Shown here: in pieces, positions 1 through 64,000 of the stretch
How positions within the stretch are numbered: the first letter of the stretch is position 1
Layout of the letters: every line of letters starts with the position of its first letter
Virus record (IMG/VR): IMGVR_UViG_3300031994_000011
Coordinates: 107,959 to 171,958 of that record
Source: a virus
Lineage: Duplodnaviria; Caudoviricetes
Length of the DNA: 64,000 nucleotides
Direction: 5' to 3' (one strand)
Notes under the pieces: generated by a model
The model's input: only the letters and a program-made list of their open reading frames with translations
Database searches by the model: none
What the model was told of the DNA's origin: nothing
Made by a program: the position numbers and the translations under genes

Positions 1-3000
1 TAATATAATAATATTTTATATTTTAAAAATCCTTGATAGCCACTTTGTTGATTAAAATCTATCTATATTGTATATTCTGTATCTTGTATTAAATTTTTCT
101 CAATAGAAAGAGTTTCTGATAAGTTTCTAGTAGGATCTGCTTTATTTAATGTAACAATTCCTTCAAAATTTATATCAAATATTGTATTTAATTGTACCGT
201 AGGAATCTATGATTCTGTAGCAGTTTCTACTGCTCCATTTTTAGTTTTTAAAGTATTACATAATACATTTCCTTCAGAATCAACCTTAAAAACAGTATCG
301 CCAAATACATTAGTAAATTCTAGCTACCCTTTATTAGCTTTTACTTTAAATTCTCCACCTGCAAGAGTTATAGCTCCTTGAGATCCAATACTAATTGAAC
401 CGCCACCTAAGTACATTGAAGAATCATCAGCCGTTAAGTAAATAGAGTTCCCATTTAACGCTATTCCACTACTATCAAGTACTATTGCAGCATTATCATT
501 CATTGCCTTTAATCCAGTAATATCTGACTAATTCACCCAATCAGATGTACCATTTATTCTATATTGAACATTATTCCCATTTTCTTGCTTTTCTACATAA
601 GTCATTCCATTATCATCGATCCAATATATTTCAGTATTGTTTGCAATTGTAATACCAGAATTTGATCCAATGAGCATTGGATAATTACTGTCATTTCCCA
701 ACACAAGTCCATAAGTTTTTCCCTTCCATACTGTTAATCCAGTAAGTCCGTATGTTTTAATTGGAGCAAAATCTCTAACTATGTCTGCAGCATCTTCAGA
801 AGCAGAGGTCGCATTAGCATTAGCAACTGTTAAACCATAATTAGCAATAGGTTCTGTATACTAAGTTGTTTGCTGATTTGTTGAAGGATCTTTCCAAACT
901 TGTTTAAAACTAGTATAATATGTATAGTCACTAATATAAGTAGGAACTGAAGTTGACCACTAGCTCTAAGTGTTAGCAGTTGGTTTATTTGGCTTACTTG
1001 TAGCTAGCTTATATAGCTATGTTGAAGAAATTAAAGATATGCCTTGTGATCCTTGTGTAACAGCTCCTTGCTAACCATCATTAGGATAATATTCACAGCT
1101 ATATTCAGTTTTTGTACTATTATTTTTATAAGTTATAGTTTTTTCAATCCATAAATATTTTCCTTTCTAAGGATTTCGTGTAAGGCTCCATCCACTGCTT
1201 GGCGGATTGGTAGAATTAGTAGAAACAGCATACCTATATGTTGGATCACCAACGGGTGTAATCGCATTTATATCACTTAAATCATAATTGCCATTAGTAG
1301 TAGTTATTTGTGTGCCAGATAATTGGAAGCTATTAGCAACAATATCTCCAGCTATTGTTAATTTTCCAGGAGAATATTTTAAATTATTACCTAATCTAAA
1401 GGCATATTTCTAATTTGTATAAACAGGTGTCCAATGATTAGAAACAAAATCTAAATCGCCGCTATAATCATCATTACTTTTATACATCTTATGATCATAA
1501 AATACTATATCATCTGTATTGTAACTAGTGTTTGGTTGAAAAGAAGGAATGCCTGCTATCTATGTATCTAATATAAAATTATTAGTATTAATCCACATAT
1601 TTGAATTTGAACCAATTATTATCCCATCATTACTAATTTTAACAAAGCTACCATTACTTAATGAATCATTCATCGTTGTTGTACCAATCATTATACCAGC
1701 CTAATCCATCAAAATCAAATTTCTTTGTCCATTTACTTGTGTGGCTAAACCAATCGAATCTTTGGTAATGACAACGCCAGAAATAGAAGAACTATTTTTT
1801 AGCGTATTATAATTTATATTAGAAGTATAATTTTGAGTACTATTACTAATTGTTCCAATATTTTGACCTACTGCTAAAACAATTTTATCAGAAGTAATCT
1901 AAACCGCTCCATTGTTAGAGTTACTATTAGATATATTTGATACTCCTAATAAAATTTGATTTTTATCTATTGCAACAGTCGCGCCATCTAACGTTTCATA
2001 TTCACCAGTATTATCATCTCTACTCATTTTTTTTGAATTTCCAGAATAAAAAACAATTTTACCTGTAGAGCCCATCCAAATACCTTGAGTAGGATGAAGT
2101 ATTAAAGCAGAAGCTGTATTATCTCCATTACCAGTTACCAACTAAATCGGCTAATGTGGTAACTATTTTGCTTTTTCTAAAAATCCATTTAAAATTTCTG
2201 CATTCTAAATATTATTGCCATTTAAAGTTGTTAAACTACTCCAAGCTCTGATTAAAATATCTCCTGCTATGTTAAAAACTCGTTCTAAATTTTGACTTTT
2301 TTTAACATTATCTTCAAATTTAAATGTCATATAATCATCTAAAGTTACTGGAGATATATCTTCATCATTTAATTCAGCTTTACTATTTAAAACTTTAAAA
2401 GAATCTGCAAAAATAGTTCCAGTAATATATAAATCACCACTATTTGGATCGGCCCAAAATACTTCATCATTATTCCAGTTTCTTAATTTTAAACCATCCC
2501 AGCTTACCTAAACTCTAGTTACACTAGCTGGTAATACTTGATATGAATTATTTATATAAACATTTGCATCTTTTTCAGCAATTAAGAATAATCCATTTTC
2601 ATTAAATTTTACATACTATAATTCGGTATATCCATCAGAATTATTAAAAGAATTAAGATAATCATCAAAGTTATTATATTCATTTTCACTTTCATTTTCA
2701 TTTTCATTATTACTAACTATACTATTCCATTTATTCTAAAGATCTTTAATTCGCTACAAGGCAGAAGAATCATTAAAATCTTCTAAGAAAGATTTATATC
2801 CAAATAATCCCTATTGATTTAATTGAAATCTTAGTCTATCTCCAGCAAAAATTTTAACTAAATTGGTATCTAATTGTCCAGTAGTAATTAAATCAGCATT
2901 TATTCCATTTGGCGTGATCGCGGTATTCCAAATCCAATCTTCGTTTTCATTTTTCTGAGAAGCAGTAAAAATTCCATCACATCTAAAATTCACAATACCA

Positions 3001-6000
3001 CTTTCGCTAGTGCCAACAATGCCATCTTTCTAATTAATAGTTAATTTTCCATTATTAAAATTATAGACAATTCCACGCTATGCTAAGGCTTGCTATATTG
3101 ATTCAATTGATAAATTTCCAGTAGAATCAAATGCACCAGCGGCCAATCCTATTGTATACGCATTTTTTTTCATATCCTAAGAAGATGCTACTATCGTTGA
3201 AAATAAATTTTCAAAATCAGTCTTGTAATTTTTAATAACAATCTAATCCTCCCAGGGTTTATCAAGATGCATAGTAATTTCAGAAATATATCCTAAAACT
3301 TCTTCAAATTTTAACTAGTTATCATTTATATGAGCAATATATCCCATTTTATTGTATATAGTTCTTATAAAATCTGGATTAACCATATTAACATCAATTT
3401 CATAAGATACCTTAGGAAATGCGTTCTATTTTAAAACTTGTACAGCATCTAAATAAATTGAAGTATCTGCATTAGATAAACAATAATATAAATTTATTTT
3501 AGGAATTATCATGCTATTATTTTCTAAAGTTAATTTAGAAGAATTTTGTGACTCATCATTATATTTTCCAACTTCTAATAACTCTTCAAGTTTTAAACAT
3601 AAATAATATTTATCATTTCTAGTTAATAAACGATAATCCTCATATTTTTTTAATACTCTATCATTATATAATATAGATAATTGAGTATCAGTCTATTTTA
3701 ATTTCAAAGAATTTATCTAAATTCTTGGAAACACAGAAATATAATACTAATTAGATTGAGAATTATCAAAATTCTAGCCATAGTTATCATTTGATAAAGA
3801 TAACCAATCACTAGTAGATAGAGACTAAGTATATTCATAACTAATTTTATGTGTTACTGGATCAATACTTGCTGTTCTTTCCCAATTAGGACTGATCGAT
3901 ATTTTTTCTTTTATCTATGGCTTATCATTATTATAAGTAAATTTTCCCAAACAAGCTTGTGTATCGACTGAGCTATCAAAAAAAGTATATTTATCAATTA
4001 TTATATCAAATAATTGAATAATTTGTCCGCTCTATTCAGAACCATTATCCTACAAATTAGTTTCATTTTGCTGTTCTTGTGAAGATAAAGATTCTTCTGA
4101 ATTTTCAGAAGTTTTTCTTAAAGTTTTAGTAATATAACTCTCTGTAAGAGGCAACTTTCTAGTATCTTCTATAGTGGTGGTTCTCTATTGCGTAGTTACT
4201 TCACTGTAAAGATACTAATTATCATTATTCATTTTTATAGTTCTAGAATTTAATAAATATTTTTTATTATTATAATCTATTGTATAATTCTAAGTTATTA
4301 TATAATTATTATCTTCTATAAATTCCTCAGAAAAAGAATAAGATGCGTTATTATTCTCTACCTCAGTTCCGTTAAAATAAGCAATAACATTCTCTGAATT
4401 ATTATCTCCATATGTAATATTAAAAATAAACTATATTGGATTCTAATGAAATAAATTCTTTTCTTGAATTATAACCTATTTTAATAACTATTCTTCTTCC
4501 GTGTCAGTCTTCTACTACGTAATTTGATATTCACTACTTATAGTATTTTTTCCAGAAAGAGTAATAATCATATTAATATTATTAATTAACAAACTATAAT
4601 AATCTTCTTTTAATGTAATTTCAATTGAAATATCATTAATATTCTATATATTATATAAATTATTACAATCAATTCTATTCGTTCCTTGAGATAAGTATTG
4701 ATTAGAATTGGTATAAATAATTGTATTTTTATTTTTTATAACTATTCTAGTATAAGCCCAATAACCAGAAGCAACTATTATTTCAAAAGATATTTTATTA
4801 TTATTACTATTAATGGCTTCATTTCCGCCTTTAATTAAAGCAGTAAGAGTGCTTCTTCCCAATCTCCTAGAACTTTTACTTATTAAAAATACTTGTTGAA
4901 ATGTTGACTCTTGTTGTTCAGGGATGACCTGTTGCTACCCCTACTGTTTCTATTCAGTTATTATTTCATACTTTTTAATAACTGTTTTTTCATTAATTTT
5001 TTCATCTTCTGCATTAGTTGTAACTATTAATTGTTTTACCGTTTTTTCACTAAGCTAACTATTAATTTTTACAATAGTTTCTGAAGAAGGATATGTGGTT
5101 TCTTTTTCAAAAGAAGTTAATTGTGAATAAACAATATTATTATCTCCGCCAGTTTGCATATTTTTAATTTGCTGTTTTGTCATATCTTTTGCGCCCAATA
5201 CTATCAAAATTGGGAAGACATTTCCGTCCTTATCTTTTAAAAGTCCTAATTGACATTCAGAACCAATTGCAAAAGAGCGATAATTTTTCTATGTTTGATT
5301 ATTTTTTAAATCATAAAAAATTAAACTTATATTATCATTATTTTGTATGCACTCTAACTGTTCAGAAGTTAATTTAATGCATGGATAAAATTCTTTATCT
5401 CTATTTATTCCAGACTCGTAATAAGGAAGTTGTTCACCATCAAATGGAACAGCATCCCAAATTGGAATAGCATATTTATTTTCATCTAAAAAATTCTAAT
5501 CATAAGAATAACAATAATTTCCCTATGAATCCTATACGGGCTATTCTTCAGAATCAATTATTAACTATCCAGTAGAAAATCCATTCTAAAACGTTGCTTT
5601 TAATTTATCACCATAATCATTATACTAGTCTGGAAGCCAATATCCCTATCGTAAAGCGGGGCCCATCATCATCTAAAAATTTTGTATCTATTTTTGTTTT
5701 TCTAATAATAACTATTCATATCTCTACTTTTTATCTTTTAAAGAATCATCAATTTTTTCAATTTTTGCAGTAGCCTTTTCATACTAACTTTCATCAGATG
5801 CCATTTTTCTACTCCAAACACTTTTTACACGTTTAATATACTATAATGGCTAATAATCATAAGTTAGATAAACCGAACGAGAGAAAGTAGAAGACTATGA
5901 ATTAGAAGAATTATTTAAAACTATATTATTTACCTTAATTAAATTATTAAACTAATCGAACTAAAAAGTTCCAAAAATCTAATCTGCAACCCTATCTTTT

Positions 6001-7451
6001 CCAGTTGCAGTATAAGAATATTTTCTATATATATGAAAACTTTCTGGTATAATACCAGTTTGACTTATATTTATAAAATAATTATTATTTTCTCCAGTAT
6101 TTTGTAACAATATTCCATTTGTCGGCCGCTCTGCAGTAACATGCAAAATTCCAGTATCCTCAGTAATACTATTTAATAAAGCACTCGCCTAAGTATATCT
6201 CTATTCTGCTAATTTTCTTCCTCTGTCATAAGTTGCTAAGTCGGCCTATACATTTAAACGAATCTATTCTAATTTTAAAATTTCTTCGCTTAATGGACCT
6301 AACTATTCATTTATTGTAGCAATTTTTCGCTAAAACTCAAAAACTCCATTATATTGTTCATCCGTTATTGAACCAACAGTATGCATATAATCAAAATTTA
6401 ATAAATAGTCTTCACCACTTTTATTTGCGGCAGTATCTAAAATTGTAATAAAGCCATCTCTACTAGTATCACTATTTACTGGTTTTATATACATTTTTGT
6501 TATTAAATTTGTACTATCAGCTTCTCTACTAATAGAAGAAGTATTATATGGATATGTAAAATCTAATGCTCCATATGTCTAATTTAAAAAATTATTATAA
6601 TAAACTACTTTTTTACCTATTATATTATAATTATTATCATGTTCATATACATATTTACAATGAACACCAAAGGTCTAAGCAATAGTTTGTGTTAAATTAT
6701 AAACATTACTTTCAGTAACATCTAATAATCTCTATTTTTCTTTTGCGGCCTAAATTTTTTTAGGTAATCCAGTTGTTCTATCCCATGAAGAAACATAAGT
6801 ATCCTAATATACTTTATCACTACTTCTTCCTTTATAGCCATCCCAATTCATATTTACCTAATAAGTCCAATATTTTATACGATCAAAAATTTTATTATTC
6901 CAATATTGAATTGTCGCCCGTGGCTAAGAAATATTAAGCTACTATCTTTCTGTTTCTGTCGAATTAGACCAAATTCCATATTCATTCATAAATTCGTCTT
7001 GAGATAAATCAATTTTATAGCCAATTTTCCCTAACTAATGAAAAGCAAGCCCTTCACAAGAAACTTCACAAGTTAATACGCCATTCTAATGTGTCTATGT
7101 AACCTTAGTTATAATAAACTAAAAAACTTCTTCATCCTATGTTGCGCGCTACTATGATACTTGTCTAACTGCATCTTTTTTATTGATAATAACTTTTATT
7201 TTTCTTGTACTCGCTACAATAACACCATTTGTAGTATTGTACCAAATAGGATTCTAAATTCTTTTACCATCCTATAATATATACATCGGAATTTTAAAAG
7301 TAAATTCCTGAGTTCCGTCATCAACTATTTTTAACTCGGGTTCTTGAATCTGTCCTTTATTCTCTAAAGTGGCATACTTCAAGACGGATATAAATCCGTC
7401 TTGAAGCGTCCAAATAGAGACTTCATAATTACGAATATCACTTGAAACCAT
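1..7451 (-). CDS. Tail tip/Tal-like (baseplate hub/central fibre) protein, >2,480 aa, runs off the window edge; TAG read-through
   Basis: ATG at 7451 after an AGGAGGAG SD. ORF-track fragments 4644-4862, 2811-2993 and 1899-2141 share this frame and each ends in TAG. It follows Dit and contains a WNTAITPNGINADLITTGQLDT motif typical of siphophage tail-tip proteins. Confidence 0.75.
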
Positions 7452-7475
7452 TAATCAGTCTCCTCCTTTTTACCC

Positions 7476-9314
7476 TTAATAATACATATTTTTATATTCT
7501 ATACCAAAATTAGTTAATGGTGCCTCAATAGGTAAATCTGTATAAATGATATGAGCACAATGTTTACTTTCTTCATTGTTTTCATCCCATTCAACAATTA
7601 CGCCACTATCAATTAATGGATAGTTTGTCTCCTATAAAAATAAGTAAGTTGATCTAACCATATCTCCAACATTTTCTACTTGTATAGAATATTCACCATT
7701 AAGTTGATACTCTATTTTTCCAACACAAATTCCAGTTTTTGAGTTTATAGAAAAAGAACCAGAACACATACTCTATTCATTATCAACAGTCTTCATAATA
7801 AAATTTTTCATATCATTACATACAGACATTAATGTTGTTTCATCTAGTACATCCAAACCACTTAAACGCTGCTAAACGATATTTAAAGCATATGCTCGCG
7901 CGCCATTATGTGTAACTTTATCCCTTATATAAGTTTTTACATCCTGCCATGAACTTCCTATTATACTTTCACCAGTTTGATCTTTAACATGTGCTAATTT
8001 ATCAAACCAATATAAAACTTGATTATATCCATTCCAAGCCCCTGGTGTAGTAAAACGAAATTCATGTTTATGCTAACTTTCAATAATAATAGAATTATAA
8101 GTTTTTCCATCTTCATCTGGCGCATATTTATTTAACGGATACTTAATATATGGAATCTTATTCTAACCAGTCTATAGTATCGGTTTCATTGTAAAATATA
8201 GAGTTGGATAACTTGGTGCATTGCCAGCATAATATAAATAAGCTATATTATTACTATCTTTACCACCACTTAATATAACATTAGTACCCTATCCGTCTTC
8301 AATAAAACTATAACTACCAATCGCTGGAGCATATGTAACGCCAACTCTTGAAATCATTACTGCTGCATATGGTGGATTTGTTCCATCCTATGGACTAGCT
8401 AATGCCGCTACAGTTCTAATATTACCAAGAGCATTCTTATACTAAGTACCCTAAATTTTTATATCTCCACCAATAAATAAATTAGAATAAATTCTAACCA
8501 TATTCGCAGTAAGAATATTATCCTATAAAATAATTTTTAATGCATCATTATTACTCATTATAGGATTATTATTATCATTCGCATCAGCCCATCTATATTG
8601 ATAAAATTCATCTTCTTCTAAATCCTATCCAGTGCCACTCGAACTCTAACCACGCTATACTATTTCGCCATCCACTAATGCAACCTTATATCTTTTTCCT
8701 AATAAATTCTATAAAGTATACCATAATGGATCATCACATATAAAACTTATTTTAATATCGCCTTTATATAACGTAGTTGGTATATTATAAATGGTCCCGG
8801 CAATAACTTTTTGCTATCTCCCCTAAAATACTAACATATTCATAGCTGGCGGCGCCTAAACTCTTGCTAAAATTCCGCGATTGGGATGCTATGCTCTTAC
8901 TAATTGTCTAATTTTTCCAGGAGCAAACCATGCTTTAAATTTATCTAATTGTGTTTGAGTCATACCATCTGTAGATAATAAATACTAAAAAACTAATGGT
9001 TTTAAATGCGTTCCCCAATAGAATTGGCCATTTAAAACATTATATTCCTATGTTAAATCTTCAAAATCACTATATAAATTATTTTGCATTCGCTAACCTT
9101 CTGTCACGCGAATAATTCCAAAATCCTAAATATATTGCCCGCCAAAACTAAAACTTATAAAAGAACGATACATGAAGGGGAGCCGAAGCTCCCCATCATG
9201 TGTTGCCTAATAAACTTGTCCTCGACCTGAAAAACTCTATTCTGGTATGTATTCTATATTCTATGGCATTTGAGAATTTCCAGGTCTTAGATATCCAACA
9301 TTATTACCATACAT
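7476..9314 (-). CDS. Distal tail protein (Dit)-like, 612 aa; TAG read-through
   Basis: ATG 9314 (SD GGAGG) to TAA 7476 in frame. Motifs RSFISFSFGG and LYKGDIKISFICDDPLWY. Lies directly downstream of the tape measure gene. Confidence 0.7.
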
Positions 9315-9339
9315 TTTGCTATTTCCTCCTTTACCTCCA

Positions 9340-12300
9340 TTAAACTTGACGATATCCACTACGGAATCCTTGTCTAACCAATACGTTCTAAATTTCTCTT
9401 GCTACATTTTTAGCATCGTTAGATTGAATATTAAAGTTAATTGTAGTATCTTGCACCATGTTTCTTTGATTATTATTAACAACATCATTTTCAATAGTAC
9501 CTTTAATATTATCAGTTAAATTACTAATATCATTCAATGTCTAAGTCAACGTATCCGCACCTCTAAGAGATCTCTTAAATGACTACTTCATATTTTCAGG
9601 TATGATTGCTGCTTTATCCTCTAATGAAGTATCTACAGTAGGAGTTTGAGTGGTTCCAGCCCTAGTTCCCTAAGTTCTACTTCCTCTAAGAACAGTAGTC
9701 CTACCACTACCACCACTACCACCGCCACCAGTAATAGGCTGTGTAGACTCTTGAGACTATTTTTTCTATTTTTTAGGCATAAGATCTTTGATAGTTTGCT
9801 ATTGAGCTTTTGCATCATCGCCAGTTCCCTTAACATATTCATCAAAGCGATCTTTAACAGTTGGGTCTTGTTTATCCCAATTTTCTCCGAAAATAGACTA
9901 CATTGCAGCATCTGTTGTGCGCCATCCAATATCTGCGCTACCTTCAATAGCTTCTTTAATAGTATCATTCATTTTGCTCCAGAAAGGCTATAAATCTTTT
10001 CTATAACTTACCCATTGCTATGCTTCTTTTTGTATCTAAAGTTTTTGTTCTTCAAGTTGTAATGCAGAATAACTTTGATAATCTTTTGTGTTTGTTAATA
10101 AGAAACTTACAATGTCCTATGCATCTTGACTCATAATACTAGTAACTTCTTCCCATAATAAACCATGCTCTTTTTGATACTATAAAGTTTCATTCATTAC
10201 ATCTAATTGAGCATCTAATCTCTAAAGCTGTGCATCAGAAGCTTGTTGCATAGCATCAATGGCCTATTGTTGCATATTAAAATAAGAATCACGCTATTTT
10301 TCATCTAATTGCTGCTGTAAAGAAGAAATCTCAGAAGCTGAACCACCAGTACGCTGTAATATTAAAATTTGTCTACGAAGTTTATCTATCTATTTGTTTT
10401 CTTTTTGATCCTAATACATTTGTTGTTCACGGTCAAGCTGATCCTGCAGTCCCTTTAAATATTTCTAAGAACTCTTTTCAATGGCATCTCTCTAATCTTG
10501 TAACTTATCAATAATTTCTTTCTATCTATCTTCTATTGCCTTTACTACTGCATCTTCAACTTTGCGCTGATTATCTACTATCTATTCTAATATTCCATTT
10601 ATATCAGATTCTAAAGATAAGATATTCTCAGTAGACTAACGATAGCTATCATATAAACTATCTAATGTTTCTTTCCATCCATCTACACTATCCCAGAAAT
10701 TCTGCATCATCTACATATATAATTCATTATCAGATTTATCACCTTTATTTTTAAAATCAATAACTGTACCATCATCATTATATTTAAGAACTTCTGTATC
10801 AAATCCTATAGATTTCAAATATTGTATTTGTTTATCCGCGCTTTCTGCCCAACCAGTAATTTTACCATTAACATCTCTAGTAGTTAATTTTTCAAGTACA
10901 TCTAAGCCTTTTCCTAAACCAGAAGTATATTGTTGTAAGCCATTTTCATCATAAGTAAATATATTACTATAAGTAGAAGCAGCAAGCTAAGCACGTTTTC
11001 TATCATACCAACTCTTTTGTAGATAAATCAATTCTTTTGTGGCAGTAATTTGTTCCATTAAATTTTCTAACTACTTTCTACGACTATTGTAAATGGCTTG
11101 TCCATTGGCAATTCTATCTGATTCCAGCTTATCTCTTAATGTTTGTTGATGTGTAATATCTTGTTCTAATTTATCAATTTGTCTTGTTAAATTGTACCAA
11201 CGTTCGATTTCAGCAGTAGTGGTTTTAACTTCTTTATCTTTATTTCCACCACCACCGCCTCCGCCGCCACCGCCACCAGCGGCCTATTTACCGGCAAGAG
11301 AACCAAGATCTTGAGCAGAAGCATTAAGTATTGTCTACCACATTGCTCTTATTTGCTTCAATGCTGCTAATGCCGCAGAAGCGCTAGCAAAAGCAGGGCC
11401 AACAGTTCCAGTAGCAAGAGATACAGCTACGCGCTAATTAGTTACAGGTTTACCATGTCCACCTTTTCTACCACTAAGTAATCTACGAGTCTGTAAATGA
11501 TTAAATACAATAGCATCTGGCGGAAGGTCTACCATTTCAGCTCCATTTTGACCTACGACATTATATTTACCATTAGCAACAACTAATTCAGGTCCAAGCT
11601 AGCCCATAAGAGTCTTTTGATTACCACCAGCTAAAGCAACGTTACCTTTCGCGGCAATAGTTATCTATTTATCTTTTGCAGGACTTTGACCTTTTACAGT
11701 AGCAGGAGAATTTTCACCGCCACCGGCCATTTTAACCTATATAGTAGCAACTATTTGAATTAATTTTTTATATGGAATTGAATTTATTGCACTAATTAAA
11801 CTATAAATTTTCCCAGATCCACTAGATGGAATACTATTCATAGCAGAAGCAAGCGTTCCTATTGACCCAGTCGCATTACTAACTCCTTGAGCTACTGCTT
11901 GTGCCATTGCTGCAGCACTTTGACTTGCATTATTCGCAGCATCAACAACTTGTTGAGCACCACTAATAGCTGACTAAAAATCAAAACCAGTTTGGGTTTG
12001 GCCATTCGTCACTTGCCCCATACTTGAATTTTTAAAAGCAGCAGCAATATTATTTATAATATCTGCAGGAGAAGAGGTATCGGAAACAACAGCACTGTCT
12101 TTTTTATTGCCAGCCTTATAAATATCTTTCTAAGAAATTTTATTATTTAAACTATCTATTGCCTATGCTATTTCATTACCTGTATCTGCTATTTTCTTTG
12201 CTGTAGTCTGATCACCATTTCCAGTAGAAGGTGGCTATCTTAATTGTGAACCGCCCATTTCACTATCTTTTTTTCCTTTTACGACAAAACTAGCTTTACT

Positions 12301-15300
12301 TTCTGTCTCTTTATCTTTAACTTGCTAATTTAAATTAGCAACTATAGTATTAACTCCTTCTGACATCTATGCTAATGGAGCATTACTCTTTTCTATTTGT
12401 TGTGTATCCTTAGGCGAATTTACTGGCTCATTATTATTAGTAGAAGTATCAGAAGTTACATTAGAAGGATTTTCATTATCACTTTGTTGATATAAATGTG
12501 TGATCATTTCTTCTACTGAATGATATATCTAGGTATTAGCTTGTCCATTCATCCCAAGAACTTGTAAAAAGCTTTGTAACTCAGCAATACTTTTATCTCG
12601 TGTAACAGTAGAACCGGTAAAAGACCCATCAGCATTTTGTTTAAAGCCCCATACAGGAACTTCACCTTCAGTAATAAAATCATTTCTATCATTTTTTTGT
12701 ATAATAATACTACCATCTGATAAATATGCACTTGTATAAAAAACCCCTTCTTTAGCCTTATCAGGGAGAACTTTTATATCTGTGGGATTATCGCCTTGTA
12801 AAATATCTGACATATTACCTTGTTTATATTCATAATCATAGGTAGGTGATTTAACCTAAGGCTACTACTTATTATCACTGTCATTTTTAGTAGGCGGCCC
12901 ATCTTTTTTATTTGCAAAATATCTTGCATCTGCTGCCCTACGTGCTGCTCGTAACGCAGCCTATCTTTCAAGTAAACTTTTATTATACTCACTTTGAAAT
13001 AAGGCTTCCTATCTATCATATCCATTATTACTACCAACTACTACACCATTATTAGGTAGAGTTGGATTATCTTCAGAGCCACCGCCATTTTCATCTGATC
13101 CATTGCCATTTTCATTTGATTTACCAAAAGCTTGTATGGCTTCTTCTGCGGCAGCACCTAAATTTAAAATTGCAGCAGCTGTTTCATTAGAAGCCTACGC
13201 TAATGTTTTTTCTTGATCACTTACTTGTTTCGCGGCTTCAGTGATTCCCTAACCAGCATTTTTTGCTCCATCAGCTACGTTATTAAGACCACTATTAGCA
13301 TCATCCGCGGCATCACCAGTTCCTGCAACTGCATTTTCGGCACCAGCAGCTGCTTCTGCCATTGCCTTCTATGCTGCTTCTTTTTCTTTTTGCGCCTCTT
13401 CTGCATTTTTACCATCTAATAAAGCCTAAATATAAGCCATAGCTCCTTCTACTTTAATATTAAACTAAGAAAGCTAAGCATCTGAATAGATCTCTTTAGC
13501 CTAATTAATTTGTGTTTTCCATTCTTTTAATGCTATTAATTGAGATTCAAGTTGCCAATTTTCTGCTTTAATCGCAGCTTGATATGTCTGATCAATAAGA
13601 GGATTTATAAGCTTTAAATCATATGGTTGAGGAATTTTCTTTGGTGGCTATGATGGACTTGATGGTGATGACGGTGAATCATCAACTGTTTTATCGGTAA
13701 AGATGTTCGCTCTTGGAACTCCAGTTGGGTTTCTTGGATCATAAAATTCACCGGGTAATTCAGAATCTTCACCAAACTTAGGACCTGTAGAAGAATTACC
13801 TCCACTATTTTTATCATCATTTTTAAATGCCCATTCTCCAGCTTCATCTAATTTAGTGTGTATATTAATTGTAAGTTCAGAACTTCCTTTAGCAAGACTC
13901 TATATTAACTTTGCATATTTTGCATCTGATTCATCTTTTACATGTAATTTTAAATTCCATTCTTTTGTCTCTACACCAGTAAGTCCCTATTTTGCTTTTT
14001 CAAACTATTGTTGCGTCATTGGGCTTTTACCATCTTCAACAAATTTAAAACCATATTTAACCTAAAAATCTAAATGTTCTTGAGTGGTTTCTCCCCATTG
14101 TTTTTCTGCTTCTTCATAAGTTAAATCTTTAATATCTTTTATTTGTTTTGATGTCAATGATGCAGCAGAAGTTTTATCTAGTGTATATATAGTCTTAATC
14201 CCTGTCTTTATAAGCCATATTTGATAATCATGTTCATTAAATTCTGGTACTTTTCCTTCTCCATATTGCTCTAACATTGCTTTATCATATAATTGTCTCC
14301 AAGTATCATTTATATCGGAACTATAATTTTTTCCATCTGCGCTATATTGTACACCATTTTTAGGGTCTACACGCATATTATATTGAATACCAGTTTTCGT
14401 TGTTAAAGTTATAGTAGTAGCTTGTGTTTTTATATCATAATGATAACCATATTTTTCTAAATCTTTAATAAAGGGATATTGCTATACTATCATCTGAGCA
14501 TTTATAGCCGCCTGCACTTCATCTTTATTACTATAAGAAAAAGTCTTCCCACCAATAGTAACTTTACCATCTTTACCAAATAAAACTGTTGTACCTTCAT
14601 GAATAACAAGAGTCCTTCCATCACCAAGATTAATATCAGCAGTTAATTTACTTTCTTTAGCAATTTGTTTAATTGTCCTTATTAAATTCTCTGTACTATA
14701 ATCACCAGATATTGCCATCTGATATAAACTATTAACAAAAGCAGTATATGTTTCAGGAGATAAATTACCTTTTTCAAAAACTTCTTCATAAGCACTTTGA
14801 AGTTTATCAGCATCTCCACCCGCTGCTTCTATCATCTTATATAATGAAACACCCTAAATTGATAAAGCCTTTAAACTTTTTTCCAAATCTTTATTTGTTT
14901 TTGCCATTGCTATAATTTCTTGCGCAGCATCTTTATATGGCTGTTGAAATTGATATTTACCATCAAGTTTAATAGGATTACCGTTATCATCAGTCATAAA
15001 AATCTCTGGCAATTCAATTATAACATCATCTGTAGTAACACTTCCTAATTTTTCCATAGCAACAACAGATTCCAATAGAAGTATCATACCATCAATCATT
15101 TCTATTTGAGAAGTCGCCATTGCTTTAAGTGCTTCATGGAAATTGGTACTCATATCTGCGGCTCCACCCTACATTTGAAGACCAATTTTACCCATATTAA
15201 CCATAGCGCCCTAACCATCAATATTTATTAAATTGCTAAAAGCCTAATTTATTAGTCGCGCGGCACCATCAGTATCCTTAGCAATCTAATATCCATAAAA

Positions 15301-18300
15301 CATTAATGGCTAACCAGTAATAGTAGCTAAATTTTGGAACTAATTAACTAAATTATAAAAGTCATCAACTGCCATTAAATGATAGCCAGTAGCATTTACT
15401 AAATCTTCTGGTTTAGTCGAAGTAATTTTTTTACCAGTAGCATTATCAAAATATGTAAGCGTCATAGCCTAGTTCATTACTTTATAAGCTTTTCCAATAG
15501 AATTTATATAATTTAAAGGCCCTTGTAAATATTCAGGCAATTTTCTATTCATAAAATCATATTGTTCGGCCTATTGCATTTGAGCCTAAGCAATCTCTTT
15601 ATAAATACTAAGTCTTTCTCTTAATGCTTGATTATCAGGACCATTACTTAATTGCTATTGTAGCGCAGCTATATTAGCCATAGTCTTAGAAATATTCTAG
15701 CAGTCCTATCCAGCACCCTATAATGAATCTTTTAATGCTTCAAATGTTATTTCTGCGGCAACAGTGTCAACATCTTTTAATGCGGTATATAAAGCAATTG
15801 CTGCCTAAGTATTTAATTTAATACCATCGAGCGTCATAGAAAATGCTGCCTAATTTAGCTATATACCAAGAACATTTTTAGCGAAATCTTGTAATTTTAA
15901 TTTACCAACATTATCTAAACTACCTTTCAATCCATTAGCTATAATATCTGCAAAATTTTTAAATAACTAACTAATTGCATCAGCTAATTCTGCAAGATCT
16001 TCTGAAAGCATTAAACTTCCCTATTCAGCAGCATTATAAATTGTTTGCATTATACCAACAATATTAGCGCCTTCTACTGTTTTTAATATACCATTCTATA
16101 CATAACCACCATATTGTTTTAATTGATCATTTAATTGTTTTATTGAACCTGGTATACTTTGAAGTCCTTTTAATTCTTGTGTATATTGATTCATCCATTT
16201 TTGATATTCAACAGAGTCTACTTTATCTTTATTCTCCTCTAATGCAGCTATCATTTTAATAAGTTTTTGCTATCTCTAAGTAGTATAATCACTTTCTTTT
16301 CTTCCTAGTTCGCTCCATAAATCCGTAACATCAAGCCATTCTCCGCCAGTTAAGCCACTTAATCCTTCAACTTCCTATCCAATATTTCTCGTTATTTTAT
16401 TATTTAAATCAACCATGGCTTGATTATATGTTTTCAATGCATCAATATATTGTGGACTTCCTGCCTTCCAACCCATCATATTCGCAAAGGCGTTAAAATC
16501 AGTTATTCTTAATTTATCTCCGCCTAATAATTCTATAATATTGGATGCATCTAAAGCATCAACTAATTCCTCAGAAAGCATTATTCCTTGTTTTGTAAGT
16601 ATCTAAGCAAAAGTATCAAAAGTCATATTAGAAGCATCGCCTAAAGCATCAATAACAACTTGCTATTTATCTCTTACACTTAAAGTTTTTGCAGCAACAC
16701 TATTTATTTCTTCTAAAGTCGCATGACCGCTTGTAGTAATTTTATCTAATGCATAAGCATAAGCTTCATATAAATTATTTATTGATGTAACTACATATTG
16801 CCCTTCAGCAATAAGACTAACCGCGCCCGCGCCAGAAACACTTATTATTTCTGCAGTCGTAGCGTCAATGATACTTCCTGGTGCTGAACCTAATTGCTAT
16901 AAAGCATTTATATATCTGTCAACCGAACTACGATATAAAGTAGTTATATTTTCAGCAGTTAAATCAACGCCACCATAATCAGCAATCATTTGCATCATTG
17001 CTATTGCATCTGCACCGCCAGATGTAATAATATCAAAAAATTCACTAAAAGAATCAAATTCGTTAGGAAGTTTTCCTCCTAAAGATTCAACATTTTTCTA
17101 AAAATCTTCATATGCTTTTTTTAGAGTTTTATATTGCTAAGAACTCCTATCTATAATAGCAGTGCCATCTCCTTTTAATACATAAGGAATATTATCTGCC
17201 CATGCCATTACAGCATCTATAAAAGTAGATGAAATTTCTTTATATCTTTCTTCAAGTATTTTTTTAATTTGAGCGGTAGAGCGTTGTCCAGAAGTTAATA
17301 AATTCATCAAGCCCTATGTTCCACGATATGTTCCATCATCATTCTTCTATAAAAGTTCAATAACTTGATCCATTGTTTTTCCATAATGAAGCGCAATTGA
17401 AGCAATAGCTTGCTCGTCTAAAGCATTCATATTTGGAATTAAATCAGTCATAAAACTATCATAAGAATTTGTTCTCTGATTAGCTAAATAATTAGCATAA
17501 TAATCCATATATTCTTTACTGTCTTTAGCAAGATTAGAACCAAAATTGCTCATAAATTCATTCCAATCAGTAATAATATATGAATCTACTCCAGTTCTCT
17601 TTAAAAATTTACTTCCTTCCTAAGTTAAATTACCAGCTTCTGTTAAATAATCACTTAATTGTTTATTTTGAGCAGTAACAAAAGTAGAAATAGCATCTAA
17701 ATTTAAAGAATCTGCATAACTTAAAAATTCTAATGAACTACTATCTTGTAGATTATTATTTTTTATTAAATTAGCATAACTATCATTTAATGTACTTAAT
17801 CCAATAGTTCCATTATTAAATGCTTCTTCTACTGTATAATATATATAACTTGCTGCCTGTATAAACTCTTCAGCATCATCAATAACAATTTGCCCATTAG
17901 TATTTAATTCATTCGCCCAATCTTGATTAAGAGTGGCTAATATATTAGCAGTATCACCAGCAATAGTCATTTTACCAGAAAAAGAAGATAAATCACTAAC
18001 TGCATTTGTCATAATAGAATTAAGCTGTTGATTAATTGCACTATTTATTATACGGTAAGTGTTATCATCTATTTTTTCATCTTCATGTTGTTTACTATAA
18101 AAAGATTGTAATGTTGTTAATACACCAATAATATTATTACCAGCAACTGTTAAAACACCATTTTGTATTGTTGCCATAGACCCCATTAATTGAGCATTTA
18201 AACTATTTAAGTCTTCATTACTTAATTTAGAAGTTAAATAACTAAGATTAAATTGTTTTCCCACAGAAAAATCTTTTAAAGACTCAATTTCACTTTGAAT

Positions 18301-21300
18301 ATTAGATTGAACATTTTCACGAAATTCAATCATAGAGCTTCTATAGGAACTAATTTCATTTAAATACGCATCTGAAGTTTTATCCCAACCAAAAGAATCA
18401 GCTAATACATTCTAATCTAAGAAACGAATCTAACCATTTCCAGTTATCTAAGCATAGCCACCAGCAATCCATTGTTCGACAGTACTAACAAACTATTCTG
18501 CATGCCCATAAGTCTCAAATAAACCAGATAAATCTGTTAAAGACATAGAACTCATTTTTCCAACATATGCCTAACCAATTTTTCCAACATCTCTAACATA
18601 CGCAGACTGTAAATATTCTACACCAGTATTTAAAATATCTTCTGGAGCAGCGATACCTTTTACAAGACTATCATGATAAGCTTTAAGTGCTGCAGTAGTA
18701 TCTCCAACTTTTAAAAGAATATTATTATTATCAACTATATAACCAAGATCGCTATGCGCTTTTAAAAATGCTGCTGCATCAGCGTCAAGAAGCTGACCCT
18801 AAAAACCACGAATTGCCTAAAGCATTCCTTCTGTTGAAGCATATAAATATTTTTTTCTTTGCTAACTTGTTAAAGTAATTCCTTGACGTTTAGCCCATTT
18901 CTATGCTAAATTTAATTTTTCAATTCCATTTTCACCTTGAAGTATTTTTAACTATTCTTCTACAGTACTATTTATCTACTAAGACGACATTGTAGTAACC
19001 TTACGATAATACTACGTCATTGCCTACTTTAAAACTTTAACATCTTTTTGAGTTCTATCAGAATCCATAAATCCTTCTATATCTACTTTTTGAGCTAAAG
19101 TTTGTTTTGTTAAATTATCAAAAATAATTGCAGTCTAACTCGTCCAAAGTCCGGCTTCTCTTAATTGATTCTATTGAGCTTCTAAATAATTTAAATATGC
19201 TTCTTGTTTTAATTGAAAACTATTGGTTAAACTGTCCCATTCAAACAAATCGCCAAAATTACTTGCTTCTTCTTTACCACTAAGTTTCATTAATTTATTA
19301 TATTTCAACATAAAATCTGACATTTCAGAAGTTTCCATTGTACCCTAGGTTAATAATGAGGTTGCAGAGCTTACATCAGATAAAAGCTAATCAACTTGTG
19401 AAAAAATACTTTCTTGGGCTTCTTTTGTAATACTTATACCATATTTTTCTTTTAATGCTTTTATTTTTTCTAAAGTAATTGAAAAATTTCCATTACCTTC
19501 ATCAGTAAAATACTACGCAACTTCTTCTTCTGAAAGATTAAAAATCTTCATTATATTGCCAATATCATCGACAGTTAAATTATTTCTATTTTCTATTAAT
19601 CCCTAAAGAAGAGTTTCTTTTGATTTCTAAAATTTATTTTTTTGACTGGCGACCCAAGCATCAATATACTAAGAAGTTTGTTTATCTACATCTCGGACCA
19701 TTGTACTAACAAAATGTTCAAAATTGTTTATTTCATAAGTTCTATATCCAGTTCTTGTAAAGTATTGTTGTCCTAATTCAGTTAATTCACCAGTTTCAGT
19801 ATTTATATAATCTTCTACTTTTGCACCAATTGTAGTTAAAAATTCATTTATATTATCTATTGTAATATCAGATGTAGAGACTAAATTTAGCGCTGCAATA
19901 GGACGATTATTGTTAGCTTTTATTTTTGACACGGCGAAATCATTTAATGATTTTAAACTAACAGTTCCCTATTTATAGCCTTCTTGGGCAGATTTATATA
20001 AGCCATTAACTGCATCTAAATAATCTTGTGCAGTTCTAAGAGTAACTTGACCAGTTTGTTTATATTCATTTGAAAATTTAGTATTAATTTGAGATAAAAG
20101 TCCAGCTTGTTCATCTGTAAAAACTTTTGTCTATCCAGTATACTATCCAATTTCTCCAAACAAAGATGAATAAATATTTGTTATTTGTTCATCAATAATT
20201 CTTACAACATTCATCCAAGTAGCTTTATCTTCAGTAATAATACCAGCATCCATTGCATCTAAAATTACATTCCTTAAACCGCCTAGACTTTCAACTAAAC
20301 TATCACCAGTATAGGTAAGAATACCATCCTTTATTGAAATGCCATATGATTCTAAATATTCATTAATTGTACTTAATGCATCAGTTCCATCAGTAAAATC
20401 AATATTCCTAAAAGCGGCTTCCATAAAAGCAACATTAGCTTTACCTTTTGTGGCTAAATCTTTAAGCCCATTAGCCTATTGCTATAATTGAGTTTGTACT
20501 GTAGTTGCCGTTTGAATTTCAGAATCAATAAAATTAGAAAGAGCCAAATTATATTCATTTGATGTGGTATCCCAATTAAATTTAGACGCTAAATCAGAAA
20601 TCGCTTCAGCAGAAAAATTTAAGTTATCGTTTGGATTAATTGTAATGCCACTGTTACTTATTTGATTATTAATCCATTTTGTAGCTTCATTCTCATCCCA
20701 ACCAGCTTCTATGAACATCGCAGATACATCTTCAGCACTAATATCATTTAATTGAGATATATAATTAGCACCCTTTTTAGTAAAAGGATTATTTTCAGCA
20801 ATTATAGCTTTCATAGCTACAGAATACTTCTAAGTTACTGAAGCTTCCATATTCATTAATTGCTCATGATAAGCTTTCGCCGCGGCCGCTGTATTTCCGA
20901 TACCTTTAATTACATTACCTTCAATTGTATATCCATAATCTTTTAAAAATTTTGCCGCCTAATCAGTAACTACGTCTCCAACATGAGCGTCAAGAGCATC
21001 TAATAAGCCATTAATATTTTTAAAATATAAACTTTCTATATCTTCAACCGTAAAAGTAACTCCGCGTCTATTTGCCCAATCTCTACCAACTCTAACTGCA
21101 TCAGCTCCGCCCTTTTTAATAGCATCTATATCAGCTTGTACTGCCGCACGAGCAGCACTTTCAGTATAACCCAGTGCGCCAATATAATACTAATACATGG
21201 CATCAGTTAAAATTGTCTAATCTTTTGTTGTTTTTGCAGATTCCAAATATGCCTCTATATCTACTCTACTTGCTAAATATTTTTGTTTCTATGCTAATAA

Positions 21301-24300
21301 CATTTTTGTAACAAGTTCTTTAGAATAACCCAATGTATATAAATAGTCTTGTAAAGTACTCATATATGAAGAAAAAACTTCAGGAGATAATTGTAAAGAT
21401 TTAGTATTTTGATCAAAAATGAAAACTTGATCAAAACTTTTAGTCTCGCTTTCTTTTCCCATCTATTCCATTATAGTTTTATATTTTTCATAAAAATTTC
21501 TAGCCTATGAAAAATCAGTAGTACCTTCTGAGACTAATGACATAGCATCTGAAGCAGACTCCATTGAAGCATCTATAATATCATATATTAAATTTTCAGT
21601 TTTCTAAGACAAATCTTTTTTATATCTTCTAATTAAATCAACTAATGAAGATGTTTTTATTGTATAAGTTCCATCACCATTATTTATAAAAGCGTTTTCT
21701 GGTACTTCTAAAACATTTTTTAAATATTCAACTTGCTATTCAGATAATGAATCATAATTTTGAATTGCTTCGGCAATAGCTTTTTCTTTACTTTGTTCAT
21801 ATTTATTTGTTTTAAAAGAAGCAATAACTTTTGATCGTTGCTAATCGGTAAGTGTTATCTTCCATTGTTTTTCCATCTACGCAATAAAAGCATTCCAATC
21901 CTATCCAATAAACTCATAAAGCCCGGTAATTTCATCCATTTTAAAATAGCTTGGAAATTCTTTCATAAATGTCTCTACGTCTTTTCCAAGTGTTTTAGCT
22001 AAATCAGACATAGTGGCTCTAGAAATTTCTTTATAATTATTTCCAATGGTAGAAAGAATATCTGGTTTAGAAACTTGAAATTCTTTATTATGTAAATCAT
22101 CTAATAACTTTCGTTTATCACCTAATAATAAATTTGATCCACTAATTTTATTTCTTAACCATTCATAATCCCTATTAAGTTTATTCCAATCTATAAGCAT
22201 AGACTATCCACTAGTTAATTTATCTAATGGAATATTTGTTAATTTATGAATAAGATCTTTATTATCTTCACTAATTGTAATTAATTGTGGTCCTTCATCA
22301 ATAGATTTTATCGCGGCATCATATACAGAAGTCTAAGTCTTCTTATAGGCTTCCCATATCGCTACAGCCCAACCTTTAAGCTAATCTGGAAGATCAGAGA
22401 AATTGCCTTGTTTAATTTGGGCTAAATATTCTTTTTCAGATTTTCCCCAATCATCAATTGATTTAGGATCAATTGTCTTAGCTATATCTTTTAATGCTGA
22501 TATTGCCTCTAAATAATTTCCTACGTTAATTAAGCTAGTAACATATGGAGTTAATAAACTATTTAATACTTCTTTAGCATTCTAATTCTGAAGCTATAAT
22601 TGTTTTATTGCGTATTCAACAAAACTATTGTCATAACTAGCTTTTTCAGTAGTACTCAATCTTTCCCAAGCATCAAAATATGTCTCATAATATTGAACCA
22701 TTAGTAAAGCAGTAGATTCGTCAAGTTCTTTTTGAGTTTTCTATTTATATTCTTTTTGTAATATTTTTACTTTTTCAGTATTAGAAGCAGTTTTCCATGT
22801 AACCTATTTTCCTTTTTCAAACGTATATTTTTGATCTTTAGGTAAATTAAATTTATCAAAATTTCCTATAGCGGTTTTAGCATCTTCAAAATCTTCATTT
22901 AATTCAGCTAAAAAATCTTGTCTATAAGTAATATATTTTTCTTTTAATTTGCTCCAATCATTAATATAATATTTTCCACCAATATTAGTAAAATCTTCTT
23001 TTAAACTTAATCCTAAAGTCTAAGCTAATTTAGAAGCATCCTAAATCTACATGCCTTTTTCGACTTTAGACATAATATCCTAAAAATCTTCTAGCTGCTT
23101 TAATGTTTTTGTAGTCAACGAAGAAAATTCAGTTATTAAATTCATAGGCATCCTATCAATTATTGCAAGAATCTCTGATTCGCAACTAAAACCTAAATCA
23201 GATAGATTATCTCCTAACTAATATAACCCAGAAATAGTTCCATCCCAACCATAAAAATATGACTATGCTTGCTATCTTTTAGCTAAATCAGTCTATGCAG
23301 ATAATTTTTTACCAATTGATAAATAAAGTTTCAATATCTATGAACCAGTCTTCTAAGTAATATTACCTGAATTTATTAAATTCTATAACATATCATAAAA
23401 TTCATTTATAGCATTTAATTCATTTGAACCTAAATTTTGTAAAAAGGTACCAGATTTATCTGCTATTTGTGCCTTTATTGTTCCTAATAATGTATCAGCT
23501 CCTTTTATTGTAGTATTATATCCATCTTTATTTCTATATCTATTAATAAAAGAAGCCTTTACAGTATCTTCTATGGTTCCATAACTATATTGATTACTAT
23601 ATAATGCATTTAATACAGCTGCTTGATTTTCTCCAACAATTCCAATAGATTCTAATTCCTTACCGAACTGTTGTCTACTTAAAATATTTACTTTTTTTGT
23701 TAAAGAATTAAAATTATTTTTTTGGCTGGGAGTGAAATTTGTCCAAGTAGTCGTCCAAAAATTTTTTATCGTTTCAAGCTATCGTGAAAGATCTTTATCA
23801 ACAAATTCATTAAACTATTTTGTAGTTATCATTCCATCATCATTATATTTTTCTTTTATCCTAGCTATTATTTGTTCACTAATTATATTCTAAACATTAC
23901 TAAATCCTTCTAAAGTAGTATTTTTTACACCAATTAAAGAAGAACCAACAACAGTACTAACACCACTTCGTAATCCAGACTAAGATAAAACTTTAGAATT
24001 TAAATAATCTTTATATTCTTTAATATAATTATTTACTTGTTCTAGAAAAAATTTACCTAACGAAGTATCCTAATTTTGTTTAAGCCAATCATATATTTCT
24101 ACTATCTCATGATCATTTGTTACATCTTTATCTGACATTAATTCAATCATTCGAGCATATAACGTTTCATATCTTCCACCATATTTTTTATAGAATAGTA
24201 AAGAATTATTAAAATTGCTATCCAGACCGCCATATGCTAAATCACGAAAGTCATTAGAACCAAAAAAAGATGGACTAGTTCCATCTAATAAATTTGCTTT

Positions 24301-27300
24301 TATAGTACCTTCTAACTATGGTGTATATACTCCTGCTAATTGTGCGGCTTCTAATGCTTTCCGTATAATAAGTTGCTAATAATTAGGAATTGCACCTCGT
24401 AAAACTGCAGAAGCATTAAGTTCATAAAACTATTTTTGATCTTTACCAGCCAACCCTTTAAACTATTTAAATGAAGCTATTCCCATATATTGTTCTATAA
24501 ATTTTTCTCTTTCAACACCAGTGAATCCACTAGCATCAGCAACTCTCTAGGCGATTATACGTAATTTAGTATCATCTGTAAATTTTGGTACAGTGCCCTA
24601 CATTTCTTTCTATTCATGCTATTCAGAAGCTCTTAATTTTTCATACTATTTTTTAGCTGCCTATTTTGCCTTATCTACACTCTATTGTCTTACATTATTT
24701 AATTGTGCCTAAGCAGCAATTAAATCAACAGTAACATTTCCAGCTGAATCCATATAAGATATTAATTCAGGATAAGTTTGCGCTAATTTATTCGCGGCTG
24801 TATAATACTGCTACTAAGCCTAAACACTATCATATCTAGCTGCCTATAATTTTTTAAGAGAAGCTATTTGATCTGCTAAACTTTTAGCCTAATTTTTCTT
24901 TTGTAAAGATTCATTATTTGCTTGAGCAGCCTACTATGATAAACGTTTCATTTTTTCTGTATACGGCTAAACAATTTTAGTCCAATTAGAAACAACACCA
25001 GTAATAAGACCTAATCCAGCGCCAATCGCTGCACCCCATGGTCCTCCCATTGCCAATCCCATCGAAGCATATGTCGCAGTAGAAGCAGCAATACTAAGTC
25101 CTGCTTGTGCCTTAGGATTTTTTACCATAGTACTCGCAGCAGAGAGCGCTAGACCAGCTACACTTAATCCAGTACGCCAGCCAACTTCATGCTGCGTCAT
25201 ATTTTGACCAATTCGACTATTATTAACTTTATTACGAGCTCTACTAAGAATACCTCCACTTGCACGAGTAGCACTTCCACCGGTAGCTGCCGAATTCATT
25301 TGCCCCTATGCCTGTTGTCGGCTTGCTACTATTTCTCTATCTTGTGCTTTATATTGCTCAGTTTCTTGCTGACGTCCTGCAACTCTTTCTTGCACACCAG
25401 CTTGAGAAACTGCTCTTAAATATGCTCTAATTTCCTATATAAATGAATGAATTTTAACTTTTATACCATTAAAAACTAAATTTACAATATTAGCAACATT
25501 ATAAAAAGCTTTACCCATAGCTGCAATTGCAGATACAGGAAGACCAAATACTGTAGTCATACTAGATAAAGATTTTACAATAGAATTTTCAAAATCTAAA
25601 AATCCTTTATATAAATTTTGTACTCCGCTTTCAGTATAAAGTGACTGTAAACTAGTTTGTAATTGCTGTACTTTTGCATCCACACTATCTAATGTTTTAA
25701 GATATTGTAACTGAGAAGCATCCTAACTATTATTTGCTATCTAAGTCAATTCTTTTAATCTGTCATAACTAGAAACCAATGCCAAGAAACGAGATTGCTG
25801 TCTATTACCAGCCATAATAGTAGCAATATAACGTTGCGTATTGGTATCAATAGTATCCCACTTTTCAGCTAATTCCATAATGACATCATCAAAATCACGA
25901 AATTGACCCTATGTATCATGAATAGTAATACCAACACTTTGTAATGCCTTATCAACTCTATTAAGACTCATTTCCTATCCTTCACTATCTTTTAATAAAG
26001 TAGGATCACTGGTCATTTCACCATAACGAGAAATAATAGATTTCATAGCACTACCAATGTTTTCAGCAGACTCACGGGTAGCTTCAATCATAACCGCCAT
26101 CATAGCAGTAGTATTTTGGAAACTAGAACCTACCGCTTGAGCAGAAGAAGCTGTTTTACTCATAGCAGTAGCTAATTCTGAAACACTTGTAGCAGAACTT
26201 GCGGCGACGGCAGAGTAAGCATCTACGACTTGCTGTGCATCTGTCATTTCCATTTTAAATGAGCGCACAGCATTAGTCATATAATTAGTTGCAGCAGTAT
26301 AATCTAAACCAGAAATACGAGACATCTTTAAAGTTTGCTCAGTTAAAGCCATAACATCAGCCATTTGCAAACCTTGCTGATAATATAACTGAGAAACTTT
26401 ATATACACCAGATATAGAGGCCGCATATTTTGTCGCCATATCTGTATATTTATCCATTTGGCCCCATAAATCATTCTGATCCATATCAGTGACAATAGCA
26501 ATTTCTGTTATTGTCTTATCTAACTATTTTACCGTAGAAATTACACTTCTAATAGCTTGTCCAATTTTTCTAACAACAGTATATACACTAAACCATCTCT
26601 GAACAACACCTTGGATTTTTCCAACCATTTGTTCAGCTGCCTGAGCTCTTGCTAACTAAGCATTATATTCTCTAACTCGTTCGACAGGTATTGATGAATT
26701 AGCTGGATTATTTCCTCCACTTTTACCTAAACCTTTTGTTGAGTTTAATCCTTTATCTTGTGCTGCTTTTAATGCACTCTATAATTGAGTAACTCTATTA
26801 TTTAAATCATTATTTTTACCTTGAAGAATTGTAATTTGATCTTGTAAAGCTTTTGTTGCATTTTCAATATCTGTTGCCGTTTGTTTCTCGGCTGCTAAAT
26901 TATTTTGTGCTACATTTTGCCCTTGAGTTGCGGCAGCAAGCTATGATTTACGTTTATTAACAACTGCAGTTATTTCATTATAAGCAGACTATAAACGTGT
27001 AATAACAACTTGTGCAGCTTGCTAAATATTACCAACATCTAGAAAATTTAAAGCATTTGTAGCCATTGTAGAAGTCAATCCAAATTTACTATCTGTTACG
27101 CTATTTTGTATTGCTTCTCTTAAATTATATATTATATTCTCTAAATCAAAATTTTTTAAAAGAGCGTCTCCAGTTAAATTAAAAGATCCTTTTCCAAACT
27201 ATCCAAATAACGTACTATAAATATTTTGTGCAGATCCTTGACCTGTTCCTTTTAACTAAGTTTGTAAAGTATTTTTTAAAATCTATATATGTGATTTTAA

Positions 27301-28074
27301 CGTCTATGGTGTTAATCCACCCATAAAATTAGTTAATAACTATTGCTGCCTATCAGTATTTCCAACTAATAATTTACTTAATCCAGATCCAACCATCGTC
27401 TGAATTTCTTCCATAGCTTTTTTATAACTGGCAGCAGCTCTTTCTACATTTTCTTGTAATGCCAAATTATTATCTTGTTTGGCTACTGCTGCGGCTTCAG
27501 CTTTCTATCGTCTATTTACATCAGCTTCAGCTTGCTTTAATTCTTTTTCTAAATTAGCAATTTTTTGCGCGGACTACTCAGCTTTAGTTCCTAATGCTGC
27601 GAGCATTTCTTGTGCAGTAGTAGTATCACCAATATTAAAGTTAATTTTCTTAAAACTATCAGCTAAATCTCCACCTGACTGAACGCCCTCTCTAATTGTC
27701 TTATCTATAAATTCATCAGCTTTTACTTTAGCTTCTTCTAAATCTTTAACTATTGTTTTAAGGCCTTCACCAAAAGCAGACTATTTTAAATCCGGTAATT
27801 TCAATTGTTGGAATAACTAACCAATATTTGCAAGTCTTTGTCCCATTAAATCATATTTTTGAACAATACTCTATATTTGACTATTACTAGAAGCTTTCGG
27901 CATGGGATTTTTAGCTAATCGTTTTAAATCTCCTTCTGCTCCTTGAATTGCTTTAGTTAATTTTTTACCAATAATTGATCCTGCATCAACATTCTATAAT
28001 GCACTTTTAAATTTCTATATACTAGCCTAATATCCACTTATTTTAGCAGTCATATCTAAAGTAATATTAGCCAT
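9340..28074 (-). CDS. Giant tape measure protein, ~6,244 aa; TAG read-through
   Basis: ATG 28074 to TAA 9340 = 18,735 nt. Fourteen ORF-track fragments from 12529 to 26484 share this frame. TP901-like TMP core (LYYQQGL...ATRESAENIGSAMKSIISRYGE), hydrophobic helices at ~25,000-25,150, and a G*LGPE motif. Not every codon was checked for TAA/TGA. Confidence 0.8.
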
Positions 28075-28106
28075 TTATTCTCACACTCCTTTTACACATA
28101 AAAAAA

Positions 28107-28137
28107 AGAGCCGCCTCCAATTACCTTGGAAGCGGCA
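28107..28137 (-). terminator. Probable intrinsic terminator/attenuator before the tape measure gene
   Basis: gccgc(c)tccaa...ttggaagcggc stem followed by a T-run on the minus strand. Confidence 0.55.
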
Positions 28138-29016
28138 TTATATTTCATCGTCTATATTTTCATTAAGACGAGTAATCTCCAATATTAAACCCTTTCTACT
28201 ATTCACCGTATTCTACGGCATTCCAATAATATTAAATGTAGCGACAGATGGGTCAGCCCTTTCTCCCAAGCGTAAGTTTATATCACTTACAACTCTTACT
28301 TTTGGCATGTAAATTAAATTTGTATAATTTATGCCATCGTTTTCATCCTTTGTATAAAATTTACCTTCAAGGGTGAATAATCCATTAAAACGTTCCTTCT
28401 ATACAGAATAAATTAAAGCTTCGTCTGTATACTAATAATAATAATCAACAATATATTCTTTTGTCTAGTCTGCAAGGTCTTTATGATTTTTATCTTTATA
28501 AACCCTTAGACAAGGACGCTCCACTGAATCATCAAAAGGATCTGATTCATTATGTATTATTTCTTCATACATTCTTCTCTGCACTACATCTCTCTAATAT
28601 TCATAGACAAAAATTTTTTTCATATCATTACTGATTGGCTGATGTTGTAAATGAAATAAACTTCCACCAGTCAAAACATTAGGCCCCTATCTCTTATGTA
28701 TTAAAAGCGGTTCATCTTTTTTTCTCTAAATAACAGAAGCACTAAGTAAAATTCCCATACTTATTGCAGACATTATACCCTCAGATAACTGAAATTGCAC
28801 CTAAGATCTGTCCTACCAAATAACATGAGGAAAATTACCCCAGCCACCTCGCGCCATTATAGGAGAATTTCGTTCTGTTAAACTAGCAAAATTTATATTC
28901 TCAAAATACAACACAGGCTACTGAGCTTCAAGATACCGTGAACCAAATTGCATAGGAACCTTCGCGCGCAAAACAACTTCATAAAGCTATTTTACTCCAA
29001 AATATTGATCAATCAA
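28138..29016 (-). CDS. Tail-tube paralogue/tail structural protein, 292 aa; TAG read-through
   Basis: TTG 29016 to TAA 28138 in frame. FGVK*LYEV and ARGGWGNFPHVIW* mirror YGIK*VANV and QGGWGNPRLISWD of the tail tube. Confidence 0.6.
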
Positions 29017-29037
29017 AATGATTCACCAACCTTAAAA

Positions 29038-29062
29038 AGGAGGGTGATTACTCACCCTCCTT
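29038..29062 (-). terminator. Intrinsic terminator after the tail tube gene
   Basis: aggagggtga-ttac-tcaccctcct perfect stem plus T-run on the minus strand. Confidence 0.75.
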
Positions 29063-29075
29063 ATATAACAAATTA

Positions 29076-30857
29076 TTAAGAACCAGCGGTTAAGTCGCCT
29101 TCGTCATCGCCAGCAGTAGCAGCACTAGAAGCAGCACCACCATAACGAATTAGTTTCATCATTTCATCGCCGTCATCACCAGAAGAACGTAAAACCTGAA
29201 GCTGCATTTCAAAAGTAGAAGGATCACCCTCAGCTTCTAGAGTGAAGGTAACTTCAGACTGAACCTTAGCTTTGTTGATTACGAACTGGAAGGCTTCATC
29301 TTTACCAGTCTTTTCAGAACGAATAAAGGTATCGCCAACAACACGATATGTTCCAGGGAAGGTGCTAGGAGAAATGGTTACTTCAACAGCGGCATCATCA
29401 GTAGTAATTAAGTCTTCCCAGAAAATACGAATATGATCGCCAGCAACAGGAGCAACCTCAGAAACACCGGCAGCTGTATTGCTGAAAGTAAGAGTATTTC
29501 CACTAGCAGACATTACAGCAGTAGGAACAGTCGCTGTACTTACTACTTGAGTCCTTGTACCAGCACTTGCACTAGTGGTACCTGCAGTATTACCAAGATT
29601 GATAAAACGAACAGGATGCCCAACCCAAGCTTTGGGTAGAAGGGTTTCTTTGGTAAGATGATCTTTAGGAGCAGGAATCTTACCATCAGAACCAACAACA
29701 ACTTCTTCAGTATATCTTACTAGAACAGCTTCGCCACTCTTAGAACGCTTAATAGCGCCACCAAGCATGAAACGTAGAGACTCTAGAGACATTAGAGCAT
29801 CTTCTAGAGTAATGTTAATTTCTTTACCGTAGTCCCAACTGATTAAACGAGGATTCATTTTATTCCATTTAGTTCGTTAAGCTAAATGCGTTCTCTTATG
29901 AACTGCTTTAATTTTCATTAAAGTTTAGACTATATCTTCATCCGTAATTATACGGAGCCTCCCTTTTCATGACACTTGTCATTACAATTAGTCGTTGAAC
30001 CTTCAAAATATTTCCATTTAAAGCCTCCAGTGGTACGCCGTTTACCTTGACATACTTCACTAATATGTCTATGATTACAGCCAGTTTTTTTCCATGCTTC
30101 ATAAGCAGATGAAAAAACTTCTAACTATTCTTCCTATAATGTCATTTGAACTATAGGACGAGCAATAAATTGCGTACTACTTTTTAATTTTTCAGGTGGT
30201 ATATATTTTATATTTTCCTAATGAGTAACCCATTTTAAATTATTTAACTAATTATTTTGTGGATTACCGTCAATATGATGAACTTCTAGCTATTCTTCAT
30301 TTTCTCTCGGATCAAAAGCATGTAAAATTAAACGATGAACGCCAGTATTTATTACTTTTCCATTATCTGTAATTTTTACTCTTCTATACCCATCTCTGTC
30401 AATATAAGTTTTCATCATATGTATTTTTCTAACCAACCCCGTATCAGAGACTTCATATTCAGAATCAGTATTTATAGCTTTCCATTGCATAATCCTTACT
30501 CCTTTTATAATATTTTGCTTGGCTGCTGATTGCCTATTCTATGTTAAATTATAACATAAATCTTATTCGTTGTCAAACATTCATAGTGCTTCCCCTATTG
30601 TAGTGAATAAGCTTTAAGGTGTTCCAGCAATTAAAGAGGTTTTTTTATGTTGGAGCCATCCATCCCGATTACAGACCCCAACCGCCCTGGGCTGCGGTAT
30701 TTTCAGCAGTAGTTTCAATAGTAGAAACTTTTAGAGTATCTAGGAATAGCACAATGTCTCCAGCATAAACGCCAGCTGCAGCGTCTGCTTCAAGAGCTTC
30801 AAAATATACATTGGCAACCTATTTAATACCATATTTATCAAAAATATTTACAGCCAT
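29076..30857 (-). CDS. Major tail (tube) protein, spliced join(30857..30675, 29855..29076), 320 aa, single TAG at codon 13
   Basis: Exon 1 MAVNIFDKYGIK*VANVYFEAL...AQGGWG joins exon 2 NPRLISWDYGKEI..., restoring GGWGNP. C-terminal FTLEAEGDPSTFEM tube-like motif. Confidence 0.75.
29948..30490 (-). CDS. Intron-encoded HNH homing endonuclease (NUMOD4-like N-terminus, HNH, NUMOD1/IENR1-like C-terminus), 180 aa with 5 in-frame TAG
   Basis: MQWKAI..YEVSDTGLVR, VHRLI...VHHIDGNPQNN*LNNLKWVTH*EN, ISEVCQGKRRTTGGFKWKY. SD AAGGAG; TAA at 29948. Confidence 0.85.
30548..30576 (-). promoter_or_regulatory. sigmaA consensus promoter inside the intron, upstream of the HNH ORF
   Basis: TTGACA-17 bp-TATAAT with extended TG. 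Confidence 0.7.
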
Positions 30858-30878
30858 AATAAAATACCTCCAAATAAA

Positions 30879-31658
30879 TCATGATTTATTAGAATCCACA
30901 ATTGATCGCATCCAATGCTTCAATTGATTCTTTTTCATTTTTGCCCCAGCAAGAGCAGCACGATTATTAATATCAAACTGGTCTCGCCAACCCATACGTC
31001 TGAGCTGATCATGAAAGGCATAGTAAGTTATATTCCATATATTATCCATGTTTAAGCCACAGTTATTTATAGTAATGCTTCCGATGAGGTCAGAAAACTT
31101 TAAGTCGCTCTTCTCCCTCGCGGCTTGTTTAGCCTTCGCCTTACGTACCTTCTACCTATTTTGTTTCATTCTTTCTTTAAGCCGAACTACTTCAGGAGGG
31201 TCATCTTTATTGATGATTATCTACTCCTCATCAACGTCTAGAAAATAGGCACGGCTAATAAGCCGTCGAAGGTCGTAAAATTTTTCCTCTGTTAATATGT
31301 GTTTTTCTTCTATGGGTCCAACTATAATTTGTGCGGGATCTAAAGAAAAATTTACATCCTAATGTATAAAAAATTTAAAAGCCTATTTTAAAGTTTCATT
31401 AGACATTTTATCCATTGCCGTTAACATAAGTAAATACTGAAAATCAGTAACCTAACTTAATATTTTAGCCATCTATGGCTATTTATTCCAATCTGGGATT
31501 GGCTTTGTAGCTGTAATTGCGCCAAGTAATAATTGAAATTTACTATAACCTAAATCCACTATCTAACCCAATGTAGCGGAATAAACAGCACAAATATCGT
31601 CTAATAAAACAGGCGAACCTTTTTGAAACTTTAAAATCATATCATCAGTTAAATTCAT
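30879..31658 (-). CDS. Conserved morphogenesis-region protein, 259 aa; TAG read-through
   Basis: ATG 31658 to TGA 30879 in frame; lies between the neck genes and the tail tube. Confidence 0.6.
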
Positions 31659-32160
31659 TGATTTTATACCTCATAGTATAGCCGCCAATCCAAGGAGAAA
31701 GAGCTAAATTATCTGCTCTATAAAATTGTAAATTACCTATACCGGATAATTTAGCTTGATTAAACATTATATCAATCTATTGCATTATTAAATAAGGTCG
31801 TAATGACCTAGCATTTAATAGCCACTCATCATAAGGACAAGCAATATCAAATCTTACTGTAGAAACCTTAAACTATGGATTGATTTGATTAACGACAAAA
31901 TCATCAAAAATAGCCGTAACATACGACATTTTTTCTGTACTATCATCAAATATTTTAGGAACGATTAAAATTTGTTTATTTATAAGTTCGGCACCATCAA
32001 CATTAGGTTGCTACTTACCATTACACATTTCTTTTAATGGATCTCTTGTTTGATACTTTAATAGCCTACATAATGTTTGATTTGACATTAATTTATCAGC
32101 TATTTTAAAAGTATTATCACCCATTACAGCAAATCTTCTTTGCCCACTTACATCTCCCAT
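31645..32160 (-). CDS. Putative tail terminator/neck protein, 171 aa; TAG read-through
   Basis: In frame ATG to TGA; NP*FK and LRPYLIMQ*ID motifs; synteny. Confidence 0.55.
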
Positions 32161-32176
32161 ATTTTAATCACCCCTT

Positions 32177-33412
32177 TTACCACAATGGAATAATAGAAAT
32201 AACTTTCGTATAAGTATTTCCATTATATTCCGCAATTAATGTTATATCTCCAAGCTAATTTTCATCATTAGCTTGAATTTTACAGGCATGTTTTATCTAT
32301 TCAGTTGATACATTATCTTTAGTCTAAATAGAAACAAATTTTGCTAATGCAGTATTTTCTAATGAGAAAGTAACTATTGAATTTTCATCTATAGCTGGCT
32401 TTCCAACCAATTTATAAATAGCGGTTCTATTCAATCTAATTGAATTATTTCCCTAAATATGTCCAAAAAATTCTTCGGTTGGCGCGCCAACTTTTACTGT
32501 AATAGTATTTTTAATAGATGGAAAATCTTTTAATTGAACTGTAATAGTAGTAGTCCCCTATCTCAATGCCTTTAATTTATCATTCTCGATAGTAATGATA
32601 CTTTTATCATCAGGAATAAACTAATATTCTCCCGAATAAACTTGTCCATTCTTCATTAGTGTAAAAGAAGGAATGACAAACTAGCCAATCTAAAAAACTT
32701 GAGGTTCCTATGAAGTAATTATCTCATAAGAAGCAATATTATTGGTATCTGCTAAATTATTCTATACATCATCATAGATACTATTAATCTTACCCTCTGT
32801 TAGAGAAAGATAAATAATTCCAGGCACACTAGTATGATCATACTACACAACAGTCCAAGATTCTTCTTCGACAATAAAATTTGTAGCTCTATTTATAGGA
32901 TAACGCGGCATTAAAATCTAAGCATATTTGTTTGGTTGTGGTGTAATCAGCGAGTTCCACGTTCTGAAATTTCCTTTAATTTTAGAATCTAAAGAGCTAA
33001 CAAAATAGCTCCAGGATTGTTGAACGTGACCATCACCATCAACCCATTTCATTAGATAATTACATCTTACTATCCAAAAAGTTCTATAAGTCCCATTAAC
33101 TTTTTTTTCTTCTTGGACAAGTATCCATTTCTAAATCTATCCATTATCTAATTTCCAATTCATAATGTCTCCAACATTAATAGGAATCTAATTACTAACA
33201 TTTAGAAACATTATTTTCTAATGCTATTTATCCTTATTAGTTAATATTATTCCATCAAAATATATTCCACGCTACACAGACAAATGACGAACGGTGTGAG
33301 GAGATTCGCTCATCCATTTTATAAATGAACGAATTCCGCCATTACGTATTCTTTCAGCTGTAGTAGTTCCTAAATGATTTATCCTAGAATAATAAGCATC
33401 AAGATAGTTCAT
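32177..33412 (-). CDS. Putative head-closure/neck protein with C-terminal Ig-like region, 411 aa; TAG read-through
   Basis: In frame ATG to TAA; CNYLMKW and DHTSVPGIIYLSLTE motifs; synteny. Confidence 0.55.
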
Positions 33413-33674
33413 CTGGAACAGATAGACTTCCTATCAGATTCATACACTAAAAAATAGTCTTTCTAAAATATTCATAAGATAAATGTTTTAACGAACTTAA
33501 TTTACCTATTAGCGGCCAATAGTTAATACAATTGGCCCCTAATCCCTACAACTAAATGATGATAGAATCTAAAAATTTCTACCATTCTCCGCCCTTCTAC
33601 TTCTCACAAAGAAGGCCGTAAAGTCTTCCTTTCAATTTATTTTTATAGCCATCAAAAGTAACATCAGACGACAT
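33399..33674 (-). CDS. Small conserved neck-region protein, 91 aa with 5 TAG
   Basis: MSSDVTFDGYKNKLKGRLYGLLCEK*KGGEW*KFLDSIII*L*G...YFRKTIF*CMNL; overlaps both neighbours. Confidence 0.6.
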
Positions 33675-34149
33675 TCTTTTTCCCTGCCAATTTTTTAAAT
33701 AATTCAGCGGGTGTCTTATTTCTGGAACGATCATAAATACCCTACGCTTTATGAACCTCTAATGCCACTGCCGCCTCTAATTTATTTAATTTATCTAAAT
33801 GATTTGCTTGTGAGAAGTCTTTGTCTGCGTATAATTGTCTAATATTCTCCCAGCTTGCTATACAACGTTTAATCCACTCATGCTTCATATATAATGATAA
33901 TAATTGAATTTCATCGTTTGTTAAATCGCCAGCAAACTGAAAAGTAGAAACTTCGCTTCCATAAGGGTCTACATTTATAGTCTATTCAACTTCAAGACTA
34001 ACTCTTGGATATTTAAATCTAAAAATCGCGGCCTTTAGAAGCTATTGCCAATCCCGCTCAACAATGGCCATATCTTCTTCAAGAGTCCACTAATCTGCGG
34101 TAATGCGCGCTAAAAAAGCGTCATACACTTTAAAAAAAGATGTTGCCAT
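33664..34149 (-). CDS. Putative head-tail adaptor, 161 aa; TAG read-through
   Basis: MATSFFKVYDAFLARITAD*W...YADKDFSQANHL; located just after the capsid module. Confidence 0.6.
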
Positions 34150-34589
34150 TATTCTTCTTCTTGATGTCTCATATTAATGAGATCAATTACATCACGGCCG
34201 CAATACTTCTTAATTAACTGAACGATCGCGGAATGCGTGATACCTTTTTCCACAGCTAAATCAACAACTGTTTCTTTTTCTGCGGGAGCGGCAGTAGGAA
34301 TAAATTTAGCAAAAGCTGTAATATCTAATTCGTCTAGCATTTTACTAATATCAGCTTTAGAATATGTTGGTAGTTCTACTTCAACCTTTTCATCCTCTTC
34401 AAGACCTTCAACTTTTAGATAATGTCCACTAACAAGAGAATTAAAGCCGGTATCAAAAACTAGATCATTATACATATCTTTTTCAATCACAATAGACCTT
34501 CCGGGTACAAGTTCACGATTAAGTCTAATTTCAGGTACGAATAAAGATACAGTCGCATTGCTAATATTTGTAATAGTTACCTTTTCCAT
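34149..34589 (-). CDS. Conserved head-module protein, 146 aa (no TAG)
   Basis: Intact ORF with GGAGG SD directly after the major capsid gene. Confidence 0.75.
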   Translation of the reverse strand: MEKVTITNISNATVSLFVPEIRLNRELVPGRSIVIEKDMYNDLVFDTGFNSLVSGHYLKVEGLEEDEKVEVELPTYSKADISKMLDELDITAFAKFIPTAAPAEKETVVDLAVEKGITHSAIVQLIKKYCGRDVIDLINMRHQEEE

Positions 34590-34619
34590 AAAAAGTTCCT
34601 CCTTTTATCTCAAAAAAAT

Positions 34620-34649
34620 AAGTGGGGTGGGGCAAGCCCACCCCACTTA
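34620..34649 (-). terminator. Intrinsic terminator after the major capsid gene
   Basis: agtggggtggg...cccaccccact stem plus T-run on the minus strand. Confidence 0.8.
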
Positions 34650-34665
34650 CATAATTATTATATTA

Positions 34666-35730
34666 TTAAGCAGTTAGATTTGCGTTATAAGTAGCCCAAT
34701 TTGTATTAGTACTAAGAGCACTATTATAATAAATTCCCCAGAAATTGAGAGGAGATACAACGGCTAGACCAACCTTGGTATAAGCCTGAATGGTAATAGA
34801 ATTATCGCCCTCGTGGTCATTCCACTCACGGAAATAAGAATTACCTTCAAAGATTAGCTTAATCATCTTTTCCTTGCCAGTAGGAATTACATAAGCAAAG
34901 GCAGGATTCATAACAAGATTTTCATTAGTTTCATCGGTGAAAGACTGAGGCATTACAACAACGGGAACGCCCTGGAATTTTCCGATATAACCGCGCTCAC
35001 GAATATCAATCATATCCTGATCAGAAATCTTAGTGGTATTGTTGTAAACAATAGCATTAACCATTTCAGCAGCAAATTCAGGAGAGCAATAGATAACTGG
35101 GGAACCATAAGCAGCAACAACATTACAAAGTTTCTTCATAGAAGTAGGATTGAAGTTATTAGCAACAACCTTATTCTTAGGAAGCATCTTTTTCCAAGAA
35201 GATAGAAGCATTTCTTGAACTAATTCAAAAATTCTATCAACCATGCCTTCATTGATTACTTCGTAAATATCAGTAATGCTTTCAACGCCATCAAGATAAC
35301 GCTCAAAATCAACATATCCAGCGCCACCAAGAGCGAAAGGATACACATCAAAACGATCCCTATCAAGACGGAAGGTCTCGTAATTACCAGATTCAGTAGC
35401 ACGGGTTACAAACTGCTTACCACGTTGCTTACCACGGGTAACATAAAATTCAGGACGAGAGCCCTGAGGAACACGAACGATTTCAGTGAACATATCTAGA
35501 GCAGAAGTTAAACTCTGAGGAAGAACTTCGTCAAGATTTTGAGAAAGTAGTTCAAATAGATCGATCTTGTTTCTTTCATATTTATAGCGATTAATACGTC
35601 CATTTTCATCGCATAGAAGCTTCTTTAGCTCATCACGTAGAGCAGCTTCATAATCGTAATCGGCGGCTGCGAACTCAGCAGGAACTTTACGACCGAAAAC
35701 GCCATTCATTAAAACTTGTAGACTATTCAT
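34666..35730 (-). CDS. Major capsid protein, 354 aa (no TAG)
   Basis: Intact ORF, start refined to ATG 35730 after GGAGGTG. Size, position after protease/decoration genes, GYIGKFQGVPVVVMPQ motif and following terminator support the call. Confidence 0.8.
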   Translation of the reverse strand: MNSLQVLMNGVFGRKVPAEFAAADYDYEAALRDELKKLLCDENGRINRYKYERNKIDLFELLSQNLDEVLPQSLTSALDMFTEIVRVPQGSRPEFYVTRGKQRGKQFVTRATESGNYETFRLDRDRFDVYPFALGGAGYVDFERYLDGVESITDIYEVINEGMVDRIFELVQEMLLSSWKKMLPKNKVVANNFNPTSMKKLCNVVAAYGSPVIYCSPEFAAEMVNAIVYNNTTKISDQDMIDIRERGYIGKFQGVPVVVMPQSFTDETNENLVMNPAFAYVIPTGKEKMIKLIFEGNSYFREWNDHEGDNSITIQAYTKVGLAVVSPLNFWGIYYNSALSTNTNWATYNANLTA

Positions 35731-35744
35731 AGTTCGCACCTCCA

Positions 35745-36326
35745 TTATACTCTAATCATCTGATACTTAACGCCCTTTTCGCCGTTAGGTACAGTATAAT
35801 ATTTTACTACTTTGCCGTAAGCTACATTAGCAGCAGGAGTAGTTTTAGTTAGCTTTGGAACTGGAGAACCAGCTACTGGAACAACATATACAGCAGTGGT
35901 CGCGCAAGCGGCTAGAGTAGCCTCTAGAGCCTCAGCAGTAGTGAAACCAGTTTCAGAGTCATCATACTGTAAGCAATTAGCAGTTACGGTATCACCAATA
36001 CTAAAAATGCCTACGCGAGGATAATCGCCCGCAACCTTGCGGCCGAAAGTCTTTAGACCATAATGGAAAACATCATATTCTTTCTCAGCGGTATATACAA
36101 TACCAATTGGCTTGTCAGTGGCAGCCCCAGGAGCATCAATAACGCCCTTAGCTTTATCAGCAACAACCCACATACCGTTTTCGCAAACGCCATAATTACC
36201 GTTTCCGCCCTCGACAAATTTCTCGCCAAGGGGAGTCTGAGAAACTACCATGCCAGTCTTTGGGAAAGCTACCTGATTTAGCTCTAGAGTGGCATACTGT
36301 TCAACAGGAAATCTTTTCATAGCCAT
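35745..36326 (-). CDS. Putative capsid decoration/minor head protein, 193 aa (no TAG)
   Basis: Intact ORF immediately upstream of the capsid gene; ELNQVAF, ENGM and YPRVG motifs. Confidence 0.65.
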   Translation of the reverse strand: MAMKRFPVEQYATLELNQVAFPKTGMVVSQTPLGEKFVEGGNGNYGVCENGMWVVADKAKGVIDAPGAATDKPIGIVYTAEKEYDVFHYGLKTFGRKVAGDYPRVGIFSIGDTVTANCLQYDDSETGFTTAEALEATLAACATTAVYVVPVAGSPVPKLTKTTPAANVAYGKVVKYYTVPNGEKGVKYQMIRV

Positions 36327-36340
36327 AGTTTATTCACTCC

Positions 36341-37639
36341 TTAGTTTTTACGATATTTTTTCATGAGTAAAGAAAATTGAGATTCTTCGGGTGTAAGAAC
36401 GGGAACTTGCTTTACTTCAGATTTTTTATTATTAATTTGCCGATGGGCAAAAATAATAGCTAATTTATTTTCTAATTCTTCGTAAGAAAATTCATCAACC
36501 TTTTCTTTAACTGGACTAATTTCTTCTTCAGAGAGAATATTATTATAATCTTCAATTAAACTATTCTTACGATCTTTCTAAGCAACAGCCGCTGCAGCCT
36601 CATAAGACTGTAAGCTGTTCTATAGTTCAGTAATTTTGTTGCGAAGAGATTCTAGTTCTTTATTCGTATCTTGCTAAAATTTTGAAGCATTTTGGATTTG
36701 CTCTTGCGCTTCATTAAATTTAACTTGTAATTCATTATAGGAAGTTTGTAACTCATTATATTGCTGTTGTAGTTTTTCAAATTCAGAAGGAGCAGCTTCT
36801 TCAACAGGAGCGGGCTCTTCAACAGCTTCTTCTACTTGCGCGCCGTCGGCAGAAAATTCAGTTACTTCTTCTTCTTTCTTTTCTTCATTAACTTCAAATT
36901 CTGTTACGGTTTCAGTAGTTTCATTTACTTCGGGAGTTACTTCAGTTTCAACAACTTCCTGATTTTCATTCTCATTCATTGGTTGTTCTCCTCCCTCTTT
37001 GTTTTGTTCAGCTTCTTCTACTTTTGCTTTTAAATCAAACAAGAGTGAAGAAAACTTCTAATATTGATTATCATATTTTTCATCATTTTTAGAGAAAAAA
37101 GATGAAACAGAAAAACATGGTTCATGCTCTCCAATAATACAAAAACCTAACATTTTTGCGGTCGTATAAACAAAGTATTCTTCGTTCTAAATTAAAGTCC
37201 AATCACCCTGAATAGAAGAAGGATCTAATTCCATACTTTGATTTTGTCCCATAATTTTTTGTGCCTATTCATAGTAATCTGTAAAAAGAATTACTGAAAA
37301 CACAGCATATTCACGGGTCACGCCGTCAGTGTCCTAAAAAGGTTCCCACCCAATAAAATTCTCTACATAGCCATACCCTTTGGCTAAGTTAGGACCGCTA
37401 TGACTAGCCCAACTTTTTGTAGAGGGATCGAAGAATCCTACTACTGGAGTGTTGCCTTTTGTAGCGCTTTCAATGAGTTGCTAAGCAACACTCTCAGTAA
37501 TATAAGATCCATTACGATTCGCATATTTGGTAAAAACCCTAACTTTTAAGCGCCCAATGTTAGGTGTTTCTTCTGAAATACCTTGAAATGGAGAAGACAC
37601 AATAACGCTATCAAAATATATTGGAATTTGTTTTTCCAT
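36341..37639 (-). CDS. Prohead protease/scaffold fusion, 432 aa; TAG read-through
   Basis: NRNGSYIT, GQNQSMELDP and GFCIIGEHEPCF motifs, followed by an acidic coiled coil (ORF 36674-37042 is in frame). Confidence 0.75.
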
Positions 37640-37653
37640 TATAATCTCCTCCT

Positions 37654-39201
37654 TTATCCAGCTGATTCTATATTAGTTTGAGTTTTTTCACTTTTCTACT
37701 AATCAGAAAGCTATGGTCGTCCACCTTTATCATCAGATGATTGTTTTGCGACTACTGTTGTTTTTTGTCCCTGGTTACTCTTTTCTTCATCAGCAATAGT
37801 ATTACCAGAAGTAGTATAAGAAGATTGCAAAGGTACCATTTTTAAAGACATTTCAAGGAACTCATTTTCAAAATTCATCAAACTTAATTGATCTCTCTGT
37901 TTCATTCCTAAAGCAACACCAGCGAACATTTTAGAATAACCATATTGCGCACCGCGGAAATAAGAAGATTGTAACTAATCTCTATTAAATACTGTTATAG
38001 GAAGTATCTAAAAATCAAATGATAAATTAGTTCTTGCGAACTTATCATTTATATGAAATTTTATCCAACTTTCATAAATATTTAAATAAGCAGACATTAA
38101 AGTCTAATCTTTCTTTATGGCATAAGCAAGAGAAGAGCTTCCATCTGGATTAAATAAAATTCTACCTCTTCCTAAAGCATCCCATGTATTCGTTTTATAC
38201 TTTTCTATTCTATTTGTCGATTGCGTTGCCGCGCTACTATCCTGTAAACTCTATAAATTTGTTTCTCCAAAAGTAGTTAAAACATCTACGGTATCCTAAT
38301 CTGCTAGCATCTAAGCAACAGAAGCATGTATTTCAGTTACTTCTTCAAGAGGAAAAACAAGCTAACCATCACCATCAACTGGCATTCTTTGAATTAGTAA
38401 TTTCCTTAATTCATTTTCATCTCTTGTTTCTTCTCTTTTAACTGCGTCATCTAATTTTTTTAAAGCAGGTAGACTAGCAATAAGTAAAGGAGTCTGATCA
38501 TTGGTAAAGCTAAAGCTGATTCCGCCACTAGCCGCGGGCAACATAACCCATGGGTCTATTAGTTTATTTCCTTTTTTCTTCCAAGCTTTCCATGCTTTTT
38601 GAATTTCTTCTGGAAAAGAAGCAATTGCTTCTGCTCTTGCTTTTTCATCAGTAATAGTTTCAAAGTATAATATATTAAATTCAAGAATATTTAAGTTATT
38701 AAAATCCTTAAATCTTGTCCGACAATATTGAAGAGGTAAATCTTGAATTGTAACTTTATCGCCATCTGTTCTTAAAATTCCATTATAAATACCATTTTTC
38801 AACCACTATTTAGTAATTCTTGTAAAAGTATTCGGAACATCAAGTTTATCAACAAAATTACAAGCGTTATAGAAAGCTTTGGTTATTTGTGTCTTAGATC
38901 CTTTCCCTTCCTAATATAGTGGAATAACCACAGTATCATAGGTTGGTAAACATGCTAAAAAATCTATATTATTTCTATATAAGCTATTTGTTCTATAATA
39001 ATATCTAGATAATTCTCTTAAAGAATCTAAATCGCCAGAGCGAATAATTTCTTGAATTTCCTATAATGTAAAGTCAGAGTGAACAGGATCTGCTCTATGA
39101 TATCCCCATCTACTATATGCTCCAGGACTAATCGGCGCACGGCTAACCCTCAGACGAGAGCGAAAATTAGCAAAATCGTGTGAGGGTTTCTCTTTACCCA
39201 T
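37654..39201 (-). CDS. Portal protein, 515 aa; TAG read-through
   Basis: ATG 39201 to TAA 37654 in frame, containing ORFs 38362-38802 and 37711-37929. IQDLPLQYCR, PLQSSYT and GGRP motifs; follows terL. Confidence 0.8.
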
Positions 39202-39206
39202 AACAA

Positions 39207-41279
39207 TCACCCCCTTCTTTCTTTTTTATTTTTCTTTGGTGTATAAAACGTATATTCACTATAGTTTTTCTTCTTCGACATCTTTAGTGCCTTATCTTCA
39301 TAGTACTTTACCCTATAAAGAGCATACTATAACGCTGAGAAGCGGTCCTTTTCTACGGAACGTGAAATACGTTCTATTTTAAATTGGTTCTGCGCACCAG
39401 TTGGTTTAAGTTTCAAATTATTTAATTCATCCATTAGTCGTGATGTCATTATATAAGGCATTAAAAAAATATGTCTATCTACACTAGTCATATTTTTACC
39501 TTTTTTTGTCTTTAATAATTTATCTTTTATTACATTTTCATTCGCTAAGAAAGCGACCGAACCGTTATTTATTTGGGAGAAGAAGTTCGAATGTATTAAG
39601 TCATCATTACTTGAACCAGCTTTTATGTCATAGATTATTCCATTTAAAGAAGGCCAAGGCTCATTGCTCTAGACTTTTTTCTAAGGTGGTAAATGATGAT
39701 CATTATTAAAGGCATAATATGATGGAAATTGCTATCCAGTTTTAAAATCTATAGATGGCAGAACCATAGCATCTAATAGACCAATACCGGGACCGTTACC
39801 GTCAATCACGATTTCGCGCGGATTATATAGTTGAATAAGTTTTTTTAGCCTTGGAGCTTGTTCCGTAATATAGTTCGCGCCATGAATAACTTCAGTATAA
39901 ATAACTTTCTTCTTAAAGCTGGTTTTTTCGGGCATTACTTTAATAACCATAACAGCGGTATTCGCAGCGTATCTCGCAACGTCTCATTTATATTCCATTA
40001 AATTCGCTACATTTAATGCGTTCTTTTATGAACTGCTATATGTTTCCATATAGATTAGACTATATCTTCATCTTATTAAAAGATGCTCCCTTTTTCAGAC
40101 ACCAAACGCTTGTATCTTACATAATAGTCGTTGAACCTTTTCGTAAAGAAAAATCTATAAAATTCTTTACAAACTTGGCTGCGGATTACCTTTTAATACG
40201 GCTTCCCGCAATTTAAGGAGTTATTGCCCTGTCATCACTGGCAGGCGGGGCAAGCTGTTCACCCCTATCAGATAAAATGTGTTTTTATTAACAGGATTCT
40301 CTTGTGCTTTTTTTTCACATTTTAATAAAGTTCTTCTTTTTGCTAATTTTTTAGAGTCAAGCCAAGCCTATTTATTATTACCAGTCCATAGACTTAAACT
40401 TTCACGAGAAAAGCTTTCATCAGACACGGTAGCTGAATAACGCTGGTCCATCATGGTTGCTCTATCCAAAAGACCATAATGAAGAGGAACTTCATAACTT
40501 AAACCCCATACAAAATACTATCTTGGGCGCAAAACAGCATTTACAGCACACTAAATTAACTTACTATACATGAATACTGTCTTTTCGCGCGCGGTAGTAA
40601 TAAAAATTTGAGGAGAAGTAGGTTCTTCTGGATTAAGTGTTCCATCAACCTATCTACGAGCAACGTTCATTTGAGGAAGCAAAACTTCCGTGTAATCTGT
40701 TTCTTCTATTGTCGCGGCCTACTCTAAAATACCGCATGTCGCGCGCAAACCACGGCTCGTGTCTTTTGAAACAACCGTTATATTACTACCATTTTTAAAA
40801 TGTAATTCATAATAGTTACCACTCTTTTTCTAACCAGTTTTACCATCATCAAGGCGAGTAGTAAGCTATTTTCTTAATAAAGGCCAATGACGAAAAATTT
40901 CTTCAAATTTAGCTTCAGCAATTTTTATTACTGTACCTTTTACGTCAGAGGCGATGAATATGTTAGAGTTAGGAAGTAGGACGGCGCGCACAACAGCACT
41001 AAGATAAGCGGTAAAAGACTTGGATGTCGCGCGTGTAGCAGTCCAAAAATGGTATCTGTAACGCATTGATGCGCGCAAAGCAATTCGTTGAAAAAGAAAC
41101 AAATGAAAATGCTTAGCATCACTAGAATCTTGAATTTCATCAAGAAAGCAATCAGGATAAAGAAGCCAATAGTTTAAATATTTTGTAAATAACTATTTAT
41201 TAGCATCTAAAAAAGATTTCGTTAATACTACGCCTTTCTAAATTGGTATTCCATTTCTGTAAGCTACTTCTTCAGCCAT
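39207..41279 (-). CDS. terL: Terminase large subunit, spliced join(41279..40261, 39984..39207), ~598 aa; TAG read-through
   Basis: Walker A-like ATRATSKSF, Walker B RGLRATCGILE*AA, coupling motif IFITTA, nuclease motifs YLIGVDVAR, IVIDGNGPG and KDRFSAL*Y. Confidence 0.9.
39985..40260 (-). mobile_element. ORF-less group I intron (276 nt) in terL
   Basis: Splits Val codon GT|A immediately before the catalytic Asp (G-V-D-V-A-R). P AATTGCGGGAA, Q AATCCGCAGCCAAG, R GGTTCAACGACTA, S AAGATATAGTCT; terminal G. Confidence 0.9.
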
Positions 41280-42208
41280 TATACCAATTCACCTGCCAAC
41301 TCATCCTATCCCTAATAATCAACATCGGCAGTACTGTCAAACTAGACAGCTTCGTTCTCAATTTCTTCAAGGCGCTAAGTAATGTTGAAGCGTTCTTTTC
41401 TATCCTCAACTTGCTATGCGAAATTACCTTCATTTACTACTAATCTCTTTAAATAATTCTGTATATTCTGCATACAAAAATCAATATCATCTTTAGGCTA
41501 AGAAACCCATTTAGGATGCCAACCAAGTTTTCCATAATAAACCATTAGTTCACCTACTGACTCAAAGTCAGCGGCATTTTTCGCGTTAGAGGCTTCAAAC
41601 TTGGCTATTTTAATAATGTTATCGCGGGCATCCATATCCTTTTTTATATCATGCCCCTCCCGCAAGCCTCTCTTTATGCGTAACTAAATTTCGCATAGGT
41701 CGCGCGCGTACTATTGTAAAATAGGAGTAGAAACGTTTTGCGTAGCAATAATCTTATTATAGTAATCCTAAAGAAAAAGCAATTCTTCCTTTGTATATGT
41801 GGAGGACCAAGTTTTTTTTAGTCGCGCAATTTTAGCACTTGAAAGAGCTTCAATTTCTTCATCTATTGTACCTTCTTCGCGCGCTAAGCGCCAACGCTAA
41901 TTTTCATCGCTCCATTGTAGGGCTTGATAATGCTAATCTAGTAACGTATTAAAGTAGGCCGTTAAGGTATGATCTTTATGTATTTTATAAAGTGATGTCC
42001 ATTTATTTAAATCAAATGGCACATCAAGATATCTGCATAACCTATCTACCTATCCTAAGTTTTCTTGGTCTATCATTACTTCTAAGCAGGAAGTACAAAT
42101 TAACGATCTATGGGAAGGAAAAAATTTGGAAGGCGTATATTGAAATTCACTTTCTGGCTTCTATGACTTGCATCGCATGCAACGTCGGGTCTTTGGAACG
42201 TTTGTCAT
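41279..42208 (-). CDS. Zn-finger protein upstream of terL (possible terminase small subunit), 309 aa; TAG read-through
   Basis: MTNVPKTRRCMRC...ICTSC; its stop overlaps the terL start (TAATG). Confidence 0.6.
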
Positions 42209-43466
42209 ACTTGTTCTGCACCCCCCGTTCTATTCTTCTCTTCTTCTCGCATTCCTTACACACAGAAGAGAAGTGGTCTTTTCTACTATTATTTACACCA
42301 AAGAAGACAGTATCGCGTGGAAACACGCGGCCGCATCGAATACAAGCTTTCTGCTCTTCTATTGGTGTTTCTATAAGTAAGCGATTCTTCTTTGCCGTAA
42401 TAGCAATTGCGTTTGGTATTTCGCGCGCAAATATGTTACTTAAGTAGTTTTCGTTGTACTTTAGGCCAAAGCGCGCGAGCAGTTCCTCTATTATTTCTGG
42501 ATATACCATTTTTTTAATTTTCATATCAAGCAAGGCATTACGTATAGGCGAGAAATTACACATCTAGCGGTAGCGCTAAAAGTCAAAAATTAGGGTGCGG
42601 CCGTAGGTCTAAAATTTTTCATGCATGTATTCATAAAGTGCCTGATAATTATTTATCAAGGCTCTTATGTGGGCTGGGTTCTCCCAGTCAAATGTATGTT
42701 GGCGCACTACCCATTTTATCATCCCGTCCTACCTTACCTCATAGTCCTTTAAATTTTTTGAAATTGAGCTAAGTAGCGCGTCATCTACTTTTTGCTGCCA
42801 CTACTATTGTGTTACCCAATAAAAGGAATCAGCGGTCCAATCTACGAATTGGGCGCGAGGCTTGTCAGCCGCCATAAAGTGTATGGTGGGCTTGTAGGCA
42901 TCTTTAAGATAGTATTGGTGCTTACGCAGGTCCGCTAACTGATGTTTTAATTGATAAAGGCGATAGGAGTCAGGTAGAAAGTAGGTGTTCTCGTCAGGCG
43001 GCAGCTTCCCTTCATTTATGGCTACTAACTTTTCTATGCGCTCAATAGATTGCCAAAGGTCGCGCATACCGGGGATGTCGCTGTCGCCCGGATCTAGTAA
43101 CTCGCCTGTCTTCTTATCAAATTTGGGATGATTTATTACGGGCTTGGGATTGGTGTAGGGCCGCCGTATGTTCGCCGGATGTAGGTCTTGCTGGTTTGTT
43201 GAAGGATTCTAAAGGAGCTAATCTAGGGAAAGGTTTTTGTCGTCTTTTTTCTTGAAGGTTGCGTAACGTTTATGGCCATCTGTTACCTATCCTCGTTGGA
43301 CAGCATTATAACCTTCTTCATCTTTTCCGTATAGTATGTAGGACCCCATTTGGTCTAACTAGTCTGGGGTGGGCGGTTTTTCTAATTGACTTAAAATTTG
43401 TTTTACAGCAGCCACGCGGTCGGTGTCTCGCTGGATGCTGTAATCCAGGGTGTATGCTTTTTTCAA
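42147..43466 (-). CDS. First gene of the late operon, 439 aa, with C-terminal CxxC...CxxC; TAG read-through
   Basis: TTG start after GGAGG. ORFs 42804-43067 and 42147-42563 are in frame. CIRCGR...VCKEC. Confidence 0.65.
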
Positions 43467-43504
43467 TATCTACGCCTCCATTTTAAATCCTTACTTATAG
43501 CTTA

Positions 43505-43533
43505 ATTTTAACATATTTTGGAGAAATTGTCAA
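43505..43533 (-). promoter_or_regulatory. sigmaA-type promoter of the structural operon
   Basis: TTGACA-17 bp-TAAAAT with extended TG. Confidence 0.7.
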
Positions 43534-43544
43534 ATATTGGGCTT

Positions 43545-43583
43545 AAAGTTCATTTTTAAAAAGGTAAAGTTCATTTTTAAAAA
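43545..43583. repeat. Tandem direct repeat AAAGTTCATTTTTAAAAA x2
   Basis: Two copies 21 bp apart, just upstream of the late promoter. Confidence 0.7.
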
Positions 43584-43677
43584 AGTTGGTGGAATTTGGA
43601 CACCCGCGGGTGACGGAGCAGTTAGAAGTCCCTAACCGCCTGAATGTAACCGGGGCGGTTACACTAAAAGCTACAAA

Positions 43678-43711
43678 AAAGCGGGGACGGCTTTTTATCC
43701 GTTCCCGCTTT
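43678..43711. terminator. Terminator of the 43731-44525 gene
   Basis: aaagcggggacgg...ccgttcccgcttt stem flanked by A/T runs. Confidence 0.7.
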
Positions 43712-43730
43712 GCTGTTTTCGCACTGCTTT

Positions 43731-44525
43731 TTACTTTTTCAAAACGTCTGAGAGAGTAACAAAGCGTCCGTTTTCGATGGCCTGTTGAAAAGCGTTATAT
43801 TTTCCCGCATTGTATTGCGACATAACCTTGCCCGCTTTGATGGTTAAACCTTTTCCCGATGTAAGGCCGTCAATATCGGATTGAAATTGTCTTTTATCAG
43901 TCCATACACAAACATAATTTTTTACATAATTGATAGCGCCGTCAATGTCGAATTTTTCGCAAAGTTTATAAATGTTCTCTTTGTCAATGTCATCAAACAT
44001 TCCATAAACAACGGTATCAAAGTTTCCCGCCATAAAGTCAAAAACCGTCGCTTGTGTCCATGTCTTGCCGTTGTGCCCGCATTCGATAACACCAAACCGT
44101 TTAGAGATAATGTCGTTATGCAAAGCGTCTTTTACATAAAGCATAGACGGGCGAATAAAGGCGAATTTACAAACAAGCGCGCAACGGACGAGAACTTCAA
44201 GTAAATCACCAAACGCGCCTTTGTCGTTGTCCATTTTATAGCCTTCTCTTTTACAAACAGCTACGAACGCAATATAATCAATAACGGTTATTTTCCCTTT
44301 TTCCATTGCGTAGCGCGTAACTGCGGAATAAGTAAAGGCGTTCAATGCGCTTTCGCTTTCGGACGGGAAAACTGCAGGGAATTTATCCATGCAATCATTG
44401 ATAATTGCGTCTGACTCAGTTTCACAATTCAGGAAGGAACACAGAGCCTCCGGATTAATTTTTTCAATCATTGCGCGGACGGTGTTTTTTTGCAGGGTAG
44501 AGAGGGTATAACGTTCGGTATTCAT
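43731..44525 (-). CDS. Hypothetical protein, 264 aa, possible PD-(D/E)XK-like nuclease; no TAG
   Basis: Intact ORF with its own promoter (TTGCAA 44607-44602, TAGAAT 44584-44579) and terminator. GDLLEVLV...NDII...VIECG spacing is only suggestive. Confidence 0.65.
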   Translation of the reverse strand: MNTERYTLSTLQKNTVRAMIEKINPEALCSFLNCETESDAIINDCMDKFPAVFPSESESALNAFTYSAVTRYAMEKGKITVIDYIAFVAVCKREGYKMDNDKGAFGDLLEVLVRCALVCKFAFIRPSMLYVKDALHNDIISKRFGVIECGHNGKTWTQATVFDFMAGNFDTVVYGMFDDIDKENIYKLCEKFDIDGAINYVKNYVCVWTDKRQFQSDIDGLTSGKGLTIKAGKVMSQYNAGKYNAFQQAIENGRFVTLSDVLKK

Positions 44526-44676
44526 AGGATACCTTCTTTCCGGGCTTTTGCCCTAAAATTGCCTTTTCGGCTATAAGTATTCTATCATAGATAAAAACAG
44601 ATTGCAAGCTTTTTTTTGAAATTCCATATGTTAACACTTTTCCATTAATTGACATTTACATATATTGACAATCATT

Positions 44677-44740
44677 TTAGCACTCACTTAAAAAGAGTGC
44701 TAACAATTTTTTGTTAGCACTCTCTACCAGTGAGTGCTAA
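44677..44740. promoter_or_regulatory. Two tandem perfect CIRCE elements (HrcA operators)
   Basis: TTAGCACTC-N9-GAGTGCTAA at 44677-44703 and 44714-44740. Confidence 0.9.
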
Positions 44741-44746
44741 TATTTC

Positions 44747-44830
44747 ATGAAACGTTTCATCATTTCATTATTTTCATGAAACGTTTCATAGAGCATTTCA
44801 TCATTTCATCGTTTTCATGAAACGTTTCAC
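44747..44830. promoter_or_regulatory. Three LacI-family/cre-like palindromes ATGAAACGTTTCA(T/C)
   Basis: Copies at 44747-44760, 44776-44789 and 44817-44830; CG-centred palindrome. Confidence 0.6.
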
Positions 44831-44854
44831 GCGGTTACCACCATAAAATGAAAA

Positions 44855-45060
44855 TATTACGAAAATGTTACGATTGTAATACTTTTGTAACAATTTTTTT
44901 GTACTTTTTGGCCATTTTTTGACCATAAACGCCTTGGATGTAATACATCCAAAGCTGAAGGTTGCATTTTTGAGTCAAAAATGCTATAATTAGATGATGG
45001 AAGGAGCTTCCAGAGTCTGTAAATGTTACGGAAATGTTACAATTGTAACAGAATCGTAAC
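44855..45060. promoter_or_regulatory. WalR/OmpR-family-like direct-repeat boxes in two 37-bp blocks
   Basis: TATTAC-N5-TGTTAC-N3-TGTAAT-N5-TGTAAC (44855-44891) and TGTTAC-N5-TGTTAC-N3-TGTAAC-N5-CGTAAC (45024-45060). Confidence 0.5.
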
Positions 45061-45151
45061 AATTCCAGAAACTGGTGGATCCGCCCACCAGAGGCAGGCG
45101 CCAGCGGCGCCGCCGCTCTCCCGTCTCCCGCCTGGTCCCTAATATATACGA

Positions 45152-45215
45152 AGGAGCTGGAGCTGGAAGCTGGAGCTGGAAAACGGAGCTGGAGCTGGAG
45201 CTGAAGAAAGGAGCT
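45152..45215 (+). repeat. GGAGCT hexamer tandem repeat in the leader of the first early gene
   Basis: ggagctggagctggaagctggagctggaaaacggagctggagctggagctg...ggagct. Confidence 0.8.
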
Positions 45216-45221
45216 ACAACA

Positions 45222-45386
45222 ATGAAGAGCTACGAAATCATCTACAACAGGGCGCGGAAAGAATTTAATGTCTGGGCGATCGGAAGCAACGGCAACGCGG
45301 AGATCGTCAAGCGGGCCACCACAAAAAGGAGTTATGAATTGTGGCTCATGCGTAAGGGCGTGAGCAATTGGACCGATAGAACGTGA
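45222..45386 (+). CDS. Small early protein, 54 aa (family A)
   Basis: SD AAAGGAG; YNRARKEF motif shared with 46909 and 48210. Confidence 0.7.
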   Translation: MKSYEIIYNRARKEFNVWAIGSNGNAEIVKRATTKRSYELWLMRKGVSNWTDRT

Positions 45387-45541
45387 ACCTTGCTCATGGT
45401 CCGGCCGAAGGCGACAAGCCTTCGGCCTTTCACAATTTGGATGTAATACATCCAAAGTTACTCGTTGACACCCGATGGACATCGGGTGTATAATAAGACC
45501 ATAGAAAGAGGTCAACCTCTTACCGAAAGGAGATCACCACA

Positions 45542-45697
45542 ATGAAAACCACCACCACTTACGCCGTTATCACTTGCGACACCTTCCGCACGATCAAGTC
45601 CGGCTTCAAGACTTGGGAAGGCGCGTATGAATGGATGCTCGCGCATGACTGGGGCCAGTACGAACTTGAGGGCGGCCTTTACGTGATCAAGTGCTAA
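45542..45697 (+). CDS. Small early protein, 51 aa
   Basis: TTGACA/TATAAT promoter, SD AAAGGAG, MKTTTTYAVITC... Confidence 0.7.
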   Translation: MKTTTTYAVITCDTFRTIKSGFKTWEGAYEWMLAHDWGQYELEGGLYVIKC

Positions 45698-45873
45698 GCG
45701 CGCCGATCACGCAAAATCCGGGCACCGTGAGAAATCACGATGTCCAAAGTAATTGGATGTAATACATCCAAGTTTTCAGAGCATTTGAGAAAAAAATTTC
45801 TTGATATTATTGTCATGCTATAATATAATATAATTGTCCTAAGGGACAGAATAAAAGAAAGAAGGAAAAAATC

Positions 45874-46077
45874 ATGTTTAATGAACTGAATGTCGAACTC
45901 GCCGTTGTTTTTGCCCATTATGCGGAACACAGGGATTCTCGCGTTGCTTTCCTCGGCAGGAAGGCCGATCATGAAGAACTGACCGATGTGGAAATGACCG
46001 AATACATCAACCGCCTTGAGCGTCTATACAAGCAATTTCGCGCTGAACGCGCCGCCCTCCTCGGGGAAAAGGGCTAA
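45874..46077 (+). CDS. Small early protein, 67 aa
   Basis: Promoter, SD and terminator. Confidence 0.7.
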   Translation: MFNELNVELAVVFAHYAEHRDSRVAFLGRKADHEELTDVEMTEYINRLERLYKQFRAERAALLGEKG

Positions 46078-46215
46078 GGCCCTTTTTCTTTTTTCACGAA
46101 AGTTGGATGTAATACATCCAAAAAGCGACCGTTGACAACCGTTCCCGGTTGTGGTATAATGGGCGTAGCCCGAGAGGGAAAGGGGAACACCACCACCAAA
46201 GGAGGATTATTAAAC

Positions 46216-46461
46216 ATGTCTAAAAACACTTTTGATTGCATTGACTTCCGCACCGCTCGCCGCCTTGCTGCTCACGGCTGGACTATTTTTTCACGCGATA
46301 CCGGTGAAGGCTGGCAATGGAACACGGCGGCCTGCTCTGCGCGTCACATCCGTCGCGGCATGAGCGGACAGCCGGACGAGATTCGCGCTTGTCTCGCGTG
46401 GCTTGGGAAGAGCCAACCGAAGGTCTTGACTTTTAAGGCTAAAAAAGAAAAATGGGAATAA
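46216..46461 (+). CDS. Small early protein, 81 aa
   Basis: SD GGAGG; start refined to MSKNTF. Confidence 0.7.
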   Translation: MSKNTFDCIDFRTARRLAAHGWTIFSRDTGEGWQWNTAACSARHIRRGMSGQPDEIRACLAWLGKSQPKVLTFKAKKEKWE

Positions 46462-46573
46462 TCCCATTTTTCTTTTTTCAATAACTTTGGATGTAATACA
46501 TCCAAAGTGCTCTCTTGCATAATCCAAAGGATTATGCTAAAATAAGACATAATCAGAAAGGAGGTCAGTAAAA

Positions 46574-46747
46574 ATGACCGAACAAGTTTACTACTACATG
46601 AATAAAGAACACGGTTACTTGGTTACAGGATGGGAACTTTACAGTGACGCATTATCTATGCACTATGATGATATCACAGATCCGACAAGTGTCGAATACC
46701 TTAACTTTTCTCTTCACTATACTAAAACAAGGTATGTGGCAAAGTGA
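46574..46747 (+). CDS. Small early protein, 57 aa
   Basis: SD AAAGGAGGT; MTEQVYYYMNKEHG... Confidence 0.65.
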   Translation: MTEQVYYYMNKEHGYLVTGWELYSDALSMHYDDITDPTSVEYLNFSLHYTKTRYVAK

Positions 46748-46908
46748 TCACAAGTAAAAAGTAAATAAAGACAATGAATAAGAGAGAATACAATAAGTAT
46801 TCTCTCTTTTATATATACCATAATTGGATGTAATACATCCAAAAAGAGTAGTTGACAACGTTGTTGTCAACTGTTATAATGGTATCATCAAAGAAGGAGG
46901 TAAGTACA

Positions 46909-47043
46909 ATGACTTACACAAAACAGTACAACAAAGTAAGGAATGAATGGTGGATATTCAAGGTAACAGCAACAGGTTCCGAACTGATCAAGGTGTTCAA
47001 GACTGAAGGTTCCGCAGACAAGTGGATTGCAAAGCATATGTAA
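46909..47043 (+). CDS. Small early protein, 44 aa (family A)
   Basis: SD AAGGAGGT; paralogue of 48210-48344. Confidence 0.75.
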   Translation: MTYTKQYNKVRNEWWIFKVTATGSELIKVFKTEGSADKWIAKHM

Positions 47044-47182
47044 TACGCAGGCCTTCGGGCCTTGCGAAAGTTGGATGTAATACATCCAAAATGAAAATGA
47101 TCGAAGGGGTTGACATTCTCTATTGATAGGTGTATAATGAGTGTAGTTCCAAGAGGGACACAAAAAGAAGGAGGACACAAAA

Positions 47183-47350
47183 ATGTTGAAAGTTTACAAT
47201 AAGGCCACCTACCGCTTCGGCGAAATCATCGACGGTGAGACCACCGAACAGGGTGAGAGCTGGATCCTCGTCCGCTGGGATTGCAGTCCTTTGTATCCCG
47301 ACTGGATCGACGCGGCCGACGATCGTTACACTATCATTGATCGCCGTTAA
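47183..47350 (+). CDS. Small early protein, 55 aa
   Basis: SD GGAGG; MLKVYNKATYRFGEI... Confidence 0.7.
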   Translation: MLKVYNKATYRFGEIIDGETTEQGESWILVRWDCSPLYPDWIDAADDRYTIIDRR

Positions 47351-47479
47351 AAAAAGCAAGGCGAAAGCCTTGCTTTTTTCTACGCATAATTGGATGTAAT
47401 ACATCCAAAAAGCGTACTTGCAATCTTGTCTTGTTTGTGCTATACTTGTACCATAAAGAAAGCAAGGGAGGCCATCACA

Positions 47480-47782
47480 ATGTTGGAAATGCTCAAGTCT
47501 CTGAAAAACTCTGACGGCGCAACTCTGAAAAATTACAAGTCTGTTTCTTACAAGACTGGTTGGCAAGTAGCCGATCACGGGCTGGAATGCCGCACCGCGG
47601 AGGAAGCTGCTGCCGCGATTGACTCTTTCAATGGGAGCTGCGGGATCTGGTACGAAAACGGCGTGTATTACATCGATCACAGCTTCCGCGTCAAGACGAA
47701 AAAGGAAGCTCTTTCCATCGGCCGCGCGCACAATCAAATTTCCATCTTGAAATGGTCCGATATGTCTCTGGTGTACTGCTAA
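47480..47782 (+). CDS. Early protein, 100 aa
   Basis: SD GGAGG; start refined to MLEMLK. Confidence 0.75.
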   Translation: MLEMLKSLKNSDGATLKNYKSVSYKTGWQVADHGLECRTAEEAAAAIDSFNGSCGIWYENGVYYIDHSFRVKTKKEALSIGRAHNQISILKWSDMSLVYC

Positions 47783-47908
47783 GGCAGTACCCAGTTTCAG
47801 CATTTGGATGTATTACATCCAAAAACTCCTCTTGACTTTATGTGGTGGTTGTAGTATTATATACTTGTCCGAAGGGAAAAAACAGATTTTCAAGGAGGTT
47901 TATTAACT

Positions 47909-48109
47909 ATGTCTTATTCTTACGAACTGACCGCCCGTTTCCCCGTCATGGTCCGCGTGTACACCAGCGCCGGCGAGATCGTCGAACATTGCGCGCGCTC
48001 TCTCCGCGCCGCGCATGGGTGGTTTGCGCATTGCGCGGCCGAAGAATACTTTGAAGGACACCCCGTGCGGGTGGAATATGAATTTTACGAAGGGTACAGG
48101 TGGGGATAA
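47909..48109 (+). CDS. Small early protein, 66 aa
   Basis: SD AGGAGGT; terminator over the stop codon. Confidence 0.7.
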   Translation: MSYSYELTARFPVMVRVYTSAGEIVEHCARSLRAAHGWFAHCAAEEYFEGHPVRVEYEFYEGYRWG

Positions 48110-48209
48110 CCCACCTGTTGTTTTTTGGATGTAATACATCCAAAAAGGACTCTTGACTGTATTTCCCCTTTATGCTATAATGATACCATCAAAGAAGGAG
48201 GTAACAGCA

Positions 48210-48344
48210 ATGAGGTATGTGAAGCAGTTTAACAAGGCGCGCAAGGAATGGTGGATTTTCCGCGTGACGATGGACGGCGCCGAACTGACGAAGGTTTTTA
48301 AGACGGAAAAAGCTGCCGACAGCTGGATCCGCAAAAACACTTAA
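48210..48344 (+). CDS. Small early protein, 44 aa (family A)
   Basis: SD AAGGAGGT; KEWWIF..ELTKVFKTE.AD.WI shared with 46909. Confidence 0.75.
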   Translation: MRYVKQFNKARKEWWIFRVTMDGAELTKVFKTEKAADSWIRKNT

Positions 48345-48587
48345 GAGCTGGGCGGTATAACCGCCCAATTTCATTTTATTTTTGTTTTAATGATATTAAA
48401 AAAATTGTATATATAAAAATTATAAAATAAAACCCCACTCAATTTCATTTTTAAATATAATAAAAATTTTCAAAAATGAAAATTGGATGTAATACATCCA
48501 AAACCACCCCTTGACTTTATAGACCGGTTATGCTATTATATACTTGTCCGAAGGGACAAGAGATAAAAAAGAAAGAAGGACACAAAA

Positions 48588-48866
48588 ATGAAGAAATCTG
48601 TTAACGGTCACAATTACGCGCAGGCGAAAGAAATCATCTATGAAGACGGACGGCGTGAGCTGGTGAGCTACACCACAACCGTGATCGAAATCACGGCGGA
48701 CGGCTGGATGACCGTACACGGGCTGTACAGCCGCACTACGATCAAACACATCGGGTGGTTTATGCGTGAGATCGGCCTTACGTACCAACACGCGAAAAGA
48801 GCATACGAACGGCGCGACATTGAACAATTCAACGTTTACACCGGGGAGGTGAAGGAGGTGGCGTAA
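48588..48866 (+). CDS. Early protein, 92 aa
   Basis: Promoter, SD and terminator; LVSYTT...GLYSRTTIKHIGWF. Confidence 0.75.
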   Translation: MKKSVNGHNYAQAKEIIYEDGRRELVSYTTTVIEITADGWMTVHGLYSRTTIKHIGWFMREIGLTYQHAKRAYERRDIEQFNVYTGEVKEVA

Positions 48867-48990
48867 GCCACCTCTTTTTTTCATCTTCTAATTGGATGTA
48901 ATACATCCAAAACGTCCACTTGCTTTTTCAGGCATTCTGTGGTATACTTATATCATCAAGTGAGGGGTTGATCCCCAGAGGGAGGCCACT

Positions 48991-49137
48991 ATGTGGTATG
49001 TTTGTGATGAGTTCGGGTTCGCGTGGAGCAAGGGCATAGAAACTCTTGAGGAGGCGCAGCTGCAGCTGGAAGAGCTGCGCGCCGATGCCCGCAAAAAGGG
49101 CTGGGACTGGGGCTTTGAGATTGAAAAGCGGGGCTGA
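48991..49137 (+). CDS. Small early protein, 48 aa
   Basis: SD GGAGG; MWYVCDEFG... Confidence 0.65.
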   Translation: MWYVCDEFGFAWSKGIETLEEAQLQLEELRADARKKGWDWGFEIEKRG

Positions 49138-49268
49138 CCCGCTTTTCTTTTTATCACGCAGATTGGATGTAATACATCCAAAATGAATAGTTGACTTTCT
49201 TAAGATACTATGATATACTTATACCATCAAGTGAAGGACAACACTTAAAAACCAGAGAGGAAACTACA

Positions 49269-49442
49269 ATGTATCAGATTGTCAGGGTTTATGATGATGG
49301 CGCCACCGCAGCAGAGACCGCCCCTTCCTTCGTTTCCGCGCTGACCGCTTGCACGATCTACCTTGAGGATCCGAGCTGCATCGCAATAAAAATCAAGGAT
49401 CTCCGGGACAACAAAACCGTCATGGAATACTGGGCGGATTAA
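49269..49442 (+). CDS. Small early protein, 57 aa
   Basis: Leader hairpin motif; MYQIVRVY... Confidence 0.7.
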   Translation: MYQIVRVYDDGATAAETAPSFVSALTACTIYLEDPSCIAIKIKDLRDNKTVMEYWAD

Positions 49443-49556
49443 CCGCCCTTTTCTCGTTTGGATGTAATACATCCAAAATCCGAGATTGACTTTTCTATGA
49501 TTATATGTTATCATATACTTGTCCGAAGGGATAACAAATGAAAGGGGATTGAAACT

Positions 49557-49796
49557 ATGTGGCTTTTCTACTCTTACACTGATGGCTATATTCCTATGGG
49601 ATCTGATGGACAAATGAAAGTGCCTTCTTCTATGCGTTCAATGAAAAGCATCCAGAAGCTGGCAACGGCCTTCCTCGGCAAGCGAGCTGGGAGCGTGTAC
49701 CTCATGACCAGCTGGACGCAGGCGATGAGCGAGCTGGGACCGCGCGCGTTTGAAGAATATATCTTTCGCAATGGAAAGAAGGTTGCTCACTCATGA
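49557..49796 (+). CDS. Small early protein, 79 aa
   Basis: Promoter, SD and terminator. Confidence 0.7.
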   Translation: MWLFYSYTDGYIPMGSDGQMKVPSSMRSMKSIQKLATAFLGKRAGSVYLMTSWTQAMSELGPRAFEEYIFRNGKKVAHS

Positions 49797-49883
49797 GCAA
49801 CCTTTCTTTTTTAGTTAATATTGGATGTATTACATCCAAAATACCTTATTGACTTATTTCATTTTTCATGCTATACTATATTT

Positions 49884-50056
49884 GTCGAAAGGAAGAAAGG
49901 AGAGATGAAAAAATGACTCCCCCGCATTAAAGTAAGCCAGCGCATAAGATGCTTTATGCGGCGGCACTATTAAACGGAGAGCATCCTCCCGTTCCAGAAA
50001 GTGGCGGAGCTGGAGCGATTGAGCCAAACTGGACGATCAGCGCAATCGTCCAGTTT
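49884..50056 (+). ncRNA. Putative structured small RNA (only mini-ORFs MKK and MTPPH)
   Basis: Palindrome and promoter, then hairpins (gcataag...ttatgc) and an aaactggacgat/atcgtccagttt terminator; no ORF of note. Confidence 0.4.
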
Positions 50057-50152
50057 ATTTATATTGGATGTATTACATCCAAAAACGACCGTTGACTTTC
50101 TCACCCCTTTATGGTATACTTAAACCATCAAAGGAAAGGAAGGTAACAAACT

Positions 50153-50479
50153 ATGACGGAAAATATGACCTATCATTGCAGGGTTGAACGTGCTGACCGC
50201 GTGAACTGGATTATCAATGAAATCGGTTTGGGGCAGATTGTCAAGGAAAAGTATGGCAACATCAACGGCAAAGCTGCAACCTACACTTGCATCACCGATA
50301 CTGGCGTGACCATCATCAAGACGGGCGACAAGAAAGCAATCATCACTATGTATATCACCACCGCGCGGGAGCTGGTAGCTGTATACGGCGGGCAGAAAAA
50401 AATCCCTCTCGCCCTTCGGAAAAAGGTTGACCACAATCAGAGCAAATACATCAGGAACGGGAAAACAGTTTGGGCCTAA
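50153..50479 (+). CDS. Early protein, 108 aa
   Basis: Promoter, SD and terminator. Confidence 0.75.
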   Translation: MTENMTYHCRVERADRVNWIINEIGLGQIVKEKYGNINGKAATYTCITDTGVTIIKTGDKKAIITMYITTARELVAVYGGQKKIPLALRKKVDHNQSKYIRNGKTVWA

Positions 50480-50575
50480 CGGCCCAAATTTTATTTGGAT
50501 GTAATACATCCAAAAACCCCTCTTGCATTTCTCATAAAAATATGATATTATATAACCATGAAAGGGGTGTGTGAA

Positions 50576-50782
50576 ATGACTACAACGTGGCACTTTGAAG
50601 TATGGGGCGAGGACAGCGACCTTTTTGGTGAGCAGTTCTTTGTAGAGGTCGAAGGCAACCTTGACACGGCGAAGGCGAGGGCTATGGCGATCGCGCAAGA
50701 AAATTTTCCCGGCGAGCTGCTGAAATGCTGGGGACGTGTTTCTAAGCTGACAGCTGAAATGGCTGGATATGATACCTACTAA
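50576..50782 (+). CDS. Small acidic early protein, 68 aa
   Basis: MTTTWHFEV...AEMAGYDTY. Confidence 0.7.
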   Translation: MTTTWHFEVWGEDSDLFGEQFFVEVEGNLDTAKARAMAIAQENFPGELLKCWGRVSKLTAEMAGYDTY

Positions 50783-50909
50783 GGCGCGAAAGCGCCTTTT
50801 AGAGTTTGGATGTATTACATCCAAATTCTCTTCTTGCATAAATCCACCTTCTATGTTATAATGTTTGTGAAAAGAGGAAGGATACCTCACAAACCAGAAA
50901 GGCACTACT

Positions 50910-51347
50910 ATGACTATTTGGTTCGATATGGATGGCACAATTGCGAATCTGTACGCTGTTGAAGGCTGGCTTGACTATCTCATTAACGAAAATGTTTATC
51001 CTTATGCGAAAGCTGAAACCATGCTTAATTTTTCTTCCTTCGCAAAGCTGCTGAACAAGCTCCAGAAAAAGGGCTACAAAATTGGCATTATCTCGTGGAT
51101 GAGCAAATGCGGCTCTGAAAACTATAATCTCGCCGTTGAGACCGCAAAACGCGCTTGGCTCGCTCGGCACCTTCCTTCGGTTGAATGGGACGAAATTAAA
51201 ATTGTCCGTTATGGCACCGATAAATACATCACTTGTGGCGGCGGCATTCTGTTCGATGATGAACAGGGAAACCGTGATGGTTGGAAGGATAGAGCATATG
51301 AACCTTGCAAAATTATGGAAGTATTAAAAGAACTGCTTAACAGTTAA
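50910..51347 (+). CDS. HAD-superfamily phosphatase (5'(3')-deoxyribonucleotidase-like)
   Basis: Motif I IWFDMDGTIA and motif IV ILFDD. Confidence 0.8.
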   Translation: MTIWFDMDGTIANLYAVEGWLDYLINENVYPYAKAETMLNFSSFAKLLNKLQKKGYKIGIISWMSKCGSENYNLAVETAKRAWLARHLPSVEWDEIKIVRYGTDKYITCGGGILFDDEQGNRDGWKDRAYEPCKIMEVLKELLNS

Positions 51348-51489
51348 TGCAATGAGCGCGGCGAGCGCTCCCGTATTGGATGTAATACATCCAAATCACA
51401 TTTCAAAAAAAGACTTGACTTTTCCTTTTTACGTGATAAAATATATATGAAAGCGGAAGGAAAACCGCCCAAACCAGAAAGGTTATGAA

Positions 51490-52476
51490 ATGGCCAAAAC
51501 TCTCAAGTTCCTTGTAGTTGATACTGAAACCGCCACCCTGCCCATGTGCTCTGAAATTGCGTATGATGCTGAAAGCAAGAAAAAGCTCGCAATCGCTAAG
51601 CCCCTCATTTATGATATTGGCTGGAACATCACTAACCGCAAGGGCGAAATTCTCGGTCATAAGCAGTTCCTCATCGCAGAGACTTTCTGTGTTCCTCAGG
51701 TTTTTAATACTGCCTATTATGCAGAGAAGCGGCCCATCTATCTGAAAATGCTTGAACGTGGTGAAACCGTCATTAAAACTTGGGACGAAGTTATGACTAT
51801 CTTCCTTCAAGACATGCGGTCCGTTGATGCCGTGGGCGCGTTTAATTCCATGTTTGATTTTAAGAAGGCTATCCCCTTCACCGAACTGTATATCCGCAAT
51901 CTATATAGCCCCCGTTATAGCGATTGGGAAAAAATTCAGTATGATTCTTGTATGAGAATTTTGAGCAACAACAGACCCGAAAGAAACCCGAATTTTGATG
52001 CCGATAATTTTTCCTTCCGTGGCGAAAGCTTCCCCCTGTTCGACCTTTGGGGCCTTGCCGCAAAGATTCTTCTGAATAATGCCACCTATAAGAAGAATTG
52101 CCTTGACCATGATTTGCTTTCCTCTTCCGGCCTTTATTTCAAGACAAGCGCAGAATCTACCTATCAGTATATTTGTGATAAATATGATTTTTGCGAAAGT
52201 CATACCGCCTTGGACGACGCCACCATTGAAACCTTTATCCTTTCTAAGATTGCTTCCCGCCATGCTATTAGCATTGGGATTATCTTCTTCCCCTTTAGAG
52301 AACTCGGCGAAACCGTAGAGTTTATCACCCGGCGTAAGGCTCCGAATATTAACGAATGCGAAAAAGTGGCGAATGCGATTCGGGCCCACCTTGAAACGAA
52401 AGAAGAGGGCACCCCCTATTATAGCAAAATGGAAAAGAAACTTGATTTGATTCTTAAGTATCTTGAAAGGGCGTAA
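51490..52476 (+). CDS. DEDDh 3'-5' exonuclease (DnaQ-like), 328 aa
   Basis: VVDTETA, AFNSMFD and HTALDDA motifs. Confidence 0.85.
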   Translation: MAKTLKFLVVDTETATLPMCSEIAYDAESKKKLAIAKPLIYDIGWNITNRKGEILGHKQFLIAETFCVPQVFNTAYYAEKRPIYLKMLERGETVIKTWDEVMTIFLQDMRSVDAVGAFNSMFDFKKAIPFTELYIRNLYSPRYSDWEKIQYDSCMRILSNNRPERNPNFDADNFSFRGESFPLFDLWGLAAKILLNNATYKKNCLDHDLLSSSGLYFKTSAESTYQYICDKYDFCESHTALDDATIETFILSKIASRHAISIGIIFFPFRELGETVEFITRRKAPNINECEKVANAIRAHLETKEEGTPYYSKMEKKLDLILKYLERA

Positions 52477-52593
52477 GCCCTTTTTTCGTTAAAACGAAAT
52501 TGGATGTATTACATCCAATATTTTTCCCTTGACTTTTCTCAAAACTATGCTATAATAAACTTGTCTCAAAGAGACAGAAAGGAAGTAAAAAAT

Positions 52594-52749
52594 ATGACTC
52601 GCGATGAAATCATTAACTTTATTAACAAAGTTCTTCAAACCAATCCACAAGCATTCACACAGGATGAAGTTATTGAAGAAAACTATATTTATATTCCTGC
52701 CATTGAATTGATTAAAGATGCTATCACTGGTGAATGGCGCGCAATTTAA
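52594..52749 (+). CDS. Small early protein, 51 aa
   Basis: SD GAAAGGA; MTRDEII... Confidence 0.6.
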   Translation: MTRDEIINFINKVLQTNPQAFTQDEVIEENYIYIPAIELIKDAITGEWRAI

Positions 52750-53026
52750 TTAGTAAATTATTCTTGACAAAATGAGGAGCAATAAACTCCTCATTTTTAT
52801 TTTTTATAAATATTGGATGTATTACATCCAAATCAACTTATTGACTCCATTTCAAATCTATGCTATACTATCATTGTTCCGAGAGAGAAGGGAAAGTGGC
52901 GCGCGACACTTAACCCCTCTCAAAGAAAAAAAGTTTCAAAAGCCCCTTGACAATCAACCGAATCCATGCTATAATAAATCCGTAAGAAAGAGAAGGACAC
53001 TCTTAAAAAACCAGAAAGGGAAGATT

Positions 53027-53359
53027 ATGAAGAAGTCCACCATGATGAAAATTGCTGACTACATCCGCAATGTTCCCGAACTCGTTGAAGAGTTTGCCGA
53101 AATCGATGCCGAACTCAGCAAGACTGCCGAGAAGGCGAATGCTACCCGAGAACTCTATGGAACCGCACATGACATCGTGATGAGCGTTATGTCTGAAGTC
53201 CCCGCCACGGTGGCTGATATCTTCGCCAAGTGCGAAAGCGAACTCCCCGAAGGTTTTACTAAAGCAAAGGTTCAGTATGCACTCCTTAATTACTGGAAGG
53301 ATGAGGTCGTTAAGATTGATAACGGCAAGCGGTCGCCCATGACTTACCGCAAGGCGTAA
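53027..53359 (+). CDS. Putative winged-helix DNA-binding protein, 110 aa (family B)
   Basis: TVADIF...ELPEGFTKAKVQYAL...W shared with 59932 and 56008. Confidence 0.7.
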   Translation: MKKSTMMKIADYIRNVPELVEEFAEIDAELSKTAEKANATRELYGTAHDIVMSVMSEVPATVADIFAKCESELPEGFTKAKVQYALLNYWKDEVVKIDNGKRSPMTYRKA

Positions 53360-53465
53360 TATTAAGTTAAAAAAGAAAGGACCCTATGAAAATAGGGTCC
53401 TTTCTAATTTCAAAATGAAATTGGATGTAATACATCCAATTTCGTATCACAAAAAGAAAAGGGGA

Positions 53466-53801
53466 TTACTCCCCTTCTTCCTCTTTCTTCTTCTTATTTT
53501 CCCGTTCCTTCGCCTTACGTTCTTTTTCGGCGTTCTTCTCAGCCTTTTCCTTCGCCTTCAATTCCTTTTCAGCCTTCCATTCTTCAGCGGCTTCGTAAGG
53601 GTCGAACGCAGGAGAAATTTTCGTGGGCTTGTACGCCTTGGACTTCACGGTGACTTCAGTCCAGACTTCCTGCCCGTCAATATTCTGCAGGATAGCGAAG
53701 GAAGCATCGGCGAACTGAACAGCTTCATTGGCGTTGAGGACTTCGGTCAGAGCGGTCACAGTCAGGTCACGAGCGGTGGTCTTAATTTCGTTAGCGGTCA
53801 T
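53466..53801 (-). CDS. Early protein with Lys/Glu-rich tail, 111 aa (family C)
   Basis: Inverted cassette with promoter, leader hairpin and terminator. Confidence 0.75.
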   Translation of the reverse strand: MTANEIKTTARDLTVTALTEVLNANEAVQFADASFAILQNIDGQEVWTEVTVKSKAYKPTKISPAFDPYEAAEEWKAEKELKAKEKAEKNAEKERKAKERENKKKKEEEGE

Positions 53802-54040
53802 ACAACTTTCCTTTCTGGTTTTTTAGGCTTTTCCTTGCCTTTGTTATGATTTATTATAGCATGGATTTTAATGATAGTCAAGTGCTTTTTAAAAAATTTT
53901 TTACTTATAACATAACAATATTTGGATGTATTACATCCAATAAATATTAAAATTTTATTACAAAATTTTTAATTACCCCTTGACTTTTTCTTTAAGATAT
54001 GTTACAATTTAATTACAAAAGAAAAGGAGATGTTAAGAAA

Positions 54041-54193
54041 ATGTTGAAACTTATGGGAGTAGTTGGAAGTTTTATGACGGTAATTGGAATCTCCAGCGGC
54101 ATTCTTAATAGGTCCATGCTTGTCATCGCCGCAATTGGTCTTACCCTTATGAGTGTCAGCATTATGTTTCTTCCAAAAAATGATAATTTTTAA
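54041..54193 (+). CDS. Small membrane protein, 50 aa, two hydrophobic helices
   Basis: SD AAGGAG; LMGVVGSFMTVIGISSGIL and MLVIAAIGLTLMSVSIMFL. Confidence 0.65.
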   Translation: MLKLMGVVGSFMTVIGISSGILNRSMLVIAAIGLTLMSVSIMFLPKNDNF

Positions 54194-54368
54194 TAAAAAA
54201 ATACTTGACAAAAATCAAATTTCATGTTATAATTATAATATAAAAAAGGAGGGAGAAAACTTTTGGATATATTACATCCAAACCCCGACTATTGACCCCG
54301 CATGAATTTTATGCTATACTATACCCGTGAAAGGGAAGGAAAACCCCAAACCAGAAGGAGTGTGTTTT

Positions 54369-54776
54369 ATGAGTAAAGCGTCTCTTGAAAATGGTATCCG
54401 TAACGACATTCTCGCCGCCATCTCCGACCTGCTCGGCAAAAAGTATGATACTGATGTCCTTGTTACTGGCAGCAATGAAATCTGTATCCCTTGCCTTGAC
54501 TCTGAAGGGAATGAAAAGTACGCCGTGATTAAAGTTAGCATTCCCCGCGGTGAACGTAGCGGCGGCACCTATAAACCCTATAACGGATACAGTGTTGCCG
54601 AAGATTATGCCGCAGACGTGCAGGAAAGAACCGCTAAAGCCGAAGCACGCGCCGAAAAGAAAGCACACGAAGAAGCAGAGCGGGCGCGCAAGCGTGAAAT
54701 GCGCACCGTGAAGGTCAAAGAAACTGAAATGAAGAAGAAACTTGCCGAAGTGGCAAAACTTGGAAAGGAGGGCTAA
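54369..54776 (+). CDS. Early protein, 135 aa (family C)
   Basis: DSEGNEKYAVIKV and basic/acidic tail, similar to 62165 and 53466. Confidence 0.75.
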   Translation: MSKASLENGIRNDILAAISDLLGKKYDTDVLVTGSNEICIPCLDSEGNEKYAVIKVSIPRGERSGGTYKPYNGYSVAEDYAADVQERTAKAEARAEKKAHEEAERARKREMRTVKVKETEMKKKLAEVAKLGKEG

Positions 54777-54879
54777 GCCCCTCTTTCTTTATTGGATGTA
54801 TTACATCCAAAAATAAATATTGACTTTTTAAAAAACTTATGATATACTTTAATCACAAAATGAAGGGAGTGATTGAAGA

Positions 54880-55125
54880 ATGAAGATTTACGTTGCTACT
54901 GTTAAAAACGACCCTCTTGATACTGCAGATTCTTACGTTCTTGGAGTATACCCAAGCGAAGAAAAAGCAAATGAAAACATTAACAAATGGATAAATTTTC
55001 GTGGCGACAAATTAATTGATTATGCCCGGGAAGAAAGATTCTATCTTTATGATGAAGACGAGGACATGAATTTTCAGATTGACGTTGAAAGCGCCGACCT
55101 TGATAATGAACCTTGCTACGATTAA
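54880..55125 (+). CDS. Small acidic early protein, 81 aa
   Basis: VLGVYPSEEKA motif; promoter and terminator. Confidence 0.7.
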   Translation: MKIYVATVKNDPLDTADSYVLGVYPSEEKANENINKWINFRGDKLIDYAREERFYLYDEDEDMNFQIDVESADLDNEPCYD

Positions 55126-55377
55126 CGGCCTTCGGGCCTTCTTGATTATTGGATGTATTACATCCAAATCAAATAGTTGGCTTCTTAGAGAATCTGTGGT
55201 AATATATAATTGTTCCAAGGGGAAAGGAAAGGAGGCCAGGGTTAAAAAAAACTTAAAAAAAGTTTTGAAAAGCCCTTGACAAACTTCCAAATCTCTGGTA
55301 TAATAAAGATGTTCCAAGAGAGGAACACAAGAAATCGGGAAGGAAAACCCAAGCCAAACCAAAAAGGATTTACCACT

Positions 55378-55458
55378 ATGAAGAAAACCTCTTACGAAGC
55401 CACCTACGCCACTCTGACCTCCATCAACTACGATAACGCCGAAAAGGACATGCTATAA
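55378..55458 (+). pseudogene. Truncated family-B-like gene (26 aa)
   Basis: Full promoter and leader, MKKTSYEATY start resembling the MKKS paralogues, then an abrupt stop followed by an out-of-frame acidic tail. Confidence 0.4.
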
Positions 55459-55489
55459 TAGAGGATAATGAAGAAGAGGAGGAATAAGG

Positions 55490-55657
55490 ATGTTAAGAGA
55501 AGAATTAGTAAAAAATTATTTCTGGCATAAAATGGCGGACCTTCTCGAAGAGGCACAAGAAAATGGTTTCTGCTTCGGCTTTACCAATGGTAACGGCGAA
55601 GTTGTCTATTGGACTGATTCAGAAAGTTTAGATTTTACCGTTGAATCTATTGACTAA
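55490..55657 (+). CDS. Small acidic protein, 55 aa
   Basis: SD GGAGG; MLREELVKNYFWH...; terminator follows. Confidence 0.6.
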   Translation: MLREELVKNYFWHKMADLLEEAQENGFCFGFTNGNGEVVYWTDSESLDFTVESID

Positions 55658-55754
55658 ACAGACTTCGGTCTGTTTGGCCGGCCCGTTAATATAATTGTAA
55701 TAAAATCTTAACACTTTTGTAATTGACTTTCTGGCAAATTATGATATAATATAA

Positions 55755-55910
55755 TTGTTCCAAGGGAGAGAGTGCCCAAGTGGTGTGGTGACGCCCAGCA
55801 AGACCTAACACAGTTCGATTCTGTTCTCCTCTCTCATGCGGTTCCTTCGGAAGGTAATCGGATAATGGCGTAAAAGTGGTTCAAGTCCACGCTCCGCAAA
55901 CCTGGAACAA
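55755..55910 (+). ncRNA. Putative ncRNA with two tRNA-like T-arm modules
   Basis: Promoter TTGACT-17-TATAAT; closing stem TTGTTCCA/TGGAACAA; ACAG-TTCGATT-CTGT and GTGG-TTCAAGT-CCAC arms. Confidence 0.5.
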
Positions 55911-56007
55911 AAAATTTCTAAAAACACTTGACATTATAAGCACTCTGTGCTATAATGAATACACAACAAGGGAAGGAAAACCCTCAAAAACCAGAAGGGA
56001 AATTATT

Positions 56008-56445
56008 ATGACTAAGAAAGACGCTCTTACTATCGCTCTGACCACGCTGACCGCTCCCACCTACGCCAATCCCAGCTTTGACGGTAAGGATACCACTCGC
56101 AAAGAAATTCCCGTTGAAGAAGTCCGTGAAGTCATTACCAAGATGATTGAACAGCTGATGAAGAGGGGCACTACCTCTGATAAGGCGAAGGAAGCCCGTA
56201 AGGCTAAGACCGCCGAAGCTCGCTCTGAACTGGTCAAGACTGTTGCTCCCGTTCTCCGCAAGGCTCTGACCGCCGCTCCCGAGGGTATGACCGCTAAGGA
56301 CTTGTTCGCCGCCTGTGAAAAGGAACTGCCCGAAGGTTTCACCGCCGCCAAGGTTCAGAATGTCCTTCTCCGTGAGATGGCCCCCGAACTGGAAAAGGTA
56401 GAAGAGAAGCGTAAGGCTAATGTTTACCGCCTGATTCAGGGCTAA
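56008..56445 (+). CDS. Putative winged-helix protein, 145 aa (family B)
   Basis: MTAKDLFAACEKELPEGFTAAKVQNVLL. Confidence 0.75.
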   Translation: MTKKDALTIALTTLTAPTYANPSFDGKDTTRKEIPVEEVREVITKMIEQLMKRGTTSDKAKEARKAKTAEARSELVKTVAPVLRKALTAAPEGMTAKDLFAACEKELPEGFTAAKVQNVLLREMAPELEKVEEKRKANVYRLIQG

Positions 56446-56604
56446 TGCCCAGCCGCCTTCGGGCGGTTTTTCTTTTTTCGGAAAAATTTGGATGTAATAC
56501 ATCCAAATCTAAAATTAAAAAGAGTCTTGACAAGACAGCTATTATATGATAAAATAAGACCATGAAAGAGGAAGGACACCTCCCAAACCAGAAAGTGAAC
56601 TACG

Positions 56605-56868
56605 ATGACGAAGAAAGTGATTGTTGAATGGACTTACACCGATGATTATGGCAGGTATGGCACCGGCAAGCGGAAACTGTTCGACACGATGGAAAAAGCC
56701 AATGAATGGATTGAAGCGATGAAAAAGAAGAATGGCGGTTACTTCCGTGTTATCCGTACTTACGAAATCAACTACGAAAAGTATCTGGAGATTGAAGAAC
56801 TCAAGAAGAAAGTGAACGAACTGTTCAACAAAATCGACGAACTGAATGAAGAGTTGGAGGTGAAATAA
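56605..56868 (+). CDS. Early protein, 87 aa, C-terminal coiled coil
   Basis: Promoter, leader and terminator. Confidence 0.7.
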   Translation: MTKKVIVEWTYTDDYGRYGTGKRKLFDTMEKANEWIEAMKKKNGGYFRVIRTYEINYEKYLEIEELKKKVNELFNKIDELNEELEVK

Positions 56869-57055
56869 ACAAAGGGGCGAAAGCCCTTTGTTTTTTATAG
56901 AGTTAGTTAGATACCTCTAACCGCCAGCCTGGTGCCTGGTGCTAAAAAATTTTTTTTAAAAATTTTGAAAAAAGGTGTTGACAACGCCCGCCCGGCATGG
57001 TATAATAAAGCCATGAAAGGGAAGGAAACCCTCCAAACCAGAAAGGATAACTAAA

Positions 57056-57316
57056 ATGAAAATTTATAAAATCGCTATGAGAAAGAACACTGGTTCCATC
57101 AAAGAAGTGCTTTTTACCTCAAAAGCAAAAGCGGTCGGTTATATCATCGGAAGGATGGACGCGGAAAAAGAAGGATGCCGCGCAATTGAAAAAAAGACAG
57201 ATAACTGGGAATATGATAAGAAAACAATTTGCGCGATTAAAAATTGGAATAAATTCTATTATATCATTGATGGCGGTTCAACAAAAGTCACAATTGAAGA
57301 AATCTTAGTATTATGA
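57056..57316 (+). CDS. Early protein, 86 aa
   Basis: Promoter, leader and terminator. Confidence 0.7.
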   Translation: MKIYKIAMRKNTGSIKEVLFTSKAKAVGYIIGRMDAEKEGCRAIEKKTDNWEYDKKTICAIKNWNKFYYIIDGGSTKVTIEEILVL

Positions 57317-57461
57317 GGGCTGAAAGCCCTCTTTTTTTGATCAAAGGTGATCAAAAATTTTTTAAAAAAATCAAAAAAAAGTGTTGACAAGCCAGCTATT
57401 GTGTGATAAAATAAAGCCATGAAAGGGAAAGGAAAATCCCAAACACCAGAAAGGTTAAAAT

Positions 57462-57644
57462 ATGTGTTACGAAGAAAAGTGCCCCATCTGCAATTCCGAA
57501 GATTATGAAGTAGAAGATTACTCTGATACCTTTGACACCTTTAGCGGAGAACAGTGGTGGGTTTGCGTATGCCCTAATGGTCACAAGTTTTCTATCACAA
57601 AAGTATACGACCTTAAAGATGTAATTATCGAACCAGAAGAGTGA
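57462..57644 (+). CDS. Zn-ribbon microprotein, 60 aa
   Basis: CPIC...CVCPNGH. Confidence 0.7.
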   Translation: MCYEEKCPICNSEDYEVEDYSDTFDTFSGEQWWVCVCPNGHKFSITKVYDLKDVIIEPEE

Positions 57645-57746
57645 CCGCTTCGGCGGTTCACGTCATTGGATGTAATACATCCAAAAACTCATGCTTGACT
57701 TTCTTATTTCATTATGCTATACTATCACTGTGAGGAGGGAAAAGAA

Positions 57747-57899
57747 ATGAGCAAAAAACAGAAGAACGCGCCCCGTTCCAACTATGAAGTCTATCGGTCT
57801 ATCCGTAAAGACTGGGGCGTTATCAATCCAGTGACCAAAGTTATCCCTGACAAGCGCAACAAAAAGTCAAAACATAAGAAAGGATGGGATGAAGAATAA
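57747..57899 (+). CDS. Small basic protein, 50 aa
   Basis: SD GAGGAGG; IRKDWGVINPVTKVIPDKR. Confidence 0.65.
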   Translation: MSKKQKNAPRSNYEVYRSIRKDWGVINPVTKVIPDKRNKKSKHKKGWDEE

Positions 57900-58090
57900 T
57901 GATGTGTCCACAGTGTGAAAATAGTGAAGTTGAAACTTGGATTGTTAATGACGAAACTAATATCAGGACTGATTTTAATGGAAAGGACTGGATGTCTATT
58001 ACTCAAGGTAGTTGTTGTAAAGAGTGCGGCTACATATGGTATGAACATTACTCAGGCTTGGCAACAGATTTTTACTGGACTAAAGATTGA
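57899..58090 (+). CDS. Zn-ribbon microprotein, 63 aa
   Basis: CPQC...CKECG. Confidence 0.65.
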   Translation: MMCPQCENSEVETWIVNDETNIRTDFNGKDWMSITQGSCCKECGYIWYEHYSGLATDFYWTKD

Positions 58091-58105
58091 AAGGTGGGAT
58101 GAAGA

Positions 58106-58360
58106 ATGATGAAATTTAAAAACATCAGAATGTATCTTGACAAAAAGGGCATTCGTTATTATGAATCTGATAACGGACAAAAACTTGTCATTAGGGCGTG
58201 TGCTTTTGATAGTGATAAAGAAAGTAATTTTTATGACTATGGAGAGCCCTACAAAAAACCTAAGTGCTATAATAAAGAAAAATTCTTTCAAGAGTTATTT
58301 AATGACACCCGTATCATAATTGTAGATTGCTCTGAATGTTGCGCTTGTGCAGGTTGGTAA
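58106..58360 (+). CDS. Small protein, 84 aa, Cys-rich C-terminus
   Basis: Intact ORF within the operon. Confidence 0.6.
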   Translation: MMKFKNIRMYLDKKGIRYYESDNGQKLVIRACAFDSDKESNFYDYGEPYKKPKCYNKEKFFQELFNDTRIIIVDCSECCACAGW

Positions 58361-58378
58361 AGAAAGGTGGAATGAAAA

Positions 58379-58540
58379 ATGATGCTTATTTGGAAAGCAC
58401 TTATAAGAGACGAATTAGGAAATGTCAAATATCGTTCTCCCGAATTTAATAAAAAATGGATTGCGATAAAATGGGCAAGCAATATAATTAATAAGCACAA
58501 AAAATTGGATGAATGGTTTTATGAAGTATGGTGTGAATAA
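58379..58540 (+). CDS. Small protein, 53 aa
   Basis: SD AAAGGTGG; MMLIWKALIRDE... Confidence 0.55.
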   Translation: MMLIWKALIRDELGNVKYRSPEFNKKWIAIKWASNIINKHKKLDEWFYEVWCE

Positions 58541-58557
58541 GGAAAGGCGGGATAAAA

Positions 58558-58746
58558 ATGATTGAGTCAATAGGCAATCAAATAATAGGTTATCAAGTAA
58601 TAGGCAGAAAATTCGGCCCAACTATTACAATTTGGAAAACTAAACAGCAGGCAGAAGAATATCTAAAAACTTTAGAAGAACATCTAAAAACTTTAGAATT
58701 TTTTGAGGATAACTGGAGAATTATTGAAGTTATTATTAAAAATTGA
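58558..58746 (+). CDS. Small protein, 62 aa
   Basis: SD; contains a tandem duplication atctaaaaactttagaa. Confidence 0.6.
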   Translation: MIESIGNQIIGYQVIGRKFGPTITIWKTKQQAEEYLKTLEEHLKTLEFFEDNWRIIEVIIKN

Positions 58747-58760
58747 AAGGATATGATAAA

Positions 58761-58973
58761 ATGAGTTCCATCAATGCCACCACCGCTTATCCTCTGTGCC
58801 CCTATTGTGATATTAAAGTTGAAGATATTGATACTCCATACTATGAACTTACTGATGAAAAAGCCATTTTTCAGCGCGTTGGAACGTGCCCTCATTGTAA
58901 ATGCTCTTTTGAATGGACCGAAGTCTATAAATGGGATGCCAAGTTCTACGACCTTAAAGAAATAGACAATTGA
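58761..58973 (+). CDS. Zn-ribbon microprotein, 70 aa
   Basis: CPYC...CPHC; SD GAAAGGA. Confidence 0.65.
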   Translation: MSSINATTAYPLCPYCDIKVEDIDTPYYELTDEKAIFQRVGTCPHCKCSFEWTEVYKWDAKFYDLKEIDN

Positions 58974-59114
58974 GGCGCAAGCCTCCTAATTGGATGTATT
59001 ACATCCAAAATATCATACGGGTGGCAAAAATTTCCAGTTGACAATTGATTCACTTTATGCTATACTCTATACATAAAGTGAAGGAAAACACTCCAAACCA
59101 GAAAGGGATTTAAA

Positions 59115-59873
59115 ATGGTGTACTGCATGATTTTCGACACCGAGACCACTGGACTGGACAAGCCGTTTTGCTATGACGTGGGCTATACTATCTACGATAT
59201 GGATAACCGCGTATCCGTTAAAGAAATGCACTATATCGTAGAACAGAACTGGCACAACCTGCCCCTGTTTGAGTCCGCTTACTATAAAGACAAGCGTCCT
59301 CTGTACGTTCAGCTTATGCGTGCCCGCAAGGCGACAATGGAAAAGTATGGATATATCATGCAGGCAATGATTCGTGATATTAAAACATACGACATAAAAG
59401 ACGCCTATGCTTACAATTCTGACTTTGATGAAAAAGTGTTTAATTTTAATTGTGACTGGTTCAAGTGTATCAATCCTTTTGATAATGTCGCAATTCACGA
59501 TATTTGGGGCTATGCTTCTGAATTTATCTTTTCTCCTGATTACTTTGACTTTTGTGAGCAGAACAGCCGTTTTACTGATACTGGAAATTATAAAGGCAGC
59601 GCCGAGGTTGTGTATCAGTATCTGACCGAAAATCCCGATTTTGTAGAACAGCATATGGGACTTTATGACGGAGAGATTGAAACTGAAATTTTGGCGGCCT
59701 GTATCGAAAAAGGTGCGGAATGGGGAATGGATTATAAAGTAAAAAAGATTCTGCCCCGTAAAGTCAAAAAGCCTTTTGTGGTCAAGATTAACGGCAAAAA
59801 AGTATATGAAGGGAATTATGTAAAGAAGTATGTTCGGAATGATTCCTACAGCTTCGCGACCGAAGAGGGCTAA
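59115..59873 (+). CDS. DEDDh 3'-5' exonuclease, 252 aa (paralogue of 51490)
   Basis: IFDTETTG, AYNSDFD and HMGLYD motifs; SAYY..KRPLY shared with 51490. Confidence 0.85.
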   Translation: MVYCMIFDTETTGLDKPFCYDVGYTIYDMDNRVSVKEMHYIVEQNWHNLPLFESAYYKDKRPLYVQLMRARKATMEKYGYIMQAMIRDIKTYDIKDAYAYNSDFDEKVFNFNCDWFKCINPFDNVAIHDIWGYASEFIFSPDYFDFCEQNSRFTDTGNYKGSAEVVYQYLTENPDFVEQHMGLYDGEIETEILAACIEKGAEWGMDYKVKKILPRKVKKPFVVKINGKKVYEGNYVKKYVRNDSYSFATEEG

Positions 59874-59931
59874 CGCCCTCTTTTTAGTTTGGATGTATTA
59901 CATCCAATTTTTCTATACAAAAAAAGAGGGC

Positions 59932-60270
59932 TTACGCCCTCTTCTGGTATTCATTTACTTTTCCCTCGGTCTTAATCACTTCATCGCCCCAGTATTCCCG
60001 CATAGCGTACTGAAGTTTAGACTTCGTGAAACCTTCGGGCATTTCGTCCTTCACGGCCTCCCAAATATCAGCAATCGTCATCGGCCTATCGGACAGCTTG
60101 GTGAACACCACATCATGCGCAGTAGCATACAGGGTACGATTCGCCGCCGCCTTATCCTCGCCCTTCTTGAGTTCAGCTTTCAGTTCATCGACAGCATCAG
60201 CGACATCAGAGGGCAGACCATTCTGGAACGCGAAGTAGTTAACGAGAGACTTCATAGAGGACTTCTTCAT
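59932..60270 (-). CDS. Putative winged-helix protein, 112 aa (family B)
   Basis: ANRTLYATAHDVV...EMPEGFTKSKLQYAMREYW. Confidence 0.75.
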   Translation of the reverse strand: MKKSSMKSLVNYFAFQNGLPSDVADAVDELKAELKKGEDKAAANRTLYATAHDVVFTKLSDRPMTIADIWEAVKDEMPEGFTKSKLQYAMREYWGDEVIKTEGKVNEYQKRA

Positions 60271-60373
60271 ATTAAATACCTTTCTGGTTTTTAGGACTTT
60301 TCCTTGTCCTTTGTGTATTTATTCTACCACACTTTGTGGGAGAAGTCAAGAGGTTTTGAAAAATTTTTTTTTG

Positions 60374-60688
60374 AAAGATTCGGAAGGTCTAACGGTCCCT
60401 ATTACATCATCCTCGCCACAAGGAGCAACCGAATCTTTTAGTTTCAAGAGAGACGGTGGGAGAATAAGAAGTTCCGTTTCTTGCCTATATTTTACTTCCA
60501 GTTAGCCACGGAAAAACCTATCGGAAGGGTTATGGCGCCGAGAGGGATTTTCCTTTCCTCTCTCAACTTTTGTTTCAAGGGAGATGGTGGGGGACTTTCA
60601 CTCCGCTTCCAACTTGCGCACGTTGGGTCACATACCGTCCAAAAAATTGTAGCTCTCAACTTTCTGGTCTGCTCTCTCCCTTAGAACA
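60374..60688 (-). ncRNA. Putative multi-module structured ncRNA
   Basis: Promoter at 60722-60694 and no credible ORF. Two repeated units AAAGTTGAGAG...CCCACC(A/G)TCTC(C/T)CTTGAAAC and an AAGATTCGG/CCGAATCTT stem. Confidence 0.45.
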
Positions 60689-60834
60689 ATATTATAATAT
60701 CATAGATTTAAGGAAAAGTCAATTATCCTTATTGGATGTAATACATCCATTTTTAAATTAAAAAAGGGTTGACTATTATCAAATTTTCTGTTATACTATT
60801 CATGTAAAGAAACTCATTACAATTTGGGAGGAGA

Positions 60835-61047
60835 ATGAAAATGATTAGCTTCCGCGAGTATGTTGAAAGTAAAATGAACATTGAAATGCCTAAAGGCAGC
60901 ATTCCCGGTTCTTGGTTTAGTGAACATAACTTACCAATGATTGTTCAATGCTCTTGTTGTACTATGACAATGGCGGCGCCCTCTGCTTGGATTGATGAAG
61001 AAGGATATACTTATTGCAGTTGTTGCGCAGAGATTGACAAAGAGTAA
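60835..61047 (+). CDS. Zn-binding microprotein, 70 aa
   Basis: CSCC...CSCC. Confidence 0.7.
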   Translation: MKMISFREYVESKMNIEMPKGSIPGSWFSEHNLPMIVQCSCCTMTMAAPSAWIDEEGYTYCSCCAEIDKE

Positions 61048-61175
61048 AGCAATCCCGGGCAACCGGGCTTTAGGATGTAATACATCCAAAAACCATACTT
61101 GCATTTTTTATAATCTTATGATATACTCTATATGAAAAGTGAAGGAAAACACTAAAACACCAGAAAGGAACGAAA

Positions 61176-61463
61176 ATGTTCGGATGCCACTACACCCACA
61201 AGTTTATTGAAACTTCTAAAGGTATTCTTCTTATTGATGTTGCTGACACTGGTTATACTGGCTGGGAAGGTGCTTTTGCAGAAGTTGACCTTGACTCTTT
61301 TGCAGAACAGTGGGGCGATAATAATTATACTTTTGAAGATGTTGTAAAATATGCCGAAGATTTTGATTGCATTTCAGATTGGGAAATTGTAAGCAACGGG
61401 CATAGGAATCCCGAAGTAGCAGAACGCAATGTATACCGGGCAATTAAAGGACTCACCACCTAA
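61176..61463 (+). CDS. Acidic early protein, 95 aa
   Basis: Promoter, leader and terminator. Confidence 0.7.
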   Translation: MFGCHYTHKFIETSKGILLIDVADTGYTGWEGAFAEVDLDSFAEQWGDNNYTFEDVVKYAEDFDCISDWEIVSNGHRNPEVAERNVYRAIKGLTT

Positions 61464-61582
61464 GCTCTTCGGGGCTATTGGATGTAATACATCCAGTATT
61501 TACTATTGACATTCTATCTCTTTTATACTATAATAATACCATCAGATGAAGGAAAACATCTTAAACCAGAAAGGTCATTAAA

Positions 61583-61864
61583 ATGGCAAATCTGTCTGAA
61601 ATCATTGCAGAACTTAATAATCTTAAGCGTGAAGAAACTCTCTGCTCTAAAGTACAGGGCCGCAGGAATTGGGTTATCAGGACGGAATTTATTAACAATA
61701 AAATGTATGTTAGGTATGCGGGTTCCTTCGGTGGCGCGGACAGATTCGGCTACCTTACTGAAAGTCTCCAGTATATGGCAGAACATCATGTCAGGTGGTA
61801 TGTATTTACATATAAAAAAGACTATACAGAAACACTTAATAAACTTAATCCCCTCCGCCTTTAA
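61583..61864 (+). CDS. Early protein, 93 aa
   Basis: Promoter, leader and terminator. Confidence 0.7.
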   Translation: MANLSEIIAELNNLKREETLCSKVQGRRNWVIRTEFINNKMYVRYAGSFGGADRFGYLTESLQYMAEHHVRWYVFTYKKDYTETLNKLNPLRL

Positions 61865-62164
61865 TGGCGGTCAGGGCATTGGATGTAATACATCCAAATT
61901 CTGAAACGAAAAATTACTTGACTTTCATTAAAATTTCTGCTATACTATATATGTCAAGAGGAACTGACGACCATTCCCAAGAAATCTTGGGCGGGCTTGC
62001 AAGAAAGACGCGGGTTAGCGGCGCAGAAGATTGGCTAACAAGAAGAGGACAGAAAATTTTTTGAAAAACTTTTCAAAAACCTCTTGACAATTCCCTCCTA
62101 CTATGATATAATAAAGCTATCAAGAGAAGGAAAACTCTTAAAAAACCAGAAAGGGCTAAAGTGT

Positions 62165-62527
62165 ATGGCTACTATTTCTAAATCTGTTGTTGATTCTGAC
62201 CTCCGCGCCCGTGTGTTCGCCGATATGTTCACTTCACTGGAAAAAGCAGAGCTTTCCGAAGGAACGTATCAGAAAATCAATGACCGCCAGTTTGGTGTGA
62301 TTCTGACCGATAAGAATGGTACCGAACGCTATGTCCGCATTGGCGTCATTGTCGCCGAGGAGCGCGAGGATATGACCGCGCGGGAACTGATGGAATCTGA
62401 AATTCGGGCCTATAACGAAAAGCAGGCGGCAAAGGCCGAAAAGGCCGCCAAACGTGCGGAAAAGGCGGCCAAGGATAAGGCCAAGCGCGAGAAGGAAGAA
62501 ACCAACAGCGATAGCCCCGACCAGTAA
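62165..62527 (+). CDS. Early protein, 120 aa (family C)
   Basis: TDKNGTERYVRIGV...KAEKAAKRAEK. Confidence 0.75.
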   Translation: MATISKSVVDSDLRARVFADMFTSLEKAELSEGTYQKINDRQFGVILTDKNGTERYVRIGVIVAEEREDMTARELMESEIRAYNEKQAAKAEKAAKRAEKAAKDKAKREKEETNSDSPDQ

Positions 62528-62684
62528 CCTTAATAAGGGAATTGTGGTGCAAACCGCAATTTCTTTTTTCTCAAGAAATTGGATGTATTACATCCAAATT
62601 CATCTCTTGCTTTTTCTAAAAACTTATGCTATACTATACTCACAGAAGTGAAGGAAAACACTTAAAACCAGAAAGGATTTTAAG

Positions 62685-62906
62685 ATGAAAAGAACTAAAC
62701 ATAAAATGACAAAATATCACATAACAATTAAACGTGCCCAACAGTATTTTCTTATTTACTATCGTGAAATATTCGGAGAATGGCCTTATTATAACGACAC
62801 CCCTTATCCTATTCTATTGAGAGCACATAAAAATTATAATCGTGCTGTTAATAATCCAAATTCATTATATAATAAAGTAAATCATCCCAATAAGCAACAA
62901 AAATAA
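62685..62906 (+). CDS. Basic early protein, 73 aa
   Basis: Promoter and leader. Confidence 0.6.
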   Translation: MKRTKHKMTKYHITIKRAQQYFLIYYREIFGEWPYYNDTPYPILLRAHKNYNRAVNNPNSLYNKVNHPNKQQK

Positions 62907-63003
62907 AAACTGTTAAATTAAATTTTTTATTGCTTTTTTCACAATCTATTTATAATATAACCATAAGTGAAGGAAACACTTAAAAACCGAAAGGATAAAA
63001 TCT

Positions 63004-63363
63004 ATGAAAATTATTACCACCTACGTTGCTTTTGATGATGAAGAGTTCAGCACCATGGAAGCGTGTCAGGCATACGAAAATTTTCATGTAGGATTGATGA
63101 TTGAAGCCGAAGATTGCTTTTCTTTCTTCGATGTCGGAATGCGTCAAATCTCACTTGACTATTCACACAATATTGAAGAAATGCTTGATGCTTTTGTTCG
63201 GGCATACGATGAGTGTTATTATATCATCGTAAAGAAAAATCCTTCTGATAATCTCAAAAGATTTATCAAAGACTATGAAGGACTCATACTGCCCGTTCAA
63301 AAAGGCTTTTGGCACTATAACAGCACTACCAGCGAATGGGAAAGAGTTACTGAAGACGCGTAA
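63004..63363 (+). CDS. Early protein, 119 aa
   Basis: YVAFDDEEFSTMEACQAYE N-terminus. Confidence 0.75.
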   Translation: MKIITTYVAFDDEEFSTMEACQAYENFHVGLMIEAEDCFSFFDVGMRQISLDYSHNIEEMLDAFVRAYDECYYIIVKKNPSDNLKRFIKDYEGLILPVQKGFWHYNSTTSEWERVTEDA

Positions 63364-63478
63364 GCGTCTTCTTTGGATGTAATACATCCATTTTCCCTCT
63401 TGACCTTTTAAAAATTTTATGATATACTCTCTTTGTAAGAAGTGAAGGAAACACTCAAAAAACCAGAAAGGCGTTATT

Positions 63479-63829
63479 ATGAAAATTACTCGCGTACTAA
63501 CTTACAACATTAGCGAAGATTATGTTCGTGATTTCTTTGACAATTGCTGGTGGGAAGATAAAACCGAACCCGATGAAATTGATTATGATTTTTTCATTGA
63601 CGGCCTCAGGGAAGAAGGCTATGACAACGAAGAAATTCTCCCCGATCAGGGCACTAAAGAAAAAATAATGCAAATTTGGCAAGAAGAATGTGATAAATAT
63701 CATAGAGAATTGGAAAACCCAACAGCAATAAAAGAGCAGATTGCTGAAGAACTTCAGCACTATAGAAGTGAAATGGAATATTATAAAAATAAGGTTGCTC
63801 AACTTGAAAAACAGTTGAAAGACGCGTAA
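63479..63829 (+). CDS. Acidic early protein, 116 aa, C-terminal coiled coil
   Basis: Promoter, leader and terminator. Confidence 0.75.
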   Translation: MKITRVLTYNISEDYVRDFFDNCWWEDKTEPDEIDYDFFIDGLREEGYDNEEILPDQGTKEKIMQIWQEECDKYHRELENPTAIKEQIAEELQHYRSEMEYYKNKVAQLEKQLKDA

Positions 63830-64000
63830 GCGTCTTTTTCTTTTTTGGATGTATTACATCCAAATAGCGCGCTTCCGCGCATTAGGAATGAAACAAGCGC
63901 AACTTTCCATTGATGCGCGGCGGAGCATCCTTTTTTACAACAGGATGATATTCCCACCATTCGGAACCGTCATATTCCTGACGATCGTAATAACTACCGT

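Follow-up and report, generated by a model that had tools for sequence, protein, structure and literature searches.

Late genes and in-frame TAG codons

The DNA analyzed here (the window, 64,000 nucleotides) comprises positions 107,959 to 171,958 of IMG/VR record IMGVR_UViG_3300031994_000011. It is the late-gene arm of that genome, a complete tailed phage of 171,958 bp from sheep rumen. The features of the late block are listed in Table 1. Pfam searches with ten of the late proteins gave no useful matches, and hence no Pfam-based tally of TAG columns for the window; the capsid-type protein has a homologue in Bacillus phage Kirov that is annotated as major capsid protein.

Table 1. Features of the late block in window coordinates; TAG, number of in-frame TAG codons
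Feature	Coordinates	Strand	TAG	Remarks
Giant tail-fibre-like late ORF	1..7451	-	96	passes window start; 2545 aa in genome
Late ORF, 672 aa	7476..9494	-	27
Putative tape-measure-like ORF, 6244 aa	9340..28074	-	195	family name from first-pass annotation
Late ORF, 292 aa	28138..29016	-	11	conserved in 45 relatives
Virion structural protein (phrog_2729)	29076..29858	-	0	abundant virion gene
Conserved late protein (phrog_4051)	30879..31658	-	8
Late ORF, 411 aa	32177..33412	-	18
Capsid-type protein	34666..35745	-	0	abundant virion gene; query for finding relatives
Abundant virion gene	35745..36326	-	0
Late ORF, 432 aa	36341..37639	-	8
Portal protein (phrog_2739)	37654..39210	-	13	several TAG on invariant Glu columns
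Terminase large subunit exon 2 (nuclease half)	39207..39984	-	4
Group I intron in terminase gene	39985..40260	-		276 nt; absent from RNA-seq contig
Terminase large subunit exon 1 (ATPase half)	40261..41279	-	9
Walker B TAG, second acidic residue, terminase	40719..40721	-		invariant Glu column in all relatives examined
Conserved ORF, 309 aa (phrog_3314)	41279..42208	-	13
Sigma-factor-like ORF, 444 aa (phrog_5767)	42147..43481	-	11	last TAG-rich gene of block

These genes form a tight array of ORFs only when TAG is read through. On the minus strand of window positions 1–43481, stop-to-stop frames of at least 100 amino acids covered 24.5% of the sequence with code 11, whereas 98% was covered with TAG as a sense codon; control readings of the same strand and region with TGA or TAA as sense gave 25% and 32%, respectively. 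Across 20 late ORFs there were 430 in-frame TAGs in 14,244 codons. In the TAG-sense gene model for the whole genome, 159 of 217 genes ended with TAA, 58 with TGA, and none with TAG. The pattern is that of alternative-code phages, in which complete late genes appear only when one of the stop codons is read as sense, and this codon never terminates a gene. A first-pass annotation made from the sequence had claimed that the structural genes require TAG readthrough and that the genuine stops are TAA and TGA, and these results bear out both statements. Seven TAG sites that it cited (40719, 11599, 26524, 37265, 30819, 39327, and 33447) are all minus-strand TAG codons, with the peptide contexts correctly quoted.

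Use of TAG is uneven along the genome. Its density was 0.7–4 per 1000 codons at genome positions 70–100 kb, where the replication genes lie, and 20–31 per 1000 codons in late, lysis, and some accessory genes (21–31 in the late block). Replication and early genes thus avoid the recoded codon. Three abundant virion genes in the late block also have no TAG (Table 1).

The terminase gene

Two terminase genes had been proposed in the first-pass annotation; they are a single gene split by a group I intron. The intron scored 95.4 bits against RF00028 (Rfam covariance model; gathering score 50), and an RNA-seq contig joins position 39984 to 40261, with the intron precisely removed and the frame restored. 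The spliced ORF has 598 amino acids, and the gene is uninterrupted in 58 of 67 relatives. Its identity as a terminase was assigned from gene order and annotated homologues, because Pfam and PDB sequence searches, including one with a terminase-family profile against PDB, gave no match naming a terminase. The homologues in Geobacillus virus E3, Enterococcus phage H1, and Bacillus phages carry a large-terminase annotation, and each adjoins a portal gene. The aligned motif has the form h-h-(D/E)-E, and a Walker B motif, a nuclease half, and a portal neighbor are all present. An AlphaFold model of a relative's terminase, built from a 7-row alignment, had a pLDDT of 35 and was too poor to use.

The TAG in the Walker B motif had been put forward as occupying the place of the catalytic glutamate, and that argument holds. 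The aligned residue was E in 22/22 standard-code relatives and in 43/43 other relatives (65/65), and also in six cultured standard-code Bacillota phages whose terminases are 30–38% identical.

Residues aligned with TAG

Codon-level alignments were made between the late genes and those of 69 related IMG/VR phages, 23 of them standard-code; the signal in such alignments is the residue that selection expects at TAG, not the residue inserted. Relative to the 23 standard-code phages, the consensus at 126 TAG sites was E at 83 (65.9%), D at 15 (11.9%), and Q at 8 (6.3%). The phage's own Glu codons (GAA and GAG) gave a similar profile in the same comparison (E 70.8%, D 7.9%, Q 4.2%), whereas its own Gln codons gave Q 64.9% and E 10.0%. 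Site-level log-likelihoods for the meaning of TAG were −183 for E, −327 for D, and −344 for Q, placing Glu ahead of Asp by 144 and of Gln by 160. When all 69 relatives were pooled, TAG columns were 58.9% E and 10.5% D. Code 15 would predict TAG columns dominated by Gln in standard-code homologues, and they were not. The same method assigned TAG to Gln in approximately 43 relatives and to Glu in one (L011, 63% E), providing an internal control.

Individual positions gave the same picture. Every standard-code relative aligned had E at terminase positions 138, 187, 210, and 243, at portal position 369, and at position 73 of terminase exon 2. The TAG at 37265–37267, in the 432-amino acid ORF, was matched by E in 21 of 22 standard-code relatives, and the eight TAG sites of the phrog_4051 protein had a consensus of E at six, D at one, and a mixture at one. 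The TAG in the Walker B motif of PhoH aligned with the E of DEAQN in PDB 3b85; a PDB search with the TAG-rich helicase found nothing, and ClpP and lysin alignments from PDB searches contained zero informative TAG columns. Amino acid composition also favors Glu over Gln, because the standard-code orthologues (E 8.57%, Q 3.86%) fit the sum of E and TAG in this phage (E 6.82%, Q 3.17%, TAG 2.29%) but not the sum of Q and TAG. A column tally against standard-code relatives was the check proposed in the first-pass annotation for its suggestion that TAG encodes glutamate; it came out decisively for Glu and supports that suggestion.

A tRNA-Glu-type suppressor tRNA

Searching the remainder of the genome for a tRNA-CUA and for GluRS or release-factor genes had been suggested as well. 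The tRNA was found, at genome positions 50570–50643, 57 kb upstream of the window, and two related contigs carry homologues; GluRS, GlnRS, or release-factor domains were not found in the phage genome. The tRNA matches the recoded codon and, from its sequence and ARAGORN fold, has G1.U72, A73, U11-A24, U13.G22, A46, and a 4-nucleotide TAAC variable loop. The GluRS identity set of bacterial tRNA-Glu comprises U11-A24, U13-G22:A46, and the absence of nucleotide 47 (PMC9976931). Each of these body elements, the augmented D helix included, is present in the suppressor, as is the A73 of Clostridia tRNA-Glu; the suppressor differs from bacterial tRNA-Glu in having the anticodon CUA instead of UUC or CUC, and G1.U72 instead of G1-C72. 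In the three phage copies, G1.U72 was invariant, the acceptor and D arms were kept, and the remaining stems had compensatory changes.

When the suppressor was compared by BLAST with 301 Clostridia genomes, all matches were partial and are informative about isotype and not about donor or host; the three top-scoring distinct loci (in G294, G135, and G106) were tRNA-Glu genes by ARAGORN. Comparison of the variable loop and T arm with those of one clostridial tRNA-Glu showed just 2 differences in 25 bases (92% identity). The phage's own tRNA-Gln(UUG) has U1-A72 and G73. A code 15 suppressor would be expected to have a weak or U1-A72 first pair and G73, which this tRNA lacks. A near-consensus sigma-70-type promoter (11 of 12 consensus positions) is predicted 28 nucleotides upstream of the tRNA-CUA gene. 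One 462-kb uncultured phage, LR756500.1, was considered as a similar case because it has a Glu-like tRNA-CUA, but was rejected because it had almost no TAG recoding in 100 kb.

Proposed decoding and alternatives

Judged from the sequence comparisons, this phage very probably reads TAG as glutamate by means of its own tRNA-Glu-like suppressor, and not as glutamine. In the mechanism that we propose, a tRNA-Glu body with a CUA anticodon would serve as the phage's own amber suppressor, and the host glutamyl-tRNA synthetase would charge it with Glu through the body determinants. A naive host could translate the replication genes, which are nearly free of TAG; full-length late, lysis, and some accessory proteins would be made only after the suppressor, which may thereby have a role in timing.

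U1-A72 is a determinant for GatCAB (PMC2811023). Because the suppressor lacks the U1-A72 and G73 of tRNA-Gln, it should be neither charged by GlnRS nor converted by GatCAB. For E. coli GluRS, anticodon bases U34, U35, and C36 with A37 are a strong determinant (PMC9976931). A CUA anticodon keeps only U35 and A37 of these, so it cannot be taken for granted that GluRS would charge the suppressor. Transfer RNAs with a CUA anticodon tend to be recognized by GlnRS, and some insertion of Gln is therefore possible. The sole hint of a host comes from an Acutalibacteraceae MAG whose bin includes the contig of a related TAG=Gln phage. This MAG has a GlnRS-type domain, and no GatB was found in it; if it represents the host, the GatCAB argument may not apply.

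One alternative is ambiguous decoding, in which GlnRS mischarging or partial transamidation would yield mostly Glu and partly Gln at TAG. It would accommodate the normal reading of the anticodon by GluRS, the GlnRS-type enzyme in the candidate host MAG, and the slightly greater frequency of Q at TAG sites than at Glu-codon sites (6.3% vs. 4.2%). That excess is within noise, however, much Gln at catalytic or invariant Glu columns would be costly, and the suppressor carries body elements of tRNA-Glu, whose determinants are reported to be GlnRS antideterminants (PMC9976931). We consider such a mixture unlikely.

Alternatively, the host itself might read TAG as Glu and the phage share its code, as code-4 and code-25 phages do. 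The rumen origin of the phage would be compatible with this. On the other hand, the replication genes have been kept poor in TAG and the phage has its own suppressor behind a strong predicted promoter, as in phages of standard-code hosts; the sister phages have either TAG=Gln or the standard code; and ARAGORN detected zero bacterial tRNA-CUA in the 30 best-match loci from the 301 Clostridia genomes. A host code of this kind seems quite unlikely.

Ordinary code 15, with TAG as Gln and the Glu-like pattern arising from exchange between Q and E, would have precedent on its side: Gln is the assignment given to every published phage in which TAG is sense, the distantly related phAss-1 group among them, and to most of the relatives aligned here, and eight TAG sites had a Gln consensus. 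We regard it as highly improbable, given that the columns at TAG and at true Gln codons of the same genes differ (E 66% and Q 6% vs. Q 65% and E 10%), with the log-likelihood gap reported above, that TAG falls on invariant Glu columns including that of the terminase Walker B motif, that the composition matches Glu, and that the suppressor lacks U1-A72 and G73.

Finally, the TAGs are not miscalls of GAG, a scenario raised in the first-pass annotation that is practically eliminated by RNA-seq contigs of another study (run X1) with zero differences from the TAG-bearing genes in eight stretches, each 0.7 to 3.2 kb long, by TAG positions in common with a separate 163-kb assembly of a relative (16 in structural genes and 14 elsewhere), by the GAG codons that remain in the same genes, and by the near absence of TAG from early genes and its complete absence from the three abundant virion genes.

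Comparison with known recoded systems

In phages with a code unlike that of the host, Borges et al. found no reassignments other than TAG to Gln and TGA to Trp, and explained this limit by easily hijacked GlnRS and TrpRS (10.1101/2021.08.26.457843). Code 15 phages include crAss-like, Lak, and Agate phages and the phAss-1 group (10.1101/2021.08.26.457843; PMC9523058; PMC10607447); phAss-1 is a distant relative of the present phage, with a capsid protein 34% identical. Like them, this phage concentrates in-frame TAG in late, structural, and lysis genes, has TAG-poor replication genes, and encodes a tRNA-CUA but no synthetase of its own. It differs from them in the amino acid, apparently Glu rather than Gln, and in a suppressor of tRNA-Glu type (G1.U72, A73, 4-nucleotide variable loop). 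No phage TAG-to-Glu code was found in the literature searched. Two reassignments, TAG=Gln and TGA=Trp, had been regarded as the full range of phage recoding; a TAG=Glu phage would mean that phages can also recruit a third synthetase system. Its suppressor would represent a natural tRNA-Glu(CUA) for Bacillota-type hosts. Gene callers using table 15 would misplace Q at approximately 3% of late-protein residues, including catalytic glutamates.

UAG is also glutamate in eukaryotic nuclear codes such as that of peritrich ciliates (NCBI table 30), in which UAA and UAG both encode Glu throughout a cellular genome. The phage shares the reading of UAG; TAA, however, is its main stop (159/217 genes) and does not open frames when read as sense, and the reassignment is limited to a virus, whose own tRNA would supply it.

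Relatives and evolution of the code

Among the 69 relatives, approximately 43 had TAG=Gln and 23 the standard code. Among the phages examined, TAG=Glu was assigned only to the present phage, one 163-kb phage, and probably one fragment. The Glu code thus sits beside code 15 within one phage family, and with standard, Gln, and Glu codes side by side the evolution of code change should be testable on close relatives. The TAG=Gln sisters (for example, IMG/VR 3300021400_000113 and 3300032038_000007) share with this phage its gene order and the set of genes that use TAG as sense, and their structural proteins are 60–70% identical to its own. In contrast, their TAGs lie on Gln columns, and sister tRNA-CUA genes are 87–91 nucleotides long with a long variable region, have weak 1-72 pairs (U-A, A.C, and U.G), and carry G73 in two of three cases.

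A tree built from the capsid, terminase, and portal proteins required at least 10 changes among the stop, Gln, and Glu states and placed the Glu-coded phage, with full support, within a group of Gln-coded sisters. We tentatively suggest that the meaning of the amber codon may be swappable in this rumen siphophage family, with a dedicated tRNA-Glu(CUA) lineage (G1.U72, A73) common to different structural backbones. If so, incompatible amber codes in co-circulating sisters would hinder their recombination, and the exploitation of one by another, when they infect the same cell. A Gln suppressor might have become a Glu suppressor by losing U1-A72 where the host has no GlnRS; we keep this as one possible route only, as a GlnRS-type domain, but no GatB, was detected in the candidate host MAG. 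A direct code switch should be recognizable by an excess of TAG positions common to this phage and its Gln-coded sisters; at the level of sites, the enrichment was weak (p = 0.03 to 0.1).

The late block and its TAG codons

Read with the standard stops (code 11), the minus strand of the late block (window 1–43481) held only fragments: stop-to-stop frames of at least 100 amino acids covered 24.5% of it, and the longest was 361 amino acids. With TAG as a sense codon, coverage was 98% and the longest frame 6244 amino acids; as controls, TGA or TAA was treated as sense instead, giving 25% and 32% coverage, respectively. Of the 14,244 codons in 20 late ORFs, 430 were in-frame TAGs, and in a whole-genome model with TAG as sense the genes ended in TAA (159) or TGA (58). 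The first-pass annotation, made by a model from the sequence alone, had thus been correct that the structural genes become full length only when TAG is read through and that the true stops are TAA and TGA; all seven of its TAG coordinates that were checked are TAG, in the contexts it quoted. The density of TAG was 21–31 per 1000 codons in the late block vs. 0.7–4 per 1000 at genome positions 70–100 kb. Three abundant virion genes had no TAG. If the longest ORF encodes the tape measure protein, its 6244 codons would be extraordinarily long.

Systematic miscalling of GAG as TAG was excluded. RNA-seq contigs from the library of a different study showed zero differences from the TAG-bearing genes in eight pieces of 0.7–3.2 kb; L011, a related phage from a separate assembly, had TAG positions in common with the query phage; and GAG codons persisted in the TAG-bearing genes.

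The amino acid at TAG positions

In 69 related loci, ORFs were called with TAG translated as X and matched to the late genes of the query, and codons were compared column by column. Eighteen gene families had 37–75 homologues each, with median identities of 35–76%; a further family, q_29951_30490, had only six. Residues in the relatives aligned to query TAG were E 58.9%, D 10.5%, Q 4.5%, and K 4.1%. Those aligned to GAA were E 61.5%, D 9.8%, and Q 3.6%, and those aligned to GAG were E 68.3% and D 8.4%; columns of the Gln codon CAA contained Q 48.1%, TAG 9.5%, and E 9.1%.

A stricter set was limited to the 23 relatives without in-frame TAG, with one consensus residue counted per site. The 126 TAG sites gave 83 E, 15 D, 8 Q, and 4 K. 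Query Glu-codon sites (n = 356) gave E 70.8%, D 7.9%, and Q 4.2%, and Gln-codon sites (n = 211) gave Q 64.9% and E 10.0%. When the TAG sites were scored with these empirical codon profiles, the E profile fitted best (log-likelihood −183), ahead of D (−327) and Q (−344). Amino acid composition agrees with a Glu reading (E 8.57% and Q 3.86% in standard-code orthologues; E 6.82%, Q 3.17%, and TAG 2.29% in the query). E dominates the TAG columns, as the first-pass annotation had proposed, and we consider it very probable that the query phage reads TAG as glutamate.

Individual sites gave the same residue. Terminase residues 138, 187, 210, and 243, portal residue 369, and residue 73 of terminase exon 2 were E in all standard-code relatives aligned (21 or 22); in the other aligned relatives (42–43) these six columns were all E except for one K at exon 2 residue 73. 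The protein is the large terminase, judging by the annotation of its homologues, which in Geobacillus virus E3, Enterococcus phage H1, and several Bacillus phages lie between the small terminase and portal genes. Residue 187, the TAG assigned from the outset to a Glu site in the Walker B motif, is E in six of six cultured standard-code terminases, within h-h-(D/E)-E, as is residue 138. Outside the window, one TAG of a PhoH-like gene corresponds, in an alignment with PDB 3b85, to the E of DEAQN.

The terminase gene is split by a group I intron (see table). In an RNA-seq contig that otherwise matches the window exactly, 39984 is joined to 40261, giving a terminase ORF of 598 amino acids; both halves were in one ORF in 58 of 67 relatives. 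The intron-less form was also found in contigs from two of three other runs (X5 and X8, listed as “DNA?”).

Code states among the relatives

The same TAG-column procedure was run on every relative. The standard code was assigned to 23, and TAG fell on Gln columns in about 43 (Q 37–71%, E 0–19%); Q was therefore called where it was expected, and the method separates Q from E. Besides the query, TAG fell on Glu columns in two relatives: L011 (IMG/VR 3300021399_000108, 163.5 kb; E 63%, D 10%, Q 10%) and, less clearly, L035, a 6-kb fragment with E at 7 of 17 TAG sites.

In an IQ-TREE phylogeny built from the capsid, terminase, and portal proteins joined end to end, the query grouped with eight TAG=Gln phages in a clade that had full support, and L011 and L035 lay elsewhere; the three code states required at least 10 changes. 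In the genome region that carries the tRNAs, 14 TAG positions were common to the query and L011. From this scatter and these common positions we infer that the phage family is mosaic and its code state labile. In the structural genes of window 28138–43481, query TAG coincided with TAG in the Gln-coded sisters somewhat more than GAA/GAG did (3.3% vs. 0.6% of cells), but the excess was weak at the level of sites (p = 0.03 to 0.1).

The suppressor tRNA

ARAGORN found ten tRNAs in the genome, one of which is the tRNA-CUA that had been sought beyond the window. It is preceded, 28 nt upstream, by a promoter that agrees with the consensus at 11 of 12 positions. The tRNA has G1.U72, A73, U11-A24, U13.G22, and A46, and its variable loop consists of the four bases TAAC; E. 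coli GluRS recognizes the tRNA body chiefly by such D-helix features and by the absence of nucleotide 47 (PMC9976931), and amidotransferases and GluRS2 recognize tRNA-Gln by U1-A72 (PMC9976931, PMC2811023). The query's own tRNA-Gln(UUG), unlike the suppressor, has U1-A72 and G73. When 301 Clostridia genomes were searched by BLAST, the three distinct loci with the highest scores lay in tRNA-Glu genes according to ARAGORN; when 169 collected tRNAs were scored pairwise, the top non-suppressor matches were also tRNA-Glu. Homologous tRNA-CUA genes were present in the L011 genome and in a 37-kb contig from the same metagenome; all three copies have retained the acceptor stem with its G.U first pair, the D arm, and A73, and their anticodon and T stems carry compensatory changes.

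The suppressors of TAG=Gln relatives differ: they measure 87–91 nt and have a long variable region; the first pair is U-A, A.C, or U.G, and two of the three have G73. Their pairwise scores were nearer to tRNA-Trp or type II tRNAs than to tRNA-Gln; their TAGs nonetheless fell on Gln columns. TAG-column selection and tRNA identity features are thus two independent lines that agree, in both code types.

Coordinates of features in the window, the query genome (C1), and related phages
Feature	Coordinates	Strand	Remarks
6244-codon single ORF	window 9340–28074	minus	195 TAG; tape-measure position; related loci cover its first part only
Group I intron	window 39985–40260	minus	in terminase large subunit gene; Rfam RF00028, 95.4 bits
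TAG, terminase residue 187	window 40719–40721	minus	context G-I-L-E-TAG-A-A
Region of higher G+C	window 43500–64000	both	G+C 0.40–0.44 vs. about 0.30; mostly short ORFs; few TAGs
Suppressor tRNA-CUA	genome 50570–50643		outside window
tRNA-Gln(UUG)	C1:50647–50901 (L003:12647–12901)		outside window; directly after suppressor; 69-nt anticodon-loop insert (ARAGORN intron mode); weaker tRNA-Lys(CUU), 27-nt insert, in same region
tRNA-like gene	C1:57724–57796		outside window; two-base “anticodon” (tt), mismatches at acceptor-stem base (ARAGORN); possibly a degenerate or unusual tRNA
tRNA-CUA, TAG=Gln relative	L109:8570–8659		genome G002; 15–23-nt extra arm or insert after anticodon stem (range for L109, L111, L112)
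tRNA-CUA, TAG=Gln relative	L111:2806–2896		genome G004; as L109
tRNA-CUA, TAG=Gln relative	L112:5769–5855		genome G005; as L109
Similar tRNA-CUA (L183)	LR756500.1:110372–111013		published 462-kb uncultured phage; G1.U72, A73, same D-loop motif, TAAC variable loop; almost no in-frame TAG over 100 kb examined

The phage and its likely host

The window is the final 64 kb of one 171,958-bp contig, classed by IMG/VR as a complete virus with direct terminal repeats. A 31-mer search found its words in sheep and cattle gut or rumen metagenomes, and 90–100% of them were also present in two RNA-seq libraries of a different study. The capsid-type protein matched 69 related IMG/VR contigs at 65–90% identity and, more distantly, phAss-1 and large siphophages of Enterococcus, Clostridioides, Brevibacillus, Bacillus, and Staphylococcus. 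This occurrence and these relatives suggest that the host probably belongs to the Bacillota of the rumen. The 47-kb contig that carries one TAG=Gln relative (L116, JAZQTG010000088.1) was binned into a MAG of the Acutalibacteraceae, a weak hint of a host; this MAG had a GlnRS-type C-terminal domain and gave no match to GatB.

Comparison with known codes and a proposed mechanism

UAG=Glu occurs in eukaryotic nuclear codes in which UAA is reassigned too; in the query phage, by contrast, TAA still serves as a stop. Among phages with a code unlike that of the host, Borges et al. (10.1101/2021.08.26.457843) reported only TAG→Gln and TGA→Trp. Gln was assigned to TAG in the phAss-1 group, the Lak study saw occasional E at TAG columns and deduced Q, and annotation tools offer only table 15 (TAG→Gln) for TAG recoding. 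A phage TAG→Glu code was not found in the literature searched by full text.

No GluRS/GlnRS catalytic domain or class-1 release factor domain, for which the first-pass annotation had suggested looking, was found in the query or four relatives, so a host enzyme would have to charge the tRNA-CUA. Although GluRS normally reads the anticodon as a strong determinant (PMC9976931), host GluRS probably charges the suppressor through its tRNA-Glu body, and the missing U1-A72 and G73 would let it escape GlnRS or GatCAB. Given the GlnRS-type enzyme and undetected GatB of the candidate MAG, the charging route may differ between hosts, and some Gln may be inserted at TAG. Recoding might delay translation of the late genes until the suppressor is present, an idea already published (Borges et al.) that the TAG density pattern fits.

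Follow-up and report, generated by a model that had tools for sequence, protein, structure and literature searches.

Results

The non-coding hub is the single divergence point of the phage genome

The studied phage is an IMG/VR virus record of 171,958 bp, in which a 127-bp terminal repeat indicates a circular assembly; the window referred to throughout is the last 64 kb of this record. Minus-strand genes at 3-43481 of the window are broken under the standard code and are opened by reading TAG as sense, which gives an ORF of 6244 aa among them (the TAG=Q setting served ORF finding alone). In a map of gene orientation over the record, two runs of genes leave a non-coding hub (Table 1) in opposite directions: the plus-strand run crosses the record's origin and reaches ~107.7 kb, and the minus-strand run extends backwards to 107.7 kb. 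Because both runs start at the hub, this gap is the genome's single divergence point, with early genes on the plus strand and P0001 and the late genes on the minus strand. The hub is wider than the 44630-45060 of the original prediction, has a GC content of 29-35% vs 41-56% in its flanks, and lies at a local minimum of the cumulative GC skew. Blastn of the hub against GenBank phages gave no match, a metagenome scan with a T-rich 19-mer from its conserved part returned 119 unrelated chance matches and none with a hub, and a stricter palindrome-plus-promoter pattern had no matches in IMG/VR.

Table 1. Features of the hub and its flanking genes, in window positions.
Feature	Position	Strand	Basis or remark
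P0001, 264 aa, TAG-free, first minus-side gene	43731..44525	-	ORF and translation
Non-coding hub (~700 bp)	44526-45221		AT-rich
P0001 promoter, sigma-A-like, TTGCAA-17 nt-TAGAAT, upstream TG	44579..44607	-	Promoter scan
Candidate promoter P_C, TTTCCA-16 nt-TATATT	44639..44666	+	Consensus match 9/12 only
CIRCE1, perfect, spacer ACTTAAAAA	44677..44703	.	Candidate HrcA operator
CIRCE2, perfect, spacer TCTACCAGT	44714..44740	.	Candidate HrcA operator
PAL14 array, three CG-centred 14-bp palindromes, 41-bp tandem unit rich in TTTCAT	44743..44830	.	
TGTWAC block 1, four hexamers spaced 11, 10, 11 bp	44849..44895	+	Upstream of P_E1
19-bp early-promoter palindrome, first copy	44934..44952	.	9 bp upstream of P_E1 -35 hexamer
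First early promoter P_E1, TTGCAT-17 nt-TG-c-TATAAT	44962..44990	+	Read from sequence
TGTWAC block 2, in first early transcript's leader	45018..45064	+	Overlaps possible 39-aa ORF 45023-45142
GC-rich segment and GGAGCT repeats, leader of first early gene	45075..45221	+	Repeat analysis
P0003, first early gene, 54 aa	45222..45386	+	ORF

P0001 had no match in Pfam, PHROG or NCBIfam, a profile search against PDB sequences was empty, and a peptide-pattern search of IMG/VR found nothing; none of its 36 homologues carries a name, and in relatives unrelated genes occupy its position. Its Atlas features gave a faint restriction-enzyme lead and nothing more. The flanking gene P0002 is sigma-like (PHROG 5767), with "sigma factor" genes of Enterococcus Herelleviridae as its nearest cultured relatives (22% identity). 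Homologues of P0003 follow the hub in L150 and L153. Family scans of the flanking genes and ten early ORFs found no chaperone families, and HrcA, the HrcA DNA-binding domain, Cpn10 (GroES) and Cpn60 (GroEL) are absent from the whole genome, so the original prediction was right that no chaperone gene is adjacent. For sugar and cell-wall genes, its statement was checked through the same family scans only.

Promoters of the studied phage are of the sigma-A type, and its ribosome-binding sites are of the strong Shine-Dalgarno type. P_E1 is 85-90% conserved with L149 and L150, and equivalent TTGACA promoters are found in L016, L055 and L275. The 19-bp palindrome next to P_E1 occurs in 38 copies genome-wide, every one in the early region, and variant palindromes take its place in relatives. 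The leader of the first early gene has a folding z of -4.4, and AGCTG-type repeats are seen at the leader position in seven relatives (L009, L016, L055, L131, L150, L153 and L275).

Two perfect CIRCE elements lie in the hub

Two perfect CIRCE elements had been predicted in this region, and both are exact matches to the definition, with arms TTAGCACTC and GAGTGCTAA and exactly 9 bp between them (Table 1). They are the sole matches with up to three mismatches in the 64-kb window, where 0.01 would be expected from shuffles, and the sole CIRCE in the whole 172-kb genome. CIRCE1 lies 70 bp upstream of the -35 hexamer of the P0001 promoter and 10 nt after the end of the P_C -10 hexamer. Each element also embeds promoter-like hexamers: CIRCE1 on the minus strand (TTAGCA, 18 nt, TG-n-TAAAAT) and CIRCE2 on the plus strand (TTAGCA, 18 nt, TG-n-TAATAT). 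The spacer of CIRCE1 is one base different from that of the second CIRCE of L275. The class I heat-shock gene that the CIRCE class has downstream is missing here, and no chaperone gene was found anywhere in the genome. Judged on its sequence and on the comparisons below, the pair is a real host-type operator sequence, neither a chance match nor a fresh capture.

Diverged relatives have CIRCE at this junction

A scan of IMG/VR for exact CIRCE returned more than 112 loci, about half of which adjoin genes of the canonical CIRCE regulon, GroES (23 loci), Hsp20 (21) or HtpG (6), as tallied from 167 ORFs flanking CIRCE in other viral contigs. Relatives with CIRCE at the early/late junction were recognised by shared proteins (L009, L016, L055, L095, L054, L022 and L063) or linked through shared early genes (L017, L020, L094, L099 and L105). 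Further carriers came from CIRCE-independent searches, through P0001 homologues (L149, L150 and L153), through the pattern of TGTWAC block 2 (L274) and via MAG contigs (L129 and L131), and one more from a scan for a CIRCE arm and then a CtsR box (L275). Three large records with CIRCE and groES (L014, L025 and L078) had no match to a conserved late protein, and so showed no kinship. L014 and L078 are proviruses, and their CIRCE may lie in host flank.

Altogether, the family has 34 CIRCE copies at the same junction in 20 related loci, 26 of them perfect, with 25 distinct spacers. Copies per genome range from one to four, with a single copy in 11 of the 20 loci; tandem arrays occur in L055 (four units of 49 bp) and L124 (three), and the three sites of L153 are all slightly degenerate. 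In the records searched whole, namely the studied phage and five relatives (two of these at least 90% complete, and the six including partial genomes), CIRCE was found at this junction only. Over the segment that spans TGTWAC blocks 1 and 2, L149 and L150 match the window at 85-90% identity, and their stretch from P0001 to CIRCE cannot be aligned with it; each has one perfect CIRCE with a new spacer. The closest relatives by P0001 are 88% and 72% identical in this protein.

Invariant arms, free spacers and the lack of compensatory changes point to recognition by a protein, and together with the replaced flanks they form the signature of selection for a sequence-specific protein. As far as such comparisons can tell, the CIRCE elements are under selection. 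We rejected an RNA-hairpin reading, since the arms never vary, the loops vary freely and no compensatory changes are seen. Recent capture of a host promoter was also rejected, because not even the closest relatives have flanks that align with one another and because the carriers' P0002 is only 22-60% identical. Thus, the possibility that the segment is a newly captured host promoter missing from relatives, raised with the original prediction, does not agree with the presence of CIRCE at the junction in 20 related loci. The search for related phages proposed at the same time bore out one part of the cluster at the same junction, since CIRCE recurs in diverged relatives, and not the other, since the palindromes described below as PAL14 recur in none.

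The CIRCE module is accessory

Fourteen relatives found without regard to CIRCE are without it. No CIRCE with up to three mismatches was seen in nine relatives found in IMG/VR via P0002, two of which are complete genomes (181 and 162 kb) without any CIRCE, and it is absent from five of the seven MAG-derived relatives with enough flank. Carriers are intermixed with non-carriers in a P0002 tree, whose well-supported branches require no fewer than four gains or losses. L095, a carrier, and L132, a non-carrier, have 81% nucleotide identity in P0002 and unrelated DNA upstream of it, and the junction of G001 is ~100 bp long and holds no arrays. All members of the sub-lineage with full TGTWAC blocks (the studied phage, L016, L055, L274, L149, L150 and L275) carry CIRCE; L151 has a partial block and no CIRCE. 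On this distribution, the CIRCE module is to be regarded as accessory and dispensable.

CtsR boxes accompany CIRCE in several relatives

We defined a perfect CtsR box as the heptad repeat RGTCAAA-NAN-RGTCAAA. Six such boxes were found across the loci compared, in family members only (L016, L095, L128, L129 with two, and L150), and none in ~100 other CIRCE-bearing viral loci; the 64-kb window of the studied phage has no CtsR box. The box of L150 is 10 nt away from CIRCE. L275, whose record is 163.5 kb long and which has many early genes in common with the studied phage (50-64% identity), carries a double CtsR box flanked by two perfect CIRCE, all within 95 bp. This module is followed, after 20 nt, by TGTWAC block 1, a palindrome, a TTGACA promoter, block 2 and AGCTG repeats. 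Since perfect CtsR boxes also occur in relatives, the gathering of host stress-repressor operators in the hub is a real theme.

PAL14 and the TGTWAC blocks differ from CIRCE in their conservation

The three palindromes of the original prediction are present, its 13-mer being exact in all three. They form the PAL14 array (consensus ATGAAACGTTTCAT), with exact copies at 44747 and 44776 and one with a single mismatch at 44817. All three have the LacI/GalR-type shape, a ~14-bp palindrome with a central CG and an AAAC/GTTT core; we take their half-site spacing to be of the Cra/PurR type, 2 bp shorter than in the CcpA cre. There are no further copies in the genome of the studied phage, and PAL14 is in no relative examined, including those with P0001 88% and 72% identical. 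Four candidate host MAGs hold zero to one copy each, not above a control pattern. We therefore rejected PAL14 as a host LacI-type site, and the proposed LacI/CcpA-type operator reading fell, for lack of both conservation in relatives and enrichment in candidate hosts. From its distribution, PAL14 looks like a private, lineage-specific tandem expansion of the studied phage. Its place in relatives is taken by other arrays or by nothing; these arrays include TGTATACA repeats (L016, L095, L131 and L124), GTTAG...CTAAC palindromes (L055, L129 and L063) and CATATG-centred repeats (L054, L095 and L020).

The two TGTWAC blocks are 47 nt each and 81% alike. TGTWAH-N5-TGTWAH has six matches in the window vs 0.64 expected, three of the six in the hub. 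Block 1 is conserved in L149, L150, L016, L055, L274 and L275, and the block-2 pattern finds only L016, L055 and L274 in IMG/VR, all three with CIRCE. In every case the blocks bracket the first early promoter as four phased hexamers. A start codon preceded by a good ribosome-binding site marks the beginning of block 2 in L016, L055 and L275, and the 39-aa ORF of the studied phage is the counterpart. These blocks had been called WalR-like; they do have the formal consensus and are conserved, but no cell-wall gene, the usual target of WalR boxes, was seen near the P_E1 sites. Four phased TGTWAC hexamers would fit any OmpR-type or phage tetrameric binder, and the economical reading is that the blocks may serve a dedicated regulator of the first early promoter, whether from phage or host. 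Thus, of the cluster of host operators that the original prediction saw here, CIRCE stands (with CtsR boxes in relatives), PAL14 does not, and the TGTWAC blocks are a formal match; by sequence, CIRCE is the only one of the three operator types first named that is assignable to a host regulator.

Candidate hosts encode HrcA and carry CIRCE

The MAGs that hold related contigs comprise two of Acutalibacteraceae (with four contigs), Roseburia, a rumen Clostridiales and other Bacillota. Because binning of a phage contig is no proof of a host, we treat these Clostridia MAGs as candidate hosts. HrcA is encoded in four of the four tested among them, and each of these has two to four CIRCE sites, excluding those on related phage contigs; CtsR is encoded in both Acutalibacteraceae MAGs. 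Of the host CIRCE sites that were read, those ahead of hrcA and groES follow a sigma-A -10 hexamer at 4-11 nt, and one further site lies 7 nt upstream of the htpG -35.

CIRCE lies close to candidate early-facing promoters in several lineages

In four lineages a sigma-A-like promoter directed towards the early genes shortly precedes CIRCE, and none does so towards the late genes. The gap between the -10 hexamer and CIRCE is 7 nt in L063, whose promoter is near-perfect (TTGACA-17-TAGAAT), 10 nt in the studied phage (P_C), 16 nt in L009 and 18 nt in L131. L153 has its three CIRCE-like sites within the leader of an early-type promoter, and L099 and L105 twice have a CIRCE between early genes, after a terminator and ahead of the next gene's ribosome-binding site. 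Given suitable flanking bases, CIRCE itself supplies both TTAGCA and the extended -10 TG-n-TAAAAT. These embedded hexamers are realised in CIRCE1 (minus strand), CIRCE2 (plus strand), three of the four L055 copies, L054 and, on both sides, the first CIRCE of L275.

Other positions are less promoter-like. In L016, L054, L022 and L274 the nearest good promoter is 45-125 bp downstream of CIRCE, and in L022 and L020 a terminator hairpin follows CIRCE, so direct occlusion of a promoter is not a general rule. Across the family, CIRCE and the first early promoter are ~110 to more than 800 bp apart.

Discussion

CIRCE as a possible stress-responsive operator of the phage hub

CIRCE is an operator near the transcription start, and the activity of its repressor HrcA needs GroEL. 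The phage very probably exploits this host stress repressor, to judge from the conserved operator sequence. Binding, the promoters affected and the physiological logic are what we infer: host HrcA would bind both CIRCE in the control hub, and CIRCE would be kept by selection in this fast-evolving non-coding region. Hub sigma-A promoters would then be under HrcA, the candidates being P_C and the promoter-like hexamers within CIRCE1 (minus strand) and CIRCE2 (plus strand). Active HrcA would shut hub transcription into the early region and towards P0001, and HrcA left without GroEL support by heat, proteotoxic stress or the folding load of infection would allow it. In relatives, CtsR boxes would extend this logic to a second heat-shock repressor, and the TGTWAC blocks and the 19-bp palindrome would govern the first early promoter. 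As a by-product, replicating genomes would be expected to titrate some HrcA.

That HrcA-gated hub promoters sense host protein-folding stress is our leading reading, held tentatively and at somewhat less than an even chance. A single copy in most relatives is as expected of an operator, and CIRCE that always lies in the hub, in several lineages at a host-like promoter position, favours stress-sensing promoters over pure titration. Against gating stand the weak consensus matches of the studied phage's candidate promoters (9-10/12), the strong promoters that early genes have of their own, the relatives in which CIRCE is far from a good promoter or has a terminator after it, the variable distance to the first early promoter, and the 14 relatives without the CIRCE module.

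Weighing the alternatives

The same sites might instead be a replicating decoy, in which CIRCE, and CtsR boxes in relatives, would titrate HrcA and CtsR and regulate no phage promoter, leaving host groESL and dnaK derepressed. Infection would provide hundreds of genome copies, and chaperones would be needed for large virion proteins. We rank this second to the stress-sensing promoters, and as unlikely. With two to four CIRCE of its own per candidate host genome, the host's sites would be greatly outnumbered by phage copies, and the phage has very large proteins, including the 6244-aa ORF, and no chaperonin genes. That GroES, Hsp20 and HtpG are the largest CIRCE-flanking groups elsewhere suggests that chaperone supply matters to phages. 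Tandem arrays in L055 (four), L124 (three) and L275 (two CIRCE with the double CtsR box) also agree with titration, as does the variable distance between CIRCE and promoter, which is expected of a site that needs only to bind. Yet 11 of the 20 family loci have a single copy, L153 has degenerate copies only, and sites that would be free to lie anywhere are always in the hub, often in host-like promoter geometry. Titration would also be buffered, as hrcA itself is CIRCE-controlled in the candidate hosts, and titration of CtsR would induce Clp proteases, with no obvious gain. A phage operator decoy was not found in the literature searched. The wider statement that in this family of large lytic phages of gut and rumen Clostridia the replicating DNA is a sponge for HrcA through CIRCE, and for CtsR in relatives, we consider doubtful, and less likely again.

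The remaining readings, in falling order, concern the architecture of the hub, a phage protein and an inert remnant. It is improbable that the hub is a transcription-activated replication origin, or a DNA-entry lead or stop point as in the T5 injection-stop region, at which HrcA, CtsR and other palindrome binders would form a nucleoprotein complex. Gene orientation indeed diverges nowhere but at the hub, which is also a local minimum of the cumulative GC skew, AT-rich (29-35% GC vs 41-56% in the flanks) and dense with palindrome arrays that differ from phage to phage, and simple-sequence tracts lie beside it in relatives. However, the skew just follows the gene strand, and the junctions of close relatives such as G001 and L132, of only ~100-450 bp, have no such arrays, so the hub is not an essential origin; we also know of no role of HrcA in replication or DNA entry. 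A phage-encoded protein that recognises CIRCE-like sites, with the likeness to a host operator being incidental or mimicry, is more improbable still. Other hub repeats appear phage-specific and co-vary with lineage, and most early ORFs have no known function, but 26 copies agree with the host consensus at all 18 specified bases even though P0002 is only ~22-60% identical, whereas phage-specific operators drift. Nor does the phage have an HrcA-like domain, and the CtsR boxes that co-occur with CIRCE are a second host heat-shock operator. The least probable reading, and a very improbable one, is an inert relic of a captured host heat-shock promoter, for instance from a lost groES or hsp20 cassette. 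CIRCE accompanies GroES, Hsp20 or HtpG in other viral contigs, and L063 has a complete host-like unit of promoter and CIRCE; a relic would be expected to decay, though, and in this family spacers and flanks have been exchanged, even from one closest relative to another, with the arms kept perfect. No chaperone remnant is adjacent.

Relation to known systems

The phage sites have the identical 9-bp arms and 9-bp spacer of the HrcA-CIRCE system of Bacillota (groESL and hrcA-grpE-dnaK-dnaJ operons), and in several phage relatives a sigma-A -10 hexamer closely precedes CIRCE, which is also the arrangement at hrcA and groES in the candidate hosts. Unlike the Bacillota sites, they lie in a non-coding hub with no chaperone gene downstream, in one to four copies and at a variable distance from promoters, with HrcA binding that we infer. 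Work by Chastanet and co-workers from 2003 reportedly described dual control of dnaK and groESL by CtsR and HrcA in staphylococci and streptococci. L150 and L275 resemble this arrangement in having CtsR heptad repeats 7-10 nt from CIRCE; they differ from it in that the target is a phage control region, and the window of the studied phage is without a CtsR box. LexA boxes in temperate phages are host repressor operators on phage DNA, and the family's CIRCE, like these and like phage-borne CIRCE-chaperone cassettes, are host repressor operators travelling on phage DNA. LexA boxes and the cassettes regulate an adjacent recognisable gene, whereas the CIRCE of this family are orphans.

The closest functional analogue, by comparison of the arrangements, would be the Spo0A boxes at early promoters of the Bacillus phages phi29 and Nf (PMC2731898). 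In these phages, as proposed here, host global regulator operators on the DNA of a lytic phage couple its programme to the state of the host. Operators of the phi29 type overlap or adjoin phage early promoters; in the present family, the promoters that adjoin CIRCE in several lineages are candidates by consensus. In phi29, however, an effect of Spo0A on mapped promoters and on replication was shown experimentally (PMC2731898), whereas the promoters of the studied phage are known from sequence alone, and the signal would be protein-folding stress vs sporulation. As in synthetic or genomic transcription-factor decoy arrays (PMC3322331, PMC8599769), clustered high-affinity sites could compete with regulon promoters. 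Unlike such arrays, the family has one to four CIRCE per genome, always in the promoter-rich hub, and amplification would come only through phage replication. We found no report of CIRCE, HrcA or CtsR operators in phage control regions in the literature searched; within that literature, the co-option of a host regulator's operator by a phage is known, and a lytic-phage control hub tied to HrcA and CtsR is new.

Implications

Operator-like repeats in phage hubs need conservation checks, and an orphan CIRCE at the early/late junction is a sequence marker for a widespread family of uncultured rumen and gut Clostridia phages. If the sites are sensors, part of the phage programme would be timed by host chaperone load. 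If they are decoys, host chaperones would be induced without the phage encoding any protein for that purpose, which would make them the first operator decoy of natural origin in a virus. Either mechanism, if true, would give a virus a way to read or rewire host proteostasis that is both new and protein-free.

Heat-shock operators and palindromes at the hubs of related phages

The hub, the non-coding gap at which early and late genes diverge, carries perfect operator heptad repeats for the heat-shock repressor CtsR in six related loci (L275, L150, L016, L095, L128 and L129). In L275, CIRCE (the HrcA operator), a double CtsR box and a second CIRCE are packed into 95 bp. No perfect CtsR heptad repeat occurs in the window.

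Three loci have a multi-copy palindrome upstream of their early promoters that matches the consensus TTGTKAA-N4-TTMACAA of Rex (or a CRP-like protein), with 18 matches in L020, nine in L063 and four in L094. It occupies the position held by the 19-bp palindrome in the window's phage, and may be bound by the host's Rex or by a phage-encoded regulator of equal specificity.

Long simple-sequence tracts (TTTTCC-type pyrimidine repeats and TAGA/AGT/GAGAA repeats) adjoin CIRCE in L149 and L150 and the CIRCE promoter in L063 and L094. Eight viral contigs only 5-7 kb in length (L007, L015, L021, L034, L046, L056, L059 and L073) carry CIRCE beside an Hsp20 gene together with a gene for a REP_ORF2-G2P replication protein; they look like small replicons whose chaperone gene would be under HrcA control.

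Coordinates of features in the window and in related loci
Feature	Location	Strand	Description
Late-gene ORFs	window 39207-39950 and 40221-41279		separated by the intron
Group I intron	window 40036-40270	-	Rfam RF00028, 95 bits, full length
P0002	window 42147-43481	-	sigma-like, PHROG 5767; C-terminal Cys4 segment
Hub-adjacent gene (P0001)	window 43731-44525	-	differs between phages
39-aa ORF	window 45023-45142	+	starts on first hexamer of TGTWAC block 2
AGCTGG/GAGCTG arrays	window 45153-45215		all one orientation
CtsR repeats	L275:379-473; L150:~463-514; L016:~11482; L095:~375; L128:~1791; L129:~4331 and ~4554		perfect heptads
Simple-sequence tracts	L149:~230-440; L150:~520-720	L150: reverse	adjoin CIRCE

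Leader of the first early gene

The 229-nt leader of the first early gene folds much more strongly than its shuffles (z = −4.4). AGCTGG/GAGCTG arrays, adjoined by a GC-rich stretch, lie immediately upstream of this gene or inside its 5' end, and recur at the equivalent place in L009, L016, L055, L131, L150, L151, L153 and L275. This feature is possibly an RNA element or a Chi-like array. The 39-aa ORF shares its N-terminus, ML-x-KCYN, with L016, L055 and L275, where a good ribosome-binding site precedes it; it may be a leader peptide or an accidental product of the repeats.

Genes on the minus side

The hub-adjacent gene is a swappable cassette: the position is taken by the P0001 family in the window's phage, L009 and L149-L153, and by proteins unrelated to P0001 in L016, L055, L095 and L022, none of these hub-adjacent proteins having a known family. 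Further into the late genes, the homologue of the late gene at the group I intron is interrupted by inserted DNA in L009 and L121. The Cys4 segment of P0002, the sigma-like gene beyond P0001, matches endonuclease VII, HNH and Lar-like PHROGs. P0002 homologues contain between 0 and 12 TAG codons, and recoding is thus not uniform within the phage family.

Follow-up and report, generated by a model that had tools for sequence, protein, structure and literature searches.

Host-type operator sites cluster at the late–early junction of a large SPbeta-like phage and may form a docking platform for host DNA-binding proteins

Results

Genes and features at the junction

The window analysed here is a stretch of 64,000 bp, the last 64 kb of a complete phage record of 171,958 bp obtained from sheep gut, which has a 127-nt end overlap. 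The phage is SPbeta-like, amber-recoded and 172 kb in size, with a structural block of SPbeta type as judged from the PHROG 2739 portal and, in relatives, the YonG and YonB families. The cluster of sites described below is located where a leftward late block meets a rightward early region in which every one of the small genes has a promoter to itself. TAG is read through in the late genes (window 1–43481), where the residues aligned to TAG in relatives are Glu in 5911 cases versus Gln in 401; genetic code table 15 was applied only as TAG read-through. A single ORF at 9340–28074, with 6244 codons of which 195 are TAG, likely encodes a tape-measure-type protein. The PHROG 5767 gene is followed in the late block by YonG-like, terminase, portal and YonB-type capsid genes. 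From the late to the early side, the junction holds the following features in this order (those listed without strand are unstranded sites):

42147–43481, minus strand: first late-block gene, PHROG 5767, annotated as sigma factor, TAG read through
43580–43660, minus strand: family-conserved element upstream of the first late gene (G-run, ~45 bp, then CCCAAATTCCACCAAC)
43621–43636: DtxR-type site inside the preceding element, one mismatch to the scan pattern
43731–44525, minus strand: nuclease-like protein of 264 aa, PD-(D/E)XK (restriction-endonuclease-like) by prediction
44579–44607, minus strand: predicted sigma-A promoter of the nuclease-like gene
44677–44703: CIRCE element 1 (HrcA-type operator), perfect 9-9-9 inverted repeat
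44714–44740: CIRCE element 2, perfect arms, spacer unlike that of CIRCE 1
44747–44760, 44776–44789 and 44817–44829: three CG-centred palindromes (ATGAAACGTTTCA), LacI-family-like
44856–44891: WalR-type four-box unit 1, two pairs of 11-bp period, head to head
44934–44952: phage-specific palindrome, copy 1 (TGGATGTAWTACATCCA), 37 copies in the window
44962–44990, plus strand: first early promoter, predicted sigma-A, by consensus match only
44964–44984: 21-bp palindrome spanning the first early promoter
45025–45060: WalR-type four-box unit 2, a head-to-head unit of 36 bp
45143–45215, plus strand: oriented AGCTGG repeat tract, ahead of the first early ORF (45222–45386)

The product of 43731–44525 is probably a PD-(D/E)XK nuclease, as suggested by a predicted fold of pLDDT 91.6 and by the invariant residues E110, D138, E148 and K154. 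The fold matches were weak and in the background range (NhoI, Z 5.3, rmsd 4.3, 113 aligned residues; I-Ssp6803I, Z 5.0), Foldseek returned a weak match (E 0.74), Pfam gave no match, and a word-avoidance analysis gave no nuclease target. Across the family, some 51 of the 64 ORFs that come first in this slot belong to five groups, found in either orientation, and all five show a restriction-endonuclease-type motif when judged by eye. This swappable slot for restriction-endonuclease-like genes, with at least five divergent groups, adjoins a candidate packaging element: the G-run/CCCAAATTCCACCAAC motif is present in 52/74 loci, and we consider the 43580–43660 element a candidate pac/packaging or terminus site. 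Mapping of a terminus there failed, since contig ends, the only ends available, do not pile up at the element. On the early side, AGCTGG-type tracts also occur in many relatives, including L022, L012, L130 and L273, with a strand bias of 428 versus 110 over the 74 loci, and are possibly Chi-like; some relatives carry oriented TGGAGG words within arrays in their place.

Assembled contigs of an RNA-library run cover the flanking genes and not 44559–45018, a gap that in itself proves nothing. An Rfam search of the stretch returned only chance-level matches, and a structured RNA was consequently rejected. The cumulative GC skew turns at the junction, as a replication-origin mark would have it; this turn coincides, however, with the switch of coding strand, and no DnaA box was found from 40311 to 58532.

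Two CIRCE elements and three CG-centred palindromes

The original prediction, made from the DNA alone, had listed in this non-coding stretch two perfect CIRCEs, three palindromes and two repeat blocks, with no chaperone gene beside them, and all of these were recovered. It had passed over the first early promoter, the 21-bp palindrome across it, copy 1 of the phage-specific palindrome and the DtxR-type site at 43621. The CIRCE consensus, an inverted repeat TTAGCACTC-N9-GAGTGCTAA, is matched by two perfect copies in the window, which are the only CIRCEs in the 171,958-bp genome even with up to three mismatches allowed. Measured to the −35 hexamer, CIRCE 1 is 69 bp upstream of the predicted promoter for the nuclease-like gene, and CIRCE 2 is 221 bp upstream of the first predicted early promoter; neither occupies the position used in hosts, on a chaperone or hrcA operon promoter or immediately past it. 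Pfam searches for HrcA, GroEL and GroES found none of the three in the genome, nor were Rex or LacI domains found in it, and OmpR-type domains were absent across 8 phage genomes. Two TTGACA hexamers 17 bp apart, at window 44648–44673, have no matching −10.

The three palindromes sit inside a 41-bp tandem duplication, and their core TGAAACGTTTCA, at 44748, 44777 and 44818, has no other exact copy in the genome. They had been attributed to CcpA or to LacI-family regulators. The CcpA label had to be dropped, because the core spans 12 bp from TG to CA where cre requires 14 bp (TG-N4-CG-N4-CA), and because the word is not enriched in Clostridia (6/121 genomes versus 11 for a control word); of the clostridial matches, one has a LacI gene next to it and another is surrounded by sugar-type genes. 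A family search over 16 genomes added nothing. When the genome was shuffled 30 times with an order-2 Markov model, not one of the three motif types occurred. Thus, the three motif classes are confirmed as real at this site and unique in the genome.

WalR-type units and early promoters

The repeat blocks had been described as 37-bp blocks of TGTWAH-N5-TGTWAH repeats; rather than a simple tandem array, each is a 36-bp head-to-head unit of structure GTTAC-N6-GTTAC-N4-GTAAY-N6-GTAAC. The WalR box TGTWAH-N5-TGTWAH is matched at 44875, 45024 and, on the opposite strand, 45045, and the head-to-head doubling departs from its textbook form. Unit 1 ends 70 bp ahead of the first early promoter's −35 (68–70 bp in 8 phages), and unit 2 begins 34 bp past the −10 of this promoter (25 or 34–35 bp in 9 phages), so that the two units bracket this promoter at fixed distances and look cis-regulatory.

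In genomes of the host class, TGTWAC-N5-TGTWAC precedes genes for G5 (5 genes), peptidoglycan-binding (4) and M23 (3) domains, together with S11, NlpC/P60, LysM, MreB and MurA-type genes, among 37 genes hand-picked from the nearest ORFs. This content (peptidoglycan hydrolases, carboxypeptidases, mreB and murA-type genes) suggests that the tandem TGTWAC regulon is of WalR type and, by extension, that a WalR-type regulator would bind the phage units.

The early promoters carry a further element. A 17-bp palindrome is present in 37–38 copies, from 44934 to 63862 of the window and at about position 426 of the genome, just upstream of early-promoter −35 hexamers; counting the phage's own palindromes, 166/255 lie 1–20 bp upstream of a promoter. 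The possibility that a host protein reads these 37 copies was rejected, the word being found in 12/151 Clostridia genomes versus 20 for a control. Other family members have related but different early-promoter palindromes. Being neither enriched in hosts nor constant between phages, these palindromes are probably the phage's own and probably read by a phage protein.

Host regulators predicted for the motifs

The assignments of CIRCE, CtsR and Rex motifs rest on established consensus sequences. For the commonest motif of the family the gene context in Clostridia was informative: GTTAG-N6-CTAAC occurs in 28/61 genomes, versus 10 for the control, and among 34 genes that follow it are FeoA (7), FeoB (6), DUF3793 (4) and an iron-dependent repressor (4), with DUF2325 and flavodoxin, the latter read by eye, also found. 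Since it precedes iron-uptake and DtxR-family repressor genes, we regard it as an operator of a host iron repressor. For the HisR-like motif the counts show no enrichment (5/121 versus 5 in the control), and its label, drawn by eye from gene context and from the regulon contents described for HrcA, CtsR, Rex and HisR in clostridia (PMC3828012), is tentative.

A phage protein might read such sites in place of host regulators. A candidate would be the product of a conserved MarR-type winged-helix gene among replication genes (G000:86842–87159), which has a weak, below-cut-off match to the DtxR N-terminal domain. Its helix, however, is the same whether a genome has 1 site or 17, and it is unlike that of clostridial DtxR. 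The motifs also agree with host regulons gene for gene and track the host lineage, as with cre in Enterococcus phages. The protein is an unlikely, though conceivable, reader of some of the sites.

Site content of related phages

Protein searches yielded 74 non-redundant junctions, three of them found by motif only, which are not statistically independent samples. Most of these relatives have host-regulator-type sites at the junction or in the next ~20 kb, and some lack every scanned motif. Upstream of the first late gene, DtxR-type GTTAG-N6-CTAAC is present in 62/74 loci, CtsR-like boxes in 29/74, the HisR-like palindrome in 26/74, four-box units in 7/74 and Rex boxes in 6/74. CIRCE is present in 14/74, or in 10/70 when the window and the three motif-only loci are left out; its frequency may be somewhat inflated, as the query alignment held motif-found phages. 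Over the 74 loci, the counts in early, late and shuffled DNA were 22/0/0 for CIRCE, 40/0/1 for CtsR, 59/6/0 for Rex, 371/4/4 for DtxR-type and 31/0/0 for WalR-type sites. In four relatives, 72 of 73 exact iron-repressor sites fall within one block of 8–22 kb, and genome G003 has no sites in some 10 kb of its other non-coding DNA.

The 31 CIRCEs of the family have 31 distinct spacers, with conservation of 90–100% in the arms and 32–45% at spacer positions. A search of related phages for such clusters, as the original prediction had called for, showed that relatives carry 1–4 CIRCEs at the same junction, each with a different spacer and without host-promoter flanks, so the stretch is neither a recent capture of a host promoter nor absent from relatives. 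Recent capture was also rejected because the similarity to host CIRCE loci is limited to short matches around the arms. Fixed arms with free spacers and no host-promoter homology past the arms likewise speak against neutral promoter debris. In a close strain, whose nuclease-like protein is 72% identical and whose early flank is 82% identical, there is one CIRCE with a new spacer and a CtsR box, and the CG palindromes are lost. Copy number varies too, as in L010, with four CIRCEs at a 49-bp period, and L272, with 37 Rex boxes, many of them in ~2.7 kb of gene-free DNA. The platform thus appears to be kept while its content turns over quickly, and the sequence comparison supports the view that the sites are host-type operators maintained by selection on binding.

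A few further observations were made on these loci. In L272 (Ga0310690_10002172), the DNA ~3.1–0.6 kb upstream of the first late gene holds Rex and DtxR-type sites and a palindrome, ATAACGCGTGTTAT, and a related word recurs in the Enterococcus phages VRE9_2 and EF1. In L035 (2520–2750), Rex-, LexA- and CIRCE-type sites were seen by eye between apparently convergent genes, without a promoter. The early region, which faces away from the late block in the window and in most relatives, faces it in L005, L006, L143, L148, L168 and L187, suggesting inversions. Hits in metagenome-assembled genomes look like mis-binned phage contigs and pointed to no host. Finally, a CIRCE stands no more than 100 bp from the start of many unrelated viral contigs, mostly of 30–50 kb (L023, L034, L044, L064, L065, L090, L108, L114 and L120), which are perhaps prophages integrating at chaperone promoters.

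Cultured relatives

Among distant relatives with GenBank records are Enterococcus phages, and two of these, VRE9_2 and EF1, share the layout of early genes, a non-coding gap and then further genes, PHROG 5767 being among them in VRE9_2. In a patch of 1.3 kb, the gap contains three Rex boxes, two perfect cre sites, and two palindromes that we take to be CzrA-like and one that we take to be dre-like, at 94–1052 bp from the nearest predicted promoter. Such perfect cre sites and Rex boxes are a content matched to the host. In VRE9_2 (PP680568.1, 140 kb), where the patch spans about 131,250–132,560, all five Rex and all five cre matches lie at 122.9–132.4 kb. No Rex or cre sites were found in Bacillus phage Kirov or Geobacillus phage E3.

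Position of the sites relative to promoters

None of 562 repressor sites in the family overlaps a strong predicted promoter or lies within 20 bp upstream of one, against ~177 expected for random non-coding positions, a comparison in which promoters are predicted sigma-A promoters, the non-coding mask is rough, and fixed motifs can seldom coincide with consensus hexamers. With a looser promoter threshold the figures were 16 and ~194, respectively, and only 35/562 sites lie 1–40 bp downstream of a predicted promoter. Hosts behave differently: 15/23 DtxR-type sites and, at the looser threshold, 11/15 CIRCEs overlap a promoter or lie 1–40 bp downstream, so that the host-like position, on or just after a promoter, is taken by 65% of host iron-repressor sites and by 6% of the 562 phage sites. 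Repressor sites that stay off promoters, unlike those of the hosts, favour a role as decoys or in docking.

Discussion

Possible decoys on replicating DNA

We tentatively propose that the stretch could be a platform of two parts, situated where the early region begins, on which DNA-binding proteins of the host dock. In one part, the CIRCE pair and the CG-centred palindromes would belong to a fast-changing, family-wide set of host-repressor operators, for HrcA, CtsR, a DtxR-type iron repressor, Rex and a HisR-like factor, and for CcpA and Rex in the Enterococcus relatives. Lying off the phage promoters, these operators would most likely act in trans as decoys: as the genome replicates, the extra perfect operators would pull repressors off the host chromosome, opening regulons for chaperones and proteases, ferrous-iron uptake, flavodoxin, fermentation enzymes, and amino-acid and sugar uptake. 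In the other part, the two WalR-type units would act in cis on the first early promoter that they bracket, probably through a loop. Repressor binding, titration, the benefit to the phage and looping are what we infer from the arrangement of the sites.

For sites selected for binding and not placed to repress the phage, titration is the simplest use, and we regard a titration decoy on replicating DNA as a plausible reading, with some reserve. The idea of a decoy had been put forward in the original prediction, with induction of GroEL as an example; it fits the multiplied, promoter-distal repressor sites, whereas a purpose specific to GroEL is weakened by the presence of CIRCE in only 14/74 loci and by the commonest site being of the iron-repressor type. 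Several points count against decoys. Titration should be independent of position, yet nearly all sites lie within ~8–22 kb of the junction; the regulator sets are interchangeable, and some relatives have no scanned motif; two sites on one incoming genome would titrate little; derepression would be useless if the nuclease-like protein destroyed host DNA; and in 4/16 CIRCE loci a CIRCE does lie within 60 bp after a weak −10. In a wider formulation, we lean towards a swappable cassette of perfect operators for several repressors, kept off the phage's own promoters, tuned to the host lineage and present also in cultured Enterococcus phages, which would either derepress chaperone, iron, redox and nutrient regulons or dock proteins on the entering genome.

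Possible docking on entering DNA, and possible sensing in cis

Because the sites keep to one block and the regulators interchange freely, a positional role fits almost as well as titration. Here the block, beside the packaging site, would enter first, and any tightly binding host protein would suffice to ratchet the DNA in, to pause injection, or to shield the free end from nucleases or end-sensing defences. This agrees with the restriction of the sites to one block by the candidate packaging element and the nuclease-like gene, with the free variation of regulator identity among relatives, and with the oriented short repeats that accompany the arrays; most of the named factors, moreover, bind DNA in unstressed cells. 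Parallels come from T5, where a non-coding stop signal in the first-entering DNA, with a nuclease gene, holds 8 DnaA boxes proposed to act on DNA entry (10.1101/866236), and from SPbeta, which packages from a site upstream of the structural genes (10.1101/2021.11.22.469490). On the other hand, contig ends show no pile-up at the candidate terminus element, the terminal repeat of Kirov is 22 kb from its YonG-like gene, and the factors identified are nearly all repressors of useful regulons and not abundant nucleoid proteins. Overall, we judge a positional role rather unlikely.

Somewhat more doubtful is that all the sites regulate the two divergent promoters and other early promoters, either distally or through looping. 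Host stress, iron, redox and growth state would then delay or tune the lytic programme. Sensing by the divergent promoters had been suggested at the outset, and the fixed spacing around the first early promoter retains it for the WalR-type units, for which we favour action in cis, but the repressor sites are mostly off promoters and avoid the positions used in hosts. Some figures do point to regulation: many CIRCEs lie 34–85 bp upstream of the nuclease-gene −35, and 100/371 DtxR-type sites lie 21–60 bp upstream of a promoter against ~41 at random; precedents are Spo0A in phi29 (PMC2731898) and CtrA in Caulobacter phages (PMC9437464). Against this, the distance from CIRCE to promoter ranges from 34 to >300 bp across phages, the nearest predicted promoter is hundreds of bp away from arrays in L272 and up to 1 kb away in VRE9_2, and no lysogeny switch is evident from a search for tyrosine integrases, which found none in 5 complete genomes. 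The roles as decoys, in docking and in cis-sensing are not mutually exclusive. That the sites are read by phage proteins, are neutral debris of host promoters or mark a replication origin we consider, on the evidence given above, to be unlikely.

Implications

Takeover of the host by phages has so far been described nearly entirely through proteins and a few RNAs. If the sites are decoys, non-coding phage DNA would reprogramme host transcription, a takeover without proteins by large Firmicute phages, and the cassette would list the regulons that limit phage growth, namely protein folding, iron and flavodoxin, redox, amino acids and sugars. If they serve docking, the sites would give a natural example in which host proteins aid or pause the entry of DNA, a question that has long been open for large phages. 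For uncultured phages, the motif set also offers a hint of the host lineage. As an equivalent Rex/CcpA patch exists in cultured Enterococcus phages, and CcpA and Rex are well studied, the question is testable.

Comparison with known systems

The window CIRCEs, here in tandem, have the same perfect 9-9-9 repeat as those of the groESL and dnaK operons controlled by HrcA, the class I heat-shock regulon (PMC3828012); they differ in belonging to a phage without HrcA, GroEL or GroES, and in lying upstream of promoters at variable distance. The Spo0A boxes of the Bacillus phages phi29 and Nf (PMC2731898) are likewise host-regulator sites near early promoters of virulent Firmicute phages, and the WalR-type units resemble their arrangement. 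There, one host factor acts on promoters and origins with a demonstrated outcome (PMC2731898), while the window family has at least five candidate factors in changing combinations, and repressor sites off promoters. The CtrA sites of Alphaproteobacteria phages, linked to 'lytic deferment', are similarly enriched in non-coding DNA across relatives and lie in promoter regions and regulate phage genes, unlike the repressor sites described here (PMC9437464); a word search of that paper found no titration model. With promoters as predicted, a position on or abutting phage promoters, as in phi29 and for CtrA, was found for none of the 562 repressor sites, and the geometry of the WalR-type units fits it. 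The T5 injection-stop signal (10.1101/866236, a model paper) is also a repeat-rich non-coding block with host-protein sites and a nuclease gene nearby; it has a conserved geometry for a single factor and a known two-step injection, whereas the window family varies in content.

Titration of regulators by operators is itself familiar from E. coli datA and from the 'escape synthesis' caused by lac and gal transducing phages, cases that are chromosomal or accidental. In synthetic decoy systems (PMC7826281, PMC8599769), extra operators pull a repressor off its targets, as proposed here, but those sites are engineered. In a literature search that omitted most subscription journals, we found no description of a dedicated viral cassette for several repressors that avoids promoters. 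Thus, host-factor sites on phage DNA and operator titration are both already known, and what would be new, if the decoy or docking role holds, is the category.

What the first reader, a model, noticed from the sequence alone, without database searches (positions are those of the whole stretch)
44934..63863. 37-copy palindromic operator helically phased to early promoters, defining a gene-cassette array
Seen: TTGGATGTAWTACATCCAA usually lies between the terminator of one gene and the promoter of the next. The gap to the -35 hexamer is 8-10 bp (mostly 9) in most copies, otherwise 18-20 (47071, 51376, 56488, 60732, 61879), 29 (45753, 58990) or 39-40 bp (53922, both directions), i.e. steps of one helical turn. 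It also occurs between convergent terminators (53421, 59889). I saw none in the late half. Inference: a dimeric protein binds on the same face as RNA polymerase and switches the whole early regulon. It could also organise the DNA or act as a recombination site for cassette shuffling.
Basis: partly seen in the sequence, partly recalled or inferred. Interest (0 to 1): 0.8.

Follow-up and report, generated by a model that had tools for sequence, protein, structure and literature searches.

The report
Palindromic operator array on phage early promoters
A 172-kb rumen phage puts the same 19-bp palindrome exactly 9 bp upstream of most of its ~45 early-gene promoters; this is most likely a shared binding site for an unidentified regulator, and it is also where single-gene cassettes are gained and lost.

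Summary
The window holds 37 copies (32 perfect; 0.09 expected by chance). A 38th lies across the circular junction. There are no others in the 172-kb genome.

About 31 copies follow a GC hairpin, mostly an intrinsic terminator. Twenty-five lie 8-10 bp upstream of a sigma-A-type -35 box. In seven relatives, 174 of 191 promoter-linked copies have the same gap. Helical phasing of the exceptions is only weakly supported.

Evidence that this is a promoter-coupled binding site for a dimeric protein:
- The arms are as conserved as the -35 and -10 boxes, while the adjacent spacers are random.
- Related lineages carry different but still perfectly symmetric 19-mers at the same distance from -35.
- The palindrome sits at about -63 to -45. 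A second, palindrome-free promoter class in the same arrays has an A/T-tract UP-like element there.

The binder is not identified. An array-encoded winged-helix family is the only candidate, and it failed the covariation test.

Separately, homology breakpoints between near relatives pile up on the palindrome (57 within 20 bp against 13 expected), and one cassette indel is exact to the base. Cassette gain and loss at the palindrome is therefore shown.

The closest known parallels are T4-type PeSL cassettes, the Cluster O mycobacteriophage 17-bp repeats, and stoperators. I class it as a new variant of a known kind. The scan had also noted this array from another window (e1-5761316).

The parts
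44934..63863 (.). Early-gene cassette array. It holds 37 palindrome copies and about 45 small ORFs in the standard code. It continues about 450 bp beyond the window end, across the circular junction, to a 38th copy.
44934..44952 (.). Copy 1. Perfect; gap of 9 bp to the -35 box. First cassette, next to the control hub.
45437..45455 (.). Copy 2; gap 9
45753..45771 (.). Copy 3; gap 29, with an A-tract between the palindrome and the -35 box
46103..46121 (.). Copy 4; gap 10
46487..46505 (.). Copy 5; gap 9
46824..46842 (.). Copy 6; gap 9
47071..47089 (.). Copy 7; gap 20. Left boundary of cassette c7, which is absent from near relatives L125 and L147.
47390..47408 (.). Copy 8; gap 9. Right boundary of the c7 cassette indel.
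47804..50824 (.). Copies 9-18, starting at 47804, 48125, 48483, 48892, 49163, 49458, 49821, 50064, 50495 and 50806. All perfect, all with gap 9.
51376..51394 (.). Copy 19; gap 20 with an A-tract
52500..52831 (.). Copies 20 and 21 (52500, gap 10; 52813, gap 9). The cassette between them is replaced in relative L135.
53421..53439 (.). Copy 22; no promoter. Lies between convergent terminators.
53922..53940 (.). Copy 23. Divergent promoters lie 39 bp (+) and 40 bp (-) away, with A/T tracts in between.
54263..55167 (.). Copies 24-26: 54263 (the only copy with an arm mismatch; gap 10), 54792 (gap 9) and 55149 (weak promoter at gap 9)
56488..58990 (.). Copies 27-29, starting at 56488 (gap 20), 57666 (gap 10) and 58990 (gap 29; it ends at 59008). 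These head longer units of two to six genes.
59889..59907 (.). Copy 30; no promoter. Lies between convergent terminators, at the left end of an inverted unit.
60732..60750 (.). Copy 31. Bidirectional: gap 18 to a + promoter and gap 9 to a - promoter. Right end of the inverted unit.
61071..63391 (.). Copies 32-36, starting at 61071 (gap 9), 61478 (gap 9), 61879 (gap 20), 62579 (gap 9) and 63373 (gap 8)
63845..63863 (.). Copy 37; no + strand promoter. It is followed by the 3' end of a - strand gene that runs over the window end.
52947..52975 (+). Class-U promoter: perfect hexamers, an A/T-tract UP-like element upstream, and no palindrome. Others start at 54205, 55276, 55928, 56978, 57384 and 62084 on the + strand, and one lies on the - strand at 60349-60321. 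The palindrome-less promoter at 55723, also listed, heads a tRNA-like RNA.
53027..53359 (+). Winged-helix paralogue c21 (110 aa), a candidate binder. It has a class-U promoter 80 nt upstream, and a palindrome-type promoter further upstream.
56008..56445 (+). Winged-helix paralogue c26b (145 aa), behind the class-U promoter at 55928
59932..60270 (-). Winged-helix paralogue c30 (112 aa), in an inverted unit behind a class-U promoter

Best explanation
The 19-mer has two 8-bp arms (TTRGATGT) around a free 3-bp centre, so the half-site centres lie one helical turn apart. I read it as the shared binding site of a dimeric sequence-specific protein. It is attached to about 34 of the roughly 45 sigma-A-type early promoters of this phage.

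It ends 9 bp upstream of the -35 box, which puts it at about -63 to -45. This is the slot where the RNA-polymerase alpha C-terminal domain normally touches an UP element. The palindrome-free promoters of the same array do carry an A/T-tract UP-like element there.

A protein bound at this position can reach RNA polymerase at every cassette, so the early genes form one regulon. The promoters already have near-consensus -35, TG-extended -10 and -10 boxes. For that reason I think co-ordinated shut-off or throttling of early transcription is more likely than activation (about 60:40). Possible mechanisms are competition with the alpha domain, or a phi29 p4-like hold on RNA polymerase. The binder is probably phage-encoded, because the site sequence changes between phage lineages.

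The palindrome is also the longest identical sequence shared by all cassettes. As a consequence, it is the preferred crossover point for deleting, inserting, replacing and inverting whole promoter-gene-terminator cassettes.

Shown: copy number, confinement to the early array, spacing, conservation, lineage variants, and breakpoints at the palindrome.
Inferred: protein binding, its dimeric nature, the contact with RNA polymerase, and the sign of regulation.
For: 1. There are 37 copies against 0.09 expected in the window, 38 in the genome, and all lie in the early array.
2. Spacing is fixed. The gap to the -35 box is 8-10 bp in 25 of 35 promoter-linked sites here and in 174 of 191 in seven relatives. 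Orthologous cassette proteins in those relatives are only 40-69% identical to this phage's.
3. In 111 aligned sites the arms carry 1.5-2.6 bits per position, like the -35 and -10 boxes. The 9-bp gap and the 17-bp promoter spacer carry about 0 bits. The distance from the upstream hairpin to the palindrome varies from 1 to 16 nt. The constraint is therefore on the promoter side.
4. Symmetry survives sequence change. Position 3/17 is G:C in all sites here and A:T in all sites of G003, G004, G005 and G007. Other lineages carry TTAGGTGT, TTAGGTGG or TCGTACGT arms, each as a perfect 19-bp palindrome with 16-21 copies ending 7-9 bp from the -35 box.
5. The arrays contain two promoter classes. Palindrome-free promoters have A/T tracts at about -40 to -70. 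Long-gap copies have an A-tract inserted between the palindrome and the -35 box.
6. The site lies between terminator and promoter, so it is rarely transcribed. Its hairpin is weak, at -4.6 to -7.8 kcal/mol.
7. For recombination, 57 of 135 homology breakpoints lie within 20 bp of a palindrome centre, against 13.1 +/- 3.4 expected. One cassette indel is exact to the base.
Against: - No binder was found. Forty-eight array ORFs gave no HTH hit in Pfam.
- The two XRE-type proteins of the genome have no detectable counterpart in motif-bearing G005 and G007.
- The array-encoded winged-helix family also occurs in relatives without the palindrome, and its recognition helices do not track palindrome type.
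- c16 is about 90% identical between genomes with different palindrome types.
- A site centred near -54 does not overlap the core promoter, so simple steric repression is not expected.
- Three copies have no promoter at all.
- Uniform variants within each genome could arise from gene conversion alone.
- There are no expression or binding data.
Confidence: 0.6

Rival explanations
1. The palindrome is primarily a recombination element with no regulatory role. Either a phage or host recombination system uses it as short homology, as with T4-type PeSLs, or a site-specific enzyme binds it as a dimer. Its purpose would be to mobilise promoter-gene-terminator cassettes. The constant distance to the promoter would be inherited with the cassette unit.
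For: - Breakpoints between near relatives concentrate on the palindrome, and one indel is exact.
- Inverted units are bounded by copies, and copies sit between convergent terminators where there is no promoter.
- About 60% of the cassette genes are unique to this genome.
- All copies in a genome share the same variant, as concerted evolution would give.
- A PD-(D/E)XK-like nuclease candidate (window 43731-44525, - strand) sits next to the array.
Against: - Homology alone needs neither dyad symmetry nor a fixed 9-bp distance to the -35 box. Both are kept while the flanking spacers are randomised and the palindrome sequence itself changes between lineages.
- No tyrosine recombinase scores above the Pfam cut-off in the genome.
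- The free centre is only 3 bp, and in G005-G007 it varies between copies within a genome, which does not suit a strand-exchange core.
- The nuclease candidate has no detectable full-length homologue in G003, G004, G005 or G007. G005 and G007 carry only a shorter protein with a shared motif at the same hub position.
- Some indels lie in promoter or leader sequence instead (L144).
Confidence: 0.2
2. The palindrome is the operator of a host transcription factor. The phage would use it to read host physiology at its early promoters, or, with 38 copies per genome, to soak that factor up as a decoy.
For: - The neighbouring control hub carries host-type operators; earlier notes report CIRCE (not tested here).
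- No phage-encoded binder could be identified.
- One Clostridiales MAG has the A-variant inside a longer palindrome in a promoter-like intergenic region (L042).
Against: - A scan of 596 Gb of representative bacterial and archaeal genomes found only 22 single copies, in unrelated taxa and mostly inside genes. My own estimate of the chance expectation is about 17.
- Closely related phages carry different palindrome types. G006 and L181 share about 90% identity in c16 but differ in type, which suggests a binder that travels with the phage.
- A decoy would not need a fixed distance to the -35 box.
Confidence: 0.12
3. The palindrome acts as a nucleic-acid structure: a DNA cruciform, an extra terminator or insulator hairpin, an RNA processing site, or a hairpin promoter of the N4 type.
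For: - It has 8-bp arms and a 3-nt centre.
- Symmetric (compensatory) changes occur between lineages.
- A few copies are followed by T-runs and are called terminator-like by the consensus scan.
Against: - The hairpin is weak, at -4.6 to -7.8 kcal/mol, and weakest in the commonest variant.
- It lies downstream of a real GC-rich terminator in most cassettes, so it is rarely transcribed.
- Hybrid sites (G on one arm, T on the other) make up a third to a half of sites in G001, G002 and G006. In any such site one strand's hairpin has an A-C mismatch.
- The stem is too short for RNase III.
Confidence: 0.05

Closest known systems
PeSL (promoter-early stem-loop) cassettes of T4-type phages (Arbiol et al. 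2010, PMC2839356; Comeau et al. 2014, PMC4122927)
   Same: - Small ORFan genes in a hyperplastic region.
- Each gene is flanked by a composite terminator stem-loop plus a strong housekeeping-sigma early promoter.
- Insertions, deletions and replacements between relatives map to these repeated regulatory units.
   Different: - PeSLs have no separate invariant palindrome; crossovers fall in the promoter, A/T-rich or SD parts.
- Here a 19-bp dyad is inserted between terminator and promoter at a fixed distance, is the main crossover point, and changes sequence between lineages while keeping its symmetry.
- The phages are unrelated: this one has a host with Bacillota-like promoters and ribosome-binding sites, and late genes in which TAG is recoded.
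Cluster O mycobacteriophage 17-bp repeat TGTTCGG-N3-CCGAACA (Cresawn et al. 2015, PMC4351075)
   Same: - More than 30 copies per genome.
- Invariant inverted arms around a variable 3-bp centre.
- No orientation bias of the centre.
- Function unknown.
   Different: - The Cluster O sites are spread throughout the genome, and many lie at or inside the 5' ends of genes.
- They are not tied to the predicted SigA promoters.
- Here the sites are confined to the early array and locked 9 bp upstream of the -35 box.
- The sequences are unrelated.
Stoperators of Cluster A mycobacteriophages (PMC9283540, PMC6550527). From my own knowledge, other multi-operator regulons such as phage P1 C1 and plasmid RK2 KorA/KorB are comparable.
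   Same: - Tens of copies of one short site through a block of genes, bound by one repressor.
- The site sequence and the repressor diversify between lineages (immunity-like specificities).
   Different: - Stoperators are asymmetric 13-14 bp sites, bound by a monomer and oriented with transcription.
- They act inside transcription units by blocking elongation.
- Here the site is symmetric, lies upstream of promoters in untranscribed DNA, and has no known repressor.
- No integrase was found, and nothing else indicates a temperate life style.
UP element / class I activator position at bacterial promoters (established knowledge: Estrem et al. 1998; phi29 p4 at A2c/A3)
   Same: - The palindrome occupies about -63 to -45, the region contacted by the alpha C-terminal domain.
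- The other promoter class in the same array has A/T tracts in that position.
   Different: - The palindrome is not A/T-tract-like.
- Its centre, near -54, is not a canonical CRP-type class I position (-61.5, -71.5).
- Transcription start sites are inferred, not mapped.

Membership tests
PeSL-type mobile regulatory cassette | Composite unit of a terminator stem-loop plus a strong housekeeping-sigma early promoter between small genes | tested here: met
   Twenty-six to 31 of 37 sites have a hairpin just upstream. Thirty-four have a sigma-A-type promoter downstream.
PeSL-type mobile regulatory cassette | The units lie in a hyperplastic region rich in ORFans | tested here: met
   About 60% of the 46 array ORFs have no homologue in seven relatives. 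A collinear conserved backbone lies between them. Pfam and PHROGs are mostly blank.
PeSL-type mobile regulatory cassette | Indel and replacement junctions between relatives map to the repeated unit | tested here: met
   Fifty-seven of 135 breakpoints lie within 20 bp of the palindrome centre, against 13.1 +/- 3.4 expected. The c7 indel is exact.
PeSL-type mobile regulatory cassette | Excised cassette mini-circles during infection | not testable with these tools
   This needs inverse PCR on infected cells.
PeSL-type mobile regulatory cassette | Descent: element of T4-like myovirus genomes | tested here: not met
   There is no nucleotide match to any of 50,697 phage records. The genome organisation differs and TAG is recoded. 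The element works like a PeSL but is not a member by descent.
Operator set of a single-regulator regulon (stoperator / P1 C1 / KorB type) | Many copies of one conserved short site associated with transcription units | tested here: met
Operator set of a single-regulator regulon (stoperator / P1 C1 / KorB type) | A cognate DNA-binding protein encoded by the element | tested here: inconclusive
   The winged-helix family is found in every array but shows no covariation with site type. XRE-type proteins are not universal.
Operator set of a single-regulator regulon (stoperator / P1 C1 / KorB type) | Site specificity diversifies between lineages | tested here: met
   Types A(G), A(A), B1, B2 and D share the same geometry.
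Stoperator (strict sense) | Asymmetric site inside transcribed regions, oriented with transcription | tested here: not met
   The site is symmetric, lies between terminator and promoter, and shows only a mild centre-base bias.
Integron attC cassette array | Adjacent tyrosine integrase; promoterless cassettes; long imperfect attC palindromes | tested here: not met
   PF00589 scores below its cut-off (best 11.8 bits). Every cassette has its own promoter. The site is a 19-bp perfect dyad.
Intrinsic terminator / structured RNA | Stable GC-rich hairpin followed by a U-run within a transcript | tested here: not met
   The hairpin dG is -4.6 to -7.8 kcal/mol. The site lies after the real terminator and is usually followed by A residues.
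Host transcription-factor regulon operator | Multiple occurrences in promoter regions of a bacterial genome | tested here: inconclusive
   An exact scan of 596 Gb gave 22 singletons, about the chance level. Degenerate host sites would be missed, and the host is unknown.

The most novel reading that the evidence does not exclude
The palindrome is a lineage-specific 'barcode' that does two jobs. It is the operator of a fast-evolving phage regulator that switches the whole early regulon. It is also the address that restricts cassette exchange to co-infecting phages carrying the same barcode. That would amount to an integrase-free, integron-like gene-capture system for host-takeover genes, in which all 20-40 copies and the regulator change specificity together (G to A at position 3, A to G at position 5, T to G at position 8).
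Probability: 0.2. Interest if true: 0.8.

Novelty: new variant of a known kind. Interest (0 to 1): 0.62.

Why it matters
This phage group is abundant in rumen and gut metagenomes; one of its early proteins alone has more than 2,200 relatives. Its early regions are almost entirely genes of unknown function.

- A single conserved site on most early promoters gives a handle for finding the master early regulator, for example by DNA pull-down.
- It gives a way to delimit early genes automatically in uncultured relatives.
- It gives a way to sort their promoters into two classes.
- The breakpoint data show how host-takeover genes are swapped one cassette at a time. This extends the PeSL idea from T4-like phages of Gram-negative hosts to an unrelated, TAG-recoded phage whose host has Bacillota-like promoters and ribosome-binding sites.
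- The stepwise, symmetric change of all copies between lineages is a clean natural case of concerted operator evolution.

Tried and rejected
- **Close relatives.** Megablast of the array and of the late region against 50,697 phage records gave no match.
- **Host operator.** The scan of bacterial genomes gave only chance-level singletons.
- **ORF0 as the binder.**
  - ORF0 is window 43731-44525 (- strand), 264 aa.
  - Full-length homologues occur only in the genomes with G-type sites.
  - The model (pLDDT 91) gives only weak PD-(D/E)XK nuclease-like matches: NhoI Z 5.1, I-Ssp6803I Z 4.9.
  - G003 and G004 have other genes at that position, so the co-occurrence is probably linkage.
- **c24 as the binder.**
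  - c24 is window 54369-54776, the only small array protein shared by all relatives.
  - The model (pLDDT 93.8) is a helix, a five-strand sheet and a 60-residue charged helix.
  - It has no significant fold match and no named Atlas neighbours.
- **XRE-type HTH proteins.** They lie at genome 8476-8613 and 75452-75580. They are absent from G005 and G007.
- **Tyrosine recombinase.** None scores above the cut-off.
- **Hub and late-operon proteins.** Pfam on six of them gave nothing.
- **Winged-helix family.** It is a real DNA-binding fold by profile and always sits behind class-U promoters. It is also present in palindrome-free relatives, and its recognition helix is unchanged between site types.
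- **Presence/absence screen.**
  - I looked for proteins found only in palindrome-bearing arrays.
  - The best hits, c16 and c14, are restricted to the A and B types.
  - c16 is nearly identical across the two types.
- **Helical phasing.** Not significant in relatives.
- **Literature.** A search for the motif strings found no paper.
- **Tool failure.** The search for related loci with the winged-helix alignment failed because it had no conserved stretch.

Full report
**Context.**
- The window is the last 64 kb of a 171,958-bp virus record whose ends overlap by 127 bp, so the assembly is circular.
- Long open frames in most of the genome appear only if TAG is read as a sense codon.
- The stretch holding the finding is different. 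Its G+C is 0.37-0.44, against 0.25-0.37 for the late region in the first 40 kb of the window.
- It has 43 confidently called small ORFs that end in TAA (34) or TGA (9), never TAG, and contain no in-frame TAG.
- Promoters are of the TTGACA-17-TATAAT type with a TG extension, and ribosome-binding sites are strong. This points to a host with Bacillota-like promoters and ribosome-binding sites.
- No phage record in the held collection resembles it at the nucleotide level.

**Observation.**
- The motif TTGGATGTAWTACATCCAA occurs 37 times in the window at the stated coordinates. Thirty-two copies are perfect and five have one mismatch. Shuffled sequence gives 0.09.
- The genome has 38 copies in one 19.4-kb block and none elsewhere.
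- The typical unit reads: GC hairpin with T-tail, 1-16 nt, palindrome, 9 nt, -35 box, 17 nt with TG, -10 box, conserved leader, SD, small ORF.
- Twenty-five copies have a gap of 8-10 bp.
- Three copies, not two, have no promoter. Each sits where a + strand gene meets the tail of a - strand gene.

**Relatives.**
- Exact-pattern scans found the same element in at least a dozen large IMG/VR contigs and about 70 rumen and gut metagenome contigs.
- I fetched six large relatives (108-188 kb) in full, and also used a 10-kb fragment from the scans. Each has 14-40 copies confined to one block of 5-22 kb.
- Orthologous cassette proteins in these relatives are only 40-69% identical to this phage's, and about 60% of this phage's array ORFs have no counterpart.
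- Even so, 174 of 191 promoter-linked copies in the relatives sit 8-10 bp from the -35 box, 156 of them at exactly 9.
- In a logo of 111 sites, the arms are as informative as the promoter hexamers, while the 9-bp gap and the promoter spacer carry no information.
- The long gaps in relatives (17, 19-21, 23, 29-30 and some doubtful calls) do not show significant 10-11 bp periodicity.

**Symmetry through change.**
- Position 3 and its mirror position 17 are G:C in every site of this genome.
- They are A:T in every site of G003, G004, G005 and G007.
- They are mixed, with many half-and-half sites, in G001, G002 and G006.
- The central three bases vary freely in G005-G007.
- Using the widespread early protein c24 as an anchor, I fetched 37 more distant loci. 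Some carry other perfect 19-bp palindromes at the same distance from the -35 box:
  - arms TTAGGTGT: 16-21 copies, gap 8-9;
  - arms TTAGGTGG: 20 copies, gap 7-9;
  - arms TCGTACGT: 16 copies, gap 8-9.
- Another type (TTAGACG arms) is repeated but is not promoter-linked by my scorer.
- Other relatives have different upstream repeats, or only A/T tracts.
- Geometry and dyad symmetry are therefore conserved while the sequence drifts in symmetric single steps. This is what a dimeric binder that co-evolves with its sites would give.
- The hybrid sites argue against a need for base pairing. The hairpin is weak (-4.6 to -7.8 kcal/mol), and the site lies in DNA that is mostly not transcribed.

**Position.**
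- With the usual numbering, the palindrome spans about -63 to -45. This is inferred, because no start sites are mapped.
- The same arrays contain a second promoter class without the palindrome. These promoters have near-perfect hexamers and runs of A and T at about -40 to -70, which looks like an UP element.
- In the long-gap copies, an A-tract lies between the palindrome and the -35 box.
- The palindrome thus takes the place of the UP element, which suggests an interplay with the alpha C-terminal domain of RNA polymerase.
- The palindrome-type promoters look strong on their own, so I favour a shut-off or throttling role. That would make sigma replacement an unlikely switch.
- Activation or recruitment remains possible.

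**Search for the binder.**
- Pfam and PHROGs are nearly blank on the array proteins.
- One family of 106-145 residue proteins, with three paralogues here, gives consistent winged-helix signals:
  - Hop2 winged helix, E 3e-4;
  - MJ223, E 6.5e-3;
  - HTH_IclR in 5 of 15 members;
  - TrmB, E 1.9e-5.
- All 13 members in this phage and its closer relatives (G001, G003, G004, G006) sit 79-87 nt behind a class-U promoter. That would suit a regulator that escapes its own operator.
- However, the family is also present in every palindrome-free relative, and its recognition helix does not change with palindrome type. It is only a candidate.
- ORF0, c24, c16, the XRE-type proteins and the hub proteins gave no support (see 'tried and rejected').

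**Recombination.**
- Near relatives at 88-98% identity allowed breakpoint mapping.
- Contigs L125 and L147 lack exactly one cassette (window 47091-47388). Their left flank matches the left side of the copy at 47071, and their right flank matches the right side of the copy at 47390.
- Similar junctions are seen between G001 and G006 (1,049 bp) and between L028, L033 and L034 (about 300 bp).
- Overall, 47 of 135 internal homology ends lie within 12 bp of a palindrome centre and 57 within 20 bp, against 13.1 +/- 3.4 expected.
- Some junctions lie elsewhere, for example L144 in promoter or leader sequence.
- Units in reverse orientation are bounded by copies, as inversion between symmetric sites would give.
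- No tyrosine recombinase was found, so short-homology recombination is the simplest mechanism.

**Comparison and verdict.**
- The cassette behaviour matches T4-type PeSLs.
- The repeat geometry matches the unexplained 17-bp repeats of Cluster O mycobacteriophages.
- The multi-site regulon idea matches stoperators.
- None of these combines a symmetric site locked to the UP-element slot of early promoters, lineage-specific variants, and crossover at the site.
- No paper in the library contains the motif.
- I rate it a new variant of a known kind. It is real and widespread, and the binder and the direction of control remain open.

Noticed in passing
window 52947, 54205, 55276, 55928, 56978, 57384, 62084 (+) and 60349-60321 (-): A second early promoter class has perfect or near-perfect hexamers, no palindrome, and a conserved A/T-tract element just upstream (runs of A, then GTTTC or TTTT, then A5). 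The same element recurs in relatives. It may be an UP element or a second operator with partial dyad symmetry.
   Followed up: partly
window 43731-44525 (-): A 264-aa early protein in the standard code lies between the array and the late operon. Its invariant residues include a D...E..GHNGK pattern, and it has weak fold matches to PD-(D/E)XK nucleases (NhoI, I-Ssp6803I). Full-length homologues occur only in genomes with G-type palindromes. G005 and G007 carry shorter proteins with a shared motif at the same position.
   Followed up: partly
window 54369-54776 (+): c24 is the only small array protein shared by all relatives, and its family has more than 2,247 members in metagenomes with no Pfam domain. 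The confident model shows a helix, a five-strand sheet and a 60-residue Lys/Glu-rich helix. Its only fold hits are weak ones to small nucleotide-sponge-like proteins (Tad1, Acb4), and they are not significant.
   Followed up: partly
window 44934-63863: TAG is absent both as a stop and as a sense codon from 43 early ORFs (3,834 codons; stops are TAA 34 and TGA 9). G+C is 0.37-0.44, against 0.25-0.37 in the TAG-recoded late region in the first 40 kb of the window.
   Followed up: yes
window 54205-54295: A class-U promoter and a strong SD lead straight into the only palindrome copy with an arm mismatch (54263). The TTG at the start of that copy opens a 10-codon mini-ORF that runs into the next promoter.
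   Followed up: no
window 46909-47043, 48210-48344 and 45222-45386: The first two are 44-aa paralogues, 65% identical, in separate cassettes. The 54-aa protein at 45222-45386 looks related by eye but gave no BLAST hit. This suggests cassette duplication within the array.
   Followed up: no
loci L186, L193, L188, L192, L182, L187 (relatives): Instead of the 19-mer, early promoters in these relatives carry a roughly 35-bp inverted repeat: AT-rich outer arms of the TGTAAATTAGA type around a GC core such as GGCCGGCC or GTACGTAC. It ends in TTAAC directly abutting the -35 box. This is a different upstream module in the same promoter slot.
   Followed up: partly
L042 (Clostridiales MAG contig SFFS01000044.1), position 846-864: A single A-variant copy lies inside a longer 29-bp palindrome, in a promoter-like intergenic region next to a divergent gene start. 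It may be a host operator or a chance match.
   Followed up: no

Follow-up and report, generated by a model that had tools for sequence, protein, structure and literature searches.

What reads the short RNA leader shared by many early genes of this phage, and through which of its features? The phage, from gut/rumen, has a genome of 171,958 bp, and 20 of its early genes start with a common RNA leader of about 36 bases. Nineteen of these sites lie in the window, by which we mean the whole stretch of 64,000 nt analyzed here, and one lies outside it. The first-pass annotation had placed 19 leaders in the window, all of which are present at those coordinates. It had described them as a covarying hairpin with an invariant AAGGA loop that marks a translational regulon, read either by host CsrA through a GGA site or by a phage RNA-binding protein.

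A common leader on twenty early genes

Each of the 20 leaders combines a sigma-A promoter, a short stem, an AAGG-type loop, an A/C linker, a box ending in AGAAAGG and a start codon. The 19 sites of the window, all located with a covariance model, and the remaining copy are the following:

49226-49261, plus strand: leader of a 57-aa ORF (ATG at 49269), 53.8 bits
50871-50903, plus strand: leader of the deoxyribonucleotidase-like gene 50910-51347
51450-51483, plus strand: leader of the exonuclease-like gene 51490-52476 (phrog_20187)
52985-53020, plus strand: leader of the 110-aa gene 53027-53359
53809-53843, minus strand: leader of the 111-aa gene 53801-53466
54330-54359, plus strand: leader of gene 54369-54776, 3-bp stem
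55334-55368, plus strand: leader of the short ORF at 55378, 3-bp stem, with a further 5' hairpin ahead
55966-55999, plus strand: leader of gene 56008-56445, 60.5 bits
56565-56596, plus strand: leader of gene 56605-56868
57015-57047, plus strand: leader of gene 57056-57316
57422-57455, plus strand: leader of gene 57462-57644
59074-59107, plus strand: leader of the exonuclease-like gene 59115-59873, 60.4 bits
60278-60313, minus strand: leader of the 112-aa gene 60270-59932
61135-61169, plus strand: leader of gene 61176-61463
61541-61575, plus strand: leader of gene 61583-61864
62119-62155, plus strand: leader of gene 62165-62527
62643-62677, plus strand: leader of gene 62685-62906
62962-62995, plus strand: leader of gene 63004-63363, one base missing at the junction of stem 2 and the Shine-Dalgarno (SD) sequence, 40.3 bits, the weakest score
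63438-63472, plus strand: leader of gene 63479-63829
L001:346-378, minus strand: leader number 20, at the left genome end, outside the window

The stem consists of 3-6 Watson-Crick base pairs in all 20 leaders and occurs in at least 11 different sequences. The loop reads AAGGA followed by two to three A, C or T bases, the exception being the left-end copy with AAGGG. A 12-nt box, exact in 12 of the 20 leaders and with one or two changes in the others, is followed by the ATG at a distance of 7-10 nt. When up to two mismatches were allowed, the box was found 30 times against 7.6 expected occurrences. A loop of similar appearance, together with part of the box in sense orientation, is present in one non-coding transcript of 339 nt. 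A search of the phage for an antisense or sponge RNA gave no complement of the box except within the minus-strand leader copies. Every cassette closes with a terminator. The regulated genes are functionally unrelated, and family and structure searches with the conserved early proteins gave no informative match.

The first-pass annotation had proposed a covariance model and an Rfam search as checks. The model built from the leaders retrieves exactly 20 places in the 171,958-bp genome, all at 40-60 bits, and the next match scores 15 bits. The Rfam search matched no catalogued family, even at E ≤ 5.

The covarying hairpin (stem 1) is borne out by 150 copies from related phages. Both sides of the stem are changed in 204 cells versus 68 ± 10 after shuffling (none of 500 shuffles reached 204), and the covariation score is 0.68 versus at most 0.14 when the partners are slid. 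As loops and linkers vary in length, a plain MAFFT alignment gave no structure in RNAalifold, and a covariance-model alignment and gapless subsets were used in its place. On their own the leader hairpins are weak (mean -2.9 kcal/mol), which makes extra tertiary contacts plausible.

The geometry of the element is tight. Stem 1 typically has 4 bp (range 3-7) and the loop has 7-8 nt, starting with AA. The linker of about 5 nt is A-rich and ends in AAA; it is followed by the 3' dinucleotide of stem 2, the SD AGAAAGG and, about 8 nt past the SD, the start codon. In 199 of 212 copies stem 2 comes 16-19 nt after the start of the loop, and a spacer between stem 2 and the SD is never present. All conserved single-stranded bases are A, as in A-minor-packed pseudoknots, including the two columns directly before the 3' strand of stem 1 (A in 145 and 138 of 150 copies). 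The base after AGAAAGG varies (A 79, G 51, T 11 and C 9 among 150 copies).

Pairing between the loop and the linker

In the main class of leaders the GG of the loop pairs with a CC in the linker, and in related phages there is a second class with CG at both places. This pairing (stem 2) was tested with four equal-sized scans of IMG/VR under a single objective filter, namely a stem of at least 4 bp, an A/C linker and a start codon. Loop GG with linker CC passed the filter in 126 of 188 matches, with 39 different stems, and loop CG with linker CG in 21 of 123, with 10 different stems. Both mismatched combinations were nearly absent: loop CG with linker CC passed once in 119 matches and loop GG with linker CG once in 114. 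Of the rows of a gapless alignment, 29 have G:C for this pair, 10 have C:G and none is unpaired; these rows were drawn from the matched scans, so the two-by-two scans are the unbiased test. A single full swap, CC:GG, lies at L038:7172-7222. No GC:GC class was found when it was sought, which indicates that something besides pairing constrains the inner pair.

These compensatory changes show the leader to be an H-type mini-pseudoknot, in which loop bases 3 and 4 pair with the dinucleotide directly 5' of the SD. Judged from the aligned copies, the "invariant AAGGA" is half of a helix and no protein-read GGA. Stem 2 has only 2 bp, one of which covaries commonly, and the leader is among the smallest pseudoknots with covariation backing both helices. 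The invariance of the loop was slightly overstated: it holds in the 19 sites listed, but the fifth base may be G, C or T in relatives (AAGGG, AAGGC, AAGGT), and the AACGA-loop class comprises 21-22 bona fide leaders with neither GGA nor an SD-like sequence in the loop.

The pairing bears directly on the proposal that host CsrA or a close analog binds the loop GGA and a second site at the SD. The resemblance to CsrA/RsmA sites in hag/fliC leaders of Bacillota is real, as in both A(N)GGA is exposed on a hairpin some 20 nt ahead of the SD. From the AAGGA loop to the SD downstream the distance is about 21 nt, flagellin leaders of CsrA-positive genomes of the same order have equal spacing, and CsrA of B. 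subtilis uses two GGA stem-loops on hag (PMC13443453). In the phage leader, however, the loop GG forms base pairs with the linker, and leaders with CG at this place have a matching change in the linker. The covariation of loop GG with linker CC and the near-absence of mixed combinations mean that the CsrA reading is not upheld. The AACGA class, which has no GGA, occurs in the same leaders; L081 and L060 are phages that carry both classes, and the two also follow one orthologous promoter. The fifth loop base is variable, and GGA is present at the SD-side site in 79 of 150 copies. Native flagellin leaders of the CsrA-positive genomes have 7-8 bp GC stems, loops of 4-8 nt with GGA plus a pyrimidine and an AAGGAGG-type SD, whereas the phage stems are weak and have 4 bp. 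The phage lacks CsrA (PF02599), and so do five motif-carrying bacterial bins, which also lack flagellin, although host assignment and bin completeness are uncertain. CsrA is present in only 23 of 121 genomes of the order (19%), and none of the five genomes with a model match is among them. We consider recognition by CsrA hardly credible. What stands of the proposed regulon is the structured, covarying leader at the ribosome-binding site (RBS) of a set of early genes, for which a common translational role is reasonable; the CsrA-type GGA loop falls away. A phage RNA-binding protein may be the reader, in which case it would need to recognize shape and not the GGA.

Distribution and other candidate readers

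The leader occurs in IMG/VR in hundreds of genes of related uncultured phages, on early genes conserved among them. Phage contigs binned with one bacterial genome hold 46 copies, and one of the five bacterial bins without CsrA contains a truly integrated element beside the host GAPDH gene. Elements with no detectable protein in common with the phage (L184, L128 and L170) also bear the leader. A search of 121 genomes of the order did not find it on any ordinary host gene. In the data examined the motif is restricted to phage and mobile DNA. Its absence from host genes, together with its occurrence in protein-unrelated elements, argues for a self-contained element. No GenBank phage was found to carry the leader, and the closest one by exonuclease-like protein, Phass-1 (35% identity), has no copy in the 18 kb examined. 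The box resembles the core of the PyrR binding loop; a PyrR-type site was rejected, as Rfam gave no PyrR match. A literature search on the box sequence and on phage leader pseudoknots gave nothing relevant, and a catalogue of 8,495 candidate viral RNAs (PMC10690425) could contain the leader.

The restriction to phage and mobile DNA fits a translational operator, in which a trans-acting, phage-encoded RNA-binding protein would bind the pseudoknot and jointly silence or adjust about 20 early messages. Pointing in the same direction are the recurrence of one operator-like element in identical form at the RBS of many early genes, weak hairpins typical of protein-stabilized sites and an SD box that is invariant beyond the needs of anti-SD pairing. 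Precedents are T4 gp32, which acts on a leader pseudoknot, and T4 RegA, which acts on about 30 early messages (PMC3014915). The gene 32 leader of T4, T2 and RB69 is likewise an H-type pseudoknot at the 5' end of a phage mRNA; its helices are stacked coaxially, and it controls the initiation of translation (PMC3014915). In T4, however, it is the autogenous operator of a single gene, lies 67 nt ahead of the start codon and nucleates the cooperative binding of gp32 along a stretch rich in A and U, whereas the leader described here abuts the SD of about 20 genes per genome. No ssDNA-binding protein was recognized among the roughly 20 leader-bearing genes. A protein reader would have to accept GG:CC and CG:CG inside one phage. 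In the DNA compared, no protein is common to the phage and L184, L128 and L170, and no candidate RNA-binding protein was found, the conserved early proteins being uninformative in family and structure searches. We regard an operator of this type as unlikely. A dimeric protein that reads one word twice was also considered, as in one bacterial copy (L245) the same 7-mer stands in the loop and again in the linker; it was rejected because a scan for such repeats gave only chance coding matches.

The compact fold itself suggests a very small preQ1-I-like riboswitch that senses a metabolite, ion or signaling nucleotide and gates the early regulon, a reading we find improbable. Like the leader, the preQ1-I aptamer (RF00522) is an H-type pseudoknot of about 35 nt with a helix 1 of 4-5 bp, an A-rich 3' loop along the minor groove and a very short helix 2 at or near the SD (PMC11625349), and a ligand would help a stem 2 of 2 bp. 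However, the leader has no RF00522 match at the gathering threshold or at E ≤ 5, and it lacks the cytosine that confers specificity (as AC or UC directly ahead of the 3' strand of helix 1), these positions being A in 138-145 of 150 copies. Helix 2 of the leader includes no SD bases, and its roughly 20 early genes are unrelated, whereas preQ1-I aptamers serve queuosine genes. The conserved unpaired bases are adenines only, so there is no obvious ligand pocket, and the motif was not found on host genes in the 121 genomes. In favor of this reading, ACGA is present in both partners of the CG:CG class, reminiscent of guanidine-II loop-loop pairing.

Finally, the leader may act on transcription, either as a promoter-proximal pause pseudoknot that couples RNA polymerase to the first ribosome or by nut/put-like antitermination through the cassette terminators. 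In about 190 of 221 copies, 8-15 nt separate the end of the predicted -10 box from the stem, a terminator ends every cassette, and a preQ1-I riboswitch offers a precedent for pseudoknot-stabilized pausing (PMC11625349). We hold this reading very doubtful, as the spacing of the motif is fixed relative to the SD and start codon but not to the promoter, promoterless intercistronic copies occur (e.g., at the third gene in L184), and we saw neither a boxA-like sequence nor a known pause consensus.

A proposed cis-acting module at the ribosome-binding site

The reading that we prefer, at a little short of even chances, is an H-type mini-pseudoknot that acts in cis at the RBS of conserved core early genes, with the ribosome as its reader. 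Its most likely role would be that of a cis module that enhances or insulates translation and perhaps stabilizes the mRNA. The leader would keep the SD exposed regardless of the downstream gene. As AGAAAGG is complementary to the seven 3'-terminal bases of a Bacillota-type 16S rRNA, the 2-bp stem 2 may stack end-to-end on the SD:anti-SD duplex; in that arrangement the loop G would lie next to the 3' end of the 16S rRNA, giving a nicked 9-bp helix. For such stacking U must be the terminal base of the 16S rRNA, and in Bacillus 3' ends both carrying and lacking an extra A are reported (PMC5427494). In the candidate host family the 16S genes have the usual Bacillota-type tail, so anti-SD pairing does not explain the ACC ahead of the SD, and an extended anti-SD was rejected as its cause. 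The strict invariance of the entire SD box would also suit a specific binding partner.

The leader may also slow 5'-end-dependent decay, because in most transcripts it begins a few bases past the predicted 5' end. About 5% of the copies have no nearby promoter and a few come after another 5' hairpin, so protection of the 5' end is not the whole story. In this it would resemble known 5' stabilizers of Bacillus (the aprE leader stem-loop with RBS, STAB-SD and the SP82 polypurine element), which place a structure, a purine-rich element or both a few bases from the 5' end, followed by an RBS, on strongly expressed messages including phage early RNA (PMC3997798). The Bacillus elements are either stable hairpins or genuine SD copies that the ribosome reads, whereas the purine loop of the phage leader is half of a pseudoknot helix on a hairpin of -2.9 kcal/mol and some copies are internal.

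A wider formulation is that the 36-nt pseudoknot represents an uncatalogued RNA class in gut/rumen Clostridia phages, which either docks by stacking on the end of the SD:anti-SD helix at the 16S 3' terminus or senses a ligand or phage protein, and in either case gates the core early regulon. Taken as a whole, we consider this possible but rather unlikely.

For annotation of such phages the leader is a marker of early genes and of true start codons, and it could be a compact, portable translation module for Gram-positive synthetic biology. Its mechanism would show how a large uncultured clade of Bacillota phages launches infection. The phages of this clade are relatives of the stop-codon-recoded 'code 15' clade.

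Leaders in the early-gene cassettes

The virus record comprises 171,958 bp with terminal repeats, and the window is its final 64 kb. Small gene cassettes are arrayed from ~44.9 kb to the window end in the order terminator, 19-bp palindrome, near-consensus sigma-A promoter (TG-extended -10 box), leader and usually one small gene. All leader sites listed in the first-pass annotation are present in the window, where parsing yielded 19 leaders; one more, the 20th, is encoded by the minus strand near the left end of the genome. These 20 copies have entirely Watson-Crick stems of 3-6 bp (at least 11 distinct stems), loops of 7-8 nt starting with AAGG, an A/C-rich linker and, in every case, a 12-nt box with a terminal AGAAAGG (the Shine-Dalgarno sequence, SD), 7-10 nt upstream of the start codon. 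A covariance model built on the 20 leaders recovered exactly those 20 genome-wide at 40-60 bits (next match 15 bits), and Rfam gave no hits with either the gathering threshold or an E-value cutoff of 5. The perfect 19-bp palindrome occurs in 37 copies in the window (44934-63863) and also at G000:C1:425-443. It separates each terminator from the -35 box that follows, varies at its central base alone, was not found elsewhere in the 172-kb genome, and resembles an operator to which a dimeric DNA-binding protein would bind.

An exact-pattern scan of IMG/VR identified at least 119 stretches with 188 matches listed, of which ~146 show the full arrangement directly 3' of a sigma-A promoter, with dozens of distinct stems. 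In related phages, the covariance model found 205 leader copies at 82 loci. The leader-bearing genes are early genes conserved among these phages, namely two DEDD-like exonuclease paralogues, a deoxyribonucleotidase and several families without known function; leaderless cassettes carry mostly orphan genes. The stem covaries strongly: both of its sides were changed in 204 cells versus 68 ± 10 in shuffles (0 of 500 reached this number), counts that represent non-independent events as the copies are related by descent, and the covariation score was 0.68 versus ≤ 0.14 for slid partners. Stems also differ between phages behind one and the same orthologous promoter.

Pairing between loop and linker

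In 212 parsed copies, the variable stem (helix 1) has a modal length of 4 bp, with 13 G:U pairs among 912. The 7-8 nt loop consists of AA, two bases assigned to a 2-bp helix 2 and 3-4 further bases, chiefly A, and the 5-6 nt linker terminates in AAA without exception. Helix 2 joins loop bases 3-4 to the dinucleotide directly 5' of AGAAAGG, which is followed by a spacer of ~8 nt to the start codon; loop start and helix 2 are 16-19 nt apart in 199 of the 212 copies. The isolated hairpin is predicted to be weak (mean -2.9 kcal/mol, closing-pair probability 0.64), and secondary-structure predictions leave most of the SD free of pairing.

A relaxed parse turned up rare variants in which loop bases 3-4 and the pre-SD dinucleotide are altered jointly (CG with CG; once CC with GG). 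Four equal-sized IMG/VR scans in a 2x2 design were passed through one objective filter.

Loop and linker combinations among the matches listed per scan
Loop GG, linker CC: 126 of 188 pass, 39 distinct stems
Loop CG, linker CG: 21 of 123 pass, 10 distinct stems
Loop CG, linker CC: 1 of 119 passes
Loop GG, linker CG: 1 of 114 passes

A gapless alignment contains the pair as G:C in 29 rows and as C:G in 10, with zero unpaired rows; since these rows were taken from the matched scans, the real pairing test is the 2x2 comparison. Because matched classes are common and mismatched ones occur once each, the loop AAGG is, at the sequence level, one strand of a second helix. It is accordingly neither a GGA recognition sequence nor an SD copy. 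Both matched classes were found within one phage, and also behind one orthologous promoter. Despite shared descent, selection on pairing is suggested by the many distinct helix-1 sequences per class, together with an almost complete lack of single-step intermediates. A GC:GC class was sought and not found, which suggests a further constraint on the inner pair.

On this pairing the leader is a mini-pseudoknot of the H type. It shares its topology with preQ1-I aptamers (PMC11625349), and a tiny riboswitch is accordingly one rival reading; membership of the preQ1-I family was rejected, since the defining cytosine and an Rfam match are both missing.

Candidate readers of the leader

The first-pass annotation had interpreted the element as a CsrA-like motif. 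Its hairpin is real, covarying and located on early genes, but the GGA reading does not hold, as the loop GG is paired with the linker. No CsrA gene was found in the focal phage. A genome scan matched Clostridia bins only, and neither CsrA nor flagellin was found in five leader-bearing bins, which may be incomplete. CsrA is present in 23 of 121 genomes of the order of one such bin; the covariance model matches five of the 121, none of them CsrA-positive, and 46 leader copies lie on phage contigs co-binned with one of these five. Flagellin leaders of the CsrA-positive genomes do present a loop GGA ~20 nt upstream of the SD, but GC stems of 7-8 bp and an SD of the AAGGAGG type set them apart from the phage leader; the likeness is real, not close. 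CsrA is thus very unlikely to be the reader. From promoters, SD type and leader-bearing bins, we infer a Clostridia host.

Alternatively, the leader could be the operator of a phage protein, in the style of T4 gene 32 or RegA (PMC3014915), or a transcriptional pause or antitermination signal. We favour a self-contained cis element with the ribosome as its probable reader, because its register to SD and start codon is fixed, every conserved unpaired base is A, either pair type is tolerated within one phage, it is found on phage or mobile DNA only, and it occurs in elements that have no detectable protein in common with the focal phage. One such element is integrated beside the host GAPDH gene in a Clostridia MAG contig (L184:1-8000; JAFUOR010000011.1). 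It encodes an integrase, then three leader-bearing genes, with a serine resolvase downstream; the leaders include an intercistronic copy and one with the loop ACGGA, and no protein shared with the focal phage was found. Judged by the exonuclease-like protein (35% identity), Phage Phass-1 (L759; OQ749652.1) is the nearest relative in GenBank; NCBI places it in the 'Caudoviricetes code 15 clade'.

As a ribosome-read element, the leader would provide the core early genes with a standard, insulated module for ribosome binding. AGAAAGG is complementary to the final seven bases of the Bacillota-type 16S tail, so helix 2 may stack end-on against the SD:anti-SD duplex, which would bring the 16S terminus up against the loop G; reported 16S 3' ends include forms that carry an extra A and forms that lack it (PMC5427494). 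The stem starts 8-15 nt 3' of the -10 box in ~190 of 221 copies (transcription starts predicted), and 5'-end protection, as by Bacillus 5' stabilisers (PMC3997798), may contribute additionally. It would not be the sole role, because some copies are internal and others lie behind another 5' hairpin.

Other features of the window

Tandem promoters occur at five window positions:
52841-52946, tandem promoters
55180-55275, tandem promoters
55723-55927, tandem promoters
60349-60770, minus strand, tandem promoters
61918-62083, tandem promoters

The first, palindrome-linked promoter drives a 60-340 nt non-coding stretch starting with a shared 10-nt ATTGTTCCAA-like word; the second drives the pseudoknot-leader gene and has long A/T tracts upstream that resemble UP elements. 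The promoter-driven RNA at 55752-55915 (+) is predicted to hold two T-arm-like hairpins inside a closing stem; ARAGORN called no tRNA in it, and its fold z-score is only -1.56. At 60352-60690 (-), a predicted 339-nt non-coding transcript (fold z-score -1.5) contains a hairpin with a AAAGGAAAA-type loop and, ~100 nt 5' of this, part of the SD box in sense orientation; it may be a relic of the leader or serve as a decoy.

'Class B' cassettes (window 44962-50600) lack the hairpin and have a strong GAAGGAGG-type SD immediately 3' of the predicted start, as far from the -10 box as the pseudoknot loop is in the leader class; their genes are mostly orphans.

Four leader-carrying paralogues form a 110-145 aa family:
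53027-53359, paralogue
53466-53801, minus strand, paralogue
56008-56445, paralogue
59932-60270, minus strand, paralogue

They have a C-terminal ELPEGF-type motif in common, are conserved in ~29 related loci and gave no match in Pfam, PHROG or PDB. One further element was identified with Rfam:
40036-40270, minus strand, group I intron (95 bits)

Six small genes without pseudoknot leaders (window 57714-58973) follow a single promoter with tight overlaps and repeated ATGA-type junctions, and several encode CxxC zinc-ribbon-like proteins.
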